Shown one piece after another: positions 1 to 64,000 of a DNA stretch of 64,000 nt. Source of the stretch: Rhynchopus sp. YZ270_cl-10 (lineage: Eukaryota); assembly GCA_964035575.1 (NCBI GenBank), contig OZ037838.1, forward strand, positions 1,860,001 through 1,924,000, read 5' to 3'. Numbering within the stretch: position 1 is the first letter of the stretch; every line of letters begins with the position of its first letter. A program made the position numbers and the translations under genes. The notes under the pieces are model-generated. The model was given only the letters and a program-made list of their open reading frames with translations, did not search any database and had not been told where the DNA came from.

Positions 1-2241
1 GGGGTCCAGTGCAGGCAGTGTGGGCAGGCCATGGACGCGAGAGGCGACCACATTTTCGCCTGCAAGATGGGAGGACACCGCATTCTGAGGCACAACGCAG
101 TACGCGACTTCGTCTACTCCGTTGCGAACGAAGCAGGTCTAGGCCCCACTCTCGAACCCCAACACCTGGTACTGGGGAACAAGAAGCCAGCAGACCTCTT
201 CCTGTCCACGGGGGTGGGCGAGTCGCGGGGGCGGGCCATTGACGTGACAGTGTGGACCCCGACGTGCAAGTCGATGGTGCAGGGTGCTGCGGTGGCCAAG
301 GGGTACACGGCAACGAAGGCGGAGGCGGCGAAGAGGGGGAAGCACCAGGCCGCCTGCATTGCTGCACGGATCACCTTCACTCCATTCGCATTGGAGACGA
401 CGGGAGGGTTCGGGCCTGCGGCATCCACAATCTGGACGCAAATGCTACGCTTCGCAGCCGACAGGAAGCTGGGCAGCAAGCAGGAGATGTCGCGTCGTTG
501 GGCGTGGGGGATGGGCACTACGCTGCAGCGGATGATTGGCAAGTCAGCGATGGACAGAGGGTGTCTGCGCGGGGACACAGCAGGCGCGCTCAGGGAGAGG
601 ATAGAGGTGGACGTCGCGCCGTTGCCAGGTGAGGACGAACACTTCCGACTTCCTCCCGACCACCTGCCTCCCATAGATAATGCACCAGACGACGGTCTAT
701 TCGATATCGACGTGTCCGCACTGAACCCCGAAGAGCCTGCGGAGCACCCTGACCCTCCACCTTGCCCTAACCCGGCGGATGGGAGCGCAACTCGACCACA
801 GACGTTCCACGAAGAACGTTGGAACACCCTCGGGATGACAGTCCCAACGGTAACAGTGCCGTTCACTGTCGGGGACTGCGCCTTTGATGCAGTCAGGTGG
901 CTGCTACGGGAGTGGAGGGACATCTCCTCTGGGGACCTGCGGAAGCTTGCAGTGACGAGGGTCAAGCAGGACAGGGACCTGGCGAACTCGGCGGAACCGA
1001 CTTTCGGGTCGTGGGTGCGCTGGATGAGCGTGGAGGGGAGTCCGGACACTCGTTCGTGGGCGGACGTGACGGCGTTGGCTGGTCTCTCCCGTGCATTACA
1101 GATAGTTGTGGCGGTGGTGCGGGCGGACAGCAAGACGACATTCCTGAGACCGGCGGCAGCCCCACGAGGTGCGATAGCCCTGCTACACGAAGGACCGGTG
1201 GGCGCCGGGCACTACTCCCCTCTAGTGGTAGGTGCAGTGGCGATGGAGATGATGATGAAGATGGAGCCACAAATCCCCCCTGTGGAGATGCAGTGCATGA
1301 ACACCGGAACGCTGTCGTACATGGGTGACAGGCAGGATAGAGACGGAGAGATGGTGACGTGTGAGGGCTGCGCTGCGGTATTCGAGGACAGCATTGCACA
1401 TTGGTTCTGTTCGGCGTGCCCACTCAAGTGGTGTACTAATGAGGCCTGCGCAGGGGAGGGCGCTAAATGTGCAGCACGCAGGCGCAGAGCCACCACCACT
1501 CCTTCAACATCGACCACCAGCCAGGGAGGTAGCTTTTACAACAACAGCAACCCAGCACCCCCACTGGCCGAGGTAGAGATTAAGGAAGAGGAGTTGGATG
1601 AGGCCTTCGAGTCCAGCCGCATGGAGATGGAAAGGCGCAGCAACAGCAACAGCAACAGCAACAACAACAACAACAGCAACAACAACAACGACACCAACAA
1701 CGACACCAACACTGACAACAACGACGACGACGTTGCCGACACCAACCACGACACTAACATGACCGAGAACGCCGCACCGACAATGACCGCAATGAGGACC
1801 AGCTTTCAACAACAAAAGCCATCAGCTATCCTGTGCGAATTAAAGGAGGGGTCGGCCAAAAAAGGTGCATGGAAGGAAGCATCCGCCAGGAAGAGGAGGG
1901 AACAGGCGGAGCAGCGCGTCGCCGAAAAACGCGCAGAGAAGGCTGCGGCCAAAAGGCGAGCACCCACCGCCCACCCAGCAGGATCTGACGCCCCTGTGGA
2001 GGTAGCTTCCTGTGCGAGGTATGGAGAGACTGTGCCCGCCAGTGTAGATGAGTGGCGGAGGCACTTCTACCCCGAGCGTGGGCAGAAGCAGGGCAGCACC
2101 CCCCTGAGTCCGGAGAGAGCGCTGCAGGACCTGCAGGAGTGGTGGGAGGAGAGGCAGGTGAGCGGTGACGGGAGACGGGAGAAGAGAGAGACGGAGCGGT
2201 TCCGGAACGCCAAGGAGCTGCTCCGTAGGATGGCTGCTTAG
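1..2241 (+). CDS. 3' part of non-LTR retrotransposon ORF (CRE/RLE type): CCHC finger, restriction-like endonuclease, OTU-like protease, Cys-rich finger
   Basis: Frame is open from base 1: CRQC...H..AC (CCHC), RHNAVRD, EP...KPADL, AIDVTV, AEAAKRGKH, FTPFALETTGGFG form the RLE signature. Then GDCAFDAV...WADVTALAGLS...GHYSPL (OTU-like) and CEGC...CSAC...C...C. The RT would lie upstream of the window. Confidence 0.85.
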   Translation, partial: GVQCRQCGQAMDARGDHIFACKMGGHRILRHNAVRDFVYSVANEAGLGPTLEPQHLVLGNKKPADLFLSTGVGESRGRAIDVTVWTPTCKSMVQGAAVAKGYTATKAEAAKRGKHQAACIAARITFTPFALETTGGFGPAASTIWTQMLRFAADRKLGSKQEMSRRWAWGMGTTLQRMIGKSAMDRGCLRGDTAGALRERIEVDVAPLPGEDEHFRLPPDHLPPIDNAPDDGLFDIDVSALNPEEPAEHPDPPPCPNPADGSATRPQTFHEERWNTLGMTVPTVTVPFTVGDCAFDAVRWLLREWRDISSGDLRKLAVTRVKQDRDLANSAEPTFGSWVRWMSVEGSPDTRSWADVTALAGLSRALQIVVAVVRADSKTTFLRPAAAPRGAIALLHEGPVGAGHYSPLVVGAVAMEMMMKMEPQIPPVEMQCMNTGTLSYMGDRQDRDGEMVTCEGCAAVFEDSIAHWFCSACPLKWCTNEACAGEGAKCAARRRRATTTPSTSTTSQGGSFYNNSNPAPPLAEVEIKEEELDEAFESSRMEMERRSNSNSNSNNNNNSNNNNDTNNDTNTDNNDDDVADTNHDTNMTENAAPTMTAMRTSFQQQKPSAILCELKEGSAKKGAWKEASARKRREQAEQRVAEKRAEKAAAKRRAPTAHPAGSDAPVEVASCARYGETVPASVDEWRRHFYPERGQKQGSTPLSPERALQDLQEWWEERQVSGDGRREKRETERFRNAKELLRRMAA

Positions 2242-2298
2242 GAGGAAAGCGGCCAGCATTAGATTCGTTTTTAGACCCCCCCCCCCTTTTCTTTTGTG

Positions 2299-2527
2299 CA
2301 CGACGGTGAAGTATAGTACATTACAAGTGAAGTTACATGTAACGTTACAAGTGAAAAACCGTTACAAGTGAGTTACAAGTGAGTTACAAGTGGGATACAT
2401 GAATTACAGGCAAAATCAGGTTGTAACTGGTGGGTTACAAGTGAGTTACAAGTGAGTTACATGTAACAAAAGTTACATGTAACTCACTTGTAACTCCACT
2501 TGTAACACCCGTTACTTCACCGTCGTG
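2299..2527. mobile_element. MITE with CACGACGGTGAAGTA TIRs (CACTA/EnSpm-like)
   Basis: TIR CACGACGGTGAAGTA / TACTTCACCGTCGTG, TG on both sides (possible 2-bp TSD), GTTACAAGT subterminal repeats. Related ends at ~24890-25054 and ~57496. Confidence 0.75.
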
Positions 2528-2875
2528 TGTGTAGCAACACTCGTTTCTTCCCTTTTCTTTTCCCCCACCCCTCTTCTTTAGAGACCTGTTTGTCTAGATT
2601 TTTGCTGAACCGCATCTAGTCCTCGCTCAGAATGGCCGTGAGTGACGCAAGGACTCGTGAGTAAGATGATGTGTTTGGTAATCTGTGAATTCCCTTTCCC
2701 CTCCCTCCCTCCCCCCACCCCCAGCCCCTCCCATACGAGTTCCATGAGTGACCGCTAATGGCGTTAATTACCTTATCAAAAAAGACTACAAAGACAAAAA
2801 GAACAAAAAGGACGCTTGTTGTGACAAGAACGGAACTTCGTATTGTAAAAAGAAAACATCCCCCCCCCCCCCCCC

Positions 2876-4077
2876 TAGGGGGTCCGACTGTGAGTAAAAT
2901 TACCGTACCAAAAACTCATTATTAAACTTCTGGTCATCTCCAAGGCAACTGCGGGTGAAAAACACCCTCAGAGTGGGTCACAGGGGGCCTGTGGGTCGAA
3001 AAACGACCCAGAAGCCACCCCAGAATACAAAAAAATGGAAAAAAATAGTGAAAAAACGGCTTTTTTCACGTTTTGGCCATGTTGGGCAAAACAGCGATTT
3101 TTCAAGAAAAAAACCAAAAAACGGCATATTTTTTGACATCACAAAGCCTCCTTTGGCACAAATATACCCCAAAAGTGGCCTGTGAGTCCATTCCAACCTG
3201 TTTTGGGCATATTTGACACTTTTGGAAGTGTTTTTTTGGTGTTTTCACACTGAAAAACACCCCCAAAAGTGCTAGGGACACCCTAGGGACAGCACTGCCA
3301 CCATTGCTCCGACCACATTCTCGGCCATATTTTTGCTTAAAACCCCCGAAAAAGGGCCCCCGGAACCCCAATCTTTCCAAATTTCCACCTCATCCCCACC
3401 CAAACACCGCAAAAACACGATAGAAAATCGTCTTAAAAAACACATTTTTTTCAAAAAGGTCATCAGGCGGGTTCCATAATAGCCTTTTTGAAAAAAGTGT
3501 GTTTTTAAAGACGATTTTCTATCGTGTTTTTGCGGTGTTTGGGTGGGGATGAGGTGGAAATTTGGAAAGATTGGGGTTCCGGGGGCCCTTTTTCGGGGGT
3601 TTTAAGCAAAAATATGGCCGAGAATGTGGTCGGAGCAATGGTGGCAGTGCTGTCCCTAGGGTGTCCCTAGCACTTTTGGGGGTGTTTTTCAGTGTGAAAA
3701 CACCAAAAAAACACTTCCAAAAGTGTCAAATATGCCCAAAACAGGTTGGAATGGACTCACAGGCCACTTTTGGGGTATATTTGTGCCAAAGGAGGCTTTG
3801 TGATGTCAAAAAATATGCCGTTTTTTGGTTTTTTTCTTGAAAAATCGCTGTTTTGCCCAACATGGCCAAAACGTGAAAAAAGCCGTTTTTTCACTATTTT
3901 TTTCCATTTTTTTGTATTCTGGGGTGGCTTCTGGGTCGTTTTTCGGCCCACAGGCCCCCTGTGACCCACTCTGAGGGTGTTTTTCACCCGCAGTTGCCTT
4001 GGAGATGACCAGAAGTTTAATAATGAGTTTTTGGTACGAAATTTTATACACAAGTCTATTAGGAGTCGGACCCCCTA
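2876..4077. mobile_element. Foldback element A1 (~1.2 kb near-perfect palindrome)
   Basis: Termini TAGGGGGTCCGACT / AGTCGGACCCCCTA; ~550-bp arms around a centre near 3470; C16 on the left and C15 on the right. Confidence 0.85.
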
Positions 4078-4092
4078 CCCCCCCCCCCCCCC

Positions 4093-5291
4093 TAGGGGAG
4101 GGTCACTGCACGTTAAATCTCTCGATAAATGCGATTTTTCCGATTTTGATCCTCAGAACCGCAGAAGTCCCCGAAAACTATACCAAACCACCTAGGGGAC
4201 CCAAAAAACGCACCAGCGACCCAGTTTTGACACAGAAACACTCAGATGATGCCTGAAATGCAATTTTAAAAGAGTGCCTACAGAACTTGTACCTGCCCAC
4301 CCCCGTAGATAGAGCAACTCACGCATCCATCACGCCTCAGTGTGGGCCAGGGGCCAGAAAAGCCCCCAAAGCCACATATTTTCACCCCAGAACCTATCCC
4401 GAGGGGTACCCAGGCTGTTTCGGGGTGTTTAGAGGGACTTGGTGGAACTTAGAACCATGTTTCAAAAAGTGTACAAGTACTGTGCCAAGGGTTTGCCCTC
4501 TCAAGGGACCAAGTACTTGTACCCTTTTTGAAACATGGTTCTAAGTTCCACCAAGTCCCTCTAAACACCCCGAAACAGCCTGGGTACCCCTCGGGATAGG
4601 TTCTGGGGTGAAAATATGTGGCTTTGGGGGCTTTTCTGGCCCCTGGCCCACACTGAGGCGTGATGGATGCGTGAGTTGCTCTATCTACAGGGGGGGTGGG
4701 CAAGGTACAAGTTGGTGGTCACTTTTAAAAAATGCAAAAAAGTCGCTCAGAAGTGGTCAAAAGTGCCCAAAACCGGGCGGAATTCGATTTTTGGGGTCCA
4801 AATGGGCCTATGGTGTGGTTTTTTTGACCTCAGGGGGTATTTTTTGATTTATTGCCTACTTCACGTTTTTTGACGGCTTCAGATACCTTAGGGTGGGAAA
4901 ACCCTTGGTACCAGGTGCGTGACACTTTTTGAAACATAGTTCTAAGTTCCACCAAGTCCCTCTAAACACCCCGAAACAGCCTGGGTACCCCTCGGGATAG
5001 GTTCTGGGGTGAAAATATGTGGCTTTGGGGGCTTTTCTGGCCCCTGGCCCACACTGAGGCGTGATGAATGTGTGATTTGCTCTATCTACGGGGGTGGGCA
5101 GGTACAAGTTCTGTAGGCATTTTTTTAAAATTGCATTTCAGGCATCATCTGAGTATTTCTGTGTCAAAACTGGGGCGCTGGTGCGTTTTTTGGGTCCCCT
5201 AGGTGGTTTGGTATAGTTTTCGGGGACTTCTGCGGTTCTGAGGATCAAAATCGGAAAAATCGCATTTATCGAGTACAGTGACCCTCCCCTA
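4093..5291. mobile_element. Foldback element B (~1.2 kb, long TIRs plus internal hairpin)
   Basis: Termini TAGGGGAGGGTCACTG / CAGTGACCCTCCCCTA; ~4125-4470 is inverted at ~4925-5270; extra internal inverted copy ~4520-4712; flanked by C15 and C19. Confidence 0.85.
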
Positions 5292-5643
5292 CCCCCCCCC
5301 CCCCCCCCCCTCCAGAACCAGCTGGGTACCAAACTGGAACGCTAAGTAAAACCACACTGACTGGACAGTCTGTCTTCTCCCCTGCCTCTCCCATGTTAAT
5401 ACTCCATTTTTCCTCAATTGTCAATGGTGCTGACTGTGCTGATGACAATAACAATCCATCTCTAGTTTTGTTCACTTTTGTGCCTCGTTCTAACTAACCG
5501 GCACTGTACAGATTGTAAGACATCTGGCCCTCGCTTCGCTCGGACCAAGTGCTTTTCATGTGCATAGTAAACGTACCCCCCTCGCCCTGTCCAGTTTGGT
5601 GTGGAAAAAAAAAAGTCGAGCCTTGGGCTAAGTTGAACAACAC

Positions 5644-5685
<42 letters not shown>

Positions 5686-5994
5686 GGGAATGTTCTGCCG
5701 GGATTTTTGGACGATTCGTTTTTCCCGGACAAAAAACCCACACAAATTATAAAGTGACACCCCCTTGTGTCAAGGACATGTCAACGACGTGTCAATATAG
5801 GCCCCCTCCGGAACACCAAGCGAGCGGAAGAAGGGTGTACACTCTTTGGTTGTAAAAGGTGCGTGCGTACTGGGCAGCTTCACGCCACAGTTCGGGCGAG
5901 CATACCTGCAGAAGAGCAGAATGCTGGGCGTGTTGTAGATTATTTCTACAGGATGGAGTTCCATCACACCCCGTTTTTTTTCCGATAGCAATTA

Positions 5995-7352
5995 CAGGGT
6001 AGATCCTTATTTTCGCTAAAAACGCTAAAAATCCCAGATTTATTTTCGTTTTTTTCCTTTTTTTTTCTCTCCCGTTTTTGAAATTTTTCCGCGCAGGCCT
6101 GACGCTAACTTTCAGGTTTTTGGGAAATCGTGGGGGTTATGGTTTGTCCACGAGCGCAGCGAGCAGAAAAATTGAGTGACGGTCTAAAAAAAAAATCCAA
6201 CAAGCAGGTTGACTGTACTGAGGCAGAATAGTGGTGTTTTTTTACACATCTCAGCTGTCGTAGAACCAAACCCCAGGGGATAATATAGGTTTTGGGGGTT
6301 TTCGCTGAAACTCGGTCGAGCCCAACCCAGCTCGTTAGGGCCTCCGGCGGAATAGAATTCCTCGGTTATCCTACTGCGGAGTTCGACACTGTATTGATAA
6401 TTGCACCAGGCACCTCAATATATTTACAAAAAGAAACGGCGGTCGTGGCACCCATGGCGAAGCCACGGTACGCAACATTTCTGAAAATGTTGCCATAAAG
6501 CGGCACTGTCGTTGGTAATTATCAACAGTTACTGTAAATTTTACTTCCAGATTTTGCTGAAACGAAAGTTTCTGGCGAAGCCACGGTACGCAACATTCCA
6601 AAAAATTGCGCTCAAAATTGCACATTTTTACTGCCAAACTAGTCATGGGAAGGGTGGGTTGCAATCTTGCGCCGCAGGCACACGGTACGCTACTTTTTTT
6701 TCTTTCGCATGCTTCCTTTTCCTTCGGCATTTGACCAATTAAATCGCATTCTGGCTGTGACCCTTGTCGGACACTGCGCCCTCTGACAAGGGTAATACTT
6801 TCTAGAAACATTCTGAAAAAAAGTGGTACTGCCCGGCATTAGCAAAAGAAAATTTTCAAAATTAAATAGGTAGTGCCGATGCACCAGCAGTTTGGGTAGG
6901 CGAGACCGCATTGGGTGAACCTCCGCGAGCGCAGCGAGCGGAAATTTTTTTTCGCAGTTTTTGGGCAAAGTTCAAAATCCCACCAAAAATTAAGTTGTGG
7001 ACATAGTAATTGTGTTCTTCAAAAATATGCTTCAAAATTGTCTTATGCAAGGTGACACTGAGAATTGACACTCATTGGTTCTTGTCTTATGAAGTGAAGA
7101 CAAATATTAAAGGGGCATTGGCGGGCCGAAGGCCAGCCAAAAAAACGGTAGCGAACTTTTACTTTTTTTCCTTTCGGTTTCCCCCTTATTTTGACTTTCC
7201 GGATCGATTGCGGACCGTGGTGGTGCCACTCTGTGGCTGGAAATTAGTAGGTAACCAAAAAAATGAGCCAGAGAAAAAAGGAAAAAAAAAAAAGGAAAAA
7301 AAAATAAAAAATCTCGAATCCTTATTTTCACTTTCGCTAAGGATCTACCCTG
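5995..7352. mobile_element. Non-autonomous hAT-like DNA transposon
   Basis: TIR CAGGGTAGATCCTTA / TAAGGATCTACCCTG with a perfect 8-bp TSD AGCAATTA (5987-5994, 7353-7360), inserted in the end of another repeat. Confidence 0.85.
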
Positions 7353-7494
7353 AGCAATTACTTGTTTTTTTTTTTTCCTTTTCGTTTTTTGGCCATTTAA
7401 GCAGTAATTCCCGCCGAATAAAGTATACGTATACTTTAATAGCTCCCCCCCCAGTATCAGACTAGCTTAAACTCAGATGACAGTTTTTATTTTT

Positions 7495-7616
7495 GGGATT
7501 GAAATCAGCGGATCGAATTGAGTTAAATGCGGGGTCGTAGGGTCAAAAATTTGCATCTGTGGTTTATTAAGTGAACGAGGCCCAGAGTATACGCCTAACG
7601 AGATCTTGGCTGATAT
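7495..7616 (-). repeat. Terminal fragment of the ATATCAGCC-TIR element family
   Basis: Diverged reverse complement of 22622-22745. Confidence 0.7.
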
Positions 7617-7622
7617 GTGAAC

Positions 7623-8435
7623 CTGTACTGTACTGTACTGTACTGTACTGTACTGTACTGTACTGTACTGTACTGTACTGTACTGTACTGTACTGTACTG
7701 TACTGTACTGTACTGTACTGTACTGTACTGTACTGTACTGTACTGTACTGTACTGTACTGTACTGTACTGTACTGTACTGTACTGTACTGTACTGTACTG
7801 TACTGTACTGTACTGTACTGTACTGTACTGTACTGTACTGTACTGTACTGTACTGTACTGTACTGTACTGTACTGTACTGTACTGTACTGTACTGTACTG
7901 TACTGTACTGTACTGTACTGTACTGTACTGTACTGTACTGTACTGTACTGTACTGTACTGTACTGTACTGTACTGTACTGTACTGTACTGTACTGTACTG
8001 TACTGTACTGTACTGTACTGTACTGTACTGTACTGTACTGTACTGTACTGTACTGTACTGTACTGTACTGTACTGTACTGTACTGTACTGTACTGTACTG
8101 TACTGTACTGTACTGTACTGTACTGTACTGTACTGTACTGTACTGTACTGTACTGTACTGTACTGTACTGTACTGTACTGTACTGTACTGTACTGTACTG
8201 TACTGTACTGTACTGTACTGTACTGTACTGTACTGTACTGTACTGTACTGTACTGTACTGTACTGTACTGTACTGTACTGTACTGTACTGTACTGTACTG
8301 TACTGTACTGTACTGTACTGTACTGTACTGTACTGTACTGTACTGTACTGTACTGTACTGTACTGTACTGTACTGTACTGTACTGTACTGTACTGTACTG
8401 TACTGTACTGTACTGTACTGTACTGTACTGTACTG
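7623..8435. repeat. (TACTG)n pentanucleotide satellite
   Basis: Perfect tandem array of ~810 bp. Confidence 0.98.
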
Positions 8436-9325
8436 TGTACTGTACTGTACTGTACTGTGTACTGTACTGCACTGTGTACTGTACTGCACTGTACTGTGTA
8501 CTGTGTACTGTGTACTGTGTACTGTGTACTGTGTACTGTGTACTGTGTACTGTGTACTGTGTACTGTGTACTGTGTACTGTGTACTGTGTACTGTGTACT
8601 GTGTACTGTGTACTGTGTACTGTGTACTGTGTACTGTGTACTGTGTACTGTGTACTGTGTACTGTGTACTGTGTACTGTGTACTGTGTACTGTGTACTGT
8701 GTACTGTGTACTGTGTACTGTGTACTGTGTACTGTGTACTGTGTACTGTGTACTGTGTACTGTGTACTGTGTACTGTGTACTGTGTACTGTGTACTGTGT
8801 ACTGTGTACTGTGTACTGTGTACTGTGTACTGTGTACTGTGTACTGTGTACTGTGTACTGTGTACTGTGTACTGTGTACTGTGTACTGTGTACTGTGTAC
8901 TGTGTACTGTGTACTGTGTACTGTGTACTGTGTACTGTGTACTGTGTACTGTGTACTGTGTACTGTGTACTGTGTACTGTGTACTGTGTACTGTGTACTG
9001 TGTACTGTGTACTGTGTACTGTGTACTGTGTACTGTGTACTGTGTACTGTGTACTGTGTACTGTGTACTGTGTACTGTGTACTGTGTACTGTGTACTGTG
9101 TACTGTGTACTGTGTACTGTGTACTGTGTACTGTGTACTGTGTACTGTGTACTGTGTACTGTGTACTGTGTACTGTGTACTGTGTACTGTGTACTGTGTA
9201 CTGTGTACTGTGTACTGTGTACTGTGTACTGTGTACTGTGTACTGTGTACTGTGTACTGTGTACTGTGTACTGTGTACTGTGTACTGTGTACTGTGTACT
9301 GTGTACTGTGTACTGTGTACTGTGT
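8436..9325. repeat. (TACTGTG)n heptanucleotide satellite after a short mixed junction
   Basis: Mixed 5/7-mer units ~8436-8495, then perfect 7-mer. Confidence 0.98.
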
Positions 9326-9333
9326 AAAAACCA

Positions 9334-10145
9334 TAGGGGGACCCTATGGATTTTTGGATTTTGAACTGAAAATTTTGGAGCATAAATTTGGAGAACAAAA
9401 TTACTATGTCCGAGTTTGAGGCCCAAAAATTCCATTAAAGCAAGAATTTTTAACTTTTGAGTATCTGTGGTACTCTCATATTTTTTTCTAACTCGCACAA
9501 AATTTCTAAAAACGGTGTTAAAACGTGGCCACCAACTTGTACCTGCCCACCCCCTGTAGGTAGAGCAACTCACACATCCATCACGCCTCAGTGTGAGCCA
9601 GGGGCCAGAAAAGCCCCCAAAGCCACATATTTTCACCCCAAAACCTATCCCGAAAGGTACCCAGGCTATTTCGGGGTGTTTAGAGGGACTTGGTGGAACT
9701 TAGAACCATGTTTCAAAAGGGTACCAGTACTTAGTACCTTGGGTGGGAAAACCCTTGGTACGAGTTCCTTGACACTTTTAGAAACATGGTTCTAAGTTCC
9801 ACCAAGTCCCTCTAAACACCCCGAAACAGCCTGGGTACCCCTCGGGATAGGTTCTTGGGTGAAAATATGTGGCTTTGGGGGCTTTTCTGGCCCCTGGCTC
9901 ACACTGAGGCGTGATGGATGTGTGAGTTGCTCTACCTACAGGGGGTGGGCAGGTACAAGTTGTGTGTACATTTTTGAAAAAAGCAGATACGGGGCTTCTT
10001 GAGGCTCAAAACTGCTCAAAACCGGGCGCAGCTGGATTTTTGGACATCTGAGGGTGGTATTTTCTGGTTTTGGTCATTTTTTAGCACTTTAATAGGAACA
10101 AAAACTCATTTTTTTCAATTTGTTTACCCCTTTTGACCCCCCCTA
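9334..10145. mobile_element. Foldback-B-related element (partial)
   Basis: Hairpin ~9536-9962 homologous to the element B core; starts TAGGGGG and ends CCCCCTA followed by C8; the outer arms do not pair. Confidence 0.6.
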
Positions 10146-13100
10146 CCCCCCCCACAACAGGTCCTGTCGGTCAACAAACTGCGAATGCTTTTTTGCCTGA
10201 AAGTGTCCAGTCCACTATCCATCTTTTTCAATTTCGATATATTTCTTTACAACGTGACCACAACACTACTGAACTTTGGTTCAATCATCCAACCCTTTAA
10301 AGCAAAGGAGCACCGTGCTCGGGTACCCCTTTATGTAACGCTCTGTCCAGTCTTTTTATTTTTGGAGTCAGACCAAAGGTATATTCTTTGCCACACTCAA
10401 TGGGGAAGTGTGCTGTCTGTGTTTCCTCCCGTTGGCCGGAGGGGTATGCAGGGACTATTTTGTGTTGTCCTCAGGGAGATAAACGTACCCTGCCCCTAAT
10501 GCTAGTTAAACCCTCGTGGGATTCAACCCGTTTGATCATGTGCCTTTTGTTATTATCAGGACAACTTTAAGTACTTTGTGGTTGGAAAATGATTCAAACG
10601 TCTGAGTGTTTTTATTCCCCCTTTATTGTGCACTCACCTCATTTCTGTACTTCAGGCGGGTTTTTTTCCTTTTTTTGACATCCATTTTCTGGGCGTTTTG
10701 AAGAGAAAGAAAAAAAACCTATGACATACGTAGCGTACCAACTGAACAAAAGACGAACTGGGGTGTTTTTTTAATTATTTTTCTTGTTTTCGCAGTAGCA
10801 TTTTTTCGGTTTTTATTCTGTGTGCACTTTTTTGTCGGTTCATCTAATCTTGCCCAAAATCGGAAACCTTTTCACATTTTGGCGTTTTTCCATATTAGTA
10901 CCCACCGTTCTTTAGAACAATATGATTCCAGAAATACACCACAATAAATTTTTGGCCCTTTTATAGGGCCTTTTCTTTTGGGATTTTTCTGGACAATAAT
11001 ATCGTCCAAAAATCACGGTATTTAGTTACACACTGTAGAAATGTGTCTAGAAGGTGGTGGATCGTTAATAAGCCGAGAAGTCTTCCAACAAGACTTCGTT
11101 GTCGTGATGAAGCATGAGTGGCTTTTATTGACACTGCCCTGGACGCGTCTACAATGAAGTGCCAACTGGGAACTGTTACGAACAAGAGGAATCCAACTGG
11201 TTCCATGTCATAAATCCTGTGTCAACTCTTCTGAATTAGTTATGAAAAGACGCTCGAACCCTCTGCCAAAACCAGTACCACATCTGGGACACTGCAGCTC
11301 TGATTCGTGTGCAAAGAACTGTTTTATGAATGTTTAATTTTGGTGTAATAAGTGATAGTGGTCTTAGCCAGCCATAGACATCTTGCCAACTTTACTTTTT
11401 TTGTTTTTTTTCTCTTATTTTGCATCCTCAAACCAATCCCTCTATTATTAGCACTATTTTTTCACGACATACAGTAAGCTTCAGCTTCAGGGTTTTCGAT
11501 CTGAATTGAGTCAGGATTTTTGGTCCATTCAGCCCTGACTCGACGATCTACTCTCTCCCTGATTTTGCGGGCTTAGGTTCATCTTACAGATTTTTCTGTT
11601 CTTTTTTTTTTTCTTTTTGAAAAATTTGGTCCAACGTGGCGCTGCTCCTCGCACGGCTTCTTTTTTTTTTCTTTTTTTTCTTTTTGTTGAATACAGTCGT
11701 GCACGAACCCATCACTGATTCTCATTACGTTTTCTACTTTCCCCTTCTCCTCCTTCTTTTTCCCCCTGCTGTTGTTCCCACCCCCTTGAACGCCTTACTG
11801 TGGCCGCTTTCCTGCTTTCCTTTTAAAGCACAATATATGTCCACTCTTGTGGGCTGCAAAATCCCACATTATTGTTTTTGCTATGTGTACCTGAGAGGTG
11901 TCCTAGTACAGTGTCAGTCGTTCCTGCCCTTTTTGCCTGCAAGAAGCAATGACTGTAGAACCGAATAACTAACGACACCCCTCATTTTTTTTTTTTCACT
12001 CCTTCTGCTCCTTCTTTCTCTCTCTTCCTTTTGGCGTGCGCAAAAGAACCTCGCAATCGTTGCCAACCTAACTGTTTTATTTTGTCCAGATGTATACCTC
12101 AGGCCTGATGTATTCCTCTGAAATGAATTAATCACAACATGGTTGGAGTCCAGGGCACGGTATGTACCAAAAATGTACGCTGTCAACGAGAGGGCTTTTG
12201 TGTTTCAAAGCTAAAATTAAAATTCTTTTGTGGGTGACTATGCCCTTACAGGAGGCTTAGGATCATCCATGCTTTTTTTTGGTCTCAAAGAGGTTTCCTC
12301 TTGACTGCCAGGTGGTCAGTGGGAGCGTATTGCAGTAATAAAAATATCACCACAGAATATTTATTACACACTTTTCGAACAAACATTTTTTTTAAAAACT
12401 TGGTTTTCACTCTCGTCACTATAGCGCTGTGTAGCATCCAAAAGCTTTTTATTTTTTCCTTTTCTTTCTCCCTATGCCTTTATGTGGCTAGGATTCATCA
12501 AAAAAGAACTTTTCAATATTTTTGTTGTGCTTTGGAACGTTCAGGTTTTTGAGGAACGCTTTTTTTTTTTGCGATAGTCTTTCTTTTACCATACCTAATG
12601 TACTGAATGTGATTAACGTTTGAATTCAAATGTTTGCGGATTCTGTCCGAGTTTTTTTGTCAAAAATAGTTTGCGGTTATGATTGGAGTGTTTCATTACC
12701 AGTAGCCCCTCTTTGTAAGATGTGCACAGTGTTTCTAAAAATTTTCAAACAATTTTTTTTGTCGTACACCAATACGATAATCTAAAAAGAATGAAATGAT
12801 ATTTTGGATCATGATGCATGAAAATTCTTCTAAAGGGGCGTTTTTGCAAGACATTTGGCAAAAATAAAATAAATGGTGTGAGTAAAAGTACATTTTAATT
12901 TTTCTTTTTATTTTATCTTTTCGCGTTTCCTGACTCCGCTTTTCATGTCCCTTTTATTCTCTTTTTTTTTCGCTGATTGCTTCATCCTTTTGGAGGTAAA
13001 CGGTTTGTGTATTAACGTGATGTGATTCTTTCGATTTTTTTTTTTAGGTGACTAAGCACGAGAGGCTTAGGTTCATCGAAGATTCTTATAACTTTTCTCT

Positions 13101-14066
13101 TCTTTTCTCTCGCTCTCTTGCCGCTCACCTAGCCCTTTTTTTTCAACACACGAACTGCTCGTTTTTTTCAACACTCTTCTGTCCTTTCTGTATGTACTAT
13201 TTCTATTTCAACACCATAATTTAAAAAAAACAATTGTTAACAGTTGTTAACAGTGGTTAACAGGGCTTCAGGGGGCGGGGGTGGACATTACCATTTTTTT
13301 TCGAAGTTTTTTCCCCCCTATTCCCAACCCGCGGAGTGTCAGCTGGGTGCCTGCGTCCCGGAGGCGTTTGCACTACTTTCAGCTTCGCTTTTTTACTGTA
13401 AGGGTGCACATGAGTGCCATCGTTTTGGAAAACTTAATTGCACCACCGCAAAATCACCAAAGCGACAAAATACAATACCAAAACTCTTACAGACTTTGGG
13501 ATTGATACACAATAGCAATAATAAAAAAATCTGTGTTTTTTCCAGTTTTTTTTTTTTGATAAAACAACTTGTAATGTTGTCAATTCTAAGAAGATTGGAG
13601 GCAGGCGCTGCAGGGCAAACAAAACGGATTGAAAAATACAGAAGCTCGCTTGTTTCTTTGAGTACTCAATTAACAACAACCGTACTTCAGTTTAACACAA
13701 TTTTTCTCACCTTTTTGTTTTCCGGCTTTGAGCGCACAAACAAAAGACCCGATCTTTTTTTACTCTATGTGCCTGCATCGAAGGTGTCCGCGTGTTAGCA
13801 AATTCACTTCTATTTTTTTTTGACGAATTATTTGTTTTACTTCTTCTGATGTCCAGCTTGTACCTTCTGTTCTGTCTGAGTGTGTCTACATTAATCATGT
13901 CGTTAAGGTGTCTAAGGTGGCTCAGCACGAGAGGCTAAAGGTTTCCTTCGAAACTATTTCTTTTCTTTTGCTTTGCTGTATTAGTGTAGACAACCCGAGG
14001 ATGGACTCCACTATATTTTTTACCCCCACTATCACAATGTGCTACACCAGCGCGGGGATATGTCGT

Positions 14067-14198
14067 AAAAGGAACTATTCTGAGCTGTAACTATTTTGGG
14101 ACAGAAATATTCTGGGGCGGAACAAAACTGGGACACTTCGGATTTTTTGGGGTGTCCCAGTTAAACTGAGTTTTATTCCGGCCCAGAATAGTTCCTTT
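14067..14198. mobile_element. Small MITE-like palindrome
   Basis: AAAAGGAACTATTCTG / CAGAATAGTTCCTTTT plus inner ACTGGGACAC / GTGTCCCAGT. Confidence 0.5.
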
Positions 14199-16805
14199 TT
14201 TACGGTAAAGTCATATAGTGGAGGGGAACACATAAACCCTCTCGCACTTCTCAACCTTCTTTCCCCATCAATAATTTCACTCAAATATTTCACTAAAAAT
14301 AATATTGGATTATGTATTTTTGTCAGACTTTTGCGAACAAATGGTGTTACCGATCTGCTGTCGGGGACATGTCAACGACATGTCAAGGACATGTCAATAT
14401 AGGGGGGGGGTGTGTCATTTTCCCCTGTAAACCTTGTGTCAAGGACATGTCAAGGACCTGTCAATATGGGCCCTTTCGGGAACACCAACAAAGGGAAAAA
14501 AAATAACTTTTCATTTTATTTCCAATCCAATTTGAAGAAAAAAAAGTTGCCTTTTTGTCGCTCCGTTCATTGCCTCTTCATTTCCTCTCTCTCTCCCCCC
14601 TCCATTTTCCCGTCACCTTTTCTCTCCCCCCTATTAGCAGATTGGTCAGGGGAATTGATACATAGTGGAATTGCTAGTCGTAACGACTGGAGTGCTTCGC
14701 GATAGTAGTATTACTGCAGCCATGGTGTAATACAAGTCGTAAAGCAGTCCAGTCATGTGGGCTAGTAGCTCTGCTGGTAATGCCCCGTAGTCCGCTGTGA
14801 TAGGTTTCGAATTTACTACCTCTTTCATTGATCACATAAAGAAATATAATTTTTTCCCCCTTTGTCTTTTGAGGTGAAGCTCGCTTCGTATTACGTTTTC
14901 TCTTCATTTTTTTCTTCGAATTCTTCAAAATTTTATACAAATATTCAATTTTTGGGCCATCTATGAACGGAGAGAGATTTTTTTCAGTTCTGACGGGTTT
15001 TTTGTACTTTAGTGGTGGCTGAAATCAGCTATCCACAACAAGTTCAGGGGGGGATGTGAAGATTTATTTGGAGAAATGGCTTTGCCAAAAAAACACATTT
15101 CTTACAACCGTATAACTGGCAATATGTATTCTGTTGGTGTGTTATACTGGTACAATGTGGTCAGATCACTCTTCAGACCACCTGGAAAACGGCATCAAAA
15201 AAATTTCGCCTGCGGTGGGTAGCCCTTACTAGTAACCCACTTCAAGAACGTGTCTATTTCGGAAAATTGACCCCACCACAGCTCGGACGGAAACACATCC
15301 GAAAACGCAATTCCAGGTGTTTTTGGATGTGTACAGTAGCTCTCACAGGGCTGTTGCCTCACGGTGACGATCATAGATGGCCCAAATTTCAAACGCAAAA
15401 AAGAAAGAAAAGAAAAATGGTCAAAGGCTATTGACGTTGTTTTACGGAATAGTTGTGATTGTACAAAATGTGCAAACATGGGTCAACTTTTTCCAAAACA
15501 AAAAAACAAAAAAAGACAAAACAAGACCAAACGATAGTAGATATTTATCCGTGTCTACACTACAGCCAAGGCTGACTAATACTGAAAGGATTTTTGTTAT
15601 AAGTGCGTATTTTTACGAACCCTTCGTTTTCTCTGACTTTTTGTGTGATACCAATCAAGGCCATCGCCTCAAAAACAAAAAAAAAATCGAGGGTTTGTTT
15701 TTTCTCTTTCCCTTCTTTACACCCACTTTTCTTATCATTTACGTTTTGTGTTTTTTTTTCCCTCTTTTCATTGAAATACTGTTTTTTTGTGGTTCATCTT
15801 TGTCTCTTATGCAGCCAACCACATTTACTTTTTCTGTTAGCGTAGGTGACATGATACACACCGCTATGCCATGAGCTGGGGTGATACTTTTCCACAGGCA
15901 TATTGCTAACTTTGCCGGAAGTGGAAAAAAGCAAAACGGCGACACTTTTTTTTTTTTCCAGGCCGAAAAAAAATTTTCCCCCCGTTGAAAGCGGTCGTCG
16001 CGCGCTTCGCGCGCGCCTCCTTGCCAACCACAGAGGGTATTATATAGCCCCCCTAGCCCACCAAAAAGGTGGTTTTGTGTGAGGCAGTCATTTTTTCTGT
16101 GCGGAAAACTCAGCGAAAAATATTCTCGGCATTATGTGATGCACGGCCAACCTACACCACCCCAACCCTTCTCTGCGGGAAAGCCTCCCCTCCTCTGTGC
16201 CTTGGTAGCTTTCAGCCACTGGTGATCCGCAATCCGTAGTGGGTGTCCGCCTTCTTATCAGTAACCTTAGTAAATTTATAAAAGGAATGGTGGCTATGGA
16301 AAGATTAACCAAAGGTTAGTCAGGTAGCCAAAGGTTCCTGGCGAAGCCACGGTACGCAACATTTCAAAAATCGCGCTTAAAATTGCACTATTTTACAGCC
16401 AAACTATGTCATGGGAAGGGTGTGCAAGCTTGCGCCGCAGGCGCACGGTACGCTACTTTTATGATTTTGCCATATCCTTTTTCTCAATAAATGACGGCAG
16501 GAAACGGCGTTTTGTCGCGTTGAAAACGCCGTTTTCTCGGGGGAAACGGCGCTTCGCCAATTTTGAAAACGGCGTTTTATTGAAAGGCAGAACGGCGAAA
16601 CGGCGTTTTCAAAAAAAAAAAAAATTGTAATTTTGGCCAAAAAGGCAAAACGGCGAAACGGCACTTAGCAATATGCCTGCTTTTCCAGCGCACTTTTTTT
16701 TTTGTTGGAAAAATGGTGAACCTAAAACAGAGAGGCTTAGGGTTTGTCTTGATCAACTTCTCTTTTTTCCCAACCTTCCTGTATACACGCGTCAGCAACC
16801 AATAC

Positions 16806-17695
16806 AGGTAGTGTATTGAAATGATTCTGGGGGGGGGTAAGGGGTCTAATTTTAATTTCGTCGATTTTGAGAAAAATTTTGGCCAAAAATGGGCCCACGT
16901 ATAAGGAACCGGGCTCATATTTCTCAAAATTTAAGTGGTCAAAAAATTGTCCAATTTTCCGAAATGACCCCACCGCTGCACGGGCGGAGCCCAAAAATGC
17001 AAATAAGCCACTTTTTGGTTTCATTGAAATGATGCGGCTGACACTGAGGAATTATGGTTTACGACGTCCCATTGAGGGGGCGAACCCTTTTTAATTTTTT
17101 GTTCTCTTGAAATGTGTAATTTCATGTTTTCGCGAAAAAAATACGAACTGATCCTACAAGGGTTGAAGGAAGGTGTGTGGAAAACAATAATAACAAGAAC
17201 AACTAATTGCTAAGAAAAAAAATGGGGTGTGCTGTGGATAACTCCGCGCGATTTTCGGAACCACCATAGCATCCTGGCGATTTTCTGGAGGTGCTGATGT
17301 GACGATGCCTGGTGCGATCGACGACGTGTTGTCGTCTGTGCATTATGTGTTCCTTCCGCACTGCTCTGATGACGACGACGATGCGTGGGAGCCTGTGGAC
17401 GACTACGAGCTGGAACATGCCGAGGCCGCCCGAGCGAATGGTTATCGAGCCTGCCGAGACTACGTCCAATAACGCGATCGAGCAGATGGTGCTGGACGAA
17501 GAGGACAGCCCCACTGTTTGAACGTTTCAGATGCAGGCATCCCAGTGGGGCCAGCGTACGAAGAGCGTTTTAGCATACCTGCAGAAGAGCAGAATGCTGG
17601 CGTGTTGTAGATTATATTTTTTTCAGAGTGGAGTTCCACAGCACACCCGGTTTTTTTTCCGATAGCAATTACTTGTTTCCCCTCTTTTTCTTTTC
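16806..17695 (+). repeat. Dispersed composite repeat; an inverted copy lies at 19660-20315 plus 26786-26879
   Basis: Diverged reverse-complement match; contains an inner MITE (AATTGCTA..GGGGTGTGCTGTGG TIRs, ~17204-17670), part of which also occurs at ~5900-5994. Confidence 0.75.
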
Positions 17696-18127
17696 AGTGC
17701 CTGCGTCCGCTGATGTACGGTGAGACGTTTAGCACCTTTCCAACTTCTCTCTTTTCTATTTTTTTTTTATTTTTCTCCTCTCCCCTGCCCAGTGTCCCGC
17801 CCTCTCCTCAGCCCACTGCCTCTCTGCTCTCCTTCATGAAATATAACGGGAGATCCATCGAAACGATGCACACAAAATATAAAGAGTTTTTTTTTTCACT
17901 TGCATTTGATCACGTGGCTGTGAGGCTCTCGTATCGTTCGTTGAGGTATGAACGTTCATTACACCCATTCATCAGGGATACCGGGTGTACCCGGGTATCA
18001 TCCTATCATCATCCTATGGAATCTGCTTGTAGGAGTATTGCTCACGCAAGGATTTTTTCAAATTGCCCGCTTTGTGACAGAGTTGTTCAACGTAGTTAAC
18101 CACATCAAACACAACAGACCCAACAAT

Positions 18128-19294
18128 ATGATGGATGTGACCTTTGTGCTGGAAGAGTCAGGCGTGACTGCGACAGTGGAGGTGCCGTGCGAGGCGGACG
18201 TTGCAGCGGCAAAGGAGGTTGCGTGCACGGCGCTTGCTGTCTCGCCTGCGTCTGTCGAGATGCGCATCGGCACGCAGGTGCTGGAGGGGACGTGCCGTCT
18301 GCAGGACACTGCGTTTGATGCAGGGGTGCAGGTTGTGCTTGCCCGCCCTCGCTTTGCCAACATCAAGTGTCCTGCTGCGCACAGTGTGCCGCAAGATTTG
18401 TGTAACTTCTCGTTGTCTCCTTGTGGATCGCTCTGTCTCTATTTCCACTTGAAATATTTCAATCCCAGTGGTGGTATCGGCAGTACCGGTGTCGGCTTTG
18501 ACACAGAAACCTTCGAGACTGCCTTCACGTTTGAAATCGAATTCGGTGGGCTTGGTCCAGCTGCCATCTCACGGTGCAAGACACACTGCTACATGGCGTT
18601 CAGGCGTTGTCTTGCCAAGGTTGCGCTTCCGGGTGGGGAGGTGCTCTGCAAAGTCGACGGCCTCTCGGCGTCGGTGTTCGCGTGTGGCGGTGTTGTTGTC
18701 TCCCAAGGCAAAGACGGCGTCTCTGTGTATGACGAAGACCTGACGTTGCTCCGCACTCTCTCGCACGTAGGGTGCAACGAGGGGAACGACGTGGCAGTGT
18801 CGGACTGTGGTGGGTGGGTGATCACCCACTCCAATACGGAGCAGAACGCACGTCTGTGGGATGTGAACACAGGTGAAGCTGTGGCATGTGTGCCTGCGGA
18901 TGGGAGGCAGGTGGCGCTTTCACGGTCTGCCTCTGTCTTTGCTGCGGTGCGCAATGCCAAGGTGCAGCTCTACGACTGGAGTGGTGCGGCTCTTGGCAGC
19001 TTTGAAAAGGAGGAGTCTCGCGTCTTTTCCGTGCAGTTCACTCCGTGTGGGAAGTACGTCGTTGTTGGCTTTGAGAGTGGTGACTTTGATCTGGATTCTG
19101 AAGAGCACACCCTACACCAGTATGATGTGGCGACCATGTCCTGTGTGCATGTGATACCAAATTCCTACCAAGCGTTTGCGATATCGCCGTGTTCACGTGT
19201 GGTTTTGTTTGAGTCAGGAGAAAGTGACGACCTTGTGTCACAGCATCTGTACCCCTACTTGAGTGATGTTTCGGATGAAAACAGAGAAGAGTAG
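18128..19294 (+). CDS. UBL + beta-propeller family protein, copy 1
   Basis: N-terminal ~72-aa ubiquitin-like pattern (MDVTFV...LQDTAFDAGVQVVL) followed by 7 WD40-like blades (SPCG, SRCK, ACGG, SDCGG, SRSA, TPCGK, SPCSR turns; RLWDVNTG); intronless. Confidence 0.88.
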   Translation: MMDVTFVLEESGVTATVEVPCEADVAAAKEVACTALAVSPASVEMRIGTQVLEGTCRLQDTAFDAGVQVVLARPRFANIKCPAAHSVPQDLCNFSLSPCGSLCLYFHLKYFNPSGGIGSTGVGFDTETFETAFTFEIEFGGLGPAAISRCKTHCYMAFRRCLAKVALPGGEVLCKVDGLSASVFACGGVVVSQGKDGVSVYDEDLTLLRTLSHVGCNEGNDVAVSDCGGWVITHSNTEQNARLWDVNTGEAVACVPADGRQVALSRSASVFAAVRNAKVQLYDWSGAALGSFEKEESRVFSVQFTPCGKYVVVGFESGDFDLDSEEHTLHQYDVATMSCVHVIPNSYQAFAISPCSRVVLFESGESDDLVSQHLYPYLSDVSDENREE

Positions 19295-20448
19295 CCCTGA
19301 TGAGCACAACAGCGTGCAGCTCTATGATTGTAGCAGTGCGGCTCTCAGCAGCTTTTAGTAAGCATGGTCATATCAGTGTGTTGCTATCGTGCGTTGCATC
19401 AGTATTTGCGTTGCACCCTCGACCTACTAGCCTATGAGGGAATTCATTTTTAGTAAACACGTTGTATTTGACAAAATGCTCGAGACCCTTGTGAAATGTC
19501 GCGCGTTCTGCGTATCCACCTCCCCGCTTGTTTTCCCCCTCTCTTTTCCCCTTTGTGCTCCACAACATTTTCTGTACTTCAGGCAAAACACATTCAAACC
19601 GTAAATCTGCGTATTTACCGTTATCAAGTCGAGAACAGAAAAGAAAAGAAAAGAAAAGAAGAAAAAACAAGTAATTGCTATCAGAAAAAAAACGGGGTGT
19701 GCTGTGGTTATGGGGGGACCCACACTCTTGAACACTGGCCTGTAGAAATAATCTACACTCTGCTCTTCTGCAGGTATGCGAAAACACTGCCAGAACCACT
19801 GGGACGCCTGCACTTGAAACGTTCAAGAACGGGGGCTGTCATCCTCAGACCCCTCTTCGTCCAGCACCATTTGCTCGATCGATGGTCGGCGTGTTCCAGC
19901 TCGTTGTCGTAGCCTCCCACTCATCGTCGTTGCCGGAGGAGGAGTGCGCAAGGAACACAGACGACTAATTGTGGTCGATCACACCATGCGCATCAGCACC
20001 ACCCAGCAAAGCGCCAGGCTGCTATGTTGGTTTCAAAAACCGCGCGGAGTTTCCCACAGCACACCTCGTTTTTTTTCTTAGCAATTCCTTGTTTTATTGT
20101 TGTTGTTGTTGCAACACACCTTCCTTCAACCCTTGTAGCATCGGTTGTCATTTTTTTCTAGAAAACTTGAAATTACACATTTCAAGAGAACAAATTAAAA
20201 AGGGACCTTATTTGCATTTTTGGGCTCCGCCCGTGCAGTGGTGGGGCCAATCTCGAAAATTGGACAATTTTTTGACCACTTAAATTTTGAGAAATATGAG
20301 CCCGGTTCCTTATACCATACATATTAGGTACGTACGTAATACGCGGCTTTTTAATTAAAATAATAAAATACGTAGTACGTAAAAATAATACTACGTACGT
20401 AGCAAGATTAGCCGCAAAATACGCGCAAAATACGTAGTAAATAAAGTA

Positions 20449-22560
20449 GGGGAAACGACAATGTGGACTCTAAAAATGTGGATTACGACAATGTGGATTA
20501 ATAATCCACATTGTCGCATAATCCACATTGTCGTAATCCACATTGTCGCAAAAAATAATCCACATTGTCGCATAATCCGGATTCTTGATTTTTTGCCTTC
20601 TTGGTACCCAGGTACCCAGGTACCCAGGAACAGGAAAAAAGTCGTGAAAGAGCAACCACAGCTCCACATGACAAACACAAAAGTGTCCAGTCACGTGGGG
20701 CATTCATGCACTGAGGAGATAATGATCCAACAATTTACAAGAAAGATTACTTAACCTACTGCTGGAAATTGCCAGGTCGTAGTAACACACAAAGTGTGCC
20801 TCCGTTCGGGAAGACCGGATATTCTAGAGACCAAAAAGGCCTCAAGAATATCTTCCGGTAGTCAAGGTAGAACCGAGTGAACGGCCCAAGACCCCCGTGG
20901 AGAAGTTAAATGTTGTAATGCTATCAGGTAGAAACTGCGAACACTGTCTTACCCTCCTCAATGCATGGTGGTTGATGTCTTCCACAACAAATTTCCTGTA
21001 CCCAGGTACCCAGGTTCCCAGACCCACGCAGTACCACGTCGCAGTACTACGCAAAATTTACCACCAGACCCTGTCTTCGTGCACCTGAAGTACAACGCCG
21101 CAGACAGGCCAAACATGCGTTGGACTCAGAGGAATGCCCGCTGTGCAGGTATCATGAGAACCAACTCCCAGCAACAAGGGGCGCCTTTTGGCGGGCGTTG
21201 TTGAGGGTGTTTGGGGTGCAAAGTTTTCCACAATTTTGATGCGCGGATACAGAAGTGTTATCTTGTTCTTTCATCTCTAAGAAATGTAAATGTCAATCGC
21301 GTTTAACTACCACTAGGGCTTGTTCAGTGAACCCACGAGGGGTCGAAGGGGGTTGGTTATCCCGTATCTATCAAAGGTTGTGTCGACCAGGCTAAACCAC
21401 TATGTTACGCTGTACGTTGTTAAATCCGAAGAAATAACACTTTAGCAGCCGCAGGAAGTTTGCTAAAAAGAGTGCCTCACGCTACACAAACCACCACCCG
21501 CGATTGACTTAGATGTTATAACAAAGAGAATTCAGAACAAAACAACACCCTGCCCCATACACACTAAATTGTCATACTTCAAGAGCATGCCTGGGCCAAA
21601 ATTACTATGACGAAAAGGCAACAAGACCACCCACAAGGAGTGTGAATTGTGCACTGGTTTTCTGGGGGAACAAACAATATTTTCTTGCGTCTAGTCCTCC
21701 GTAAGTAGAGGACAGACTTTCCGGAAGGTTTCCAAAGTCGAATTTCTTGCACTAGCTATGCTCCCTGGGTTAATGGCAATAGCAGTGACTGCGACAGAGT
21801 GTTCCCACCCCCCTTTCTACCCATATGTTCGCTCGTTCTGCACTCTCGACGTTGCACTCATTGCGATACCTGTTTAAAAGTGAATTTGGGAGTGGTGGGG
21901 AAATTAAAGAAGGTGACTTCTTAAAAAAATAAGTTGGCGGGGTGTAAAATATTGTTCTGGAGACTAGGAAATACGAGTCGACGGCCTTATTTTGTTGAAT
22001 ATTCACCAGAAAGTTAAACATATTTACATACCTTGTCTTGCGCCTTCGCTGCTGTCAAGGTGCCTTCTCTGGGTACCCAGTAGGAGGCTCAAAACTGCTC
22101 AATTCTGGCTGGAATTGCAAAATTGGGCACTTTTAGGATGTGACCAAAAAAATTTTCGAGAGTCTAGTTATTACAGAGGCTCACCTTAGAAGGCAAAAAT
22201 AGTCAATAATCCGGATTACCGACAATAATCCGGATTATGTGACAAGGTGGATTACTGGTGTTTTGGTGGAAAAAACCGCAAAAACGCGTTTTAGACCCCC
22301 AGAGAGGCTCAAAACTGCTCAATTCTGGCTTTAATTGCAAAATTGGGCACTTTTAGGATGCGACCAAAAAAATTTTCGAGAGTCTAGTTATTACAGAGGC
22401 TCACCTTAGAAGGCAAAAAATCAAGAATCCGGATTATGCGACAATGTGGATTATTTTTTGCGACAATGTGGATTACGACAATGTGGATTATGCGACAATG
22501 TGGATTATTAATCCACATTGTCGTAATCCACATTTTTAGAGTCCACATTGTCGTTTCCCC
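20449..22560. mobile_element. Non-autonomous MULE-like element
   Basis: ~150-bp TIRs starting GGGGAAACGACAATGTGG; 9-bp TSD AATAAAGTA (20440-20448, 22561-22569). Confidence 0.88.
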
Positions 22561-22621
22561 AATAAAGTATTTACGTACCAAATACGTAGTAAATAAAGTA
22601 TTTTTATATTAATTATAATAG

Positions 22622-24861
22622 ATATCAGCCAAAATCTGCTTAGCCGTATACTTCGGGGCCTCGTTCACTTAATAAACCACAGATGCAAATTTTTGAGCCT
22701 ACGACCCCGCATTTAACTCATTTCGATCCCCTGATTTCAATCCCAAAAAAATTTCAAAAAAATAAAAAAAAATTATTTTCTGAAATGACGTCGGCAGTTT
22801 TTTCTAAGTAAGAGAAAACCGAATGGAGTGGGAACGCTAGTGAGAGCGCAGCGGAAACGATAGTGGGAACGCAACGAGCTTTTTTCATAGTCAGTCCTAT
22901 TCGTGGTCATTTACCCCCCCCCCTTTGGGTCGGTGAACCGGAAATTTTGGAAATAAGGGGGTAAAATAAGGGGGGGGGGGGTAAATGAGGGGGTAAGGGG
23001 GGGGGGGGGTAAATTACCATGTTATGGGTTAGGTCATGTTTTTGGGTGGGAAGGGGGGACTTTTTCATACACGGTGGGGTAAAATTTTGCACAACACAGT
23101 GTGACGACACATGCTCTCATGACAAATGTGTCATCTGAAAAAAATTCCTCACTTCCTTGCGACATCGCAAGCAGTCATGCATCATGGATCCACATCATCC
23201 ACATCATCTTTCTGCCCGTGCCTGAACCATGACTGGTCAGGGATCACGGTGTTGCCTCAGATTCCGTGAGGTGTCCCAAACGTATCGCCCACGCAGCACA
23301 AACGTACCCACCTGCACCCATCTACCTGCACACGTGATGTAAAACAGGGTGAAAGATTATTTGCACTTTACCCCTTTCCTCATTTCGAGCTTGTCTCCAG
23401 CTTCAAATCAGACGAGTCCTACAGTCTCCGGATGTACGACCCGCTGAACACATCAGCCCCTCCCAGCAAACCATAAAACAAAACAGGTATGCGCTGCACT
23501 AAGTGAAACTATTACCCCATAATTACACGCCAGGTGGTGTTTTGCCACTCGTTCCCTGAACCCCCTCGCTTCGCTCGTGGGTTTAGGTCACTCGTGACAA
23601 AACACCACCTGGCGTGTTGCGGCGATAATTACCCAAAAATTACCTGGTGGCTGGTACTTTACCCCCCCAGGGGGGTAAAGTACCAGCCACAACAGGGTAT
23701 TATAAGGGGGGGGGGGTAAATTACCATGTTATTTTGGCCTGAACCGTTTTTTTCTGAAAAAGGGGGTAAAATAAGGGGGGGGGGTAAATTTAGGGGGGGG
23801 GGTAAATGACCACGAATAGGACTGATGTTTTATTCTTCCCCACAAAATATCACGCGCAGAGAAACACTCGTTTTTCACACAGCGCGTCCGTTTGTTTGTT
23901 TTTCTCAAACGACACCTTTTTTCAAAATTTTTCCCCGGTATCACATATGATACTGATTTCCATGGATACACATGAAAAGGAGTTCCGTGCTATTCACAGA
24001 ACTCGATAGGCGATTGAGCTTATCTAACAACAACCAAAACAAAAGAAAGTACAAAGAAGAGAATAAAAAATGCAGGAAAAATAGACAAAGAGAAAAACAA
24101 AGAGATTTTGACAAAGTGAACAATAAAAACTTTTGCTCTCCGCCGCCTCAGGTGAGAAGTTATTTTCCAAACACCCCGAAAATGAGCGTATATGGATTTC
24201 CGAGCTCCCCGCGTTTCATAGAAAAAAAAATCGACCATTTTAGTGGAGTAGAAGTCAAAAAAAAGTGGCTCCAATGCTTTGTGCATGTAATACAGGGGAT
24301 TTTCAGTGCAGAAAGAGTGGTCGGCTCCACCAAAAGTTGCGTACCGTGGAGTGTGTTTCCAGTTGACAAAAATGGTCGCAATTGAAAGATTTGTCAAAAA
24401 TAAATCCAAAGAAAAAAAAATCGACAACTTTTGACAAAAAAAATCAAATTTAGAGACATCGCTGTGTTGGACCCAAAGAGGAGATTTCCTCACCGTACAA
24501 AGTACACTGTATAGTACCCAGTACATAGTACCCATTCTCCCGCCGCCCACTCGCTCGCCCCAGATGCATATTTTTGACCGTCCGACCCCGGAATTGAACG
24601 TTTTCGCACCCTATCTTTCCAAGAATATTTTTTTTCAGAATGTGCCCGGGCCATAAAATCGATAAAATCCACCTGTCCATGGTCAAGTACATTTGAGAGG
24701 CCGGGGGTGTAATATTTTCACCCGAAAAGGCGCGTATATGAATTTCCGGATCGATCTGAAAAAATCCGGGGTCGCAACATTTTTTTGGCGGATTTTTTAT
24801 CACTTTAAAGTGGCTCCAAAAACAGGCCATTATATACGGCTAAGCAGATTTTGGCTGATAT
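22622..24861. mobile_element. Non-autonomous TIR element (ATATCAGCCAAAATCTGCTTAGCCGTATA TIR)
   Basis: Perfect 29-bp TIRs in TA-rich flanks; contains a nested element. Confidence 0.75.
22892..23824. mobile_element. Nested TIR element (CAGTCCTATTCGTGGTCATTTACCCCC TIR)
   Basis: ~30-bp perfect TIRs with GGGGGTAAA subterminal repeats; no clear TSD. Confidence 0.7.
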
Positions 24862-25038
24862 ATTATTATAAATTACCGGTAGTTTTAAACCGTTACAAGT
24901 GGGTTCCAAGTGGGTTACATACACGACATGTACCACCACCTAATTTTGCCTGAAATTAGGTGAAGTTCAGTGGTTTTTGGTGGTACATGTAACATACATG
25001 TAACCCACTTGTAACGTTACAAGTAGGTTACAAGTGGG

Positions 25039-26166
25039 TTACTTCACCGTCGTGCATGAGCAGGTCGCGTCTGCACTCGAAAACCTACGAGAGCCTGGCT
25101 TCAACAACAGCACCAATATCGGGCAGCTACTGCGATTGGTCAACGAGATATGTATATAAAACTTCTCTCGACCAGTGGTCCTTTCGAAATGGAGGTCCCG
25201 TAAAGCTTTGCTGCTGCGTTCCGAAATTATTTTTGCCAGCATGAAGGTTCTCACCATCTCCGGATGCACATAGCGACCCGCCTGAATCTGAGGGAAATTG
25301 AGGTGATTTTGCCACATCTCCTGAAGGTTTGCCAGAAGTGACTGTGTCGAGGGTCTGTAATTTACCTTCATCGCATTCACCATCTTTTCGAAGCGTGTCC
25401 GTATTGTAATTGACATGAAGCCGACATCGTCTTTTTTTTTTTTTTTAAAGCCCACATCGTCGGTCTCGTTGAAGCCCTGTGAGACTTCTGCAACGTGCCC
25501 ACACGAACCACTTTGAACAAAGTGTTCTTGAACACCTGTTGTTCGGTTCACGAACGTGTCGATCCACTTTCCGGTGGATCCGCCGCTGACCGCAAGGATG
25601 TGGTTACCAAGCACCACCGCACCGTCAAATAGGAGCTGGATGGTGCCACTTCGTTGGAGATCCTCCAGGACCACCTCCATGTCCTCTTGGAAGATTTTGT
25701 CGATGTGCATTTCAACCAGTGCGCCCTTCGAGATGGACGGGTCCCCGTAGAGCTTTGCAGCTGCATTGCGAAAATGCCTTGCTTGCCCGCTCGTTGACCC
25801 CCCATAAAGGGCCGCGCGGGCAAACATCTTGTTTTTTTCGGTTTTGGAAAAAAGGCCTGTCGTCACACGCACCTCCTTTTCTTCTTCATCTTCGTCTTCA
25901 GCTTCATCGTCATTTTTGTCTGCATCGTCCTCGGGGTGTGTCTTCTTCACCTTCGTACCCTTTTTCTCCATCAGCCTTGCGAGCAGCTCTGTGTGCTTTA
26001 TCCCGGTCAGGTGTTGCCTCAGGCTGTCCAGGTCCCAATTGGACCGGGGCCCGTTGCACGCCTCGCAGAAGACCACTTCGTCGGTCTCCTTGAAGCCGCG
26101 ATCCAGGAGGGAGGACCGGTGCGACTTCTTCTTCGTCGACGCCGCACGCTTCCCAGACGCAGACAT
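25039..26166 (-). pseudogene. Truncated or degenerate Zn-finger transposase (hAT-like)
   Basis: CEAC...HLTGIKH finger and IQLLFDG first-acidic-residue strand; the C-terminal part degenerates and runs into a CAC-MITE end; upstream terminus ...CCGGAACACC (~26508) shared with ~5817 and, with a mismatch, ~14487. Confidence 0.55.
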
Positions 26167-27196
26167 ATCTAAAAATCAAATCTGTTCCGTTGATGATTGG
26201 TGGGAAGGACGGGCGGGGGATAACAGCACCATTTTGCCATGTCAAAAAAAAAGGGGGGGGGTGTGTGTGTCATTTTATAACTTGTATGCTTTTTTTGTAT
26301 GTACGTATTTACGTGTGCCGAGAACTGTCCAATTTTGCAAAGTGACCCACTACTGGACGGACGGATTCCAAAAATGCAAATGCCGGTGTTTTTGGACGAT
26401 GCATCTTTCCCGGCCAAAAACCCTACCACAAATTATAAAGTGTACCCCCTCCCCCTTATACCAATGACCTCTCAGGGACCTGTCAACATAGCCCCCCTCC
26501 GGAACACCATTTGAGTAATTAAAACTACGGTCAATATAAGTGGTAACTATTAAAAATACGCGCATTTACGTAGTATTAAATAAAAATACGCGCAACTTAC
26601 GTAGTATTAAATAAAAATACGCGCAACTTACGTAGTATTAATTAAAAATACGCGCATTTTACGTAGTATTAATTAATTATTATTAAATAAATACCCCTTC
26701 ATGTTGCAAATACGTACTACGTATTTTATTATTTTTACTACGTATTTGCCGCGTATTACGTACGTACCTATTATGTATGTTATACGTGGGGCCCATTTTT
26801 GGCCAAAATTTTCCTCAAAATCCGGGTTTGTAATATTGACCCTTTACTCCCCCCCCACATCGATTTCAATACTATACCTTACTTCACCTACGGTTACCCT
26901 TACAGGGGGGGTGAAGGAAGGTAAGTTGAAAAGGAAGCGAAGAACAAACAACCTTAATTTTCCTCTTCCCGTTTTTAGCCTTTTGAGCAACAAGCAAATA
27001 GGAACGAGTCTCTCGAGCATTTTGAGACATTTTGAGGATAACGACCACACCACCCTTCACCTCCCTTTTTCACTTTTGCTTTGTTAAAACCCTCTTCTGT
27101 TGGTGGAAATCACAGACAACTCAGCCATCACAAACGCACAAAACAACCCACACCTCATCTCCTCCCAACAGAGGTGGAACAAGAAGAAGCAAAACA

Positions 27197-28291
27197 ATGG
27201 ATGTGACCTTTGTGCTGGAAGAGTCAGGCGTGACTGCGACAGTGGAGGTGCCGTGCGAGGCGGACGTTGCAGCGGCAAAGGAGGTTGCGTGCACGGCGCT
27301 TGCTGTCTCGCCTGCGTCTGTCGAGATGCGCATCGGCACGCAGGTGCTGGAGGGGACGTGCCGTCTGCAGGACACTGCGTTTGATGCAGGGGTGCAGGTT
27401 GTGCTTGCCCGCCGCTTTGCTGACATCAAGTGTCCTGCTGCGCACAGTATGCACGGACACTTATGTAACTTCTCGTTGTCTCCTTGTGGGGAGCTCTGTA
27501 TCTATTGCTACGTGACAGACGATATCAGTATTGCCTGCTGCGGCTTCGACACAGAAACCTTCGAGACTGCCTTCAAGTTTGAAGTCGAGTTTTGTGCGCG
27601 GACCACGTCGCCTGCCATCTCACGGTGCAAGACACACTGCTATATGCCGGGTCTTGCCAAGGTTGTGCTTCCGGGTGGGGAGGTGCTCCGCAAGGTCGAC
27701 GGTGTTTCATTGTCTGTGTTTGCGTGTGGCGGTGTTGTTGTGTCACAGGAACACAACGGCGTCTCTGTGTATGACGAAGACCTGACGTTGCTCCGCACTC
27801 TCTCGCACGAAGGGTGCAGGGAGGCGGCAGTATCTGGCTGTGGTGGGTGGGTGATCACCTCTTCCTGGGAGAAGAGGAACGCACGTCTGTGGGATGTAAA
27901 CACAGGAGAAGTTGTTGCATGTGTGCCTGCGGATGGGAGTCACGTGGCGCTTTCACGGTGTGCCTCTCTCTTTGCTGTGGATTGCTCTGACGAAGTGCAG
28001 CTCTATGACTGGGATGGTGCGGCTCTTGGCTGTTTAAAAGAGGATCAGGCTAGCGTCTCTGCCGTGCAATTCACTCCATGTGGGAAGTACGTCGTTGTTG
28101 GGTTTGAGACTTGTGAGCACGATGATGGACGGAAATATAGTTTACATCAGTTTGATGTGTCAACCCAGTCCTGTGTGCGGGTGATATTGGACAGCCACAA
28201 TGCGTTTGTGATATCGCCGTGTTCACGTGTGGTTGTGTTTGAGTCATCAAATAGTACCACTCTTGTGTCACAGCATCTGTACCCCTACTGA
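27197..28291 (+). CDS. UBL + beta-propeller family protein, copy 2
   Basis: Same UBL and blade framework as copy 1. Confidence 0.88.
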   Translation: MDVTFVLEESGVTATVEVPCEADVAAAKEVACTALAVSPASVEMRIGTQVLEGTCRLQDTAFDAGVQVVLARRFADIKCPAAHSMHGHLCNFSLSPCGELCIYCYVTDDISIACCGFDTETFETAFKFEVEFCARTTSPAISRCKTHCYMPGLAKVVLPGGEVLRKVDGVSLSVFACGGVVVSQEHNGVSVYDEDLTLLRTLSHEGCREAAVSGCGGWVITSSWEKRNARLWDVNTGEVVACVPADGSHVALSRCASLFAVDCSDEVQLYDWDGAALGCLKEDQASVSAVQFTPCGKYVVVGFETCEHDDGRKYSLHQFDVSTQSCVRVILDSHNAFVISPCSRVVVFESSNSTTLVSQHLYPY

Positions 28292-28590
28292 GCGATGCAG
28301 TCCACCCTGTGTGGGAAGTACCTCCTCGCTGTCGCTGAGTACTGCGGTGTGTTGCTATCGTGCGTTGCATCAGTATTTGCGTTGCACCCTCGACCTACTA
28401 GCCTGTGAGGGAATTCATTTTGAGACATTTTGAGAATAACGACCACACCACCCTTTACCTCTCTTTTTCCCTTGCCTCGGTAATCCCTTTCTTCTTGTGT
28501 TCTACACAACGAAGCCATCACAAGACACAAAACAACACAACCCACACCTCATCTCCTCCCAACAGAGGTGGAACAAGAAGAAGCAAAACA

Positions 28591-29673
28591 ATGGATGTGA
28601 CCTTTGTGCTGGAAGAGTCAGGCGTGACTGCGACAGTGGAGGTGCCGTGCGAGGCGGACGTTGCAGCGGCAAAGGAGGTTGCGTGCACGGCGCTTGCTGT
28701 CTCGCCTGCGTCTGTCGAGATGCGCATCGGCACGCAGGTGCTGGAGGGGACGTGCCGTCTGCAGGACACTGCTTTTGATTCAGGGGTGCAGGTTGTGCTT
28801 GCCTGTCCTCGTTTGGCTGACATCAAGTGTCCTGCTGAGTACAACGTAGAGGCGCCAAATCATTCACGTACGGGAGCCTTGGCGCTGTCGCGTTGCGGAA
28901 CGCTCTGCATATATGTTTGTGATAGGAATGTTGTTGGCTTCGACACAGAAACCTTCGACGCTGTCTTCTCGTTTGAAGTGGACAATGAAGTGCACGGCGG
29001 TCGGCTTGCCATCTCGCAGTGCAAGACACGCTGCTACCTGGCGTGTTGGGGTTACTTTCTCGAGGTTGCGCTTCCGAGCGGGGAGGTGCTCCGCAAAAAG
29101 GAAGGCATCTCGAAGTCTGTGTTCGCGTGTGGCAGTGTTGTTCTCTTGAGTGGCCACAACGTAGTCGTGGTGTATGACGAAGACCTGACGTTTCTCCGCA
29201 ATCTCTCACATAAAGACTGTTATGACATGGCAGTGTCTGACTGTGGTGGGTGGGTGATCACCTCCTCCAGAACAGAGGACAACGTACGTCTGTGGGATGT
29301 GAACACAGGTGTTGCTGTGGCATGTGTGCCTTCGGGGTTGTGGTGTGGAGTGGCAATTTCACGGTGTGCTTCTGTCTTCGTTGTGGAGGAGAGGGGCGGT
29401 GTACAGCTCTATGACTGGAGTGGTGCGGCTCTTCGCAGTGTTCATGTGGGTGGGGATATCGAGGACACGCAGTTCACACCGTGTGGGAAGTACCTTGTGG
29501 TAAGGAAAAACCTGCTGCACCAGTATGATGTGGCGACCATGTCCTGTGTGCATGTGATACCGCAAACCTTAGTTTCGTACTTTGCCATATCGCCGTGTTC
29601 ACGCGTTGTGGTAGTTATGCAACCAAATGGCGTCATTGTGACAAGGCATCTGTACCCACACAACAGCGAGTGA
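28591..29673 (+). CDS. UBL + beta-propeller family protein, copy 3
   Basis: Same UBL and blade framework. Confidence 0.88.
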   Translation: MDVTFVLEESGVTATVEVPCEADVAAAKEVACTALAVSPASVEMRIGTQVLEGTCRLQDTAFDSGVQVVLACPRLADIKCPAEYNVEAPNHSRTGALALSRCGTLCIYVCDRNVVGFDTETFDAVFSFEVDNEVHGGRLAISQCKTRCYLACWGYFLEVALPSGEVLRKKEGISKSVFACGSVVLLSGHNVVVVYDEDLTFLRNLSHKDCYDMAVSDCGGWVITSSRTEDNVRLWDVNTGVAVACVPSGLWCGVAISRCASVFVVEERGGVQLYDWSGAALRSVHVGGDIEDTQFTPCGKYLVVRKNLLHQYDVATMSCVHVIPQTLVSYFAISPCSRVVVVMQPNGVIVTRHLYPHNSE

Positions 29674-29712
29674 TGTGTGACCAGGGGAGGGGAGGGAGGG
29701 TGGTGATGAATA

Positions 29713-31116
29713 CAGTGTGACACAGAATTAATGGCCGATGACGACATTTTGTAAAAATTGTTATATTATTCTAAAAAATAGGCAAAATTTGACTCATTTC
29801 ATTGCATTTTCAACTGGCCGTGTATGAAAAGTGTGTGTGTGGGGAAAATATTAACATGGAAATATCCCTTTTTGGTAAAAAAGGGTGTATGTGTAAAAAA
29901 AAAAAATACAGTGTAGCAGTACAAACGAGTGGGTGCACAAAAATAAATAGAGCATGCATTAGTATTTTGTGTGCATTCCGTTGGAATTGCGAACTGCGTC
30001 TAGGCGTCGTGGCATTGACATGATGTAACGTGCAACGAAGCTATTGTCCATCTTGGACCATTCCTTGTTGATGGCACGTTTAAGTGCTGACACGTCTTTG
30101 GGCTCCCGTTCGTTGACTGCAGTCTGCAGCTTGGCCCACAGGTTCTCAATAGGATTGAGATCAGGGGAGTTGCCTGGCCAGTCAGCTTTAGGGAGGAACG
30201 AGAAAGGTTGGGAGGAGAGGAATGCTTGAGTAACGTTCGCAGTGTGGCAGGGTGCCCCATCCTGCTGAAACGTGTAGCTACTGTCAGGCAGGAGTTCTTT
30301 TATTTCTTTGAGCGCTTTCTGTAAGACGAGCGTACGGCACTTCTCTGCATTGAGAGCACCGTCATAGAAATAGAGCTTCGTCTTACCTCTGGTGGTGATT
30401 CCTCCCCAGACGTGAACCTTCTGCGTAGCCCTGACCTTATCAACGGTTGGGGGCGGCTCATCACCATCTGCAACCCAGACAACATCGTTCTTCTTGCTCA
30501 CCCGAGAAAAAAGCCAAAAGTCTTTTTCATCGGTGAACATCACCTTTGACCAGTCGGTGTTTCGATGCGTTTCAGCAAACTCTATCCGGGCAGTGATGTT
30601 CTTTTCCGAGAGCTTTGGTTTGCTCTTCGTTTGAACGGGCTTCAGCCCCTTCTCCTTCAGGCACCTGCGGACACTCTCCCTCGAAATCTGTAGTCGCGAC
30701 GCTACTTTCCTGCAAGACTGAAACCGCTTGCCCCGCATGTGTCTAACCACCCTATTCTTAACGGTGTCGGTGGTGGCCGATCTCTTGCGTCCCCTCCCTG
30801 GCTTGTCCGAAAAATTCCGCTCTCCAGCGCGGTACTCCTTCACCCACCTACCCAAACTCCTCTTCGCAACGTTCAGCAACTCCGCCACCTCATCATGGCT
30901 CTTACCGCCAACAACGACTAGCGACGCTGCCTGTAGGCGCAACCCTTCCCTCGTGGCCTCAGTGTTCACTTTACCCTTAACCATTATATTTTTGCTTTTA
31001 TTGTGTTCCTGGGCGTAAATATTTTATGTTTTGGGGGTGTTTTGAATATGTCCTTGTCAAAATTTGCCGTTTTTTTATAAAATGTCTTCATCGTCCATTA
31101 ATTCTGTGTCACACTG
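29713..31116 (-). mobile_element. Tc1/mariner-superfamily transposon, apparently complete
   Basis: TIR CAGTGTGACACAGAATTAATGG at both ends, TA TSD, intact transposase inside. Confidence 0.95.
29959..30984 (-). CDS. Tc1-like transposase, DD37E
   Basis: N-terminal HTH, GRGRK linker, FTDEK, VWGGI, FQQDGAPCH, WPGNSPDLNPIENLW; 37 residues between the second D and E. Confidence 0.95.
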   Translation of the reverse strand: MVKGKVNTEATREGLRLQAASLVVVGGKSHDEVAELLNVAKRSLGRWVKEYRAGERNFSDKPGRGRKRSATTDTVKNRVVRHMRGKRFQSCRKVASRLQISRESVRRCLKEKGLKPVQTKSKPKLSEKNITARIEFAETHRNTDWSKVMFTDEKDFWLFSRVSKKNDVVWVADGDEPPPTVDKVRATQKVHVWGGITTRGKTKLYFYDGALNAEKCRTLVLQKALKEIKELLPDSSYTFQQDGAPCHTANVTQAFLSSQPFSFLPKADWPGNSPDLNPIENLWAKLQTAVNEREPKDVSALKRAINKEWSKMDNSFVARYIMSMPRRLDAVRNSNGMHTKY

Positions 31117-31173
31117 TATGACCCAGGGTACCAGCAAATTAACCACATCAAACACAACAGACCCCTGAACAAT

Positions 31174-32295
31174 ATGATGGATGTGACCTTTGTGCTGGAA
31201 GAGTCAGGCGTGACTGCGACAGTGGAGGTGCCGTGCGAGGCGGACGTTGCAGCGGCAAAGGAGGTTGCGTGCACGGCGCTTGCTGTCTCGCCTGCGTCTG
31301 TCGAGATGCGCATCGGCACGCAGGTGCTGGAGGGGACGTGCCGTCTGCAGGACACTGCGTTTGATGCAGGGGTGCAGGTTGTGCTTGCCCGCCGCTTTGC
31401 CAACATCAAGTGTCCTGCTGCGCACAGTGTAGAAGGGATGTTGATCTGCTGGTCACTCTCGCGTTGTGGGACGCTTTGTGTCTTGTATGACGAATGTAAT
31501 AGGAGCATGTATGGTTTGGATACAGAAACCTTTGAGAGCACCTTCTTTGTCGACGACATTGGCGTATGTGCGTACGGTGCACCTGCCATCTCGGCTTGCA
31601 AGAAACGCTGCTACCTGACGTGCAAAGAGAGCATATGCGAGGTTGCGCTTCCAGGTGGGGAGGTGGTCCGCAACGTCAACGGTATCTCAGAGTCTGTGTC
31701 CGCGTGTGGCAGTGTTGTTGTCTCCCACGGCAAAGACTGCGTCTCTGTGTATGACAAAGACCTGACGTTGCTCCGCACTCTCACACACAAAGGGTGTGTG
31801 AGATTCAGGGTGTCTGACTGTGGTGGGTGGGTGATCACCTCCTCAAAAGTGGAGGACAAAGCACGTCTGTGGGATGTGAACACAGGTGAAGCTGTGGCAT
31901 GTGTGTCGACGGGAGGTACGTACGAAGTGGCACTTTCCCGGTCTGCCTCTGTCTTTGCTGTGGGACACTCTCCGCACGTACGGCTCTATGACTGGAGTGG
32001 TGCGTTTCTGCGGAGCGTTTTTACGGACAGAGAGGTTGGGCATATGGAGTTCACACCGTGTGGGAAGTACCTTGTGGTTGGAGTCTACATGAAATTTCCC
32101 GATGATGACCGTTTGTTGCAGTGCGATGATCCACACGAACTCCGCCAGTACGATGTCGCGACCATGTCCTGTGTGCATGTCATTCTGAGTGTTGACAATT
32201 CATTGTTTGCGATATCACCGTGTTCGCGTACGGTTGTGTTTCAGTTTGGCTCAGTATTGAGGACGAGATATCTTTACCCTCACAGCAGTGACTGA
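31174..32295 (+). CDS. UBL + beta-propeller family protein, copy 4
   Basis: Same UBL and blade framework. Confidence 0.88.
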   Translation: MMDVTFVLEESGVTATVEVPCEADVAAAKEVACTALAVSPASVEMRIGTQVLEGTCRLQDTAFDAGVQVVLARRFANIKCPAAHSVEGMLICWSLSRCGTLCVLYDECNRSMYGLDTETFESTFFVDDIGVCAYGAPAISACKKRCYLTCKESICEVALPGGEVVRNVNGISESVSACGSVVVSHGKDCVSVYDKDLTLLRTLTHKGCVRFRVSDCGGWVITSSKVEDKARLWDVNTGEAVACVSTGGTYEVALSRSASVFAVGHSPHVRLYDWSGAFLRSVFTDREVGHMEFTPCGKYLVVGVYMKFPDDDRLLQCDDPHELRQYDVATMSCVHVILSVDNSLFAISPCSRTVVFQFGSVLRTRYLYPHSSD

Positions 32296-32779
32296 GGCGT
32301 TCTCGTACGCGCGAGGTTTAGCCTCTATCCACTGCCAGCTCCGCTCACTCTCTTCCTCAACCCTGTGAACCACCTCCGTGACATGCATAAAGCATCGCGG
32401 ATGCGAGGATGCGCATATTTTTCTTTGACTGGATACCCATATGGGCTGGCACCATTTCCGCCATTTTTTCTCTTCAAATCAGTGCTTCTAATCTAAAGTG
32501 GTAGTCGGCTACCCAGTTACACAGGGTTATCTCCCTTCCGTGGTTGTCCCACGGGTTTCCCGTGAACCGCTGGACCACTATTCTTCCTTTAATTAAACGT
32601 TAGCTTTCTCCTCTCCCCGTGTGTGAACTTATTATTTGGTGGATTGGGGACGCAAATGCTATTTGTAATACAACATGAACAACAACACTGAACGATTTAT
32701 TCTTATCTTTTTTGACCCCCGCCCCCCTGAGTCCTCCCATCCCCCAACCCCCCCCACCCTTGCAGCGTACACAGTGTCG

Positions 32780-33859
32780 ATGGGGTGTGGCAACTCTCGA
32801 GGTGGGGTTGCAGAATGCCCCCCGCAGCTTGAGGAGAAAGCGGAGAAGAAAGAGAATAGCGACAGACCAAAGGGCCCCTACGAGACGATAGCTATAGACA
32901 CACCTTCGTACGACGATGGGCGTGGGCTGAGCGAGGGGGAGATCACAGTAGAGCCTAGCCCGACCATGGTTCGAGTTCGTACAATGAAAAACCAGCTCCT
33001 GTACTCCCTTACCGAGGCGTACAATAGCAGGCGGTACCAGGACGAGCTGCTCCCACCCCCGTCACCAAGCGGCATGTCGGACAAGCAGCTCACACCCACG
33101 CTGTCGTCGCTCGCAGACGCAGTCTGCAGCACTAAGCTGCAGCGGCGTGTGGAAACGTGGGCGGATCTCTGCATCTATCCAGAAGAAGACAACGGGCATG
33201 AAGACATGGTAGGCGACAGCCCGATATCAGACTCAGAGACGTTCCGTGTCTTCCCGGATGATGCGGTATGCTTAGTGTTGTTATTTGTCAAACAATACGA
33301 TAAATTTTGTGCGGGTATAAATATGGGTAAAATACAAATGGTGATGTTCGTGTTCATGTGTTCATGTGTTCATGTGTTCATGTGTTCATGTGTTCATGTG
33401 TTCATGTGTTCATGTGTTCATGTGTTCATGTGTTCATGTGTTCATGTGTTCATGTGTTCATGTGTTCATGTGTTCATGTGTTCATGTGTTCATGTGTTCA
33501 TGTGTTCATGTGTTCATGTGTTCATGTGTTCATGTGTTCATGTGTTCATGTGTTCATGTGTTCATGTGTTCATGTGTCCTCTCCCTCACACCCAATAACC
33601 CCCACTACAGGAACTGCCGACCGCAAAGGGAGATTTGGTGATCGAAGGAGCGGAGCTGCTGAACCTGCAGGGCTCGTTCTCGTTGCGGCGAGTGCAATTC
33701 TACCTGGAGCGAGGCCGCCAGAGCATTGTCGGCACAGAGCCCATAAAATCACGCCACGTATCGATGTGCACACTGGAGAGCACACAGAACACACAGAACA
33801 AAAGCTCGGGGGAGAGCGTAGATAATAATGACAACATTAATGTTGGTGAACTGAAGTGA
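32780..33859 (+). CDS. Hypothetical protein with MGCxxS N-terminus (putative myristoylation/palmitoylation), 2 exons
   Basis: Exons 32780-33265 and 33611-33859; a phase-0 GTATGC...CTACAG intron removes the microsatellite and keeps frame. Confidence 0.65.
33351..33577. repeat. (TGTTCATG)n octamer microsatellite, intronic
   Basis: ~28 perfect units. Confidence 0.97.
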
Positions 33860-34415
33860 ACGTTTGCTGAACCTCGCCAAAAAATAAGTGGCATTGGGGA
33901 ATGAAACAACTACTATTTTTTTTTCACTCTATTTTTTCCCGGCCAAAATCTGGTTTTCTGGTTTTTTTTCCTCACAGGGTTCTCGGCAGGAATCGCTATT
34001 TTTCTTGGAGTCTGCCAAAAAAAGGGTCAACAAAAAATTTTCACCGGTTCATCATCAGTTTTTTTCTTCTTTTCTGAATTTGTTCTTTTTAAATGTGTGA
34101 TGTTGAAAACAAAAAAAACAAGTGTAGCGAAGCCGCCTCCCGGGTGCCTGCATAATGGGGGAGGGGTGGGTGGTACGTTCAGGTATACGATTACGTTAAT
34201 TTGTGGTGCTCAGCAATATGCGCACATCCCACCTTCAAAAAAAAGGGTTGTGCGGGCTTCTGTTGTTGGGTTATGTGCTTCGGATATTGTAGTTGAGCTG
34301 CACATACATCATTCCATTTTACTGATGACCCATCTTCTCAATCCCCCCGCCCATCTATTTACAAAAAAGTGTTCGAGAAAAAAAAAATCTGGTAAAATTT
34401 CCTGGGGGGGGGGGG

Positions 34416-35607
34416 TAGGGGATACGACTCCAGCCATTTTGGCTGGGACCAAACGCACGGAAAATTCATTTGGCATTATCTGGCCATCTCCAAGGCAACT
34501 GCGGGTGAAAAACACCCTCAGAGTGGGTCACAGGGGGCCTGTGGGTCGAAAAACGACCCAGAAGCCACCCCAGAATACAAAAAAATGGAAAAAAATAGTG
34601 AAAAAACGGCTTTTTTCACGTTTTGGCCACTTTGGGCAAAATAGCGATTTTTCGAGAAAAAAATCAAAAACCGGGATATTTTTTGACATCACAAAGCCTC
34701 CTTTGGCACAAATATACCCCAAAAGTGGCCTGTGAGTCCATTCCAACCTGTTTTGGACATATTTGACACTTTTGGAAGTGTTTTTTTGGTGTTTTTAGGT
34801 CAAAAAAATGCCCAAGACGTCCCCAAGACATCCCCAAGACACTTTGCACACCCCCTGTTACGGTCATATTTTTTTCGTTTTTTTGCCTGAAACCCCCAAA
34901 ATACCCCTCCCGGACCCCACATAGTCCCGAATATCCATCACACACCCACTCAGAGTGAGTAGAAGCACCCCAAAAAAAATATTTTTTAAAGCCCTTCAAC
35001 TTCAACATGGATGCTGCCGAAACTGAAGCACAATTTTAGGGCTTTAAAAAATATTTTTTTTGGGGTGCTTCTACTCACTCTGAGTGGGTGTGTGATGGAT
35101 ATTCGGGACTATGTGGGGTCCGGGAGGGGTATTTTGGGGGTTTCAGGCAAAAAAACGAAAAAAATATGACCGTAACAGGGGGTGTGCAAAGTGTCTTGGG
35201 GATGTCTTGGGGACGTCTTGGGCATTTTTTTGACCTAAAAACACCAAAAAAACACTTCCAAAAGTGTCAAATATGTCCAAAACAGGTTGGAATGGACTCA
35301 CAGGCCACTTTTGGGGTATATTTGTGCCAAAGGAGGCTTTGTGATGTCAAAAAATATCCCGGTTTTTGATTTTTTTCTCGAAAAATCGCTATTTTGCCCA
35401 AAGTGGCCAAAACGTGAAAAAAGCCGTTTTTTCACTATTTTTTTCCATTTTTTTGTATTCTGGGGTGGCTTCTGGGTCGTTTTTCGACCCACAGGCCCCC
35501 TGTGACCCACTCTGAGGGTGTTTTTCACCCGCAGTTGCCTTGGAGATGACCAGATAATGCCAAATGAATTTTCCGTGCGCAAAAAATGGCTGGAGTCGTA
35601 CCCCCTA
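34416..35607. mobile_element. Foldback element A2 (~1.2 kb palindrome)
   Basis: Termini TAGGGGATACGACTCC / GGAGTCGTACCCCCTA; flanked by G12 and G19; arms share ~310 bp with A1 but the centre differs. Confidence 0.85.
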
Positions 35608-37833
35608 GGGGGGGGGGGGGGGGGGGAAATGTTGCTCATTATTAATAATTTATGTGTTTTGGAGACACCCCCATCTGCTTTCAGCTTTCCGTTTTTTTCA
35701 TGAGGTTTTCATACTCTGTGAATGAATATATATTTTTACACCTTCTGTTATATGCCGCAGAGTTGTGCTTTCATCCGGCTGGCTGGCATCGTACAGTGGG
35801 TCAGTCGGAAGTGCCTGCATCAACAACCACAGTTTTTTTTTAAAAGCTGTGAGTTTTCATCGTTTATCGCTCAAATGTTGATAGATCACTCTCTGTGGTT
35901 ATTGTATATAAAATGTGACTTCAGCACGAGGCTTCGTTTTCATCTTATAAACTTTTATTTTGTTTTTCTCGGAGGGTTTGTCAAAGATTTCCGTTGACAA
36001 CATTTTTGATCCCTACACCTATGCTATCAATTTATTGAATGCATACGATTATGTTGAAATCCTTTGAGGGTTTGTTAGAGATTTTTTTTGGTGGCACTTC
36101 CGTGTTCACCACGTGGATGTTGTTTTTTTCTCTCCCTCACCAGACCGCAACATCAAAAAAAGGCGACTTTGTCCTCAAAACACGTTATCGAGGGGGTAAT
36201 GCCAAGTGGAGTGTACAGGTCATTACTGTGTCATCTCCGTTCTGCATGTCTTCAAAACTCAGAATATTATTTATGTCTCAAGCAATGTTTTCATCCCACC
36301 AGGTCACCAGAAGAAAATTGATACGTTTCAATTGTGTAGCTTTCCAGCTGCGCACAACAACACATACACTCTTTTCCTCTCCACGCCCCAGATTCTGCTC
36401 ATCCGTTTTCTTCAACAACAACAAAAAAAAAAAAAGAAAGAAAGAAAGAAAGAAAAAATAAAGGAAAAGAAAAGAAAAAATGGGGCCTGGGTATACTGAA
36501 TGAAGCGCCAACAAAATCAATTCATTCTTTTCAACAATTTTATGGATTTGTGTTTTCCCCTCCCCCCTTTTTTCAGCAGCGTGTAGTGCACGGTCCTATT
36601 TTTTAAAGCCTATACTGGTGCCCTGGGTAATCGGTCAATATAGGGGTGCCCTTTTTACATTTACCTTTTGCAATTTTTTGTGTGTGTTTTTTCCCCACCC
36701 AAAATTGTAAGGGAAATTTAAAAATGGGACCCGCTACGTCAACGACCTGTCAATATCGACGCCCTCTGCCTCAGGAGCACCATATACTTGCCTATACGTA
36801 GATTTTTGTTGTTTTGCGAGAAATGCACCTTCACGAACCCAAAGAGCAGGTCGTGTGTTTGTTTTGTTTTCTATTTTTTTTTTACCTCCGCGAAGGAGTG
36901 TTGAGTTCTTCTTTTGTATCATTATTATTCGTTTTCTTTGTGTGACTGAGTGTGGGGATGCGTTCAAGAATTAAACGCTTTCCCTCATTAGGCTCAAAAC
37001 CCTTTCGTCTTTTGTTTTTCTTTATCCAAACGGCAAATCAAATTATGTTTCTTTTTTACATCTACTGTATGCCGCAGGGTAGTTGTGCTTTCATCAGGAT
37101 GGTTGGCATCGTACAGTGTGTCATTCCGAGGGGAATGCATCAATAACTACAGTTTTTGCATTCGGACAGTATCCCCTTGCTGTTCTCTTGCATTGTTGCC
37201 CGCAGGGGTTGGTGTGCTACGATACCTTAAACATATTCTCCGTTGCCGTGACATTGGGTTTTGTGCCCAACCCCAGACCCCCCACAAATAGTCCTGGCTC
37301 CTTCTGATGAGTGCCTTTGGCGGGAGGCATGGTCACAGGGCTGACTCTGGAGGTCAAGGAGCAGACCGCGAAAACCAGAAAATTCGCATTTTTACCCGAA
37401 GAGTGTTTACTCGAAGAAAACGTAAGTTAATAGAACTCAGCAAAGTTTAAAGCAATCTTGTCATTATCTTGCAGCTCACATCAAACAAATAAAATGCTTT
37501 TTTTCCCCGGGGAAAAGCATGCGACACAAAACATGGAGATGCGCAACCATTTTTCCACAAAGTTCTACTAACTCCCCCTTTTTTTTTGTGCTGTTTTTGT
37601 TCATTACTCAAATGAAAAAAAACAATGAAAAAATCCCATCCCAGTGCGAAAGTGGAGAATAGTGCACAACTGTGGCAACACAGCCGAGGCAACTATTCTG
37701 CACCATCAAATTTTCAAAAAAAAAGAAAGAAAAATCACATCCCAGTGCGATGACTTAGGAAAGAAAGAGGTGCTGTAGACCTCCCAGAAACGGGAGTGTA
37801 TCTACCACCCCAGTCTTTTTTTTTACATTAGTG

Positions 37834-37919
37834 AGGTGATCCAGCGCACACTTTTGCACACGTTTTCACACCGTGAAAATGTGTGAAAATGTGTGAAAAG
37901 GCGTGAGACTGGATCACCT
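37834..37919. mobile_element. Tiny MITE-like palindrome
   Basis: AGGTGATCCAG / CTGGATCACCT with internal GTGTGAAAA repeats. Confidence 0.4.
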
Positions 37920-39768
37920 TAATTAGGACAAATGCTTGTTGTGGTGGGAAATGATTCAAACGTCTGAGTCTTTTTGTTTATTTCCCTCCCCTTCTATTGT
38001 GCACTCAACTCATTTCTGTACTTCAGGCTAAGGGTTTTTTTTTCCTTTTTTTTGACATCCATTTCTGGGCGTTTTGAAACGAGATTTTTTTTTTGTTTTA
38101 TTTGCATGACAAAATTTTCAAAGATACGACGCTGGTGGACAAAAACTCCACTCTTTCGATTGAAAACATTATCTTATTCACTTTGTTGTGTAGTGCCTGC
38201 GTCCGCCGATGAACGGTGAGGTGTTTGCACTTCCAACTTCTCTTTTCTTTATTTTTCCGTTTCCACACAAAAATACCCCCCATTCGTGAGTGCTCTGTCC
38301 CCCCTTTTTGGGTTGACATTTTGAGGCTGATTAGGGAAACCTAAATCTACCAACAAAAAAAAAAAAAAATGTGTGCGACGCAAAAATCTTTTCTATGTCA
38401 AAGGTAGTGAGCGGTGAATATTTTCAGGTACGTTACATTCAAGTTTGCGTGGCTGACCGCATTTTTTTTTTCTTTTCAGAAATTTGAATTTTAAAAAAAA
38501 ATAAATAATAAACCCCATGATGGCATCCCCTTTCGGGTTACCGACATTTGAATACAACAATGGTGTGCAGACCAGAGCTCATCTGTCTACTCAAATTTCT
38601 TCCAATGAAAAAACCCAGTTGTTGTCAATTAGTCACACCCCCTTCTTTTGTCTGTGTGTGCGTGCACGATAGGCACTTTCGTCTTTACAATTTTTCTATG
38701 TTTTCTTCTTTTTGTGTTTTTTCCTATTTTTTCCTTTTAAAAAAAAGGTAGGAGCTATTGGCTTTTGCCAATAAAATAAAATGCATGCAACAAATAAAAT
38801 TCCCACCTCCCCTCTTTTTTGCTGCTATTGTTTCTTTTTGAGTGTTTGGTCTACTCCCCCCGCAGGCACTCCAGCTCCCACGACCTTCATCCTTTCCCAG
38901 GAAGTTCACAGAAATTTTTGGTGCAATTTATATTTCGCTTTGTTCTCACTTTTATCCCCCCCTTTTTGTATTGCATTATTTTTGTTCTTTCCCCACACCC
39001 CATAAAAATAAACCCTATCTGGTCCTTTTCAGTGGTCAGTAGAGCGTTTCCATACTCCTCACCGTTCCTTTTTGCTGCTTTCGTTTCCGTGGCTCCTTCT
39101 TGATGAATGCCTTTGGCGGGAGCGTGCCCGATAAGGGGGGTGCAGTGTTGTCAAGAGAAGTGAACGCACGTAAGCGCAGTCGTTCACAAGAGTGTGGGGC
39201 TGTTGAGGTTGCCACGGTGACGCAGGTTCGCAGTGAGAACCCGTTCGACAGCTTTGCTGTGGTTGATACCATTGACATAGAAGGCGATGAAGAGGAGTGG
39301 TGTAGAGGTGGAGGCGTGGAGCAAATGGGGAGGAGTGCGTCCGCAGCGACATCCCACGAAGTGGAAAAATGAGTGAATGAAATCTCCCCCCCAGGTCCCC
39401 AGTTTGGCCAAGAGAGGGCTCCCCCACCCTTCCCTTTCGGTAACATGATGGGAGTGCCTTTTTTTATTTCATGACAGTTTTTAGTGATCCTTTCTGGACT
39501 CATGTGAAAGTCAAGGTGAGAGGACATCTCTTCGCCGAACCAACGCACCACTTCGAGTTAGATACGGTATGAGGTGGTGCTTTGGCCTGGTCTGTTGGTC
39601 GGGAGGGTCAGGGAACGTCAGGGAGGTGTGTCTGGGTTGCTTATCGGAGGCTTCCATATCAATGCGAGCACAGTGTTGCCTTCCCATTCTTTGAATGTCG
39701 TTGACCTGAACACTCGAGTTGCGTCATACAATACATCACATCAAACACAACAGACCCCGAAGAAAACA

Positions 39769-40899
39769 ATGGATGTGACCTTTGTGCTGGAAGAGTCAGG
39801 CGTGACTGCGACAGTGGAGGTGCCGTGCGAGGCGGACGTTGCAGCGGCAAAGGAGGTTGCGTGCACGGCGCTTGCTGTCTCGCCTGCGTCTGTCGAGATG
39901 CGCATCGGCACGCAGGTGCTGGAGGGGACGTGCCGTCTGCAGGACACTGCGTTTGATGCAGGGGTGCAGGTTGTGCTTGCCCGCCCTCGCTTGGCCGATA
40001 TCAAGTGTCCTGCTGAGTACAGTGTAGAGGGGACAACTGGTGGGCAGGGGGTGTATATACATCGCTTTTTGCTGTCTCCTTGTGGAGCACTCTGTCTCTT
40101 TACACAGGAGGATGGCTATGTCACCGGCCTCGATACAGAAACCTTCAGCCATGCCTTCAGGTTCAAAGTAGACTTTGAGGTGTGCGATGAGCCTGCCATC
40201 TCACGGTGCCAGACACGCTGCTACCTGGCGAGCAGGCAAGGTATGCACGAAGTTGCGCTTCCTGGTGGGGAGGTGCTCCGCAAAGTTGACGGCCCCTCGT
40301 TCCAAGTGTTTGCGTGTGGTGGTGTTGTTGTCTCGAAGGGCAAAGACTGCGTCTCTGTGTATGACGAAAACCTGACGTTGCTCCGCACTCTCTCGCACGG
40401 AGGGCACCATTGGCGCGTGTACGTGGCAGTGTCGGACTGTGGTGGGTGGGTGATGGTATGCTGCGGCGGAGAGAAGAACGCGCGTCTGTGGGATGTGAAC
40501 ACAGGTGAATCTGTGGCATGTGTGCCTGCGGTTGGGGGTGCTGTGGCGCTTTCACGATCTGCCTCTGTCTTTGCTGTGGTGGGCTCTCACAAAGTGCAGC
40601 TCTACGACTGGAGTGGTGCAGCTCTTGGCAGCTTTGCAAAGGAGCAGAATAGAGTATATAGCATGCGCTTCACTCCGTGTGGGAAGTACGTCGTTGTTAG
40701 CTTTGTGAGTGGTGAACTATGTTACGGAGTGTACACTCTACACCAGTATGATGTGGCGACCATGTCCTGTGTGCGTGTGATACAGGACACCAAAGGTGTA
40801 TTTGCGATATCGCCGTGTTCACGTGTGGTTGTGTTCAAGGCAGCAGGAGGTGCCGCAAGAAGAAACGTCCTTGTCACAAGGAATTTATACCCCTACTGA
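39769..40899 (+). CDS. UBL + beta-propeller family protein, copy 5
   Basis: Same UBL and blade framework. Confidence 0.88.
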   Translation: MDVTFVLEESGVTATVEVPCEADVAAAKEVACTALAVSPASVEMRIGTQVLEGTCRLQDTAFDAGVQVVLARPRLADIKCPAEYSVEGTTGGQGVYIHRFLLSPCGALCLFTQEDGYVTGLDTETFSHAFRFKVDFEVCDEPAISRCQTRCYLASRQGMHEVALPGGEVLRKVDGPSFQVFACGGVVVSKGKDCVSVYDENLTLLRTLSHGGHHWRVYVAVSDCGGWVMVCCGGEKNARLWDVNTGESVACVPAVGGAVALSRSASVFAVVGSHKVQLYDWSGAALGSFAKEQNRVYSMRFTPCGKYVVVSFVSGELCYGVYTLHQYDVATMSCVRVIQDTKGVFAISPCSRVVVFKAAGGAARRNVLVTRNLYPY

Positions 40900-41207
40900 G
40901 CGAGCAGTGCACCCTGTGTGGGAAGTACCTCCTCGCTGTCGCTGAGTACTGCGGTGTGTTGCTATCGTGCGTTGCATCAGTATTTGCGTTGCACTCTCGA
41001 CCTACTAGCCTGTGAGGGAATTCATTTTGAGACATTTTGAGGATAACGACCACACCACCCTTTACCTCTCCTTTTCACTTTTGCTTTGTTAAAACCCTCT
41101 TCTGTTTGTGGAAACTACAGACAACGAAATCACCGCAAACACACAAAACAAAGCAACCCACACCTCATCTCCTCCCAACAGAGGTGGAACAAGAAGAAGA
41201 CAAAATA

Positions 41208-42380
41208 ATGGATGTGACCTTTGTGCTGGAAGAGTCAGGCGTGACTACGACAGTGGAGGTGCCGTGCGAGGCGGACGTTGCAGCGGCAAAGGAGGTTGCG
41301 TGCACGGCGCTTGCTGTCTCGCCTGCGTCTGTCGAGATGCGCATCGGCACGCAGGTGCTGGAGGGGACGTGCCGTCTGCAGGACACTGCGTTTGATGCAG
41401 GGGTGCAGGTTGTGCTTGCCCGCCGCTTTGCCGACATCAAGTGTCCTGCTCAGTACAGTGTGCATAATTTGTGTAACTTCTCGTTGTCTCCTTGTGGATC
41501 GCTCTGTCTCTATTTCCACTTGAAATATTTCAATCCCAGTGGTGGTATCGGTAGTACCGGTGTCGGCTTTAACACAGAAACCTTCGAGACTGCCTTCAAG
41601 TTTGAAACCAAATGTCGTGGGCTAAGTCCGCCTGCCATCTCGCAGTGCAAGACGCGCTGCTACCTGCCATGTGGGGATCACTTTTGCGAGGTGGCGCTTC
41701 CTGGTGGGGAGGTGCTCCGCAAGGTGGACGGTGTCTCATTTTCTGTGTTCGCGTGTGGTGGTGTTGTTGTTTCCCAAGGAAAAGGCGATGTCTCTGTGCA
41801 TGACGAAGACCTGACGTTGCTCCGCACTCTCTCACACAAAGGGACCGAGGGGTGTGAAAACAGCATGGAACCGTGCGCTGACATTGCAGTGTCTGACTGT
41901 GGTGGGTGGGTGATCACCTCCTCCCACAGTGAGAACAACGCACGTCTGTGGGATGTGAACACAGGTGAAGCTGTGGCATGTGTGCCTGCGGATGGGAGGC
42001 GGGTGGCGCTTTCACGATGTGCCTCTGTCTTTGCTGCGGAGTGCTCTGAAAAAGTGCAGCTCTATGACTGGAGTGGTGCGGCTCTTGGCAGCTTCGATAA
42101 AGGGCAGTTTCGCATCATTGACATGCGCTTCACTCCGTGTGGGAAGTACGTCGTTGTTGGGTTTTTGAGTGGTGAAGTATTTTGTGAAGAGTACACTCTG
42201 CACCAGTATGATGTGGCGACCATGTCCTGTGTGCATGTGATACCGAAGGCCCACCAACGGTTTGCGATATCGCCGTGTTCACGTGTGGTTTTGTTTGAGT
42301 CAGGAGAAAGTGACGACCTTGTGTCACAGCATCTGTACCCCTACTTGAGTGATGTTTCGGATGAAAACAGGGAAGAGTAG
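41208..42380 (+). CDS. UBL + beta-propeller family protein, copy 6
   Basis: Same framework; shares its first blade and C-terminus with copy 1. Confidence 0.88.
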   Translation: MDVTFVLEESGVTTTVEVPCEADVAAAKEVACTALAVSPASVEMRIGTQVLEGTCRLQDTAFDAGVQVVLARRFADIKCPAQYSVHNLCNFSLSPCGSLCLYFHLKYFNPSGGIGSTGVGFNTETFETAFKFETKCRGLSPPAISQCKTRCYLPCGDHFCEVALPGGEVLRKVDGVSFSVFACGGVVVSQGKGDVSVHDEDLTLLRTLSHKGTEGCENSMEPCADIAVSDCGGWVITSSHSENNARLWDVNTGEAVACVPADGRRVALSRCASVFAAECSEKVQLYDWSGAALGSFDKGQFRIIDMRFTPCGKYVVVGFLSGEVFCEEYTLHQYDVATMSCVHVIPKAHQRFAISPCSRVVLFESGESDDLVSQHLYPYLSDVSDENREE

Positions 42381-42761
42381 CCCTCATGAGCACAATAGCG
42401 TGCAGCTCTATGCTTGTAGCAGTGCGGCTCTTTGCAGCTTTGATGAGGCATGGTCATGTCAGGGTGTGCAGTCCACCCTGTGTGGGAAGTACCTCCTCGC
42501 TGTCGCTGAGTACTGCGGTGTGTTGCTATCGTGCGTTGCATCAGTATTTGCGTTGCATCCTCGACCTACTAGCCTGTGAGGGAATTCATTTTGAGACATT
42601 TTGAGGATAACGACCACACCACCATTCACCTCTCTTTTCCCCTTGCCTCAGTAATCCCTTTCTTCTTGTGTTCTACACAACGAAGCCATCACAAGACACA
42701 AAACAAAACAACCCACACCTCATCTCCTCCCAACAGAGGTGGAACAGAAGAAGACAAAACA

Positions 42762-43874
42762 ATGGATGTGACCTTTGTGCTGGAAGAGTCAGGCGTGACT
42801 GCGACAGTGGAGGTGCCGTGCGAGGCGGACGTTGCAGCGGCAAAGGAGGTTGCGTGCACGGCGCTTGCTGTCTCGCCTGCGTCTGTCGAGATGCGCATCG
42901 GCACGCAGGTGCTGGAGGGGACGTGCCGTCTGCAGGACACTGCTTTTGATGCAGGGGTGCAGGTTGTGCTTGCCCGCCCTCGCTTTGCCGACATCAAGTG
43001 TCCTGCTGAGTACAGTGTAGAGGGGACAACACCGCGAGAGAGGTGTGTGACTCAGATAGCGCTTTCTCCTTGTGGAGCACTCTGCCTCATCTCACAGGAA
43101 GGCTATGTCGCCGGCTTCGATACCGAAACCTTCACCACTGTCTTCAGGTTCAAAGTAGACTTTATGGTGCAGCACGGTCGTCCTACCATCTCACGGTGCA
43201 AGACACGCTGCTACCTGGCGAACGAGGATAGCGCATACGAGGTTGCGCTGCCTGGTGGGGAGGTGCTCCGCAAAGTCGATGGACCACCAGTGTTCGCGTG
43301 TGGTGGTGTTGTTGTCTCATGTCGCGACGACGGCGTCTCTGTGTATGACGAAGACCTGACGTTGCTCCGCACTCTCCCGCACAAAAGGTGCAGAGTGGCA
43401 ATGTCGCACTGTGGTGGGTGGGCGATCTCCTCCTCTGGAATAGATGACAACGTACGTCTGTGGGATGTGAACACAGGTGAAGCTGTTGCGTGCGGATGCG
43501 TGCGTGCGGATGGGAGCGTAGCGCTTTCACGATCTGCCTCTGTCTTTGCTGTGGTGCGCCACTTCAAAATGTACCTCTACGACTGGAGTGGTGCGGCTCT
43601 TGGCAGCTACGAAGAAAACCCTATGATTGACATGCAGTTCACTCCGTGTGGGAAATATATCGTACTTGAAACACAGGATAATGCATGCAGACATACCCTG
43701 CACCAGTACAATGTGTCGACCATGTCCTGTGTGCGTGTGTTCTCCAATGTCTCTGGCTTTGCATTTGCGCTGTCACCATGTTCACGTGTGGTAGTGGTCT
43801 TGCCGCGACACTCACAATATTATACTGGTGACACGCGAGACACTATTGAGACGAGACATCTGTACCCCTACTGA
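42762..43874 (+). CDS. UBL + beta-propeller family protein, copy 7
   Basis: Same framework. Confidence 0.88.
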   Translation: MDVTFVLEESGVTATVEVPCEADVAAAKEVACTALAVSPASVEMRIGTQVLEGTCRLQDTAFDAGVQVVLARPRFADIKCPAEYSVEGTTPRERCVTQIALSPCGALCLISQEGYVAGFDTETFTTVFRFKVDFMVQHGRPTISRCKTRCYLANEDSAYEVALPGGEVLRKVDGPPVFACGGVVVSCRDDGVSVYDEDLTLLRTLPHKRCRVAMSHCGGWAISSSGIDDNVRLWDVNTGEAVACGCVRADGSVALSRSASVFAVVRHFKMYLYDWSGAALGSYEENPMIDMQFTPCGKYIVLETQDNACRHTLHQYNVSTMSCVRVFSNVSGFAFALSPCSRVVVVLPRHSQYYTGDTRDTIETRHLYPY

Positions 43875-44214
43875 GTGACGTCTTACCGTCTCCCCTTTCC
43901 CCCCTTCATAGTCCCAGGTCCGCAAGTCTTATATTCGGCTATCTTTTGTCCACCCCTCCCCCGTTCTTCACGACGCAAATTTTCGGGGGTTTTTGAGACT
44001 TTTGGGCGATCAACAAACAACAAACAAAAAACAAGTATATTCATTTTCTTCCCCCCACAACCTCACACACACACACTTGGGGCCATATTCTGCGCAAGAA
44101 TCACCCCTCTTCGTTATCAAACACACACACACACTATGCTCCCGCCAGGGAAAACCCACACCCCCTCTCAACACACCCCCCTTCCAGACAACAGTTGTCA
44201 ACACCCTCACCCCC

Positions 44215-45171
44215 ATGGCCACCGACCTGCAATGGACTGTCACACACTACGACAACGGCGCGGTGTACGAAGGCTACATAGATGCACAGCACCGACGGCA
44301 ACTGGTGGGACGCTTCTCCAAGGGCGGTGCTACTTATGAAGGCGAGTTTGTCGACGGACAGATGCACGGACACGGACGGTACACATACGACGAGGCAGCC
44401 ACACGCACATACACTGGAAACTTTGCAAACGGCGAGATCCACGGTGACGGTGTCTCCGAGGGCCCAACCTTCTCCTTTGTCGGCTCACACTCCGCAGGCC
44501 GCAAACACGGCAAAGGCGTGATCATACCCTCCACCACCGGCACCACACAACGCCACATCTGGGCAAAAGGCCACCCCACCGAGACCACCTCCCCCACCCT
44601 CCCCGAGATTCTCAAGGAGTACACCGTACGCCGCCGACGCATCCTCAGCGCAGTCGCCGCATCGATACCCCCACTCGGCACACCCTGCGAAGAAGGCTGG
44701 CACGATGCCAGGGAGACCCGCTCCCAAACGCTCCCCTCCGGCTGCACATACTCTGGATCCTTCTTTGGTGCAAAACGTTCTGGGCACGGTGTATGGGAAC
44801 ATCCTGAAGGGGACCGTTATGAAGGACAATGGATGGACAACAAAAAGAGTGGTTGGGGTGTCTACACTTCAGATGCACGGCGATATGAAGGGGAGTGGTG
44901 TGGCGACAAGATGAACGGCTGGGGGGTACAGACCGCCGCTGGAGGCGTCTTTGTAGGAAAGCACCACGAAGACGCAAAGTGCGGTATAGCAGTGGTCTTC
45001 AGCACTGAAGGCGATGAGAAGGCAGCACCGATGCTGCAGGATTGGCGCGACGGAACACTACACAGTGAAAAGCCTGCAAGCGAAGAGACAGCAGCAGAAT
45101 ACTCCATGGTGCGCAAAATATTAGAAGCGACGGTACGTGGTGCATGCAAGGCGGGGCAAGCAGATGTGTGA
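44215..45171 (+). CDS. MORN repeat protein
   Basis: Repeated YEGEFxDGxMHGxG / YEGQWxDNKKSGWG motifs in two clusters. Confidence 0.9.
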   Translation: MATDLQWTVTHYDNGAVYEGYIDAQHRRQLVGRFSKGGATYEGEFVDGQMHGHGRYTYDEAATRTYTGNFANGEIHGDGVSEGPTFSFVGSHSAGRKHGKGVIIPSTTGTTQRHIWAKGHPTETTSPTLPEILKEYTVRRRRILSAVAASIPPLGTPCEEGWHDARETRSQTLPSGCTYSGSFFGAKRSGHGVWEHPEGDRYEGQWMDNKKSGWGVYTSDARRYEGEWCGDKMNGWGVQTAAGGVFVGKHHEDAKCGIAVVFSTEGDEKAAPMLQDWRDGTLHSEKPASEETAAEYSMVRKILEATVRGACKAGQADV

Positions 45172-45764
45172 AAACACGAAAAACGAGAGAAAAAAGAAAT
45201 GGAGCATTTCTATGGTATAACACAAAACCATTTTCAAAAGGAACAAAAAAATAGTACATGCGATGGGGTGTTGAGCGCGTATTGGGATCTCAACAGGGGA
45301 TAAGAATGGGTAGGATATAGCTTTCAAATTAAGAGTGATACCAGTAGTCTGCGGAACTTTAGGGACAAGATGTGCCATGTGTGTTCGTATCCTAACCTCT
45401 GTGAGGAGACATTTGAGCATTTGAACGTACCTCTTTTTGGGTACCTCGAATGACAACAAAAACAAACAAAACATTGTCACACAAAAATCACTTTATACCA
45501 GTAGGTTCAAAGTTTTGTCGAGACAACAAAAAAATAATGGAAATTTCCTGGAAATTTGAACTTTCGGATGTCATATTTGTTGTGCTACTCTAAGGACCCT
45601 CCCCCTTCCCCGCTTCCAATATCTTTTTTTGAGCTCTCTCATCCAACACCTTTTCACAACATCACCACCCAGGACAACCACATTTCTTTTAGTATTCGCG
45701 AAACAGCAAAAACCTTTCTTTTTAACTAAGGATACGACAGGAGTTTTCGACCTAACCCGACACA

Positions 45765-47126
45765 ATGTACAGACACGGTCATGGGCATGGGCACCATCAC
45801 AGCCAAGATCCACGCCATGCGAAGCTTGAGCCTTTATTGCAACGCTACGCCCGACCTGGGGTGGTGCGCAACCAGGCGCACAATGTTTTTCAGCAGTACC
45901 CCTTTCTTGACCCGGTGCAAAACGCGCTTGGAGAGGCAGAGCTAGAGGGCACTGTGCAGTGTATGTACCAGGGCACGTCGTACCACTACCCGTTGACGGT
46001 GCGTCTGCCGTTCCGCTATCCGGATGAGAGCGCAATGTGCTTTATCTCGCAGAGGCAGCTTGACAACGCGAATATGATGCTCTCGCCAAGCAACCGCTAT
46101 GTGCGCAACGACGGTATTGTGCAGACAACGTGCGGCAGCCCGCTCATGCCTGTTCTGACACAGGTTGTGCAGCTGTTCCAGGGTACACCCCCTGTGTACG
46201 CCAAGCCAGCACAGCAGGCACCGCCTGCAGTGGTGCGGCCGCCCGCATCGAACCCATACGCACAGCCGCAGCAACCTTCCACGTACACAGCGCAGACGCA
46301 GCATGTTCCCGTGCAGAATCCGTACCAAGGTGGTGGGGGCGGTGGTGGTGCCGTGCAGAAGCCGTATTCAGGTGCTGTGTACCCGCCTCCGGCAGCGCAA
46401 ACCGTGCCTGCTCGTGCAGCGGTGCAGGAGGACGACTGGCAGGGCGAGCTTCTCAAGTCGCTGCGTACTGAGGTGCGTACAGAGCTTGAGTCTCTATGCA
46501 AAGATCAGCAGGCCGAAACGCAGGTATAATGGAGGTTCTTTTTTTTTGAATTTTAGAGTTGCGTACCGGTTTTTTTTTGAAATATGTTTTCCTCACCTCA
46601 TCTCACTTCACCTCACTCGCTGTACAGGGCAATGTAGAGAGTCTTGAGATGCAAGCCGACTCTGCTGCAAAAGACGTTGCTGCACTAGACGCTGAGATCG
46701 AGCAGATGCGGAAGAAGGCGGCCGAGATTCGTGCGAAGGAAGCGCTTTTGGAGGCTAAGGTGAAGGAGGGCAAGGAGTGGCTTGCCGAGAACGAAGGTGC
46801 GCTCAGCAAGAAGCCCGAAGACATGCTCCCGACAAACGAGCTTGACGCGCAGATCATCGAACTCACGGCAGAGAGCAATGCCCTGGACGACATGGTATGT
46901 GGTTGCGCCACCACACAGCAGTTTTTTCCCCCTTCTCCTATTGGCTGTGTGTACAACACAACACCTACAACATCTACCCCTCACAACACACCTTCAGCTC
47001 CACCTTGTCGGCCGCTGTGGCGAGAACGCGGAAACGATTGTGAAGCTCTCCATGGACCTTGGCCGTCGTCGCTTCGAAGCTGTCTGCAAACTCAACAAAG
47101 CTATGAAGAAGAAGGCTGACCTCTGA
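45765..47126 (+). CDS. TSG101: ESCRT-I subunit TSG101/Vps23, 3 exons
   Basis: UEV domain (LEGTVQCMYQGTSYHYPLTVRLPFRYP...PPVYAKP), Pro-rich linker, coiled coil, steadiness-box-like end (AESNALDDM...LGRRRF). Exons 45765-46523, 46628-46894, 46998-47126 joined by phase-0 GT-AG introns. Confidence 0.88.
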
Positions 47127-47551
47127 ATTAATGGGATGTGTGGGGGTGGGGGCTTGGGGTGGGGGGATACCCGGTGGGGGGATGGACGCATGAACTCTCA
47201 TGCAGAGGTGTATGGTGTGTACTGTGGTCTGAGGTGGTTAGGCTTATCAGGTTCATCTGATCCACCTTTTCTTTGTTTTCTTTGATGATGTGCATGCGAA
47301 GGCATATTCATCCCATCCTTTTTTTCTAATTTTTTGAGCTGCACTCGGGACAGGCTTAATCAAAGGTTCTGCATTCAGCCAAGTGTCCCTGCAAGTCATC
47401 AGCTTCATTTTTCAAGATTTTCTTTTCAAATATTTGGATTTTCAGGAAACCCTTTAAACCTCGAAATGGATGTAGGACCACATGGTTGGGTCCACCGCTC
47501 CGGTTATACCGAGGTACACTGTCATGAGAGGACTTTGTACCATAAATGTAA

Positions 47552-49779
47552 GAGAAAAGTTCGATTTCGGCCTCGAAAATACCCGTGACACCGATTTGTC
47601 ACGGTACTTTGTCACGGAATTTTTTTGAAAGATTCGATTTCGTGACAAAAAAAGTTCGATTTCGTGACAAGCCGATTTTTTCATTGACACACAAAATTCA
47701 ATTTAGTGACAAATGACTTTTTTCATTGACAAAAAAAAATTCGATTTCGTGACAAATCCATTTTTTCATTGACAAAAAAATGTCATTGAAAAAAATGGAT
47801 TTTGTCAAGGAAAAAGTCGTGACAGCCAACCCGCCAGTCACTGAAAAGTGACCAGACAGCCACTTGACAAACACAAAAGAGGCCATTCTTGAGCTGTCTA
47901 GAAACCTAAGGGCAGAGACTGAAGACACAAGGTATGATAACTTTATGATTATGCAAGACTTAGTATATCGCGAACACGGTCAGGCTTGCACGCCTCTGGC
48001 CAGAGGCCAGCCCCACTAAATGATATGCAGCAGACACTCATTGCAGATTTCATTTTCATTCGGTAAAAAATTAATGGGTGCGCAAGTTTCTATACCTAAT
48101 ACCCCAACCCTCACCCATACATTCCATTACACACACCAAAACAGATCGAATCCACCAGCGCATGCGACGGAAGCAGATTCAGATTGTGGTTTGATAAGCA
48201 GAGTTCGGTTATTATGGTGGTGGAAAGGGGGGTGGGAACACTTTGTCAGTCACTGCTATAGCCATTAACCAGGGAGCATAGCTAGTGCAAGAAATTCGAC
48301 TTTGGAAACCTTCCGGAAAGTCTGTCCTCTGCTTCCGGAGGACTAGACACAAGAAAATATTGTTTGTTCCCCCAGAAAACCAGTGCACAATTCACACTCC
48401 TTGTGGGTGGTCTTGTTGCCTTTTCGTCATAGTAATTTTGGCCCAGGCATGCTCTTGAAGTATGACAATTTAGTGTGTATGGGGCAGGGTGTTGTTTTGT
48501 TCTGAATTCTCTTTGTTATAACATCTAAGTCAATCGCGGGTGGTGGTTTGTGTAGCGTGAGGCACTCTTTTTAGCAAACTTCCTGCGGCTGCTAAAGTGT
48601 TATTTCTTCGGATTTAACAACGTACAGCGTAACATAGTGGTTTAGCCTGGTCGACACAACCTTTGATAGATACGGGATAACCAACCCCCTTCGACCCCTC
48701 GTGGGTTCACTGAACAAGCCCTAGTGGTAGTTAAACGCGATTGACATTTACATTCCTAGAGATGAAAGAACAAGATAACACTTCTGTACCCGCGCATCAA
48801 AATTGTGGAAAACTTTGCACCCCAAACACCCTCAACAACGCCCGCCAAAAGGCGCCCCTTGTTGCTGGGAGTTGGTTCTCATTGATACACTGCACAGCAG
48901 GCATTCCTCTGAGTCCAACGCATGTTTGGCCTGTCTGCGGCGTTGTACTTCAGGTGCACGAAGACAGGGTCTGGTGGTAAATTTTGCGTAGTACTGCGAC
49001 GTGGTACTACGTGGGTCTGGGAACCTGGTACCTGGGTACAGGATATTTGTTGTAAAGACATCTTCCACCATGCATTGAGGAGGGTAAGACAGTGTTCGCA
49101 GTTTCTACCTGATAGCATTACACATTTAACTTCTCCACGGGGGTCTTGGGCCGTTCATTCGGTTATACCTTGACTACCGGAAGATATTCTTGAGGCCTTT
49201 TTGGTCTCTAGAATATCCGGTCTTCCCGAACGGAGGCACACTTTGTGTGTTACTACGACCTGGCAATTTCCAGCAGTAGGTTAAGTAATCTTTCTTGTAA
49301 ATTGTTGGATCATTATCTCCTCAGTGCATGAATGCCCCACGTGACTGGACACTTTTGTGTTTGTCATGTGGAGCTGTGGTTGCTCTTTCACGACTTTTAT
49401 CCTTGTATCCAGTGTACCCAGTACCCAGTGCCCTGTCACGACTTTTTCCGTGACAAAAAGTTTGGTTTCCTTGACAAAATCCATTTCTGTCACGACTTTT
49501 TCCTTGACAAAAAGTTCGGTTTCCTTGACAAAATCCATTTTTTCATTGACATTTTTTTGTCACTGAATTTTTGGATTTGTCACGAAATCGAATTTTTTTT
49601 GTCAATGAAAAAATCGGTTTGTCACGAAATCGAATTTTGTGTGTCAATGAAAAAATTGGTTTGTCACGAAATCGATTTTTTTTTGTCACGAAATCGAATC
49701 TTTCAAAAAAATTCCGTGACAAAATTCCGTGACAAATCGGTGTCACGGTAATTTTCGAGGCCGAAATCGAACTTTTCTC
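47552..49779. mobile_element. Non-autonomous MULE-like element
   Basis: ~270-bp TIRs starting GAGAAAAGTTCGATTTCGGCC; 9-bp TSD TAAATGTAA (47543-47551, 49780-49788). Confidence 0.88.
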
Positions 49780-52194
49780 TAAATGTAAATATGTTGGAAC
49801 GAAAGAACGTTTTTCGAGCAGTTCCAACATTGTTACATTTACGGTATTTAGTCATCCTTTTTAGTGAATGTGACTAGCATGAGACGCTTTAGTGAAGGAG
49901 GCCAACGTAATAACATTTTTCTTTTTTTCTAATAACTTCTGAATCGAATGACAACGACTGCGAGACCTAGGGTCATCTTACCAACTGTTTGCCTCCGTTG
50001 AGAAAGTCGGCAACGTTTTTTAAAAAATACAAAACCATTTTTTTTCAGTCCTGCGATTTGTTTTCAGTGTGGGCCGAGCCTATCTAGCCTTTATATGTAT
50101 TGAGTTTGTGTTCTATCCGTTTTGTTCGGTGCTTTGGGCCATGGGGGGTGTTTTCATACAAAACTTTTCTTGGGGTGACCGAGCGTTTTTTTGCACAGGC
50201 TCAGGGGTTATTTTTTTTCTGGAAATAATGGCTTTTTTCCAGGTTTGAGATGACGCAATCCTCTTCACAAAGCTATCTTTGGTGATTATTGTTAGCTTCA
50301 TCTTTTACCTCTCTTTTTTTTTGCTTTCTTTTTGTCCCCCTGTACTGTCCACTCACCAAGGTACTGGCATGAGTGGGGCTTTTGTGTTTGAAGTCACTGT
50401 GTCGGCAGCACTTAAAACAGCTGCATAAAATTTACCTGTAAAAAAAAGATATGTGGTAAATTACTAATGATAAATATACATGTGGTCTGGGAAGGTAACG
50501 TTCCACTATGCAACCCTCTCCCCCATTTTGTGACGTTTCCTCACCCTTTTTTTTGCAGTTTCTGATTTTTGTGCAATTCAGAGAGGGGGTGGGAAGGGGG
50601 AAAGGGGAAAGGGGGGTGTTTCTTGTGTTCTGCATGTGTGCTTTTAAAGTAGGTTTAGTTAATATTTTTACACTTTGAAAGGCTTTACGCGCACAAAGTC
50701 GTAAAAATATTTTCTCCGTCGCTACAAATGGTAGAAGGTCTCGTAACACACCGTAAAAACTTGTACTTCCTTTAAATCACTCCATAAGGGCGCGGGAGCA
50801 TATTTTAAAATAAAAATCGCATATTTTTTTGTGTGAGAAGCGCTGCATCGTCAGTCGGAGGTGCCTGCATCAACACCAGTCTTTTCTTCGTGCACGTCAG
50901 TTACAAATTATTCAAAAAAATATAGTATAGTGGAGTTCATCCTCGGGTGTCTACACTAATACAACCAAGTTTTCAAAAAAGAAGAAAAACAAACAATAAT
51001 TGCGTAGGCTGGCTTCTAGTAGTGTGCACCTGATTGATGTTTTTTTTTTTTGAAAATGTGATGATCCCACAGTGCTCCGTCTTGAGCACTTTTACCTTAT
51101 GGGTCCTTATGATGGCTCATATTGCCTCTTCTAATCGAGGCACGATGTAATGGGTGTTGTGTGCGCTGCATTCGTGAGGCTACATAAATTAGCCTTTTTT
51201 TTGCGTTTTGTTTTAGTATAGATGTGTACTGACCACATTAAGCAACACGTGTAGTGCAGTATACACGTGGTCATGTGTGTTGCGTATCTTCATCTTCAGC
51301 TTTTCTGTTCAGTGCTTCGTTCAATGTTTCTGAATCTGTTTCAGTTTATCTTTTCAAGATTTGGTTTTTTCAGAGGTAGGAACTGCAAGACCCCACACAC
51401 GAGAGGGCTGTATTTCAAGTCAAAATTTGTTTTTTTTTTTTTGAGGGGGTACTTCAGAAGGGCCCTCCCAACCTGAACATGTTTTGTTTGCCGAGTTTTT
51501 CTCACATTCTGATTCATTTGTTTCTCCGACTGAGATGCATTTTTAGCACGTTTCAACTACTCTTTGTTTCACACAGACGACACGCCCTCATCTACAGTAG
51601 AGAGGCACGGGACAGCTTTGGTGGAAGTGTCCCGCATGATGCCATCAGCCTTGAGGTGTCTGCACGTTTTCAAAATCCAAGACAACCTACGCTCAGAGTG
51701 GTACATTTTCAACCTGTTTCGCACGCATTTTCCCCGCGATTACTGTTTTTTAGAATCAACAGAGTGTGTTTTACAATTTTTAGATAAAAGAGAAGTGCGT
51801 TCAATTTCATCCTGCTTTTCATTGGAAGAAAATCTTCCGTTTTTTTGGGTCGTAGAACAAAACACTGAGCATTTTTCTATAAAGTGCGGACCATCGTACC
51901 ATGGAATGTATGGTTTTTTTCCCTTTCTTCTCGTGTCTTTTTTTTTCCTTCTTTTCTTCTGGACCAAATTGCGTATCGGGAGCGGGTCTAGTTCAAAAGC
52001 TAAGAGCAAAACCCTGTCATCTCTTCACTGATATTCCTCTTTCTCTGCAAAAAATAATACAAAAAAAACCCCGAACAAACATCATTTCCCCCCTCTATTA
52101 CATCCTTACCACACCAACACTTACCTCAACACAGAACACATTCCTCCTCCTTCCCCCTTTCCTTCCTTCCTTCCTGACAACACAACACCACCAC

Positions 52195-54375
52195 ATGGCG
52201 TCTCTAGCCTCCCCTGCAGGCTACTCACCTTTGTCGCACAGAGAGGAAACACTCAACCTTGAGAACGAAACAATGTTGAAGACGATTTTTCAACTTCAAC
52301 AGCAACTTATCGAACGCGACTCCATCATCCACGAACTGCACCACAAGACGCATGTCAAGCAGGAGGACGAGGCGAAGAAACTTGAAATCAAATCGGGCTT
52401 CAGCGTCATCGAAAAACGCCACGTCGACACCTCCAGCACTGATGCGGTTTTGAACGATTCGGTCCACCACTTGATCTATACTCTGACTGAAACGTACAGC
52501 GGACCGGTTGGGGTTTTACTGTTGGATGTACCACAAAACGCTTCCATTGGCGCAACGAACACAGACCTGCGGACACACATTCTTCTCAAAAGCTATTGGG
52601 AGTCGAACAGCAGCCTCCCTACTGCGTCCACCGATGCGCTGCAGAATCTGTCCAGCTTCCGCGACGTCATCACACAGAAGAAGGGCAAAGTCTACAGCGA
52701 CTGGGAGATTTCTGCGATACGTACTGACAGTCCAGACTTTCTTGTATCCGTGAAGCACCTCGGTGTGGTGCCCATCGTGGTCGATGGGATGTCGATTGGC
52801 TTGGTCCTCTTTGTGAACACTACTTTCTCCGAGCGTGACCCACGTTTGGTCAAATCGGTGCTGGCAGAGCTGTGGACGTCTAATGTGCAGCCTCTGATCA
52901 ACGTTGCGCTGGATACGCAGCGTAAGAAGGAGACGGAGTCGATTCTTGTGACAGAGAGTTTGGTGCGTGATGAAATAATTCTGTCGTTGGATACTATCCT
53001 CGATGACGTTGTGAAGTCCGCATTGCACACCACTCCACCAGGGAGGAGCACCAGCGAGCATCTCTGGCGGGTGATTCTGCAGCGTGTTGCCGATTTCTTT
53101 GAGGAGTACTTTCTGTCCGACACGATCGTTGCGGTGACCAACACGGAGGCAAACTTCCGCATCCAAGACCTCCGCACCTCCTCTGGTGGGGGCGGGTCAC
53201 GTCGCGGATCGTTCACACAAAACGACTGCGGAGATCTGCAGTTCATGCACTACGTTTTCTCTGAATCTCTCAAACACGTCCGCAAAACGAAGATGAAGGA
53301 TCTCGCACACCCTGACCTTTCCCAAGCACGTCTCATGCGAGAGGTTATGTCCAAAGGAGAGCCTTTCTACAGCCCAAACTGCAAAGGCATTACCTTTCCG
53401 TGTGGACATATGAAAATGAACTGTCTCCTGTTGGTGCCGATTCTGTTCTGTGAAGAGCCTGTAGGCATGCTTGGGCTTGCGAATGGTGAGTTTTCGGTGT
53501 CTAGCGGAAGGATTTTGCAGAGTGTCTTCACGACGTTCTGGTCGATGATCGTTAAGGCGACGATTATGAGCGAGTCGCAGAAGGTTCTGAACGCAGCCCT
53601 GCCCTGCGCCATCTCCGACCGCGTCAAGAACGGCGAAAAAATCGCGGACTGCTACCCAACTGCAACTGTTCTGTTCGCTGACATTGTTGGCTTCACTGAG
53701 TTCACCAAAGAGCTTGACTCATACGAAGTGGTGGAGTACAGCAATCTCATCTTCACTAGACTTGACGATTTAGTCCAAAAATACCAGCTCGAAAAGATCA
53801 AGGTGATTGGAGACTGCTACATGGTGGCTGGTGGGCTTCTCAATAAAAGCGGCAAGAACACTTCGAAGGTCACAGACCGTGCGCAACAGTCGCAAATGCG
53901 CGACATCGTCAACTTCGGGATGCGCATCCTCAACGAGGCTGTTCTCATCAATAAGGACACTTCAGGGTGTTCGCAGAAGATCCGCGACAAGCTGAAGGTG
54001 ATGCCACTCCAATTCCGCATCGGCGTCAGCGAAGGCCCCCTCACAGCCGGCGTCTTTGGAACCGGCAAGGTACAGTACGATGTGTTAGGCGCAACAGTCA
54101 ACCTCGCATCCCGCCTGGAGTCCAGCGGAAGAGCTGGAGGCATCCAGGTCAGTTCGACCATCTACGACGAGCTGTCCAAGGAAGGCTACACATTCGAAAA
54201 GCGTAAACCGATCTGTCTCAAGGGGCTTGGCCTGCGCCAGACGTACTTCCTGCTTGGAGGTGGCGACGTGTCGGTGTCGGTCCACGCGCCACCTCAAAAG
54301 TCGCCACTACCCGAGCACTCCCCAAAGTCACCCATCTCACCTTCCGGCATTTCCCCAATGATTAGGGCAGGATGA
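52195..54375 (+). CDS. Soluble class III adenylyl cyclase with GAF-like sensory regions
   Basis: VLFADIVGFT, EKIKVIGDCYM, YDVLGATVNLASRLES (K/D = ATP specificity); GAF-like C-terminal strands VVPIVVDGMSIGLVLFVN and LLVPILFCEEPVGMLGLAN; N-terminal coiled coil. Confidence 0.9.
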   Translation: MASLASPAGYSPLSHREETLNLENETMLKTIFQLQQQLIERDSIIHELHHKTHVKQEDEAKKLEIKSGFSVIEKRHVDTSSTDAVLNDSVHHLIYTLTETYSGPVGVLLLDVPQNASIGATNTDLRTHILLKSYWESNSSLPTASTDALQNLSSFRDVITQKKGKVYSDWEISAIRTDSPDFLVSVKHLGVVPIVVDGMSIGLVLFVNTTFSERDPRLVKSVLAELWTSNVQPLINVALDTQRKKETESILVTESLVRDEIILSLDTILDDVVKSALHTTPPGRSTSEHLWRVILQRVADFFEEYFLSDTIVAVTNTEANFRIQDLRTSSGGGGSRRGSFTQNDCGDLQFMHYVFSESLKHVRKTKMKDLAHPDLSQARLMREVMSKGEPFYSPNCKGITFPCGHMKMNCLLLVPILFCEEPVGMLGLANGEFSVSSGRILQSVFTTFWSMIVKATIMSESQKVLNAALPCAISDRVKNGEKIADCYPTATVLFADIVGFTEFTKELDSYEVVEYSNLIFTRLDDLVQKYQLEKIKVIGDCYMVAGGLLNKSGKNTSKVTDRAQQSQMRDIVNFGMRILNEAVLINKDTSGCSQKIRDKLKVMPLQFRIGVSEGPLTAGVFGTGKVQYDVLGATVNLASRLESSGRAGGIQVSSTIYDELSKEGYTFEKRKPICLKGLGLRQTYFLLGGGDVSVSVHAPPQKSPLPEHSPKSPISPSGISPMIRAG

Positions 54376-55547
54376 GCCTTTTGAGAATAAAATGCAATGA
54401 AATGACATTCTCAGTTGAGGGTGTCTCTGTGTTATCATTTTTTTTATGTCCAACTTTATGTGTGGTTGCCTGTACAGCTCAATACGTAGGATGTAAAATG
54501 CAGAGGTGGCTCTGAGTATGTCCTGTAGTAAATTGGTTGGTTGCCTTACTCTATCAGAAGGCTTGGTTTTTATTCTTTCTTTCCCCGATTCTTTCCTTCC
54601 CCCAATGCGACACATGGCTGGTAAGGCCTGTGCAGCAGTAAGGACAAAGAAGGACGAATACCAATCGAAAAATACAAAATTTTGTCAAATTGACTCAATA
54701 CAAAAATAATAGTAAAGAACTCGATACAAACAGCCTATCAATTACTTTTACAGAAATATTCCCCCCCTACCCCTTTGAATTAAAAAAAAACGGAAGCAAA
54801 AAAAAAACATAAAACCAGAGCAAAACAGAGAACCAAACCATTTTTCTAAGATGTGTGCACGAGAGGCGCCTTCATCTTTTAAGGGTTCTCTTTTTTCCCT
54901 ATTTTTTACCTACTTTTTTAAACCTAATTATCCACCATGGGTGGTAGGCGTTCTCTGATAGACTTCGACATTGTGCAGATATCTACCCCAGTTGGTTGTA
55001 AATGTGATTGTTGCAACCTTTACCTGATCACGATGTACGCAAACTGTCTTTCAGTCAACTCATCGAAAGAAGAACCAGCGATGTGATGCAGGCTATGGGT
55101 TCGGTTCCACAGAACCCCTTAATTGCTACCAAACCACCTAGTCATAAAACACTAGTCATTTTTTGGACTAGAGCACTGCTAGTCGTCCCCATGACTAGAC
55201 CGTGGGTTGTTGGTGTCTCAACCAAAACCAAATAATTTAAGAGAGCTTTTTTTTTTTGAAAGAACGCGAAAAAACAAAAATTCCCCCCGAAATCCCCGAT
55301 GGTTTCACCCCTTAGAAGGAGGCGCTTGCCAATTGCAGCCTCGCCCGTACCCCTATATGCGAATATGTATTGTATGAGATTCCTAAGCACGAGAGGCTCA
55401 GGTTCATCTCTGGGGCATCTGAAAAGGGCTACCTGATAGGGGGAGACACTGTGTGACGTTGTGAGACGATAAAATAGTGAGACCCCTTGAGACCCTGTAT
55501 TGTAACAAAAAAATAATCCGTCTCACCCTTTTCAGATGACCCAAATC

Positions 55548-55705
55548 ACTTTTCTTTTTTCTTTTTTCTTTTTTCTTTTTTCTTTTTTCTTTTTTCTTTT
55601 TTCTTTTTTCTTTTTTCTTTTTTCTTTTTTCTTTTTTCTTTTTTCTTTTTTCTTTTTTCTTTTTTCTTTTTTCTTTTTTCTTTTTTCTTTTTTCTTTTCT
55701 TTCAT
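55548..55705. repeat. (CTTTTTT)n microsatellite
   Basis: Tandem 7-mer. Confidence 0.95.
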
Positions 55706-58700
55706 TTCCAGGCACAAGAGGCTTAGGATCATCTTATAAACTTTTCTTTTGTCTTTTTTTCCACAAGCGAAGGCTTGTTGACAAAGAAAAGAACAACCTA
55801 CCTATGTACGGGCAACGGTTTGCGGGTTTTTTGATGATCAGTAATTATTATGTTATGAACAAAATAATTCAATACACTCGTGTTTCTATGATCTAGTTTT
55901 GCGTGCAAAATGTTTCTCCATGTATTGCATTGAACAAGATGGTGGTTCCGTGCATATCATAGAACCTGGCGCCTTGTGTCTCCCAAAAACTTACAAAAGC
56001 GTTATGTGAAGTGTTGAAGGAAAAATAAAATTATTTCAAAAAAAAAGGTGTCGGTCCAAAATGAGTTCTCTTTAAATCTTCATGTTTCATCGCTAGAGGA
56101 AATGGTTTGTTTTTTGACTAATATTTTAGAACGAAATCACTTAAACGGGGGTGTCCGTCACAAACAGCTGGGCTCCCTTTTTTTTCCCCCGTGAGATTTG
56201 ACTTTAGTGCAGGACTCACTTTCACCAATGAGGACAGCATGGTTTCAGTCCACCCTGTTTGCTTCTTATTAGTAGTACTCTGGTCACACCATAGGGCTAG
56301 AAGTATCTATGACGCATTTTTTTTGTGAACCGCCTCCGTTCTCTTACGGTACGGAACACCACCCACGTCCCACTTTTAGTGCGTTTTAGCATTTCAGCCG
56401 CTCTTTCTTTTCACCCACCCGCTTTACTTCATACCCGAACCACATCACGTACGTGCCACATTGTGAACTCTGGTTGGGGAAATGCCATCATCCTCCGACT
56501 CCCTGGAATCTCACGCAGCTGATGCTGCGCGATAAACGAACGTGATCAAAAAAAAAGGTGACTAAGCACATACTAAGCACAGCTTTACTTAAAAAAAACA
56601 ACAAATGACTGATGAATAAACCAAAGAATAATCAGACTAAGCACATAGAGGCTTAGGTTCATCTGATACAAAACTCTTCTTCTTCTTTGCATCCCCTTAC
56701 AAAGCACACGGCTTCATCTTACAAAACCTTTTTGGTTCTCTTATCCTTGAGGCGTGTGCAGGACGCCCTTTGGATTGTACTCTCACCGTTTTTGAGTGGA
56801 AGCGAGATTATCTTCTTTTAAGCGAAACGGAGATACGAGCTCTATCCATCTTAACCTCAACTCTGATCGTTTTTCTCTTTCTTTTGTCGGATGGATGCGA
56901 TCAACAAACAAGAAACAACGAACAAAGAAAGGGGGGGTATTTTGTTTTTGTTTCTTTTCCGACGTTTTTGAAATTCTGTACAATTGTATACAATACGGTA
57001 CTGAGAAGAATATTTAGTTGGAAAAACAAAATCTACCATTATATAGGAGCGGGACAATCGGAAGGGAGACAACTACATTGATTTTACACCCTCTACGTAC
57101 AGTACAAGAGGCGTCTGTACAGTATCTGTGTTCACTTCCCCCTTTCATACGTTCAGTTTACCTGTTAATACAGTTACAATATACTAGTCACGTGTTACTT
57201 CTCGTTCGAATTTTCTGGTACTCTGCACGCCTGAGTTTCGCTCATTGATTGGGACGGCGTGCCACTTGGTTAGGTACCCGAGTTGCAAGGCCCGTTCTGT
57301 TTTATTTTTAGGCCGTGAAAAAATCATTTATTTACCTCCCTTTTTCTCTCTCTCTCTCTCTGCTGTTGTCATCCTCCCTGAGTTGTATGTGTGTGCTGCT
57401 TGAAACTCTGTTTTCATTTTTGTATTTCGAGTCAACTTTTTTACGATCCCCCTTTTTCCATGGAGGGGCTCCAAATACGTTCTCCGTTGTTTTTACACGA
57501 CGGTGAAGTACGTGACTTGACTTGTGGCGCCGTTGGCTTGCAAAGGTGCCACATAAGGCAAGTTGTTTACTTCCACCTCGTCGCGAAGGGTATGTTCACA
57601 CACAACTCCCTTCTCGTGTGTAATTATTTCGTCAGTAGATCGGTGGTGGGGGGGTTTTTATCTTTCAAGCTTTTGTCGTTTCTTTCTCTCTCTTTTTTAT
57701 TTGACAAAATTAACTTGAAGAAAAACAGAACAGCCATGCAACTACCTTTTCCCTCTTTTATTGTGTTCTTATTTTTTCGCTGTAATACAGTATTCCATTT
57801 TTGGATTTTCCTTTTTTTTGCAAAGATCTGTGTGCACGTGAGGCACATTAGAATCTTTCAAATTTTCTATTTTTTTTTTCCAAATATTTTAGTGCCCCCC
57901 TCTCTGTACCCCAACCTTCTCTTCCTTCCTCTTTCCTTTCTCTCTCTCTCTTTTCCCTCCATGGGTGTGACTCAGTACATTTATAAGAGAAATTTCGTCA
58001 TCCATTCCGTTCTCGATGATGAGTTGGGTGTTTTCCCCCCAAAAAAGAAGTTTTTGTTCCGACTGACGAGCGGTTGTGCACCGCTCTTTCTCTTACGGTA
58101 CGGGAAAGTCATTAGGTTTCCTTTTCTTTTTTACACCTTCTGTTTGTCCGCAGGGTATTTTGTGCTTTCATCCGGATGGCTGGCATCGTACAGTGGGTCA
58201 GTAGGAAGTGCCTGCATCAACAACTACAGTTTGTCTGTAAAACCCTTCACTCTCCTTTTATTGATGTGAAAAGGGATCCAAGAAAGCAAGAACCCACACC
58301 AAGAAAAAGAACCCAACACACACAGTCGGTACAATGTCTCATCATCCACACACTCCGTCTAACCTTCAAAAGAGGAGACACGTTGTTTTTTTTGAACCAG
58401 TCTTTTGATATGGTGATTTTTCTTTCATTCTTTTGTTTTTTTCTGAATTTCCTTTATTTCAAAAAAAGAGGTGCTTTTTTGTACTGATCTTCGAGAGGGG
58501 CTGTCCTGTCCCCCTTATGGTTGAGGTGTTATTCGTTTATTTTTTTTTTTGTATTTCGAAACCAATATTTCTGAATTTTCAAGTCAAATTTTAGTTCTTT
58601 TTTGGGTGGGGGGAGACTCCACTCGGGACTCCAGGGGGGGAGGTATAACAAATGCACCTGGGCCTTGTCAGATTTCGGGTATGAACATTCCGAAGAAAAA

Positions 58701-58971
58701 AAAAAGAATTACCATTTCCCCCACCCTATACCTTTCCACCTTTTGCACCGCACTCTGCCCTGCCGTTTCCGTTCCCTCACCCTTCGCACCCTCCCCCAAC
58801 AGAACACACACCCCCCTTGGTAATGTAACGAGGTACCAACACTCATCCCTTTTTTTTCCCCCACATTTTTGTTTTGGGTACTACATTCGACGAAACGCTT
58901 TTGGGGACCACATTTTTTGAGGGACAATCCACACCTGTGAACGGAGGTACCCTCCTTCTCTTCTGCACACG

Positions 58972-61900
58972 ATGCCTCTTGACGGCCCCTCCGCAGTACG
59001 GTTCCGTCACATGAGTGCACCTACGATGCGTGGGTCTGCTTCGTTCCCTGCCAGTGCCCCTGTACTGCGTCCCAATGCACATCATGAGGCAGTGAGCTAC
59101 ACCGACTGTGTCATCGCCATGGTGCATGCTCTTAGAGAGAGTGCTCCGTTGTGTGTCCCGCAGACATCAGACCTGGCGAGCCCGCAGATGCTTCACGATG
59201 AAGCGGTGTATTTGCAGCAGCAAACCCCAGTCAGCGACAGCGACCTGCCCACCACAGAGCGGCTGACAAATGTGCAGCGCTTTCAGCTCTCCGAGGGGAT
59301 TACCGTGAGCAGCATCGCGCCGGCGATTTTTGCGAGAATAATGTGCTGGTGTGGTGTGACAATGGATGAGTTCCTCGCAGACTGGTGCGCGACGTTTGGG
59401 ACAGTCAGCTCTGCACCAAGCCGAGGTAAAAGCGCGTCCGCCTTTGTAACCTCCGCTTCAGGCCGCTTCCTCATGAAGACCATCAATCTGGAGGAGTTCA
59501 CCTCCCTGCATGTCATGCTGCCGTCGTACTATGCACATCTGTTGGACAATCCGAACTCGCTTCTCCCACGCCATTTCGGCGCTTTTTCAGTAAAACGTAC
59601 TAGAGTGCACGATCAGAAGTGGTTTACCATAATGCCCAACATCGTACACCACACTGGCGGTGTGCTGCGTGTGTACGACCTGAAGGGTTCCACATACCAC
59701 AGAGCTGCGTCGGAACGTGATGCTGCAGCTTCTCCACCGCTTCTGAAGGACAACGATTTGCTGCAGAGACGTGAACGCTTTACGGTGACATCGGTGGCAC
59801 GTAAGATGCTCCTCGCGCAGCTGGAGGCAGACGTGGCGTGGCTGGCGTCGACGAACCGTATGGACTATTCGCTTCTTGTAGGTGTGTGCGGTGCGGATCA
59901 AGCGCGGTGGAAGCCCTGTGGGTACACGGTGCTGCACGACAGCGCTGCTGCGCCCATCGTGTGTGCAGGGATTATTGACATTCTGCAAGATTATAACCTC
60001 AAAAAGCAGGTCGCGCACACATTGAAAACGACAGTCGGTGCGCCGGAGCAGGAGCTCAGCACGGTGCCCGCTGCAAGCTATGGGAAGCGCTTTTTGGCGT
60101 TCATGTCGTCGTCGCTCTTTGAGAAGGAGCGTGATGCGTACATCAACTTCTTTCTCGATCCTGAGCAGACAGCAGCGTCGCAGCGCTCTGCACTGCACCG
60201 TGACGATGCGATCGCTGCTGGGGATGTGGTGGGGCGCACACACAACGAGGTGCTCACGCTTGACGTCATGTCGCCCAACGTACGTTCCCTTGTCGTTGTC
60301 TCCGAGGTGCGCCTGCCTGCCACCACACACCGTGCAGAGACACAGCGTCCAGGGTCGCCAGAGGTCGCGCCAGAAGACGGTACACGGTTTCCCTCGGAAC
60401 CGGCCGAGGCACGAGAGGAGGACAATATGCTGCTGTACACCTGCAAGAGTGGCAGTGATGTCCCCGTGAACGTGGTTGGCCCTGTGTCGCGTGGTGATAT
60501 GCTGGTCCCCAGTGGTCGTAGCGATGGTACTGCAGTCGCAGTGCCGCAAGGCTGTGCTGCCCCCGCATATGTGTTTGGCGTAGTGGAGAGTGTCCCGACA
60601 CGCATGCACCACCCCAGCACTGCAGCAACGAAGTACACAGTCGTGCGTGCGACCGTGTCGGCGCACTGCATAGTGGACGAGAAGATCCCTTGGATGAAGC
60701 TGGTCCTCAGCGATACGCACAGCGGCCTGGGAAGCCAGGCGATGTGGGTTGCCGCGAACGACGATGAAGCTGTTGCACTTACGCGGTCCTGTGCGCTCAA
60801 CCCCACTGGGCTGTCGTACGTTAAGATGTACGAAATGTGGCTCACAATCGACTGGCTTGCAGGGGAGATGACAAAGGACACTGAGGTCATCCCTATCCGT
60901 TGCGACTCAAACATCGTGATGGAGAGTGTGAGCAGGCACATCGCACAGCGGCGCCACAAAGCTGCGTCTAACGTGCAGGCCTTCTCGGGTGCGAAGCCAC
61001 GTCTCGACAACAGTCTTTTGATGTCGTCGTTCTCGATGCCCAGCGCTGCAGAGGTGCCGCTTGGGCAGCTCACACCACGCAGTTCTGTTGTCGTGAAGCG
61101 TGCCGAGACGTCGTTGGGTGGGTGGATCAGGAACTGGCTGTTCAGGCGCAACACGTCGTCGTTCTCGCACTTTGCGGAGATTGCACGCGACCACTACCGT
61201 GCAAACCAGACGTGCGCGTCGTCTGCTCTGGTCAAGGGTCCTGGCGTACTCAAGCGGGTTCTCTCCTACCTCGCCATCCCCGACCTTGGCAGCGTTGCGC
61301 GTGTGTGCCGGCAGTGGCACCAACACTCCCTCTCGCAAGACCTATGGGAGGCACTACTGCAGCTGTACAGCATTCCCGTAGGCGACGTCGGTTCCATCAC
61401 CGTGCATGCGAAGCAGCGCTACCAGCACGCACGCCGCTCACACCTCCTCAAGTCCGAGAAGTGGAACGAAGACTTCGGCCTGCGCTACCCTCTGTACGGC
61501 GCTGGGAGGCAGCGCCTGCTGAAATGTGCTGGGGAGCTTGACTTATATGACATGGCGTTTCAACGGGTGGGGGTATGGCCTTTGGTTTTGCTGAATGTTC
61601 TCAACAATCCTTTACGCATTCTGAACACTTTTTTACCACACTTTTTTGTTCACTGCTATCTCTTTGGCAATATTCCAACACCACACCACAGCCACCACAC
61701 CGCATCATCGTCGACTTTGCCCTCTTCAAGCGTGAACGCAGCCACTGTGCGCCCTCGGCAGAGGTGTGGGAGGTCGACAAGGCGTTCCCTTCGCTGTGGC
61801 CCAACCTCCGTAGGCAGTACCTGCGCAGTCTCTTCACGCTGCGCTTTGAGACGACAGCACCGGAGCACAGCTCCGCAACGGAAAGGTATCCACACCATCA

Positions 61901-63116
61901 ACAAAACCTTGTCATCACGTTGCGCACAACCAGAAGGATTGCACCTAATGTGAGCTTTGTGCTCCCCTGACTATGTTTGATCATATACCCTATACCCATA
62001 TGCACGATAGCCCATTTGGCAAAGGATTTCCCCAACTCGGTACTTCCCAATCGTCTTTGTGAAGTACTACAAATACTAAAACACCTATTTATCAATCCCC
62101 CCTATATTCTTCATTCATTTCTCTGTGTCCACAGATTGGCCTTTCTCCGCATCAACGTGATTGAGTGGCTAGGTCCCATCCGCTACGAGCTGCGCTGGGA
62201 GGAGGGCGGCCTGCTCGTCACGCTTGAGTCGCGCAACGACATGGAGTACGTCCTCGAGCGCTACCGGAAGGGCGAGGGGCTTGCCTTCGCTGTGTCGTAC
62301 TACTCAACGATGCAGTGGGGGAAGGAAGTGTTCACGTGGGACGTCGCGAAGCGTCGCTTGTGGGCAGCGTGCCCTGGGACAGGTGCCAGCTCCTTCCGAC
62401 CTGCCGCTCAGGCGCCGCCACCACTGTCTGCCTCAGTGTTCGAAGAGTATTCTCGCACCTCCGCAGACGCAGCGTCCCTGCGTACCACTCTGGCAGATGT
62501 CTTCGAGGAACACCTCTTCCCAGGCCACTGCGGCGTGGCCCTGCACAACCCACCCACACCACCCGACGCTGACCAAAAGTCTCTCGAGGTCTACGAGATC
62601 CGCGACTCCGACAAAGTGCCCATCCCAGGCCAGGTCTTTCCCGTGCTCTTCGCAACAAGCCATGCGGTGGTGGCGGTGGTGGAGGTCAACTCTGCACTTC
62701 CTGTTCTCTCTGAGGACGAGGCGAGGGCACATCCGTTGGGGCATCTGCTGATCCAGGGGCATGGTGGTTTGGAGCCGTATGTGCTGTGCAGTATGGATCA
62801 GGTGCGGTGCGACCGTGAGCCGCTGGCACGCCTCATGACAGCAGTGGACATCATCATGAGTGGGCACGCCACGGCATCTGCCTCCTACACGGTTGCGGTG
62901 GAAGGCCAACGTATGCAGGACAGCGACACGTACTCACTCCCCCCGCTCTGGACGTGCCCTGCACTGCAGCACAAACGTGATGAGATACTAGAGGTCCTAA
63001 CCGGCCAGGCCACAACCATGGATGTGCTCGATCCATGTGTCCAGGAGGATCTCCATGCATGCATGCAAACAGACATCACTGCCTATCAACAGCCACGCGG
63101 ACCTCCAGTAAACTGA
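58972..63116 (+). CDS. PIP4/5-kinase-domain protein with F-box and PB1-like domains, 3 exons
   Basis: PIPK motifs GKSAS, LMKTI, YDLKGST, KDND, MDYSLLVG, GIIDILQ; F-box VLSYL...L..VARVCRQW...DLW. Exons 58972-61572, 61692-61885, 62135-63116 are frame-compatible via GT-AG introns; the true start is uncertain. Confidence 0.8.
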
Positions 63117-63920
63117 GGGGAAATTGTAAAATATTGGGAGAGATTGGGTGGGGTGGTAATATAACGAAAATTGAAAAAACAAAACGTTTGTGTGATGTCA
63201 ATTTTTCCCTAAGGGTGTGTTTAGGTTAGGACAGTGAAAGGACACTGAAAGGGTTTGTCAAGCTTTTGTCCACCTTTTTCCCCTGTTTTTAAGATACATC
63301 GCAAATTCCCCGTAACCGTACGAATAGCCCATACGTCGAGTGTTCCGAAAGGTGAGGTGTACTGTTGCAGATGCATATCATTTGCCACAACGCCTTATGT
63401 AGGAATACTCACATCCGTGTGTACATCTGTTGATTCCCTTCCAAGTGGAACCCAATATTGTATTATTTTTGTGATTTAATTGAGCTATACACTTTGTACA
63501 GCTCTAACGAATGAAACAATGGGAGCTGGCACCAACAATAATTTGGTCTACAAAATATAATAAAATGGGACCGAAAGGTGAAAACATTTTTTGAGGCGTT
63601 AACAACAAACATTAAAGACCACCGCTCCACTACCTGTTTCGAATAACGCGACCGACTTTTTATTTTTGGGGTGTGTGGAATACAAGAAAGTAACCAGATG
63701 ACTAGTACCCCTCCCTGCCCCACCTATTCTGTTTCTTTGGTGTTCCACAGTCATGTCAGCACGGTCTTTGCTAGACAACAGCTCTCTGCGTACGACACTG
63801 TGTCGTTCTTGGAGACTCACTTTGCATGTGTCCTGTCGCGATCTTCTTTATTCTCCGAAGTGCATGCATCGTAAACTACAACACAAAACACAGTTACACA
63901 CAAAACACAACACAACAACC

Positions 63921-64000
63921 ATGGACGTGACCATTCAAAGCTTCGATAAGAAGGACCACGTCATCAAGGTGGGTGTGGACGATACTGTGATGGACGTGCG
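63921..64000 (+). CDS. Start of a gene with probable N-terminal ubiquitin-like domain (truncated by window edge)
   Basis: CA-rich leader then MDVTIQSFDKKDHVIKVGVDDTVMDVR, similar in pattern to the ubiquitin N-terminus. Confidence 0.5.
   Translation, partial: MDVTIQSFDKKDHVIKVGVDDTVMDV

Follow-up and report, generated by a model that had tools for sequence, protein, structure and literature searches.

The window, by which we mean the whole 64,000-nucleotide stretch of DNA analysed, holds seven intact paralogs (g1 to g7, Table 1), all on the forward strand and each a single ORF encoding an N-terminal ubiquitin-like domain (UBL) followed by a propeller. An initial annotation had described seven intact genes, and the uninterrupted reading frames confirm this; the framework motifs and variable segments that it quoted are likewise present in our alignment. 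The proteins (360–390 residues) are made up of the two domains with nothing left over. Across the seven-gene alignment 172 of 419 columns are invariant, and identities to g1 range from 66 to 83%. Upstream in-frame extensions, such as the 448-residue ORF of g1, are not conserved and were rejected as real starts, and a tblastn search detected no eighth copy or fragment within the window.

Two different leader motifs, types A and B, precede the same UBL, with four and three exact matches, respectively, against none expected for either. The CAG of both leaders is likely a trans-splice acceptor. An Rfam search gave no match. The array is broken up by 8-kb and 7-kb gaps containing repeats and by a Tc1/mariner element with an intact DDE transposase ORF (29959–30984, 341 residues), 48-nucleotide inverted repeats and TA on both sides. 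The window is rich in transposons, and its gene layout may point to a diplonemid-like organism; the MORN gene next to the array did not place the lineage.

Table 1 Features of the UBL-propeller array, with positions counted in the window
Feature	Position	Strand	Remarks
Type-B leader motif with CAG	18101..18121	+	Further copies at 31144, 39737
g1, UBL-propeller	18128..19294	+	387 aa counted from conserved Met at 18131; type-B leader
UBL-coding codons 1-71 of g1	18131..18343	+	Same 213 bp starts all seven genes
78-bp downstream element	19376..19453	+	96-97% identical to 28347-28424, 40954-41031, 42518-42595
Type-A leader motif	27151..27171	+	Pyrimidine-rich, CAG at end; further copies at 28545, 41161, 42716
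g2, UBL-propeller	27197..28291	+	364 aa; type-A leader
g3, UBL-propeller	28591..29673	+	360 aa; type-A leader
Tc1/mariner transposon	29712..31117	-	Between g3 and g4; not part of the system
g4, UBL-propeller	31174..32295	+	372 aa counted from 31177; type-B leader
g5, UBL-propeller	39769..40899	+	376 aa; type-B leader
g6, UBL-propeller	41208..42380	+	390 aa; type-A leader; mosaic with g1
g7, UBL-propeller	42762..43874	+	370 aa; type-A leader

The C-terminal domain is modelled as a seven-bladed WD40-type propeller (pLDDT about 80–90), in agreement with the initial annotation, and Foldseek matched it to ODA16, G-beta and WDR5, with E values of about 1e-14 for the latter two. Blades were assigned with strand 2A, which DSSP did not call, set by eye and the closing strand 7D inferred. 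Among 185 full-length family members, all 14 D-A and B-C loops are hypervariable (mean entropy 1.44–3.5 bits), whereas all 13 A-B and C-D loops are conserved (at most 0.88 bits; Mann-Whitney p = 1.1e-5). The variable segments thus lie where the initial annotation had placed them, and these fourteen loops are predicted to make up a single face of the propeller, its top. Length variation is nearly limited to the same loops, the A-B and C-D loops being length-invariant, and each D-A or B-C loop occurs as 111–183 distinct sequences among the 185 members. Even in the 25 closest pairs, top-loop differences exceed framework differences by 1.8–5.7-fold.

The WDxR-type motif is a mark of the DCAF/DWD receptors of CUL4. 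A loose form of it occurs in 12 of the 185 members, the main WD here being followed by VN, which sets the family apart from those receptors. No F-box or BTB domain was found in the seven window proteins or in 14 diverged members, and no NACHT/STAND domain or N-terminal effector in the 360–390-residue proteins. Hydropathy revealed neither a signal peptide nor a clear membrane span (best window median 1.37, highest 1.97).

The N-terminal domain adopts a ubiquitin fold by profile, model and structural comparison, as had been proposed. The initial model placed residues 1–77 below a pLDDT of 50; once diverged members were added the fold was recovered with a pLDDT of 88 and superimposed on ubiquitin with a Z score of 13.0 (rmsd of 1.5 over 74 residues). 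A profile of 13 N-termini matched ubiquitin-like chains (E = 2.7e-6), and the Pfam ubiquitin family was found in 5 of these 13, the window's own N-terminus giving no such match; a single UBL sequence searched against the PDB gave none. The structural neighbours include Dsk2 (Z = 12.5), Ddi2 (12.0), Rad23 (11.3) and a midnolin entry (10.7). Many UBL types lie within about 1–2 Z units, so the partner cannot be told from the fold. A terminal GG had been said to be lacking; a GG at residues 66–85 occurs in 1 of 185 members, in contrast to a conjugatable modifier. The initial annotation had also suggested docking on proteasome receptors in the manner of Rad23 and Dsk2, shuttles in which a hydrophobic patch of the L8/I44/V70 type has a role. 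Here these positions are occupied by E9 (184 of 185), R45 (184 of 185) and A71 (180 of 185), and since the patch is replaced, classical proteasome-receptor binding is unlikely.

Within the array the identity of the UBL extends to silent sites. The 213-bp UBL-coding start differs at 0–2 positions per gene pair, pS is 0.008 in the UBL compared to 0.35 outside it, and UBL distance is unrelated to framework distance (rho = 0.03). Moreover, g6 and g1 are mosaic, with an identical tract over alignment codons 96–130, a near-identical tail and a divergent middle. The near absence of silent differences in the UBL points to gene conversion between copies, and not purifying selection alone, as what homogenizes it. 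GC-biased conversion was not supported; the UBL GC3 of 0.70 is near that of neighbouring genes (0.61–0.68), and the propeller, at about 0.56, is the low one. Recent local tandem duplication was also rejected, as g2 and g3, although neighbours, each come 180th of 185 in closeness to the other.

The family has hundreds of members. The initial annotation had called for a genome-wide count, and protein database searches gave 436 and 416 matches, 94 of the best 120 being on a contig equal in length to the one that carries the window; family size rests on these protein searches, and our DNA-level analyses cover the seven genes. This size, like the constancy of the UBL at silent sites, goes beyond what the initial annotation had noted. 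Among 214 proteins with a core-type UBL, 185 are full-length with a mean propeller identity of 63%, and older subfamilies (21–41% identity) retain the same architecture. Scans of viral and metagenome contigs, which need short exact peptide matches, found no relatives, and neither did a scan of prokaryote genomes of the same kind with a single diverged query; overall, no relative outside the family was found. The matches to a query from a diverged subfamily were three members of that subfamily and, beyond these, generic WD40 proteins, and the ESM Atlas returned generic WD40 clusters only, all below 0.85.

ENA contigs are the source of nearly all family matches, each cluster having a single member, and alternative haplotypes could account for some of these contigs; the copies might thus be error-prone or uncollapsed versions of a few genes. 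The data largely refute this explanation, which we consider very remote. The reading frames are intact and the differences between copies respect codon and fold structure. In addition, two studies provide four public DNA runs that span the 39.5–47.5-kb stretch of the window and contain contig pieces of up to 218 bp identical to the variable segments, together with many other loop variants; one of these runs may itself be the assembly source. As run contigs match variable segments exactly, the copies are not assembly noise. The kind of run is unrecorded, and all four behave as DNA, their contigs spanning the introns of a neighbouring gene. Depth over the UBL-propeller genes greatly exceeds that of the adjoining single-copy stretch, a value that is summed over contigs and does not represent copy number.

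Selection was estimated with our own GY94-type code for the seven genes on one fixed tree, despite recombination and with uncertain loop alignments. The framework (omega 0.43, p = 3e-11) is under purifying selection, and the bottom loops show an omega of 0.38. For the top loops omega is 1.43 (p = 0.011; bootstrap CI 1.06–1.91), above one as the initial annotation had anticipated. Comparison of M2a with M1a gave an LRT of 133, and 28 of 32 high-posterior sites fall in the top-loop windows, which comprise 87 of 266 codons. The signal weakens when silent-rate classes are added: the site-model LRT falls to 8.0 (p = 0.018), and three re-analyses with such classes gave LRTs of 3.8–10.5 (p = 0.005–0.15). 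With codons near gaps masked, p is 0.035–0.096, and the top-loop omega is 1.40–1.50 across all four analyses. Diversifying selection on the top loops is hence supported but not settled, being marginal once silent-rate variation is modelled. Evenly spread variation, a loop dN/dS below one and an N-terminus that is not a beta-grasp, the outcomes named beforehand as contrary to the proposal, were none of them observed.

These estimates also bear on whether the array is largely neutral, with tandem amplification and conversion homogenizing the longest uninterrupted stretch, the UBL, and tolerant surface loops left out of the conversion and drifting without any selected repertoire. Silent divergence does climb by region, from about 0 in the UBL to 0.85 in bottom loops and 2.05 in top loops, and the marginal site tests under silent-rate modelling fit such drift, as do the 29 of 214 copies that lack a regular full propeller (irregular or truncated) and the star-like tree, in which 38 of 183 nodes have support of at least 0.95. 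We nevertheless regard a neutral array as improbable, since bottom loops, also at the surface, neither vary in length nor approach the top-loop omega, whose bootstrap interval lies above one, and since full-length members predominate and much older subfamilies keep the architecture.

The best reading of the two-domain architecture, loop-restricted hypervariability, silent-site identity of the UBL and mosaic paralogs appears to be a constant-handle/variable-binder repertoire, akin to the F-box expansions of nematodes but built on a UBL. We put at about an even chance that the family is a library of intracellular binders in which the constant UBL brings all members to a single common machine, most likely one of the ubiquitin-proteasome/p97 type. 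Gene conversion between copies would maintain a uniform UBL and for the most part pass over the divergent loops, and each top face would bind a different, fast-changing target, probably a foreign protein such as a symbiont effector, virus or transposon product. The acidic UBL, having no classical hydrophobic patch, may bind its partner through another surface and would in this way commit what is caught to extraction or degradation.

Alternatively, the repertoire may be a true one with a UBL that is no degradation handle but works in self-assembly or signalling or, as in Rsa4/Ytm1, offers an AAA-ATPase a handle to pull. Rsa4/NLE1 and Ytm1/WDR12, ribosome assembly factors with the same order of UBL and WD40 propeller, are described in passages of PMC6920918 as docking their UBL on the MIDAS domain of Rea1 and not on the proteasome. 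The loop variability and selection data fit this alternative equally, the proteasome-type patch is missing, uniform UBLs would suit co-assembly of members, and the window is transposon-rich. Possible targets are transposon products of the host cell itself, RNA or molecules used in kin recognition. We judge it possible, and clearly less probable than docking on a degradation or extraction machine. Rsa4/NLE1 and Ytm1/WDR12 are single-copy, conserved housekeeping genes, whereas this family is hypervariable on its top face and the NLE domain (PF08154) matched none of the 13 N-termini (E up to 1), 7 window proteins or 14 diverged members; in the Atlas, an NLE-WD40 cluster matched weakly (0.82, rank 18). 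UBL position 65, which may correspond to the MIDAS-binding glutamate (Ytm1 E80), is glycine in 183 of 185 members. Furthermore, intracellular families that pair a constant with a variable part in this way are, where known, mostly adaptors of ubiquitin ligases.

In its boldest form, which we offer tentatively, our preferred reading becomes a germline-encoded, antibody-like intracellular library of about 400 genes in a free-living protist, in which a conversion-enforced UBL handle and 14 diversifying loops would pass bound foreign proteins directly to a machine for degradation or extraction through a non-classical UBL surface, without a cullin adaptor. If true, protists would have an immune receptor of a new class, one that would double as a natural plug-and-play scaffold for degraders. 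Little is known of how intracellular invaders are recognized in single-celled eukaryotes. With one uniform 71-residue UBL, the effector machine of hundreds of genes could be named from a single pull-down. The one-sided scaffold accommodates 14 variable loops simultaneously, a property of interest for designing binders, and the genes offer a clean example of domain-limited concerted evolution combined with probable diversifying selection inside one gene.

Several known systems share parts of this organization. The Rad23/Dsk2/Ddi shuttles and midnolin also join an N-terminal non-conjugatable UBL to a C-terminal capture module; here the L8/I44/V70 patch and a UBA are absent, and a diversified propeller would do the capturing. 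The Podospora HNWD proteins HET-E and HET-D are described, in passages of bioRxiv 10.1101/2025.01.13.632504, as having hypervariable WD40 repeats that diversify at interaction sites and evolve in concert. A hypervariable propeller binding surface is likewise predicted here, but the NACHT/STAND domain and death effector are absent, and HNWD genes homogenize repeats within a gene whereas here a non-repeat domain is homogenized between genes. Two of the four long non-family matches scanned are nSTAND1-WD40 proteins, with similarity mostly over blades 3–5 that may be generic. Clustered protocadherins, in which regional gene conversion homogenizes part of each tandem paralog (PMC1852091), are unrelated cell-surface proteins that have the evolutionary mechanism alone in common with this family.

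Expanded ubiquitin-ligase adaptors, of which MATH-BTB proteins are another family, differ in that the constant module here has a ubiquitin fold and is uniform at silent sites, with no cullin link shown. Passages of PMC8665587 describe the nematode and plant adaptors as likewise forming hundreds of clustered paralogs with a conserved docking module at the N-terminus, a binding module under positive selection at the C-terminus and birth-death evolution, and the unstable F-box genes of Caenorhabditis as combining a conserved docking end with a positively selected substrate end, for which recognition of foreign proteins was proposed. A large unstable family that pairs a conserved, putatively docking end with a positively selected, putatively binding end is likewise seen here, the selection being weaker under silent-rate models. 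The F-box genes of nematodes and plants follow a strategy of constant adaptor and variable binder, which the present family would carry over to a UBL handle, probably in a euglenozoan.

The array proposed in the initial annotation as seven intact, intronless paralogs is real, and the family to which it belongs is bigger than that annotation stated. Its genes (g1–g7), each encoding an N-terminal ubiquitin-fold domain (UBL) followed by a WD40-type propeller, are seven plus-strand ORFs without interruption, of 360–390 residues counted from a common Met, and tblastn located no further copy in the window. They align to g1 at 66–83%, with 172 of 419 columns invariant, and are arranged as g1 alone, g2-g3-g4 and g5-g6-g7, head-to-tail and spaced 1.4–1.55 kb within runs. 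Two types of leader, putative trans-splice acceptors, precede them, and four share a 78-bp downstream element. Four public sequencing runs (two studies) cover 39.5–47.5 kb and behave as DNA, with exact matches to the variable segments in contig pieces of at most 218 bp; one of these runs may be the source of the assembly.

Features of the window and their positions
Feature	Position	Strand	Remarks
736-aa ORF	31-2241	+	no Pfam match
Satellite blocks	7623-9326, 33350-33577		5- and 7-bp units, 8-bp repeat
g1	18128/18131-19294	+	UBL-propeller
Nested inverted-repeat elements and 375-aa ORF	20449-22560, 22891-23825, 22622-24861, 25039-26166	-	g1-g2 gap
g2	27197-28291	+	UBL-propeller
g3	28591-29673	+	UBL-propeller
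Tc1/mariner element	29712-31117	-	apparently intact; 48-nt inverted repeats, TA flanks; in short g3-g4 spacer
g4	31174/31177-32295	+	UBL-propeller
g5	39769-40899	+	UBL-propeller
g6	41208-42380	+	UBL-propeller
g7	42762-43874	+	UBL-propeller
MORN-repeat gene; Vps23/TSG101-like UEV gene; GAF + adenylate/guanylate cyclase gene	44215-47119, 51901-54375	+	
993-aa ORF	58972-61953	+	PIP5K + F-box domains, an unusual combination

All recognisable non-transposon genes in the window lie on the plus strand, and the gaps between genes are filled by repeats and transposons. The nested arms in the g1–g2 gap (153, 34 and 29 bp) are each 100% identical, and a 1.2-kb piece (20619–21821) recurs inverted at 48219–49418 (97.5%). 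The 375-aa ORF, which has no clear Pfam match, looks by eye like a transposase fragment; over its first 180 residues the 736-aa ORF is probably similar to the end of non-LTR retrotransposons that carries the restriction-like endonuclease. Long ORFs within the satellite blocks are spurious products of the repeat units. The Vps23-like gene, with GT-AG introns apparent by eye, immediately follows the array; no evidence was found tying it, the MORN gene or the cyclase gene to the array.

The count of family members, suggested initially as a check, was made by protein searches and gave 436 proteins at E ≤ 1e-3 with a profile of g1–g7 (7,997 scored candidates) and 416 at E ≤ 0.01 with a profile of the N-terminal domain. 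Among the best 120 of the 436 matches, 94 fall on one 2,712,987-bp contig, the same size as the window's own, and 26 on seven long ENA contigs; all of these contigs are probably from a single assembly, some of them perhaps as haplotypes. An exhaustive search of 50%-identity representatives revealed older subfamilies of the same architecture (~21–50% identity), past which matches were generic long WD40 proteins; ten older-subfamily members looked up are all ENA singletons on contigs of 0.15–1.7 Mb. Word-limited searches returned no relative in viral, metagenome or prokaryote contigs and, with a diverged-subfamily query, none outside the family, which we describe as lineage-restricted, with roughly 400 genes. 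Of the 401 proteins fetched, 185 were retained as full-length members, with UBL identity to g1 of 90% or more; 29 further proteins share such a UBL but have no regular full propeller. Among odd members, roughly one blade is duplicated within P0003, the single ORF reading of P0271 spans two genes, and the diverged P0157 and P0249 retain a propeller with no recognisable UBL.

AlphaFold2 modelled the propeller with pLDDT ~80–90 and with as many strands as seven blades require (2A was placed by eye and the closing strand, 7D, by inference); Foldseek matched the model to ODA16, G-beta and WDR5 (E ~1e-14 to 1e-15). The N-terminus was unresolved in the first model. Once 12 diverged N-termini had been included, the UBL model reached pLDDT 88 and took the ubiquitin fold (Z 13.0, rmsd 1.5 across 74 residues), the profile matched ubiquitin-like PDB chains (E 2.7e-6) and ubiquitin (4e-4), and 5 of 13 members' N-termini gave a Pfam ubiquitin match, bearing out the predicted beta-grasp. 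Because many UBL types tie structurally, the fold does not name a partner.

In WD40 propellers the D-A and B-C loops make up the top, ligand-binding face. Mapped by strand order in the model rather than by 3D coordinates, all 7 D-A and 7 B-C junctions are hypervariable among the 185 members (mean entropy 1.44–3.45 bits), whereas all 7 A-B and 6 C-D junctions are conserved (0.21–0.88 bits; p=1.1e-5). Length SDs average 1.4–1.9 and 0.04–0.27, respectively, each loop has 111–183 distinct sequences, and mean identity is 97% for the UBL versus 63% for the propeller. Variation is therefore not spread evenly over the fold: hypervariability is restricted to the D-A/B-C junctions, where the initial annotation had placed it, and the variable surface is predicted to be strictly one-sided.

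Selection was analysed on the seven DNA copies with our own GY94-type code, a fixed tree and 266 gap-free codons. Omega was 1.43 in the top loops (p=0.011 versus 1; bootstrap CI 1.06–1.91, 185 replicates), 0.43 in the framework (p=3e-11) and 0.38 in the bottom loops. M2a was favoured over M1a (LRT 133), and 28 of 32 high-posterior sites lie inside top-loop windows. Silent divergence is, however, higher in top than in bottom loops (2.05 versus 0.85), which counts against diversifying selection, and adding silent-rate classes lowered the site-model LRT to 8.0 (p=0.018). When the analysis was repeated three times, with gap-masking or a different alignment, top-loop omega held at 1.40–1.50 (p 0.011–0.096), but the corrected site test gave p of 0.005, 0.10 and 0.15. 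The anticipated loop dN/dS above 1 is thus supported, less strongly after correction, and diversifying selection on the top loops is likely, short of proof.

The UBL is nearly uniform even at silent sites: across the seven genes pS is 0.008 and pN 0.004 in codons 1–71, against 0.35 and 0.25 in the propeller. Since constraint on the protein cannot fix silent sites, we infer that gene conversion has recurred, or that a single UBL recently swept the family. In agreement with this, how far two members differ in the UBL shows no relation to how far they differ in the framework (rho 0.03), and two unrelated leaders precede the same UBL. The propeller is also mosaic in places, again in agreement: the sequences of g1 and g6 are identical over a tract spanning one hypervariable loop (51 polymorphic sites; p=0.0004 before correction for the 21 pairs tested) and nearly so in the tail, with a divergent stretch between. 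Trees of propeller halves likewise have 26 common splits versus 33–38 for random halves, and nearest relatives are mostly not adjacent genes.

As first noted, the UBL has no terminal GG, which follows it in only 1 of 185 members. Proteasome receptors use the L8/I44/V70 patch of ubiquitin; in the PDB profile alignment these residues correspond to E9, R45 and A71, close to invariant among the 185 members, so that the patch is missing, and the proteasome docking proposed earlier is unlikely to be of the classical kind. The g1 UBL contains 11 acidic and 3 basic residues by direct count. No NLE, F-box, BTB or DWD signature occurs in the family proteins examined. By hydropathy the proteins have neither a signal peptide nor a clear membrane span, suggesting that the proteins are cytosolic or nuclear. 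Members average 19 Cys. In all but one of the seven A-B turns there is a Cys that hardly varies (g1 residues 98, 149, 185, 226, 306 and 354; 167–185 of 185), and the remaining turn mostly has Ser; these Cys are predicted to ring the conserved face and may serve in metal binding, lipidation or redox.

Taken together, the UBL-propeller genes probably form a selected binder repertoire, its UBL handle apparently homogenised by conversion; that this handle serves degradation or extraction of foreign targets we give an even chance. Diplonemids have been invaded repeatedly by Rickettsiaceae and Holosporaceae equipped with secretion systems (bioRxiv 10.1101/719211), and such invasion would be a plausible driver. 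We found no paper on the family in the open-licence literature (UBL with WD40/propeller, protist expansion, Diplonema). The main text of the Diplonema papillatum paper contains neither 'WD40' nor 'ubiquitin'; its supplements match WD40 six times, ubiquitin-like twice and propeller once, and the rows covered, two of the six WD40 matches among them, are ordinary genes (PMC10161547). The same paper describes unidirectional clusters, canonical introns and trans-splicing in D. papillatum, with which the one-strand genes and apparent GT-AG introns of the window agree, suggesting a diplonemid-like euglenozoan (PMC10161547). The UBL-propeller genes belong to none of the Rsa4/Ytm1, Rad23/Dsk2, DCAF or HNWD families and, although not a member of the F-box/BTB adaptor expansions either, the family bears a similar evolutionary signature.
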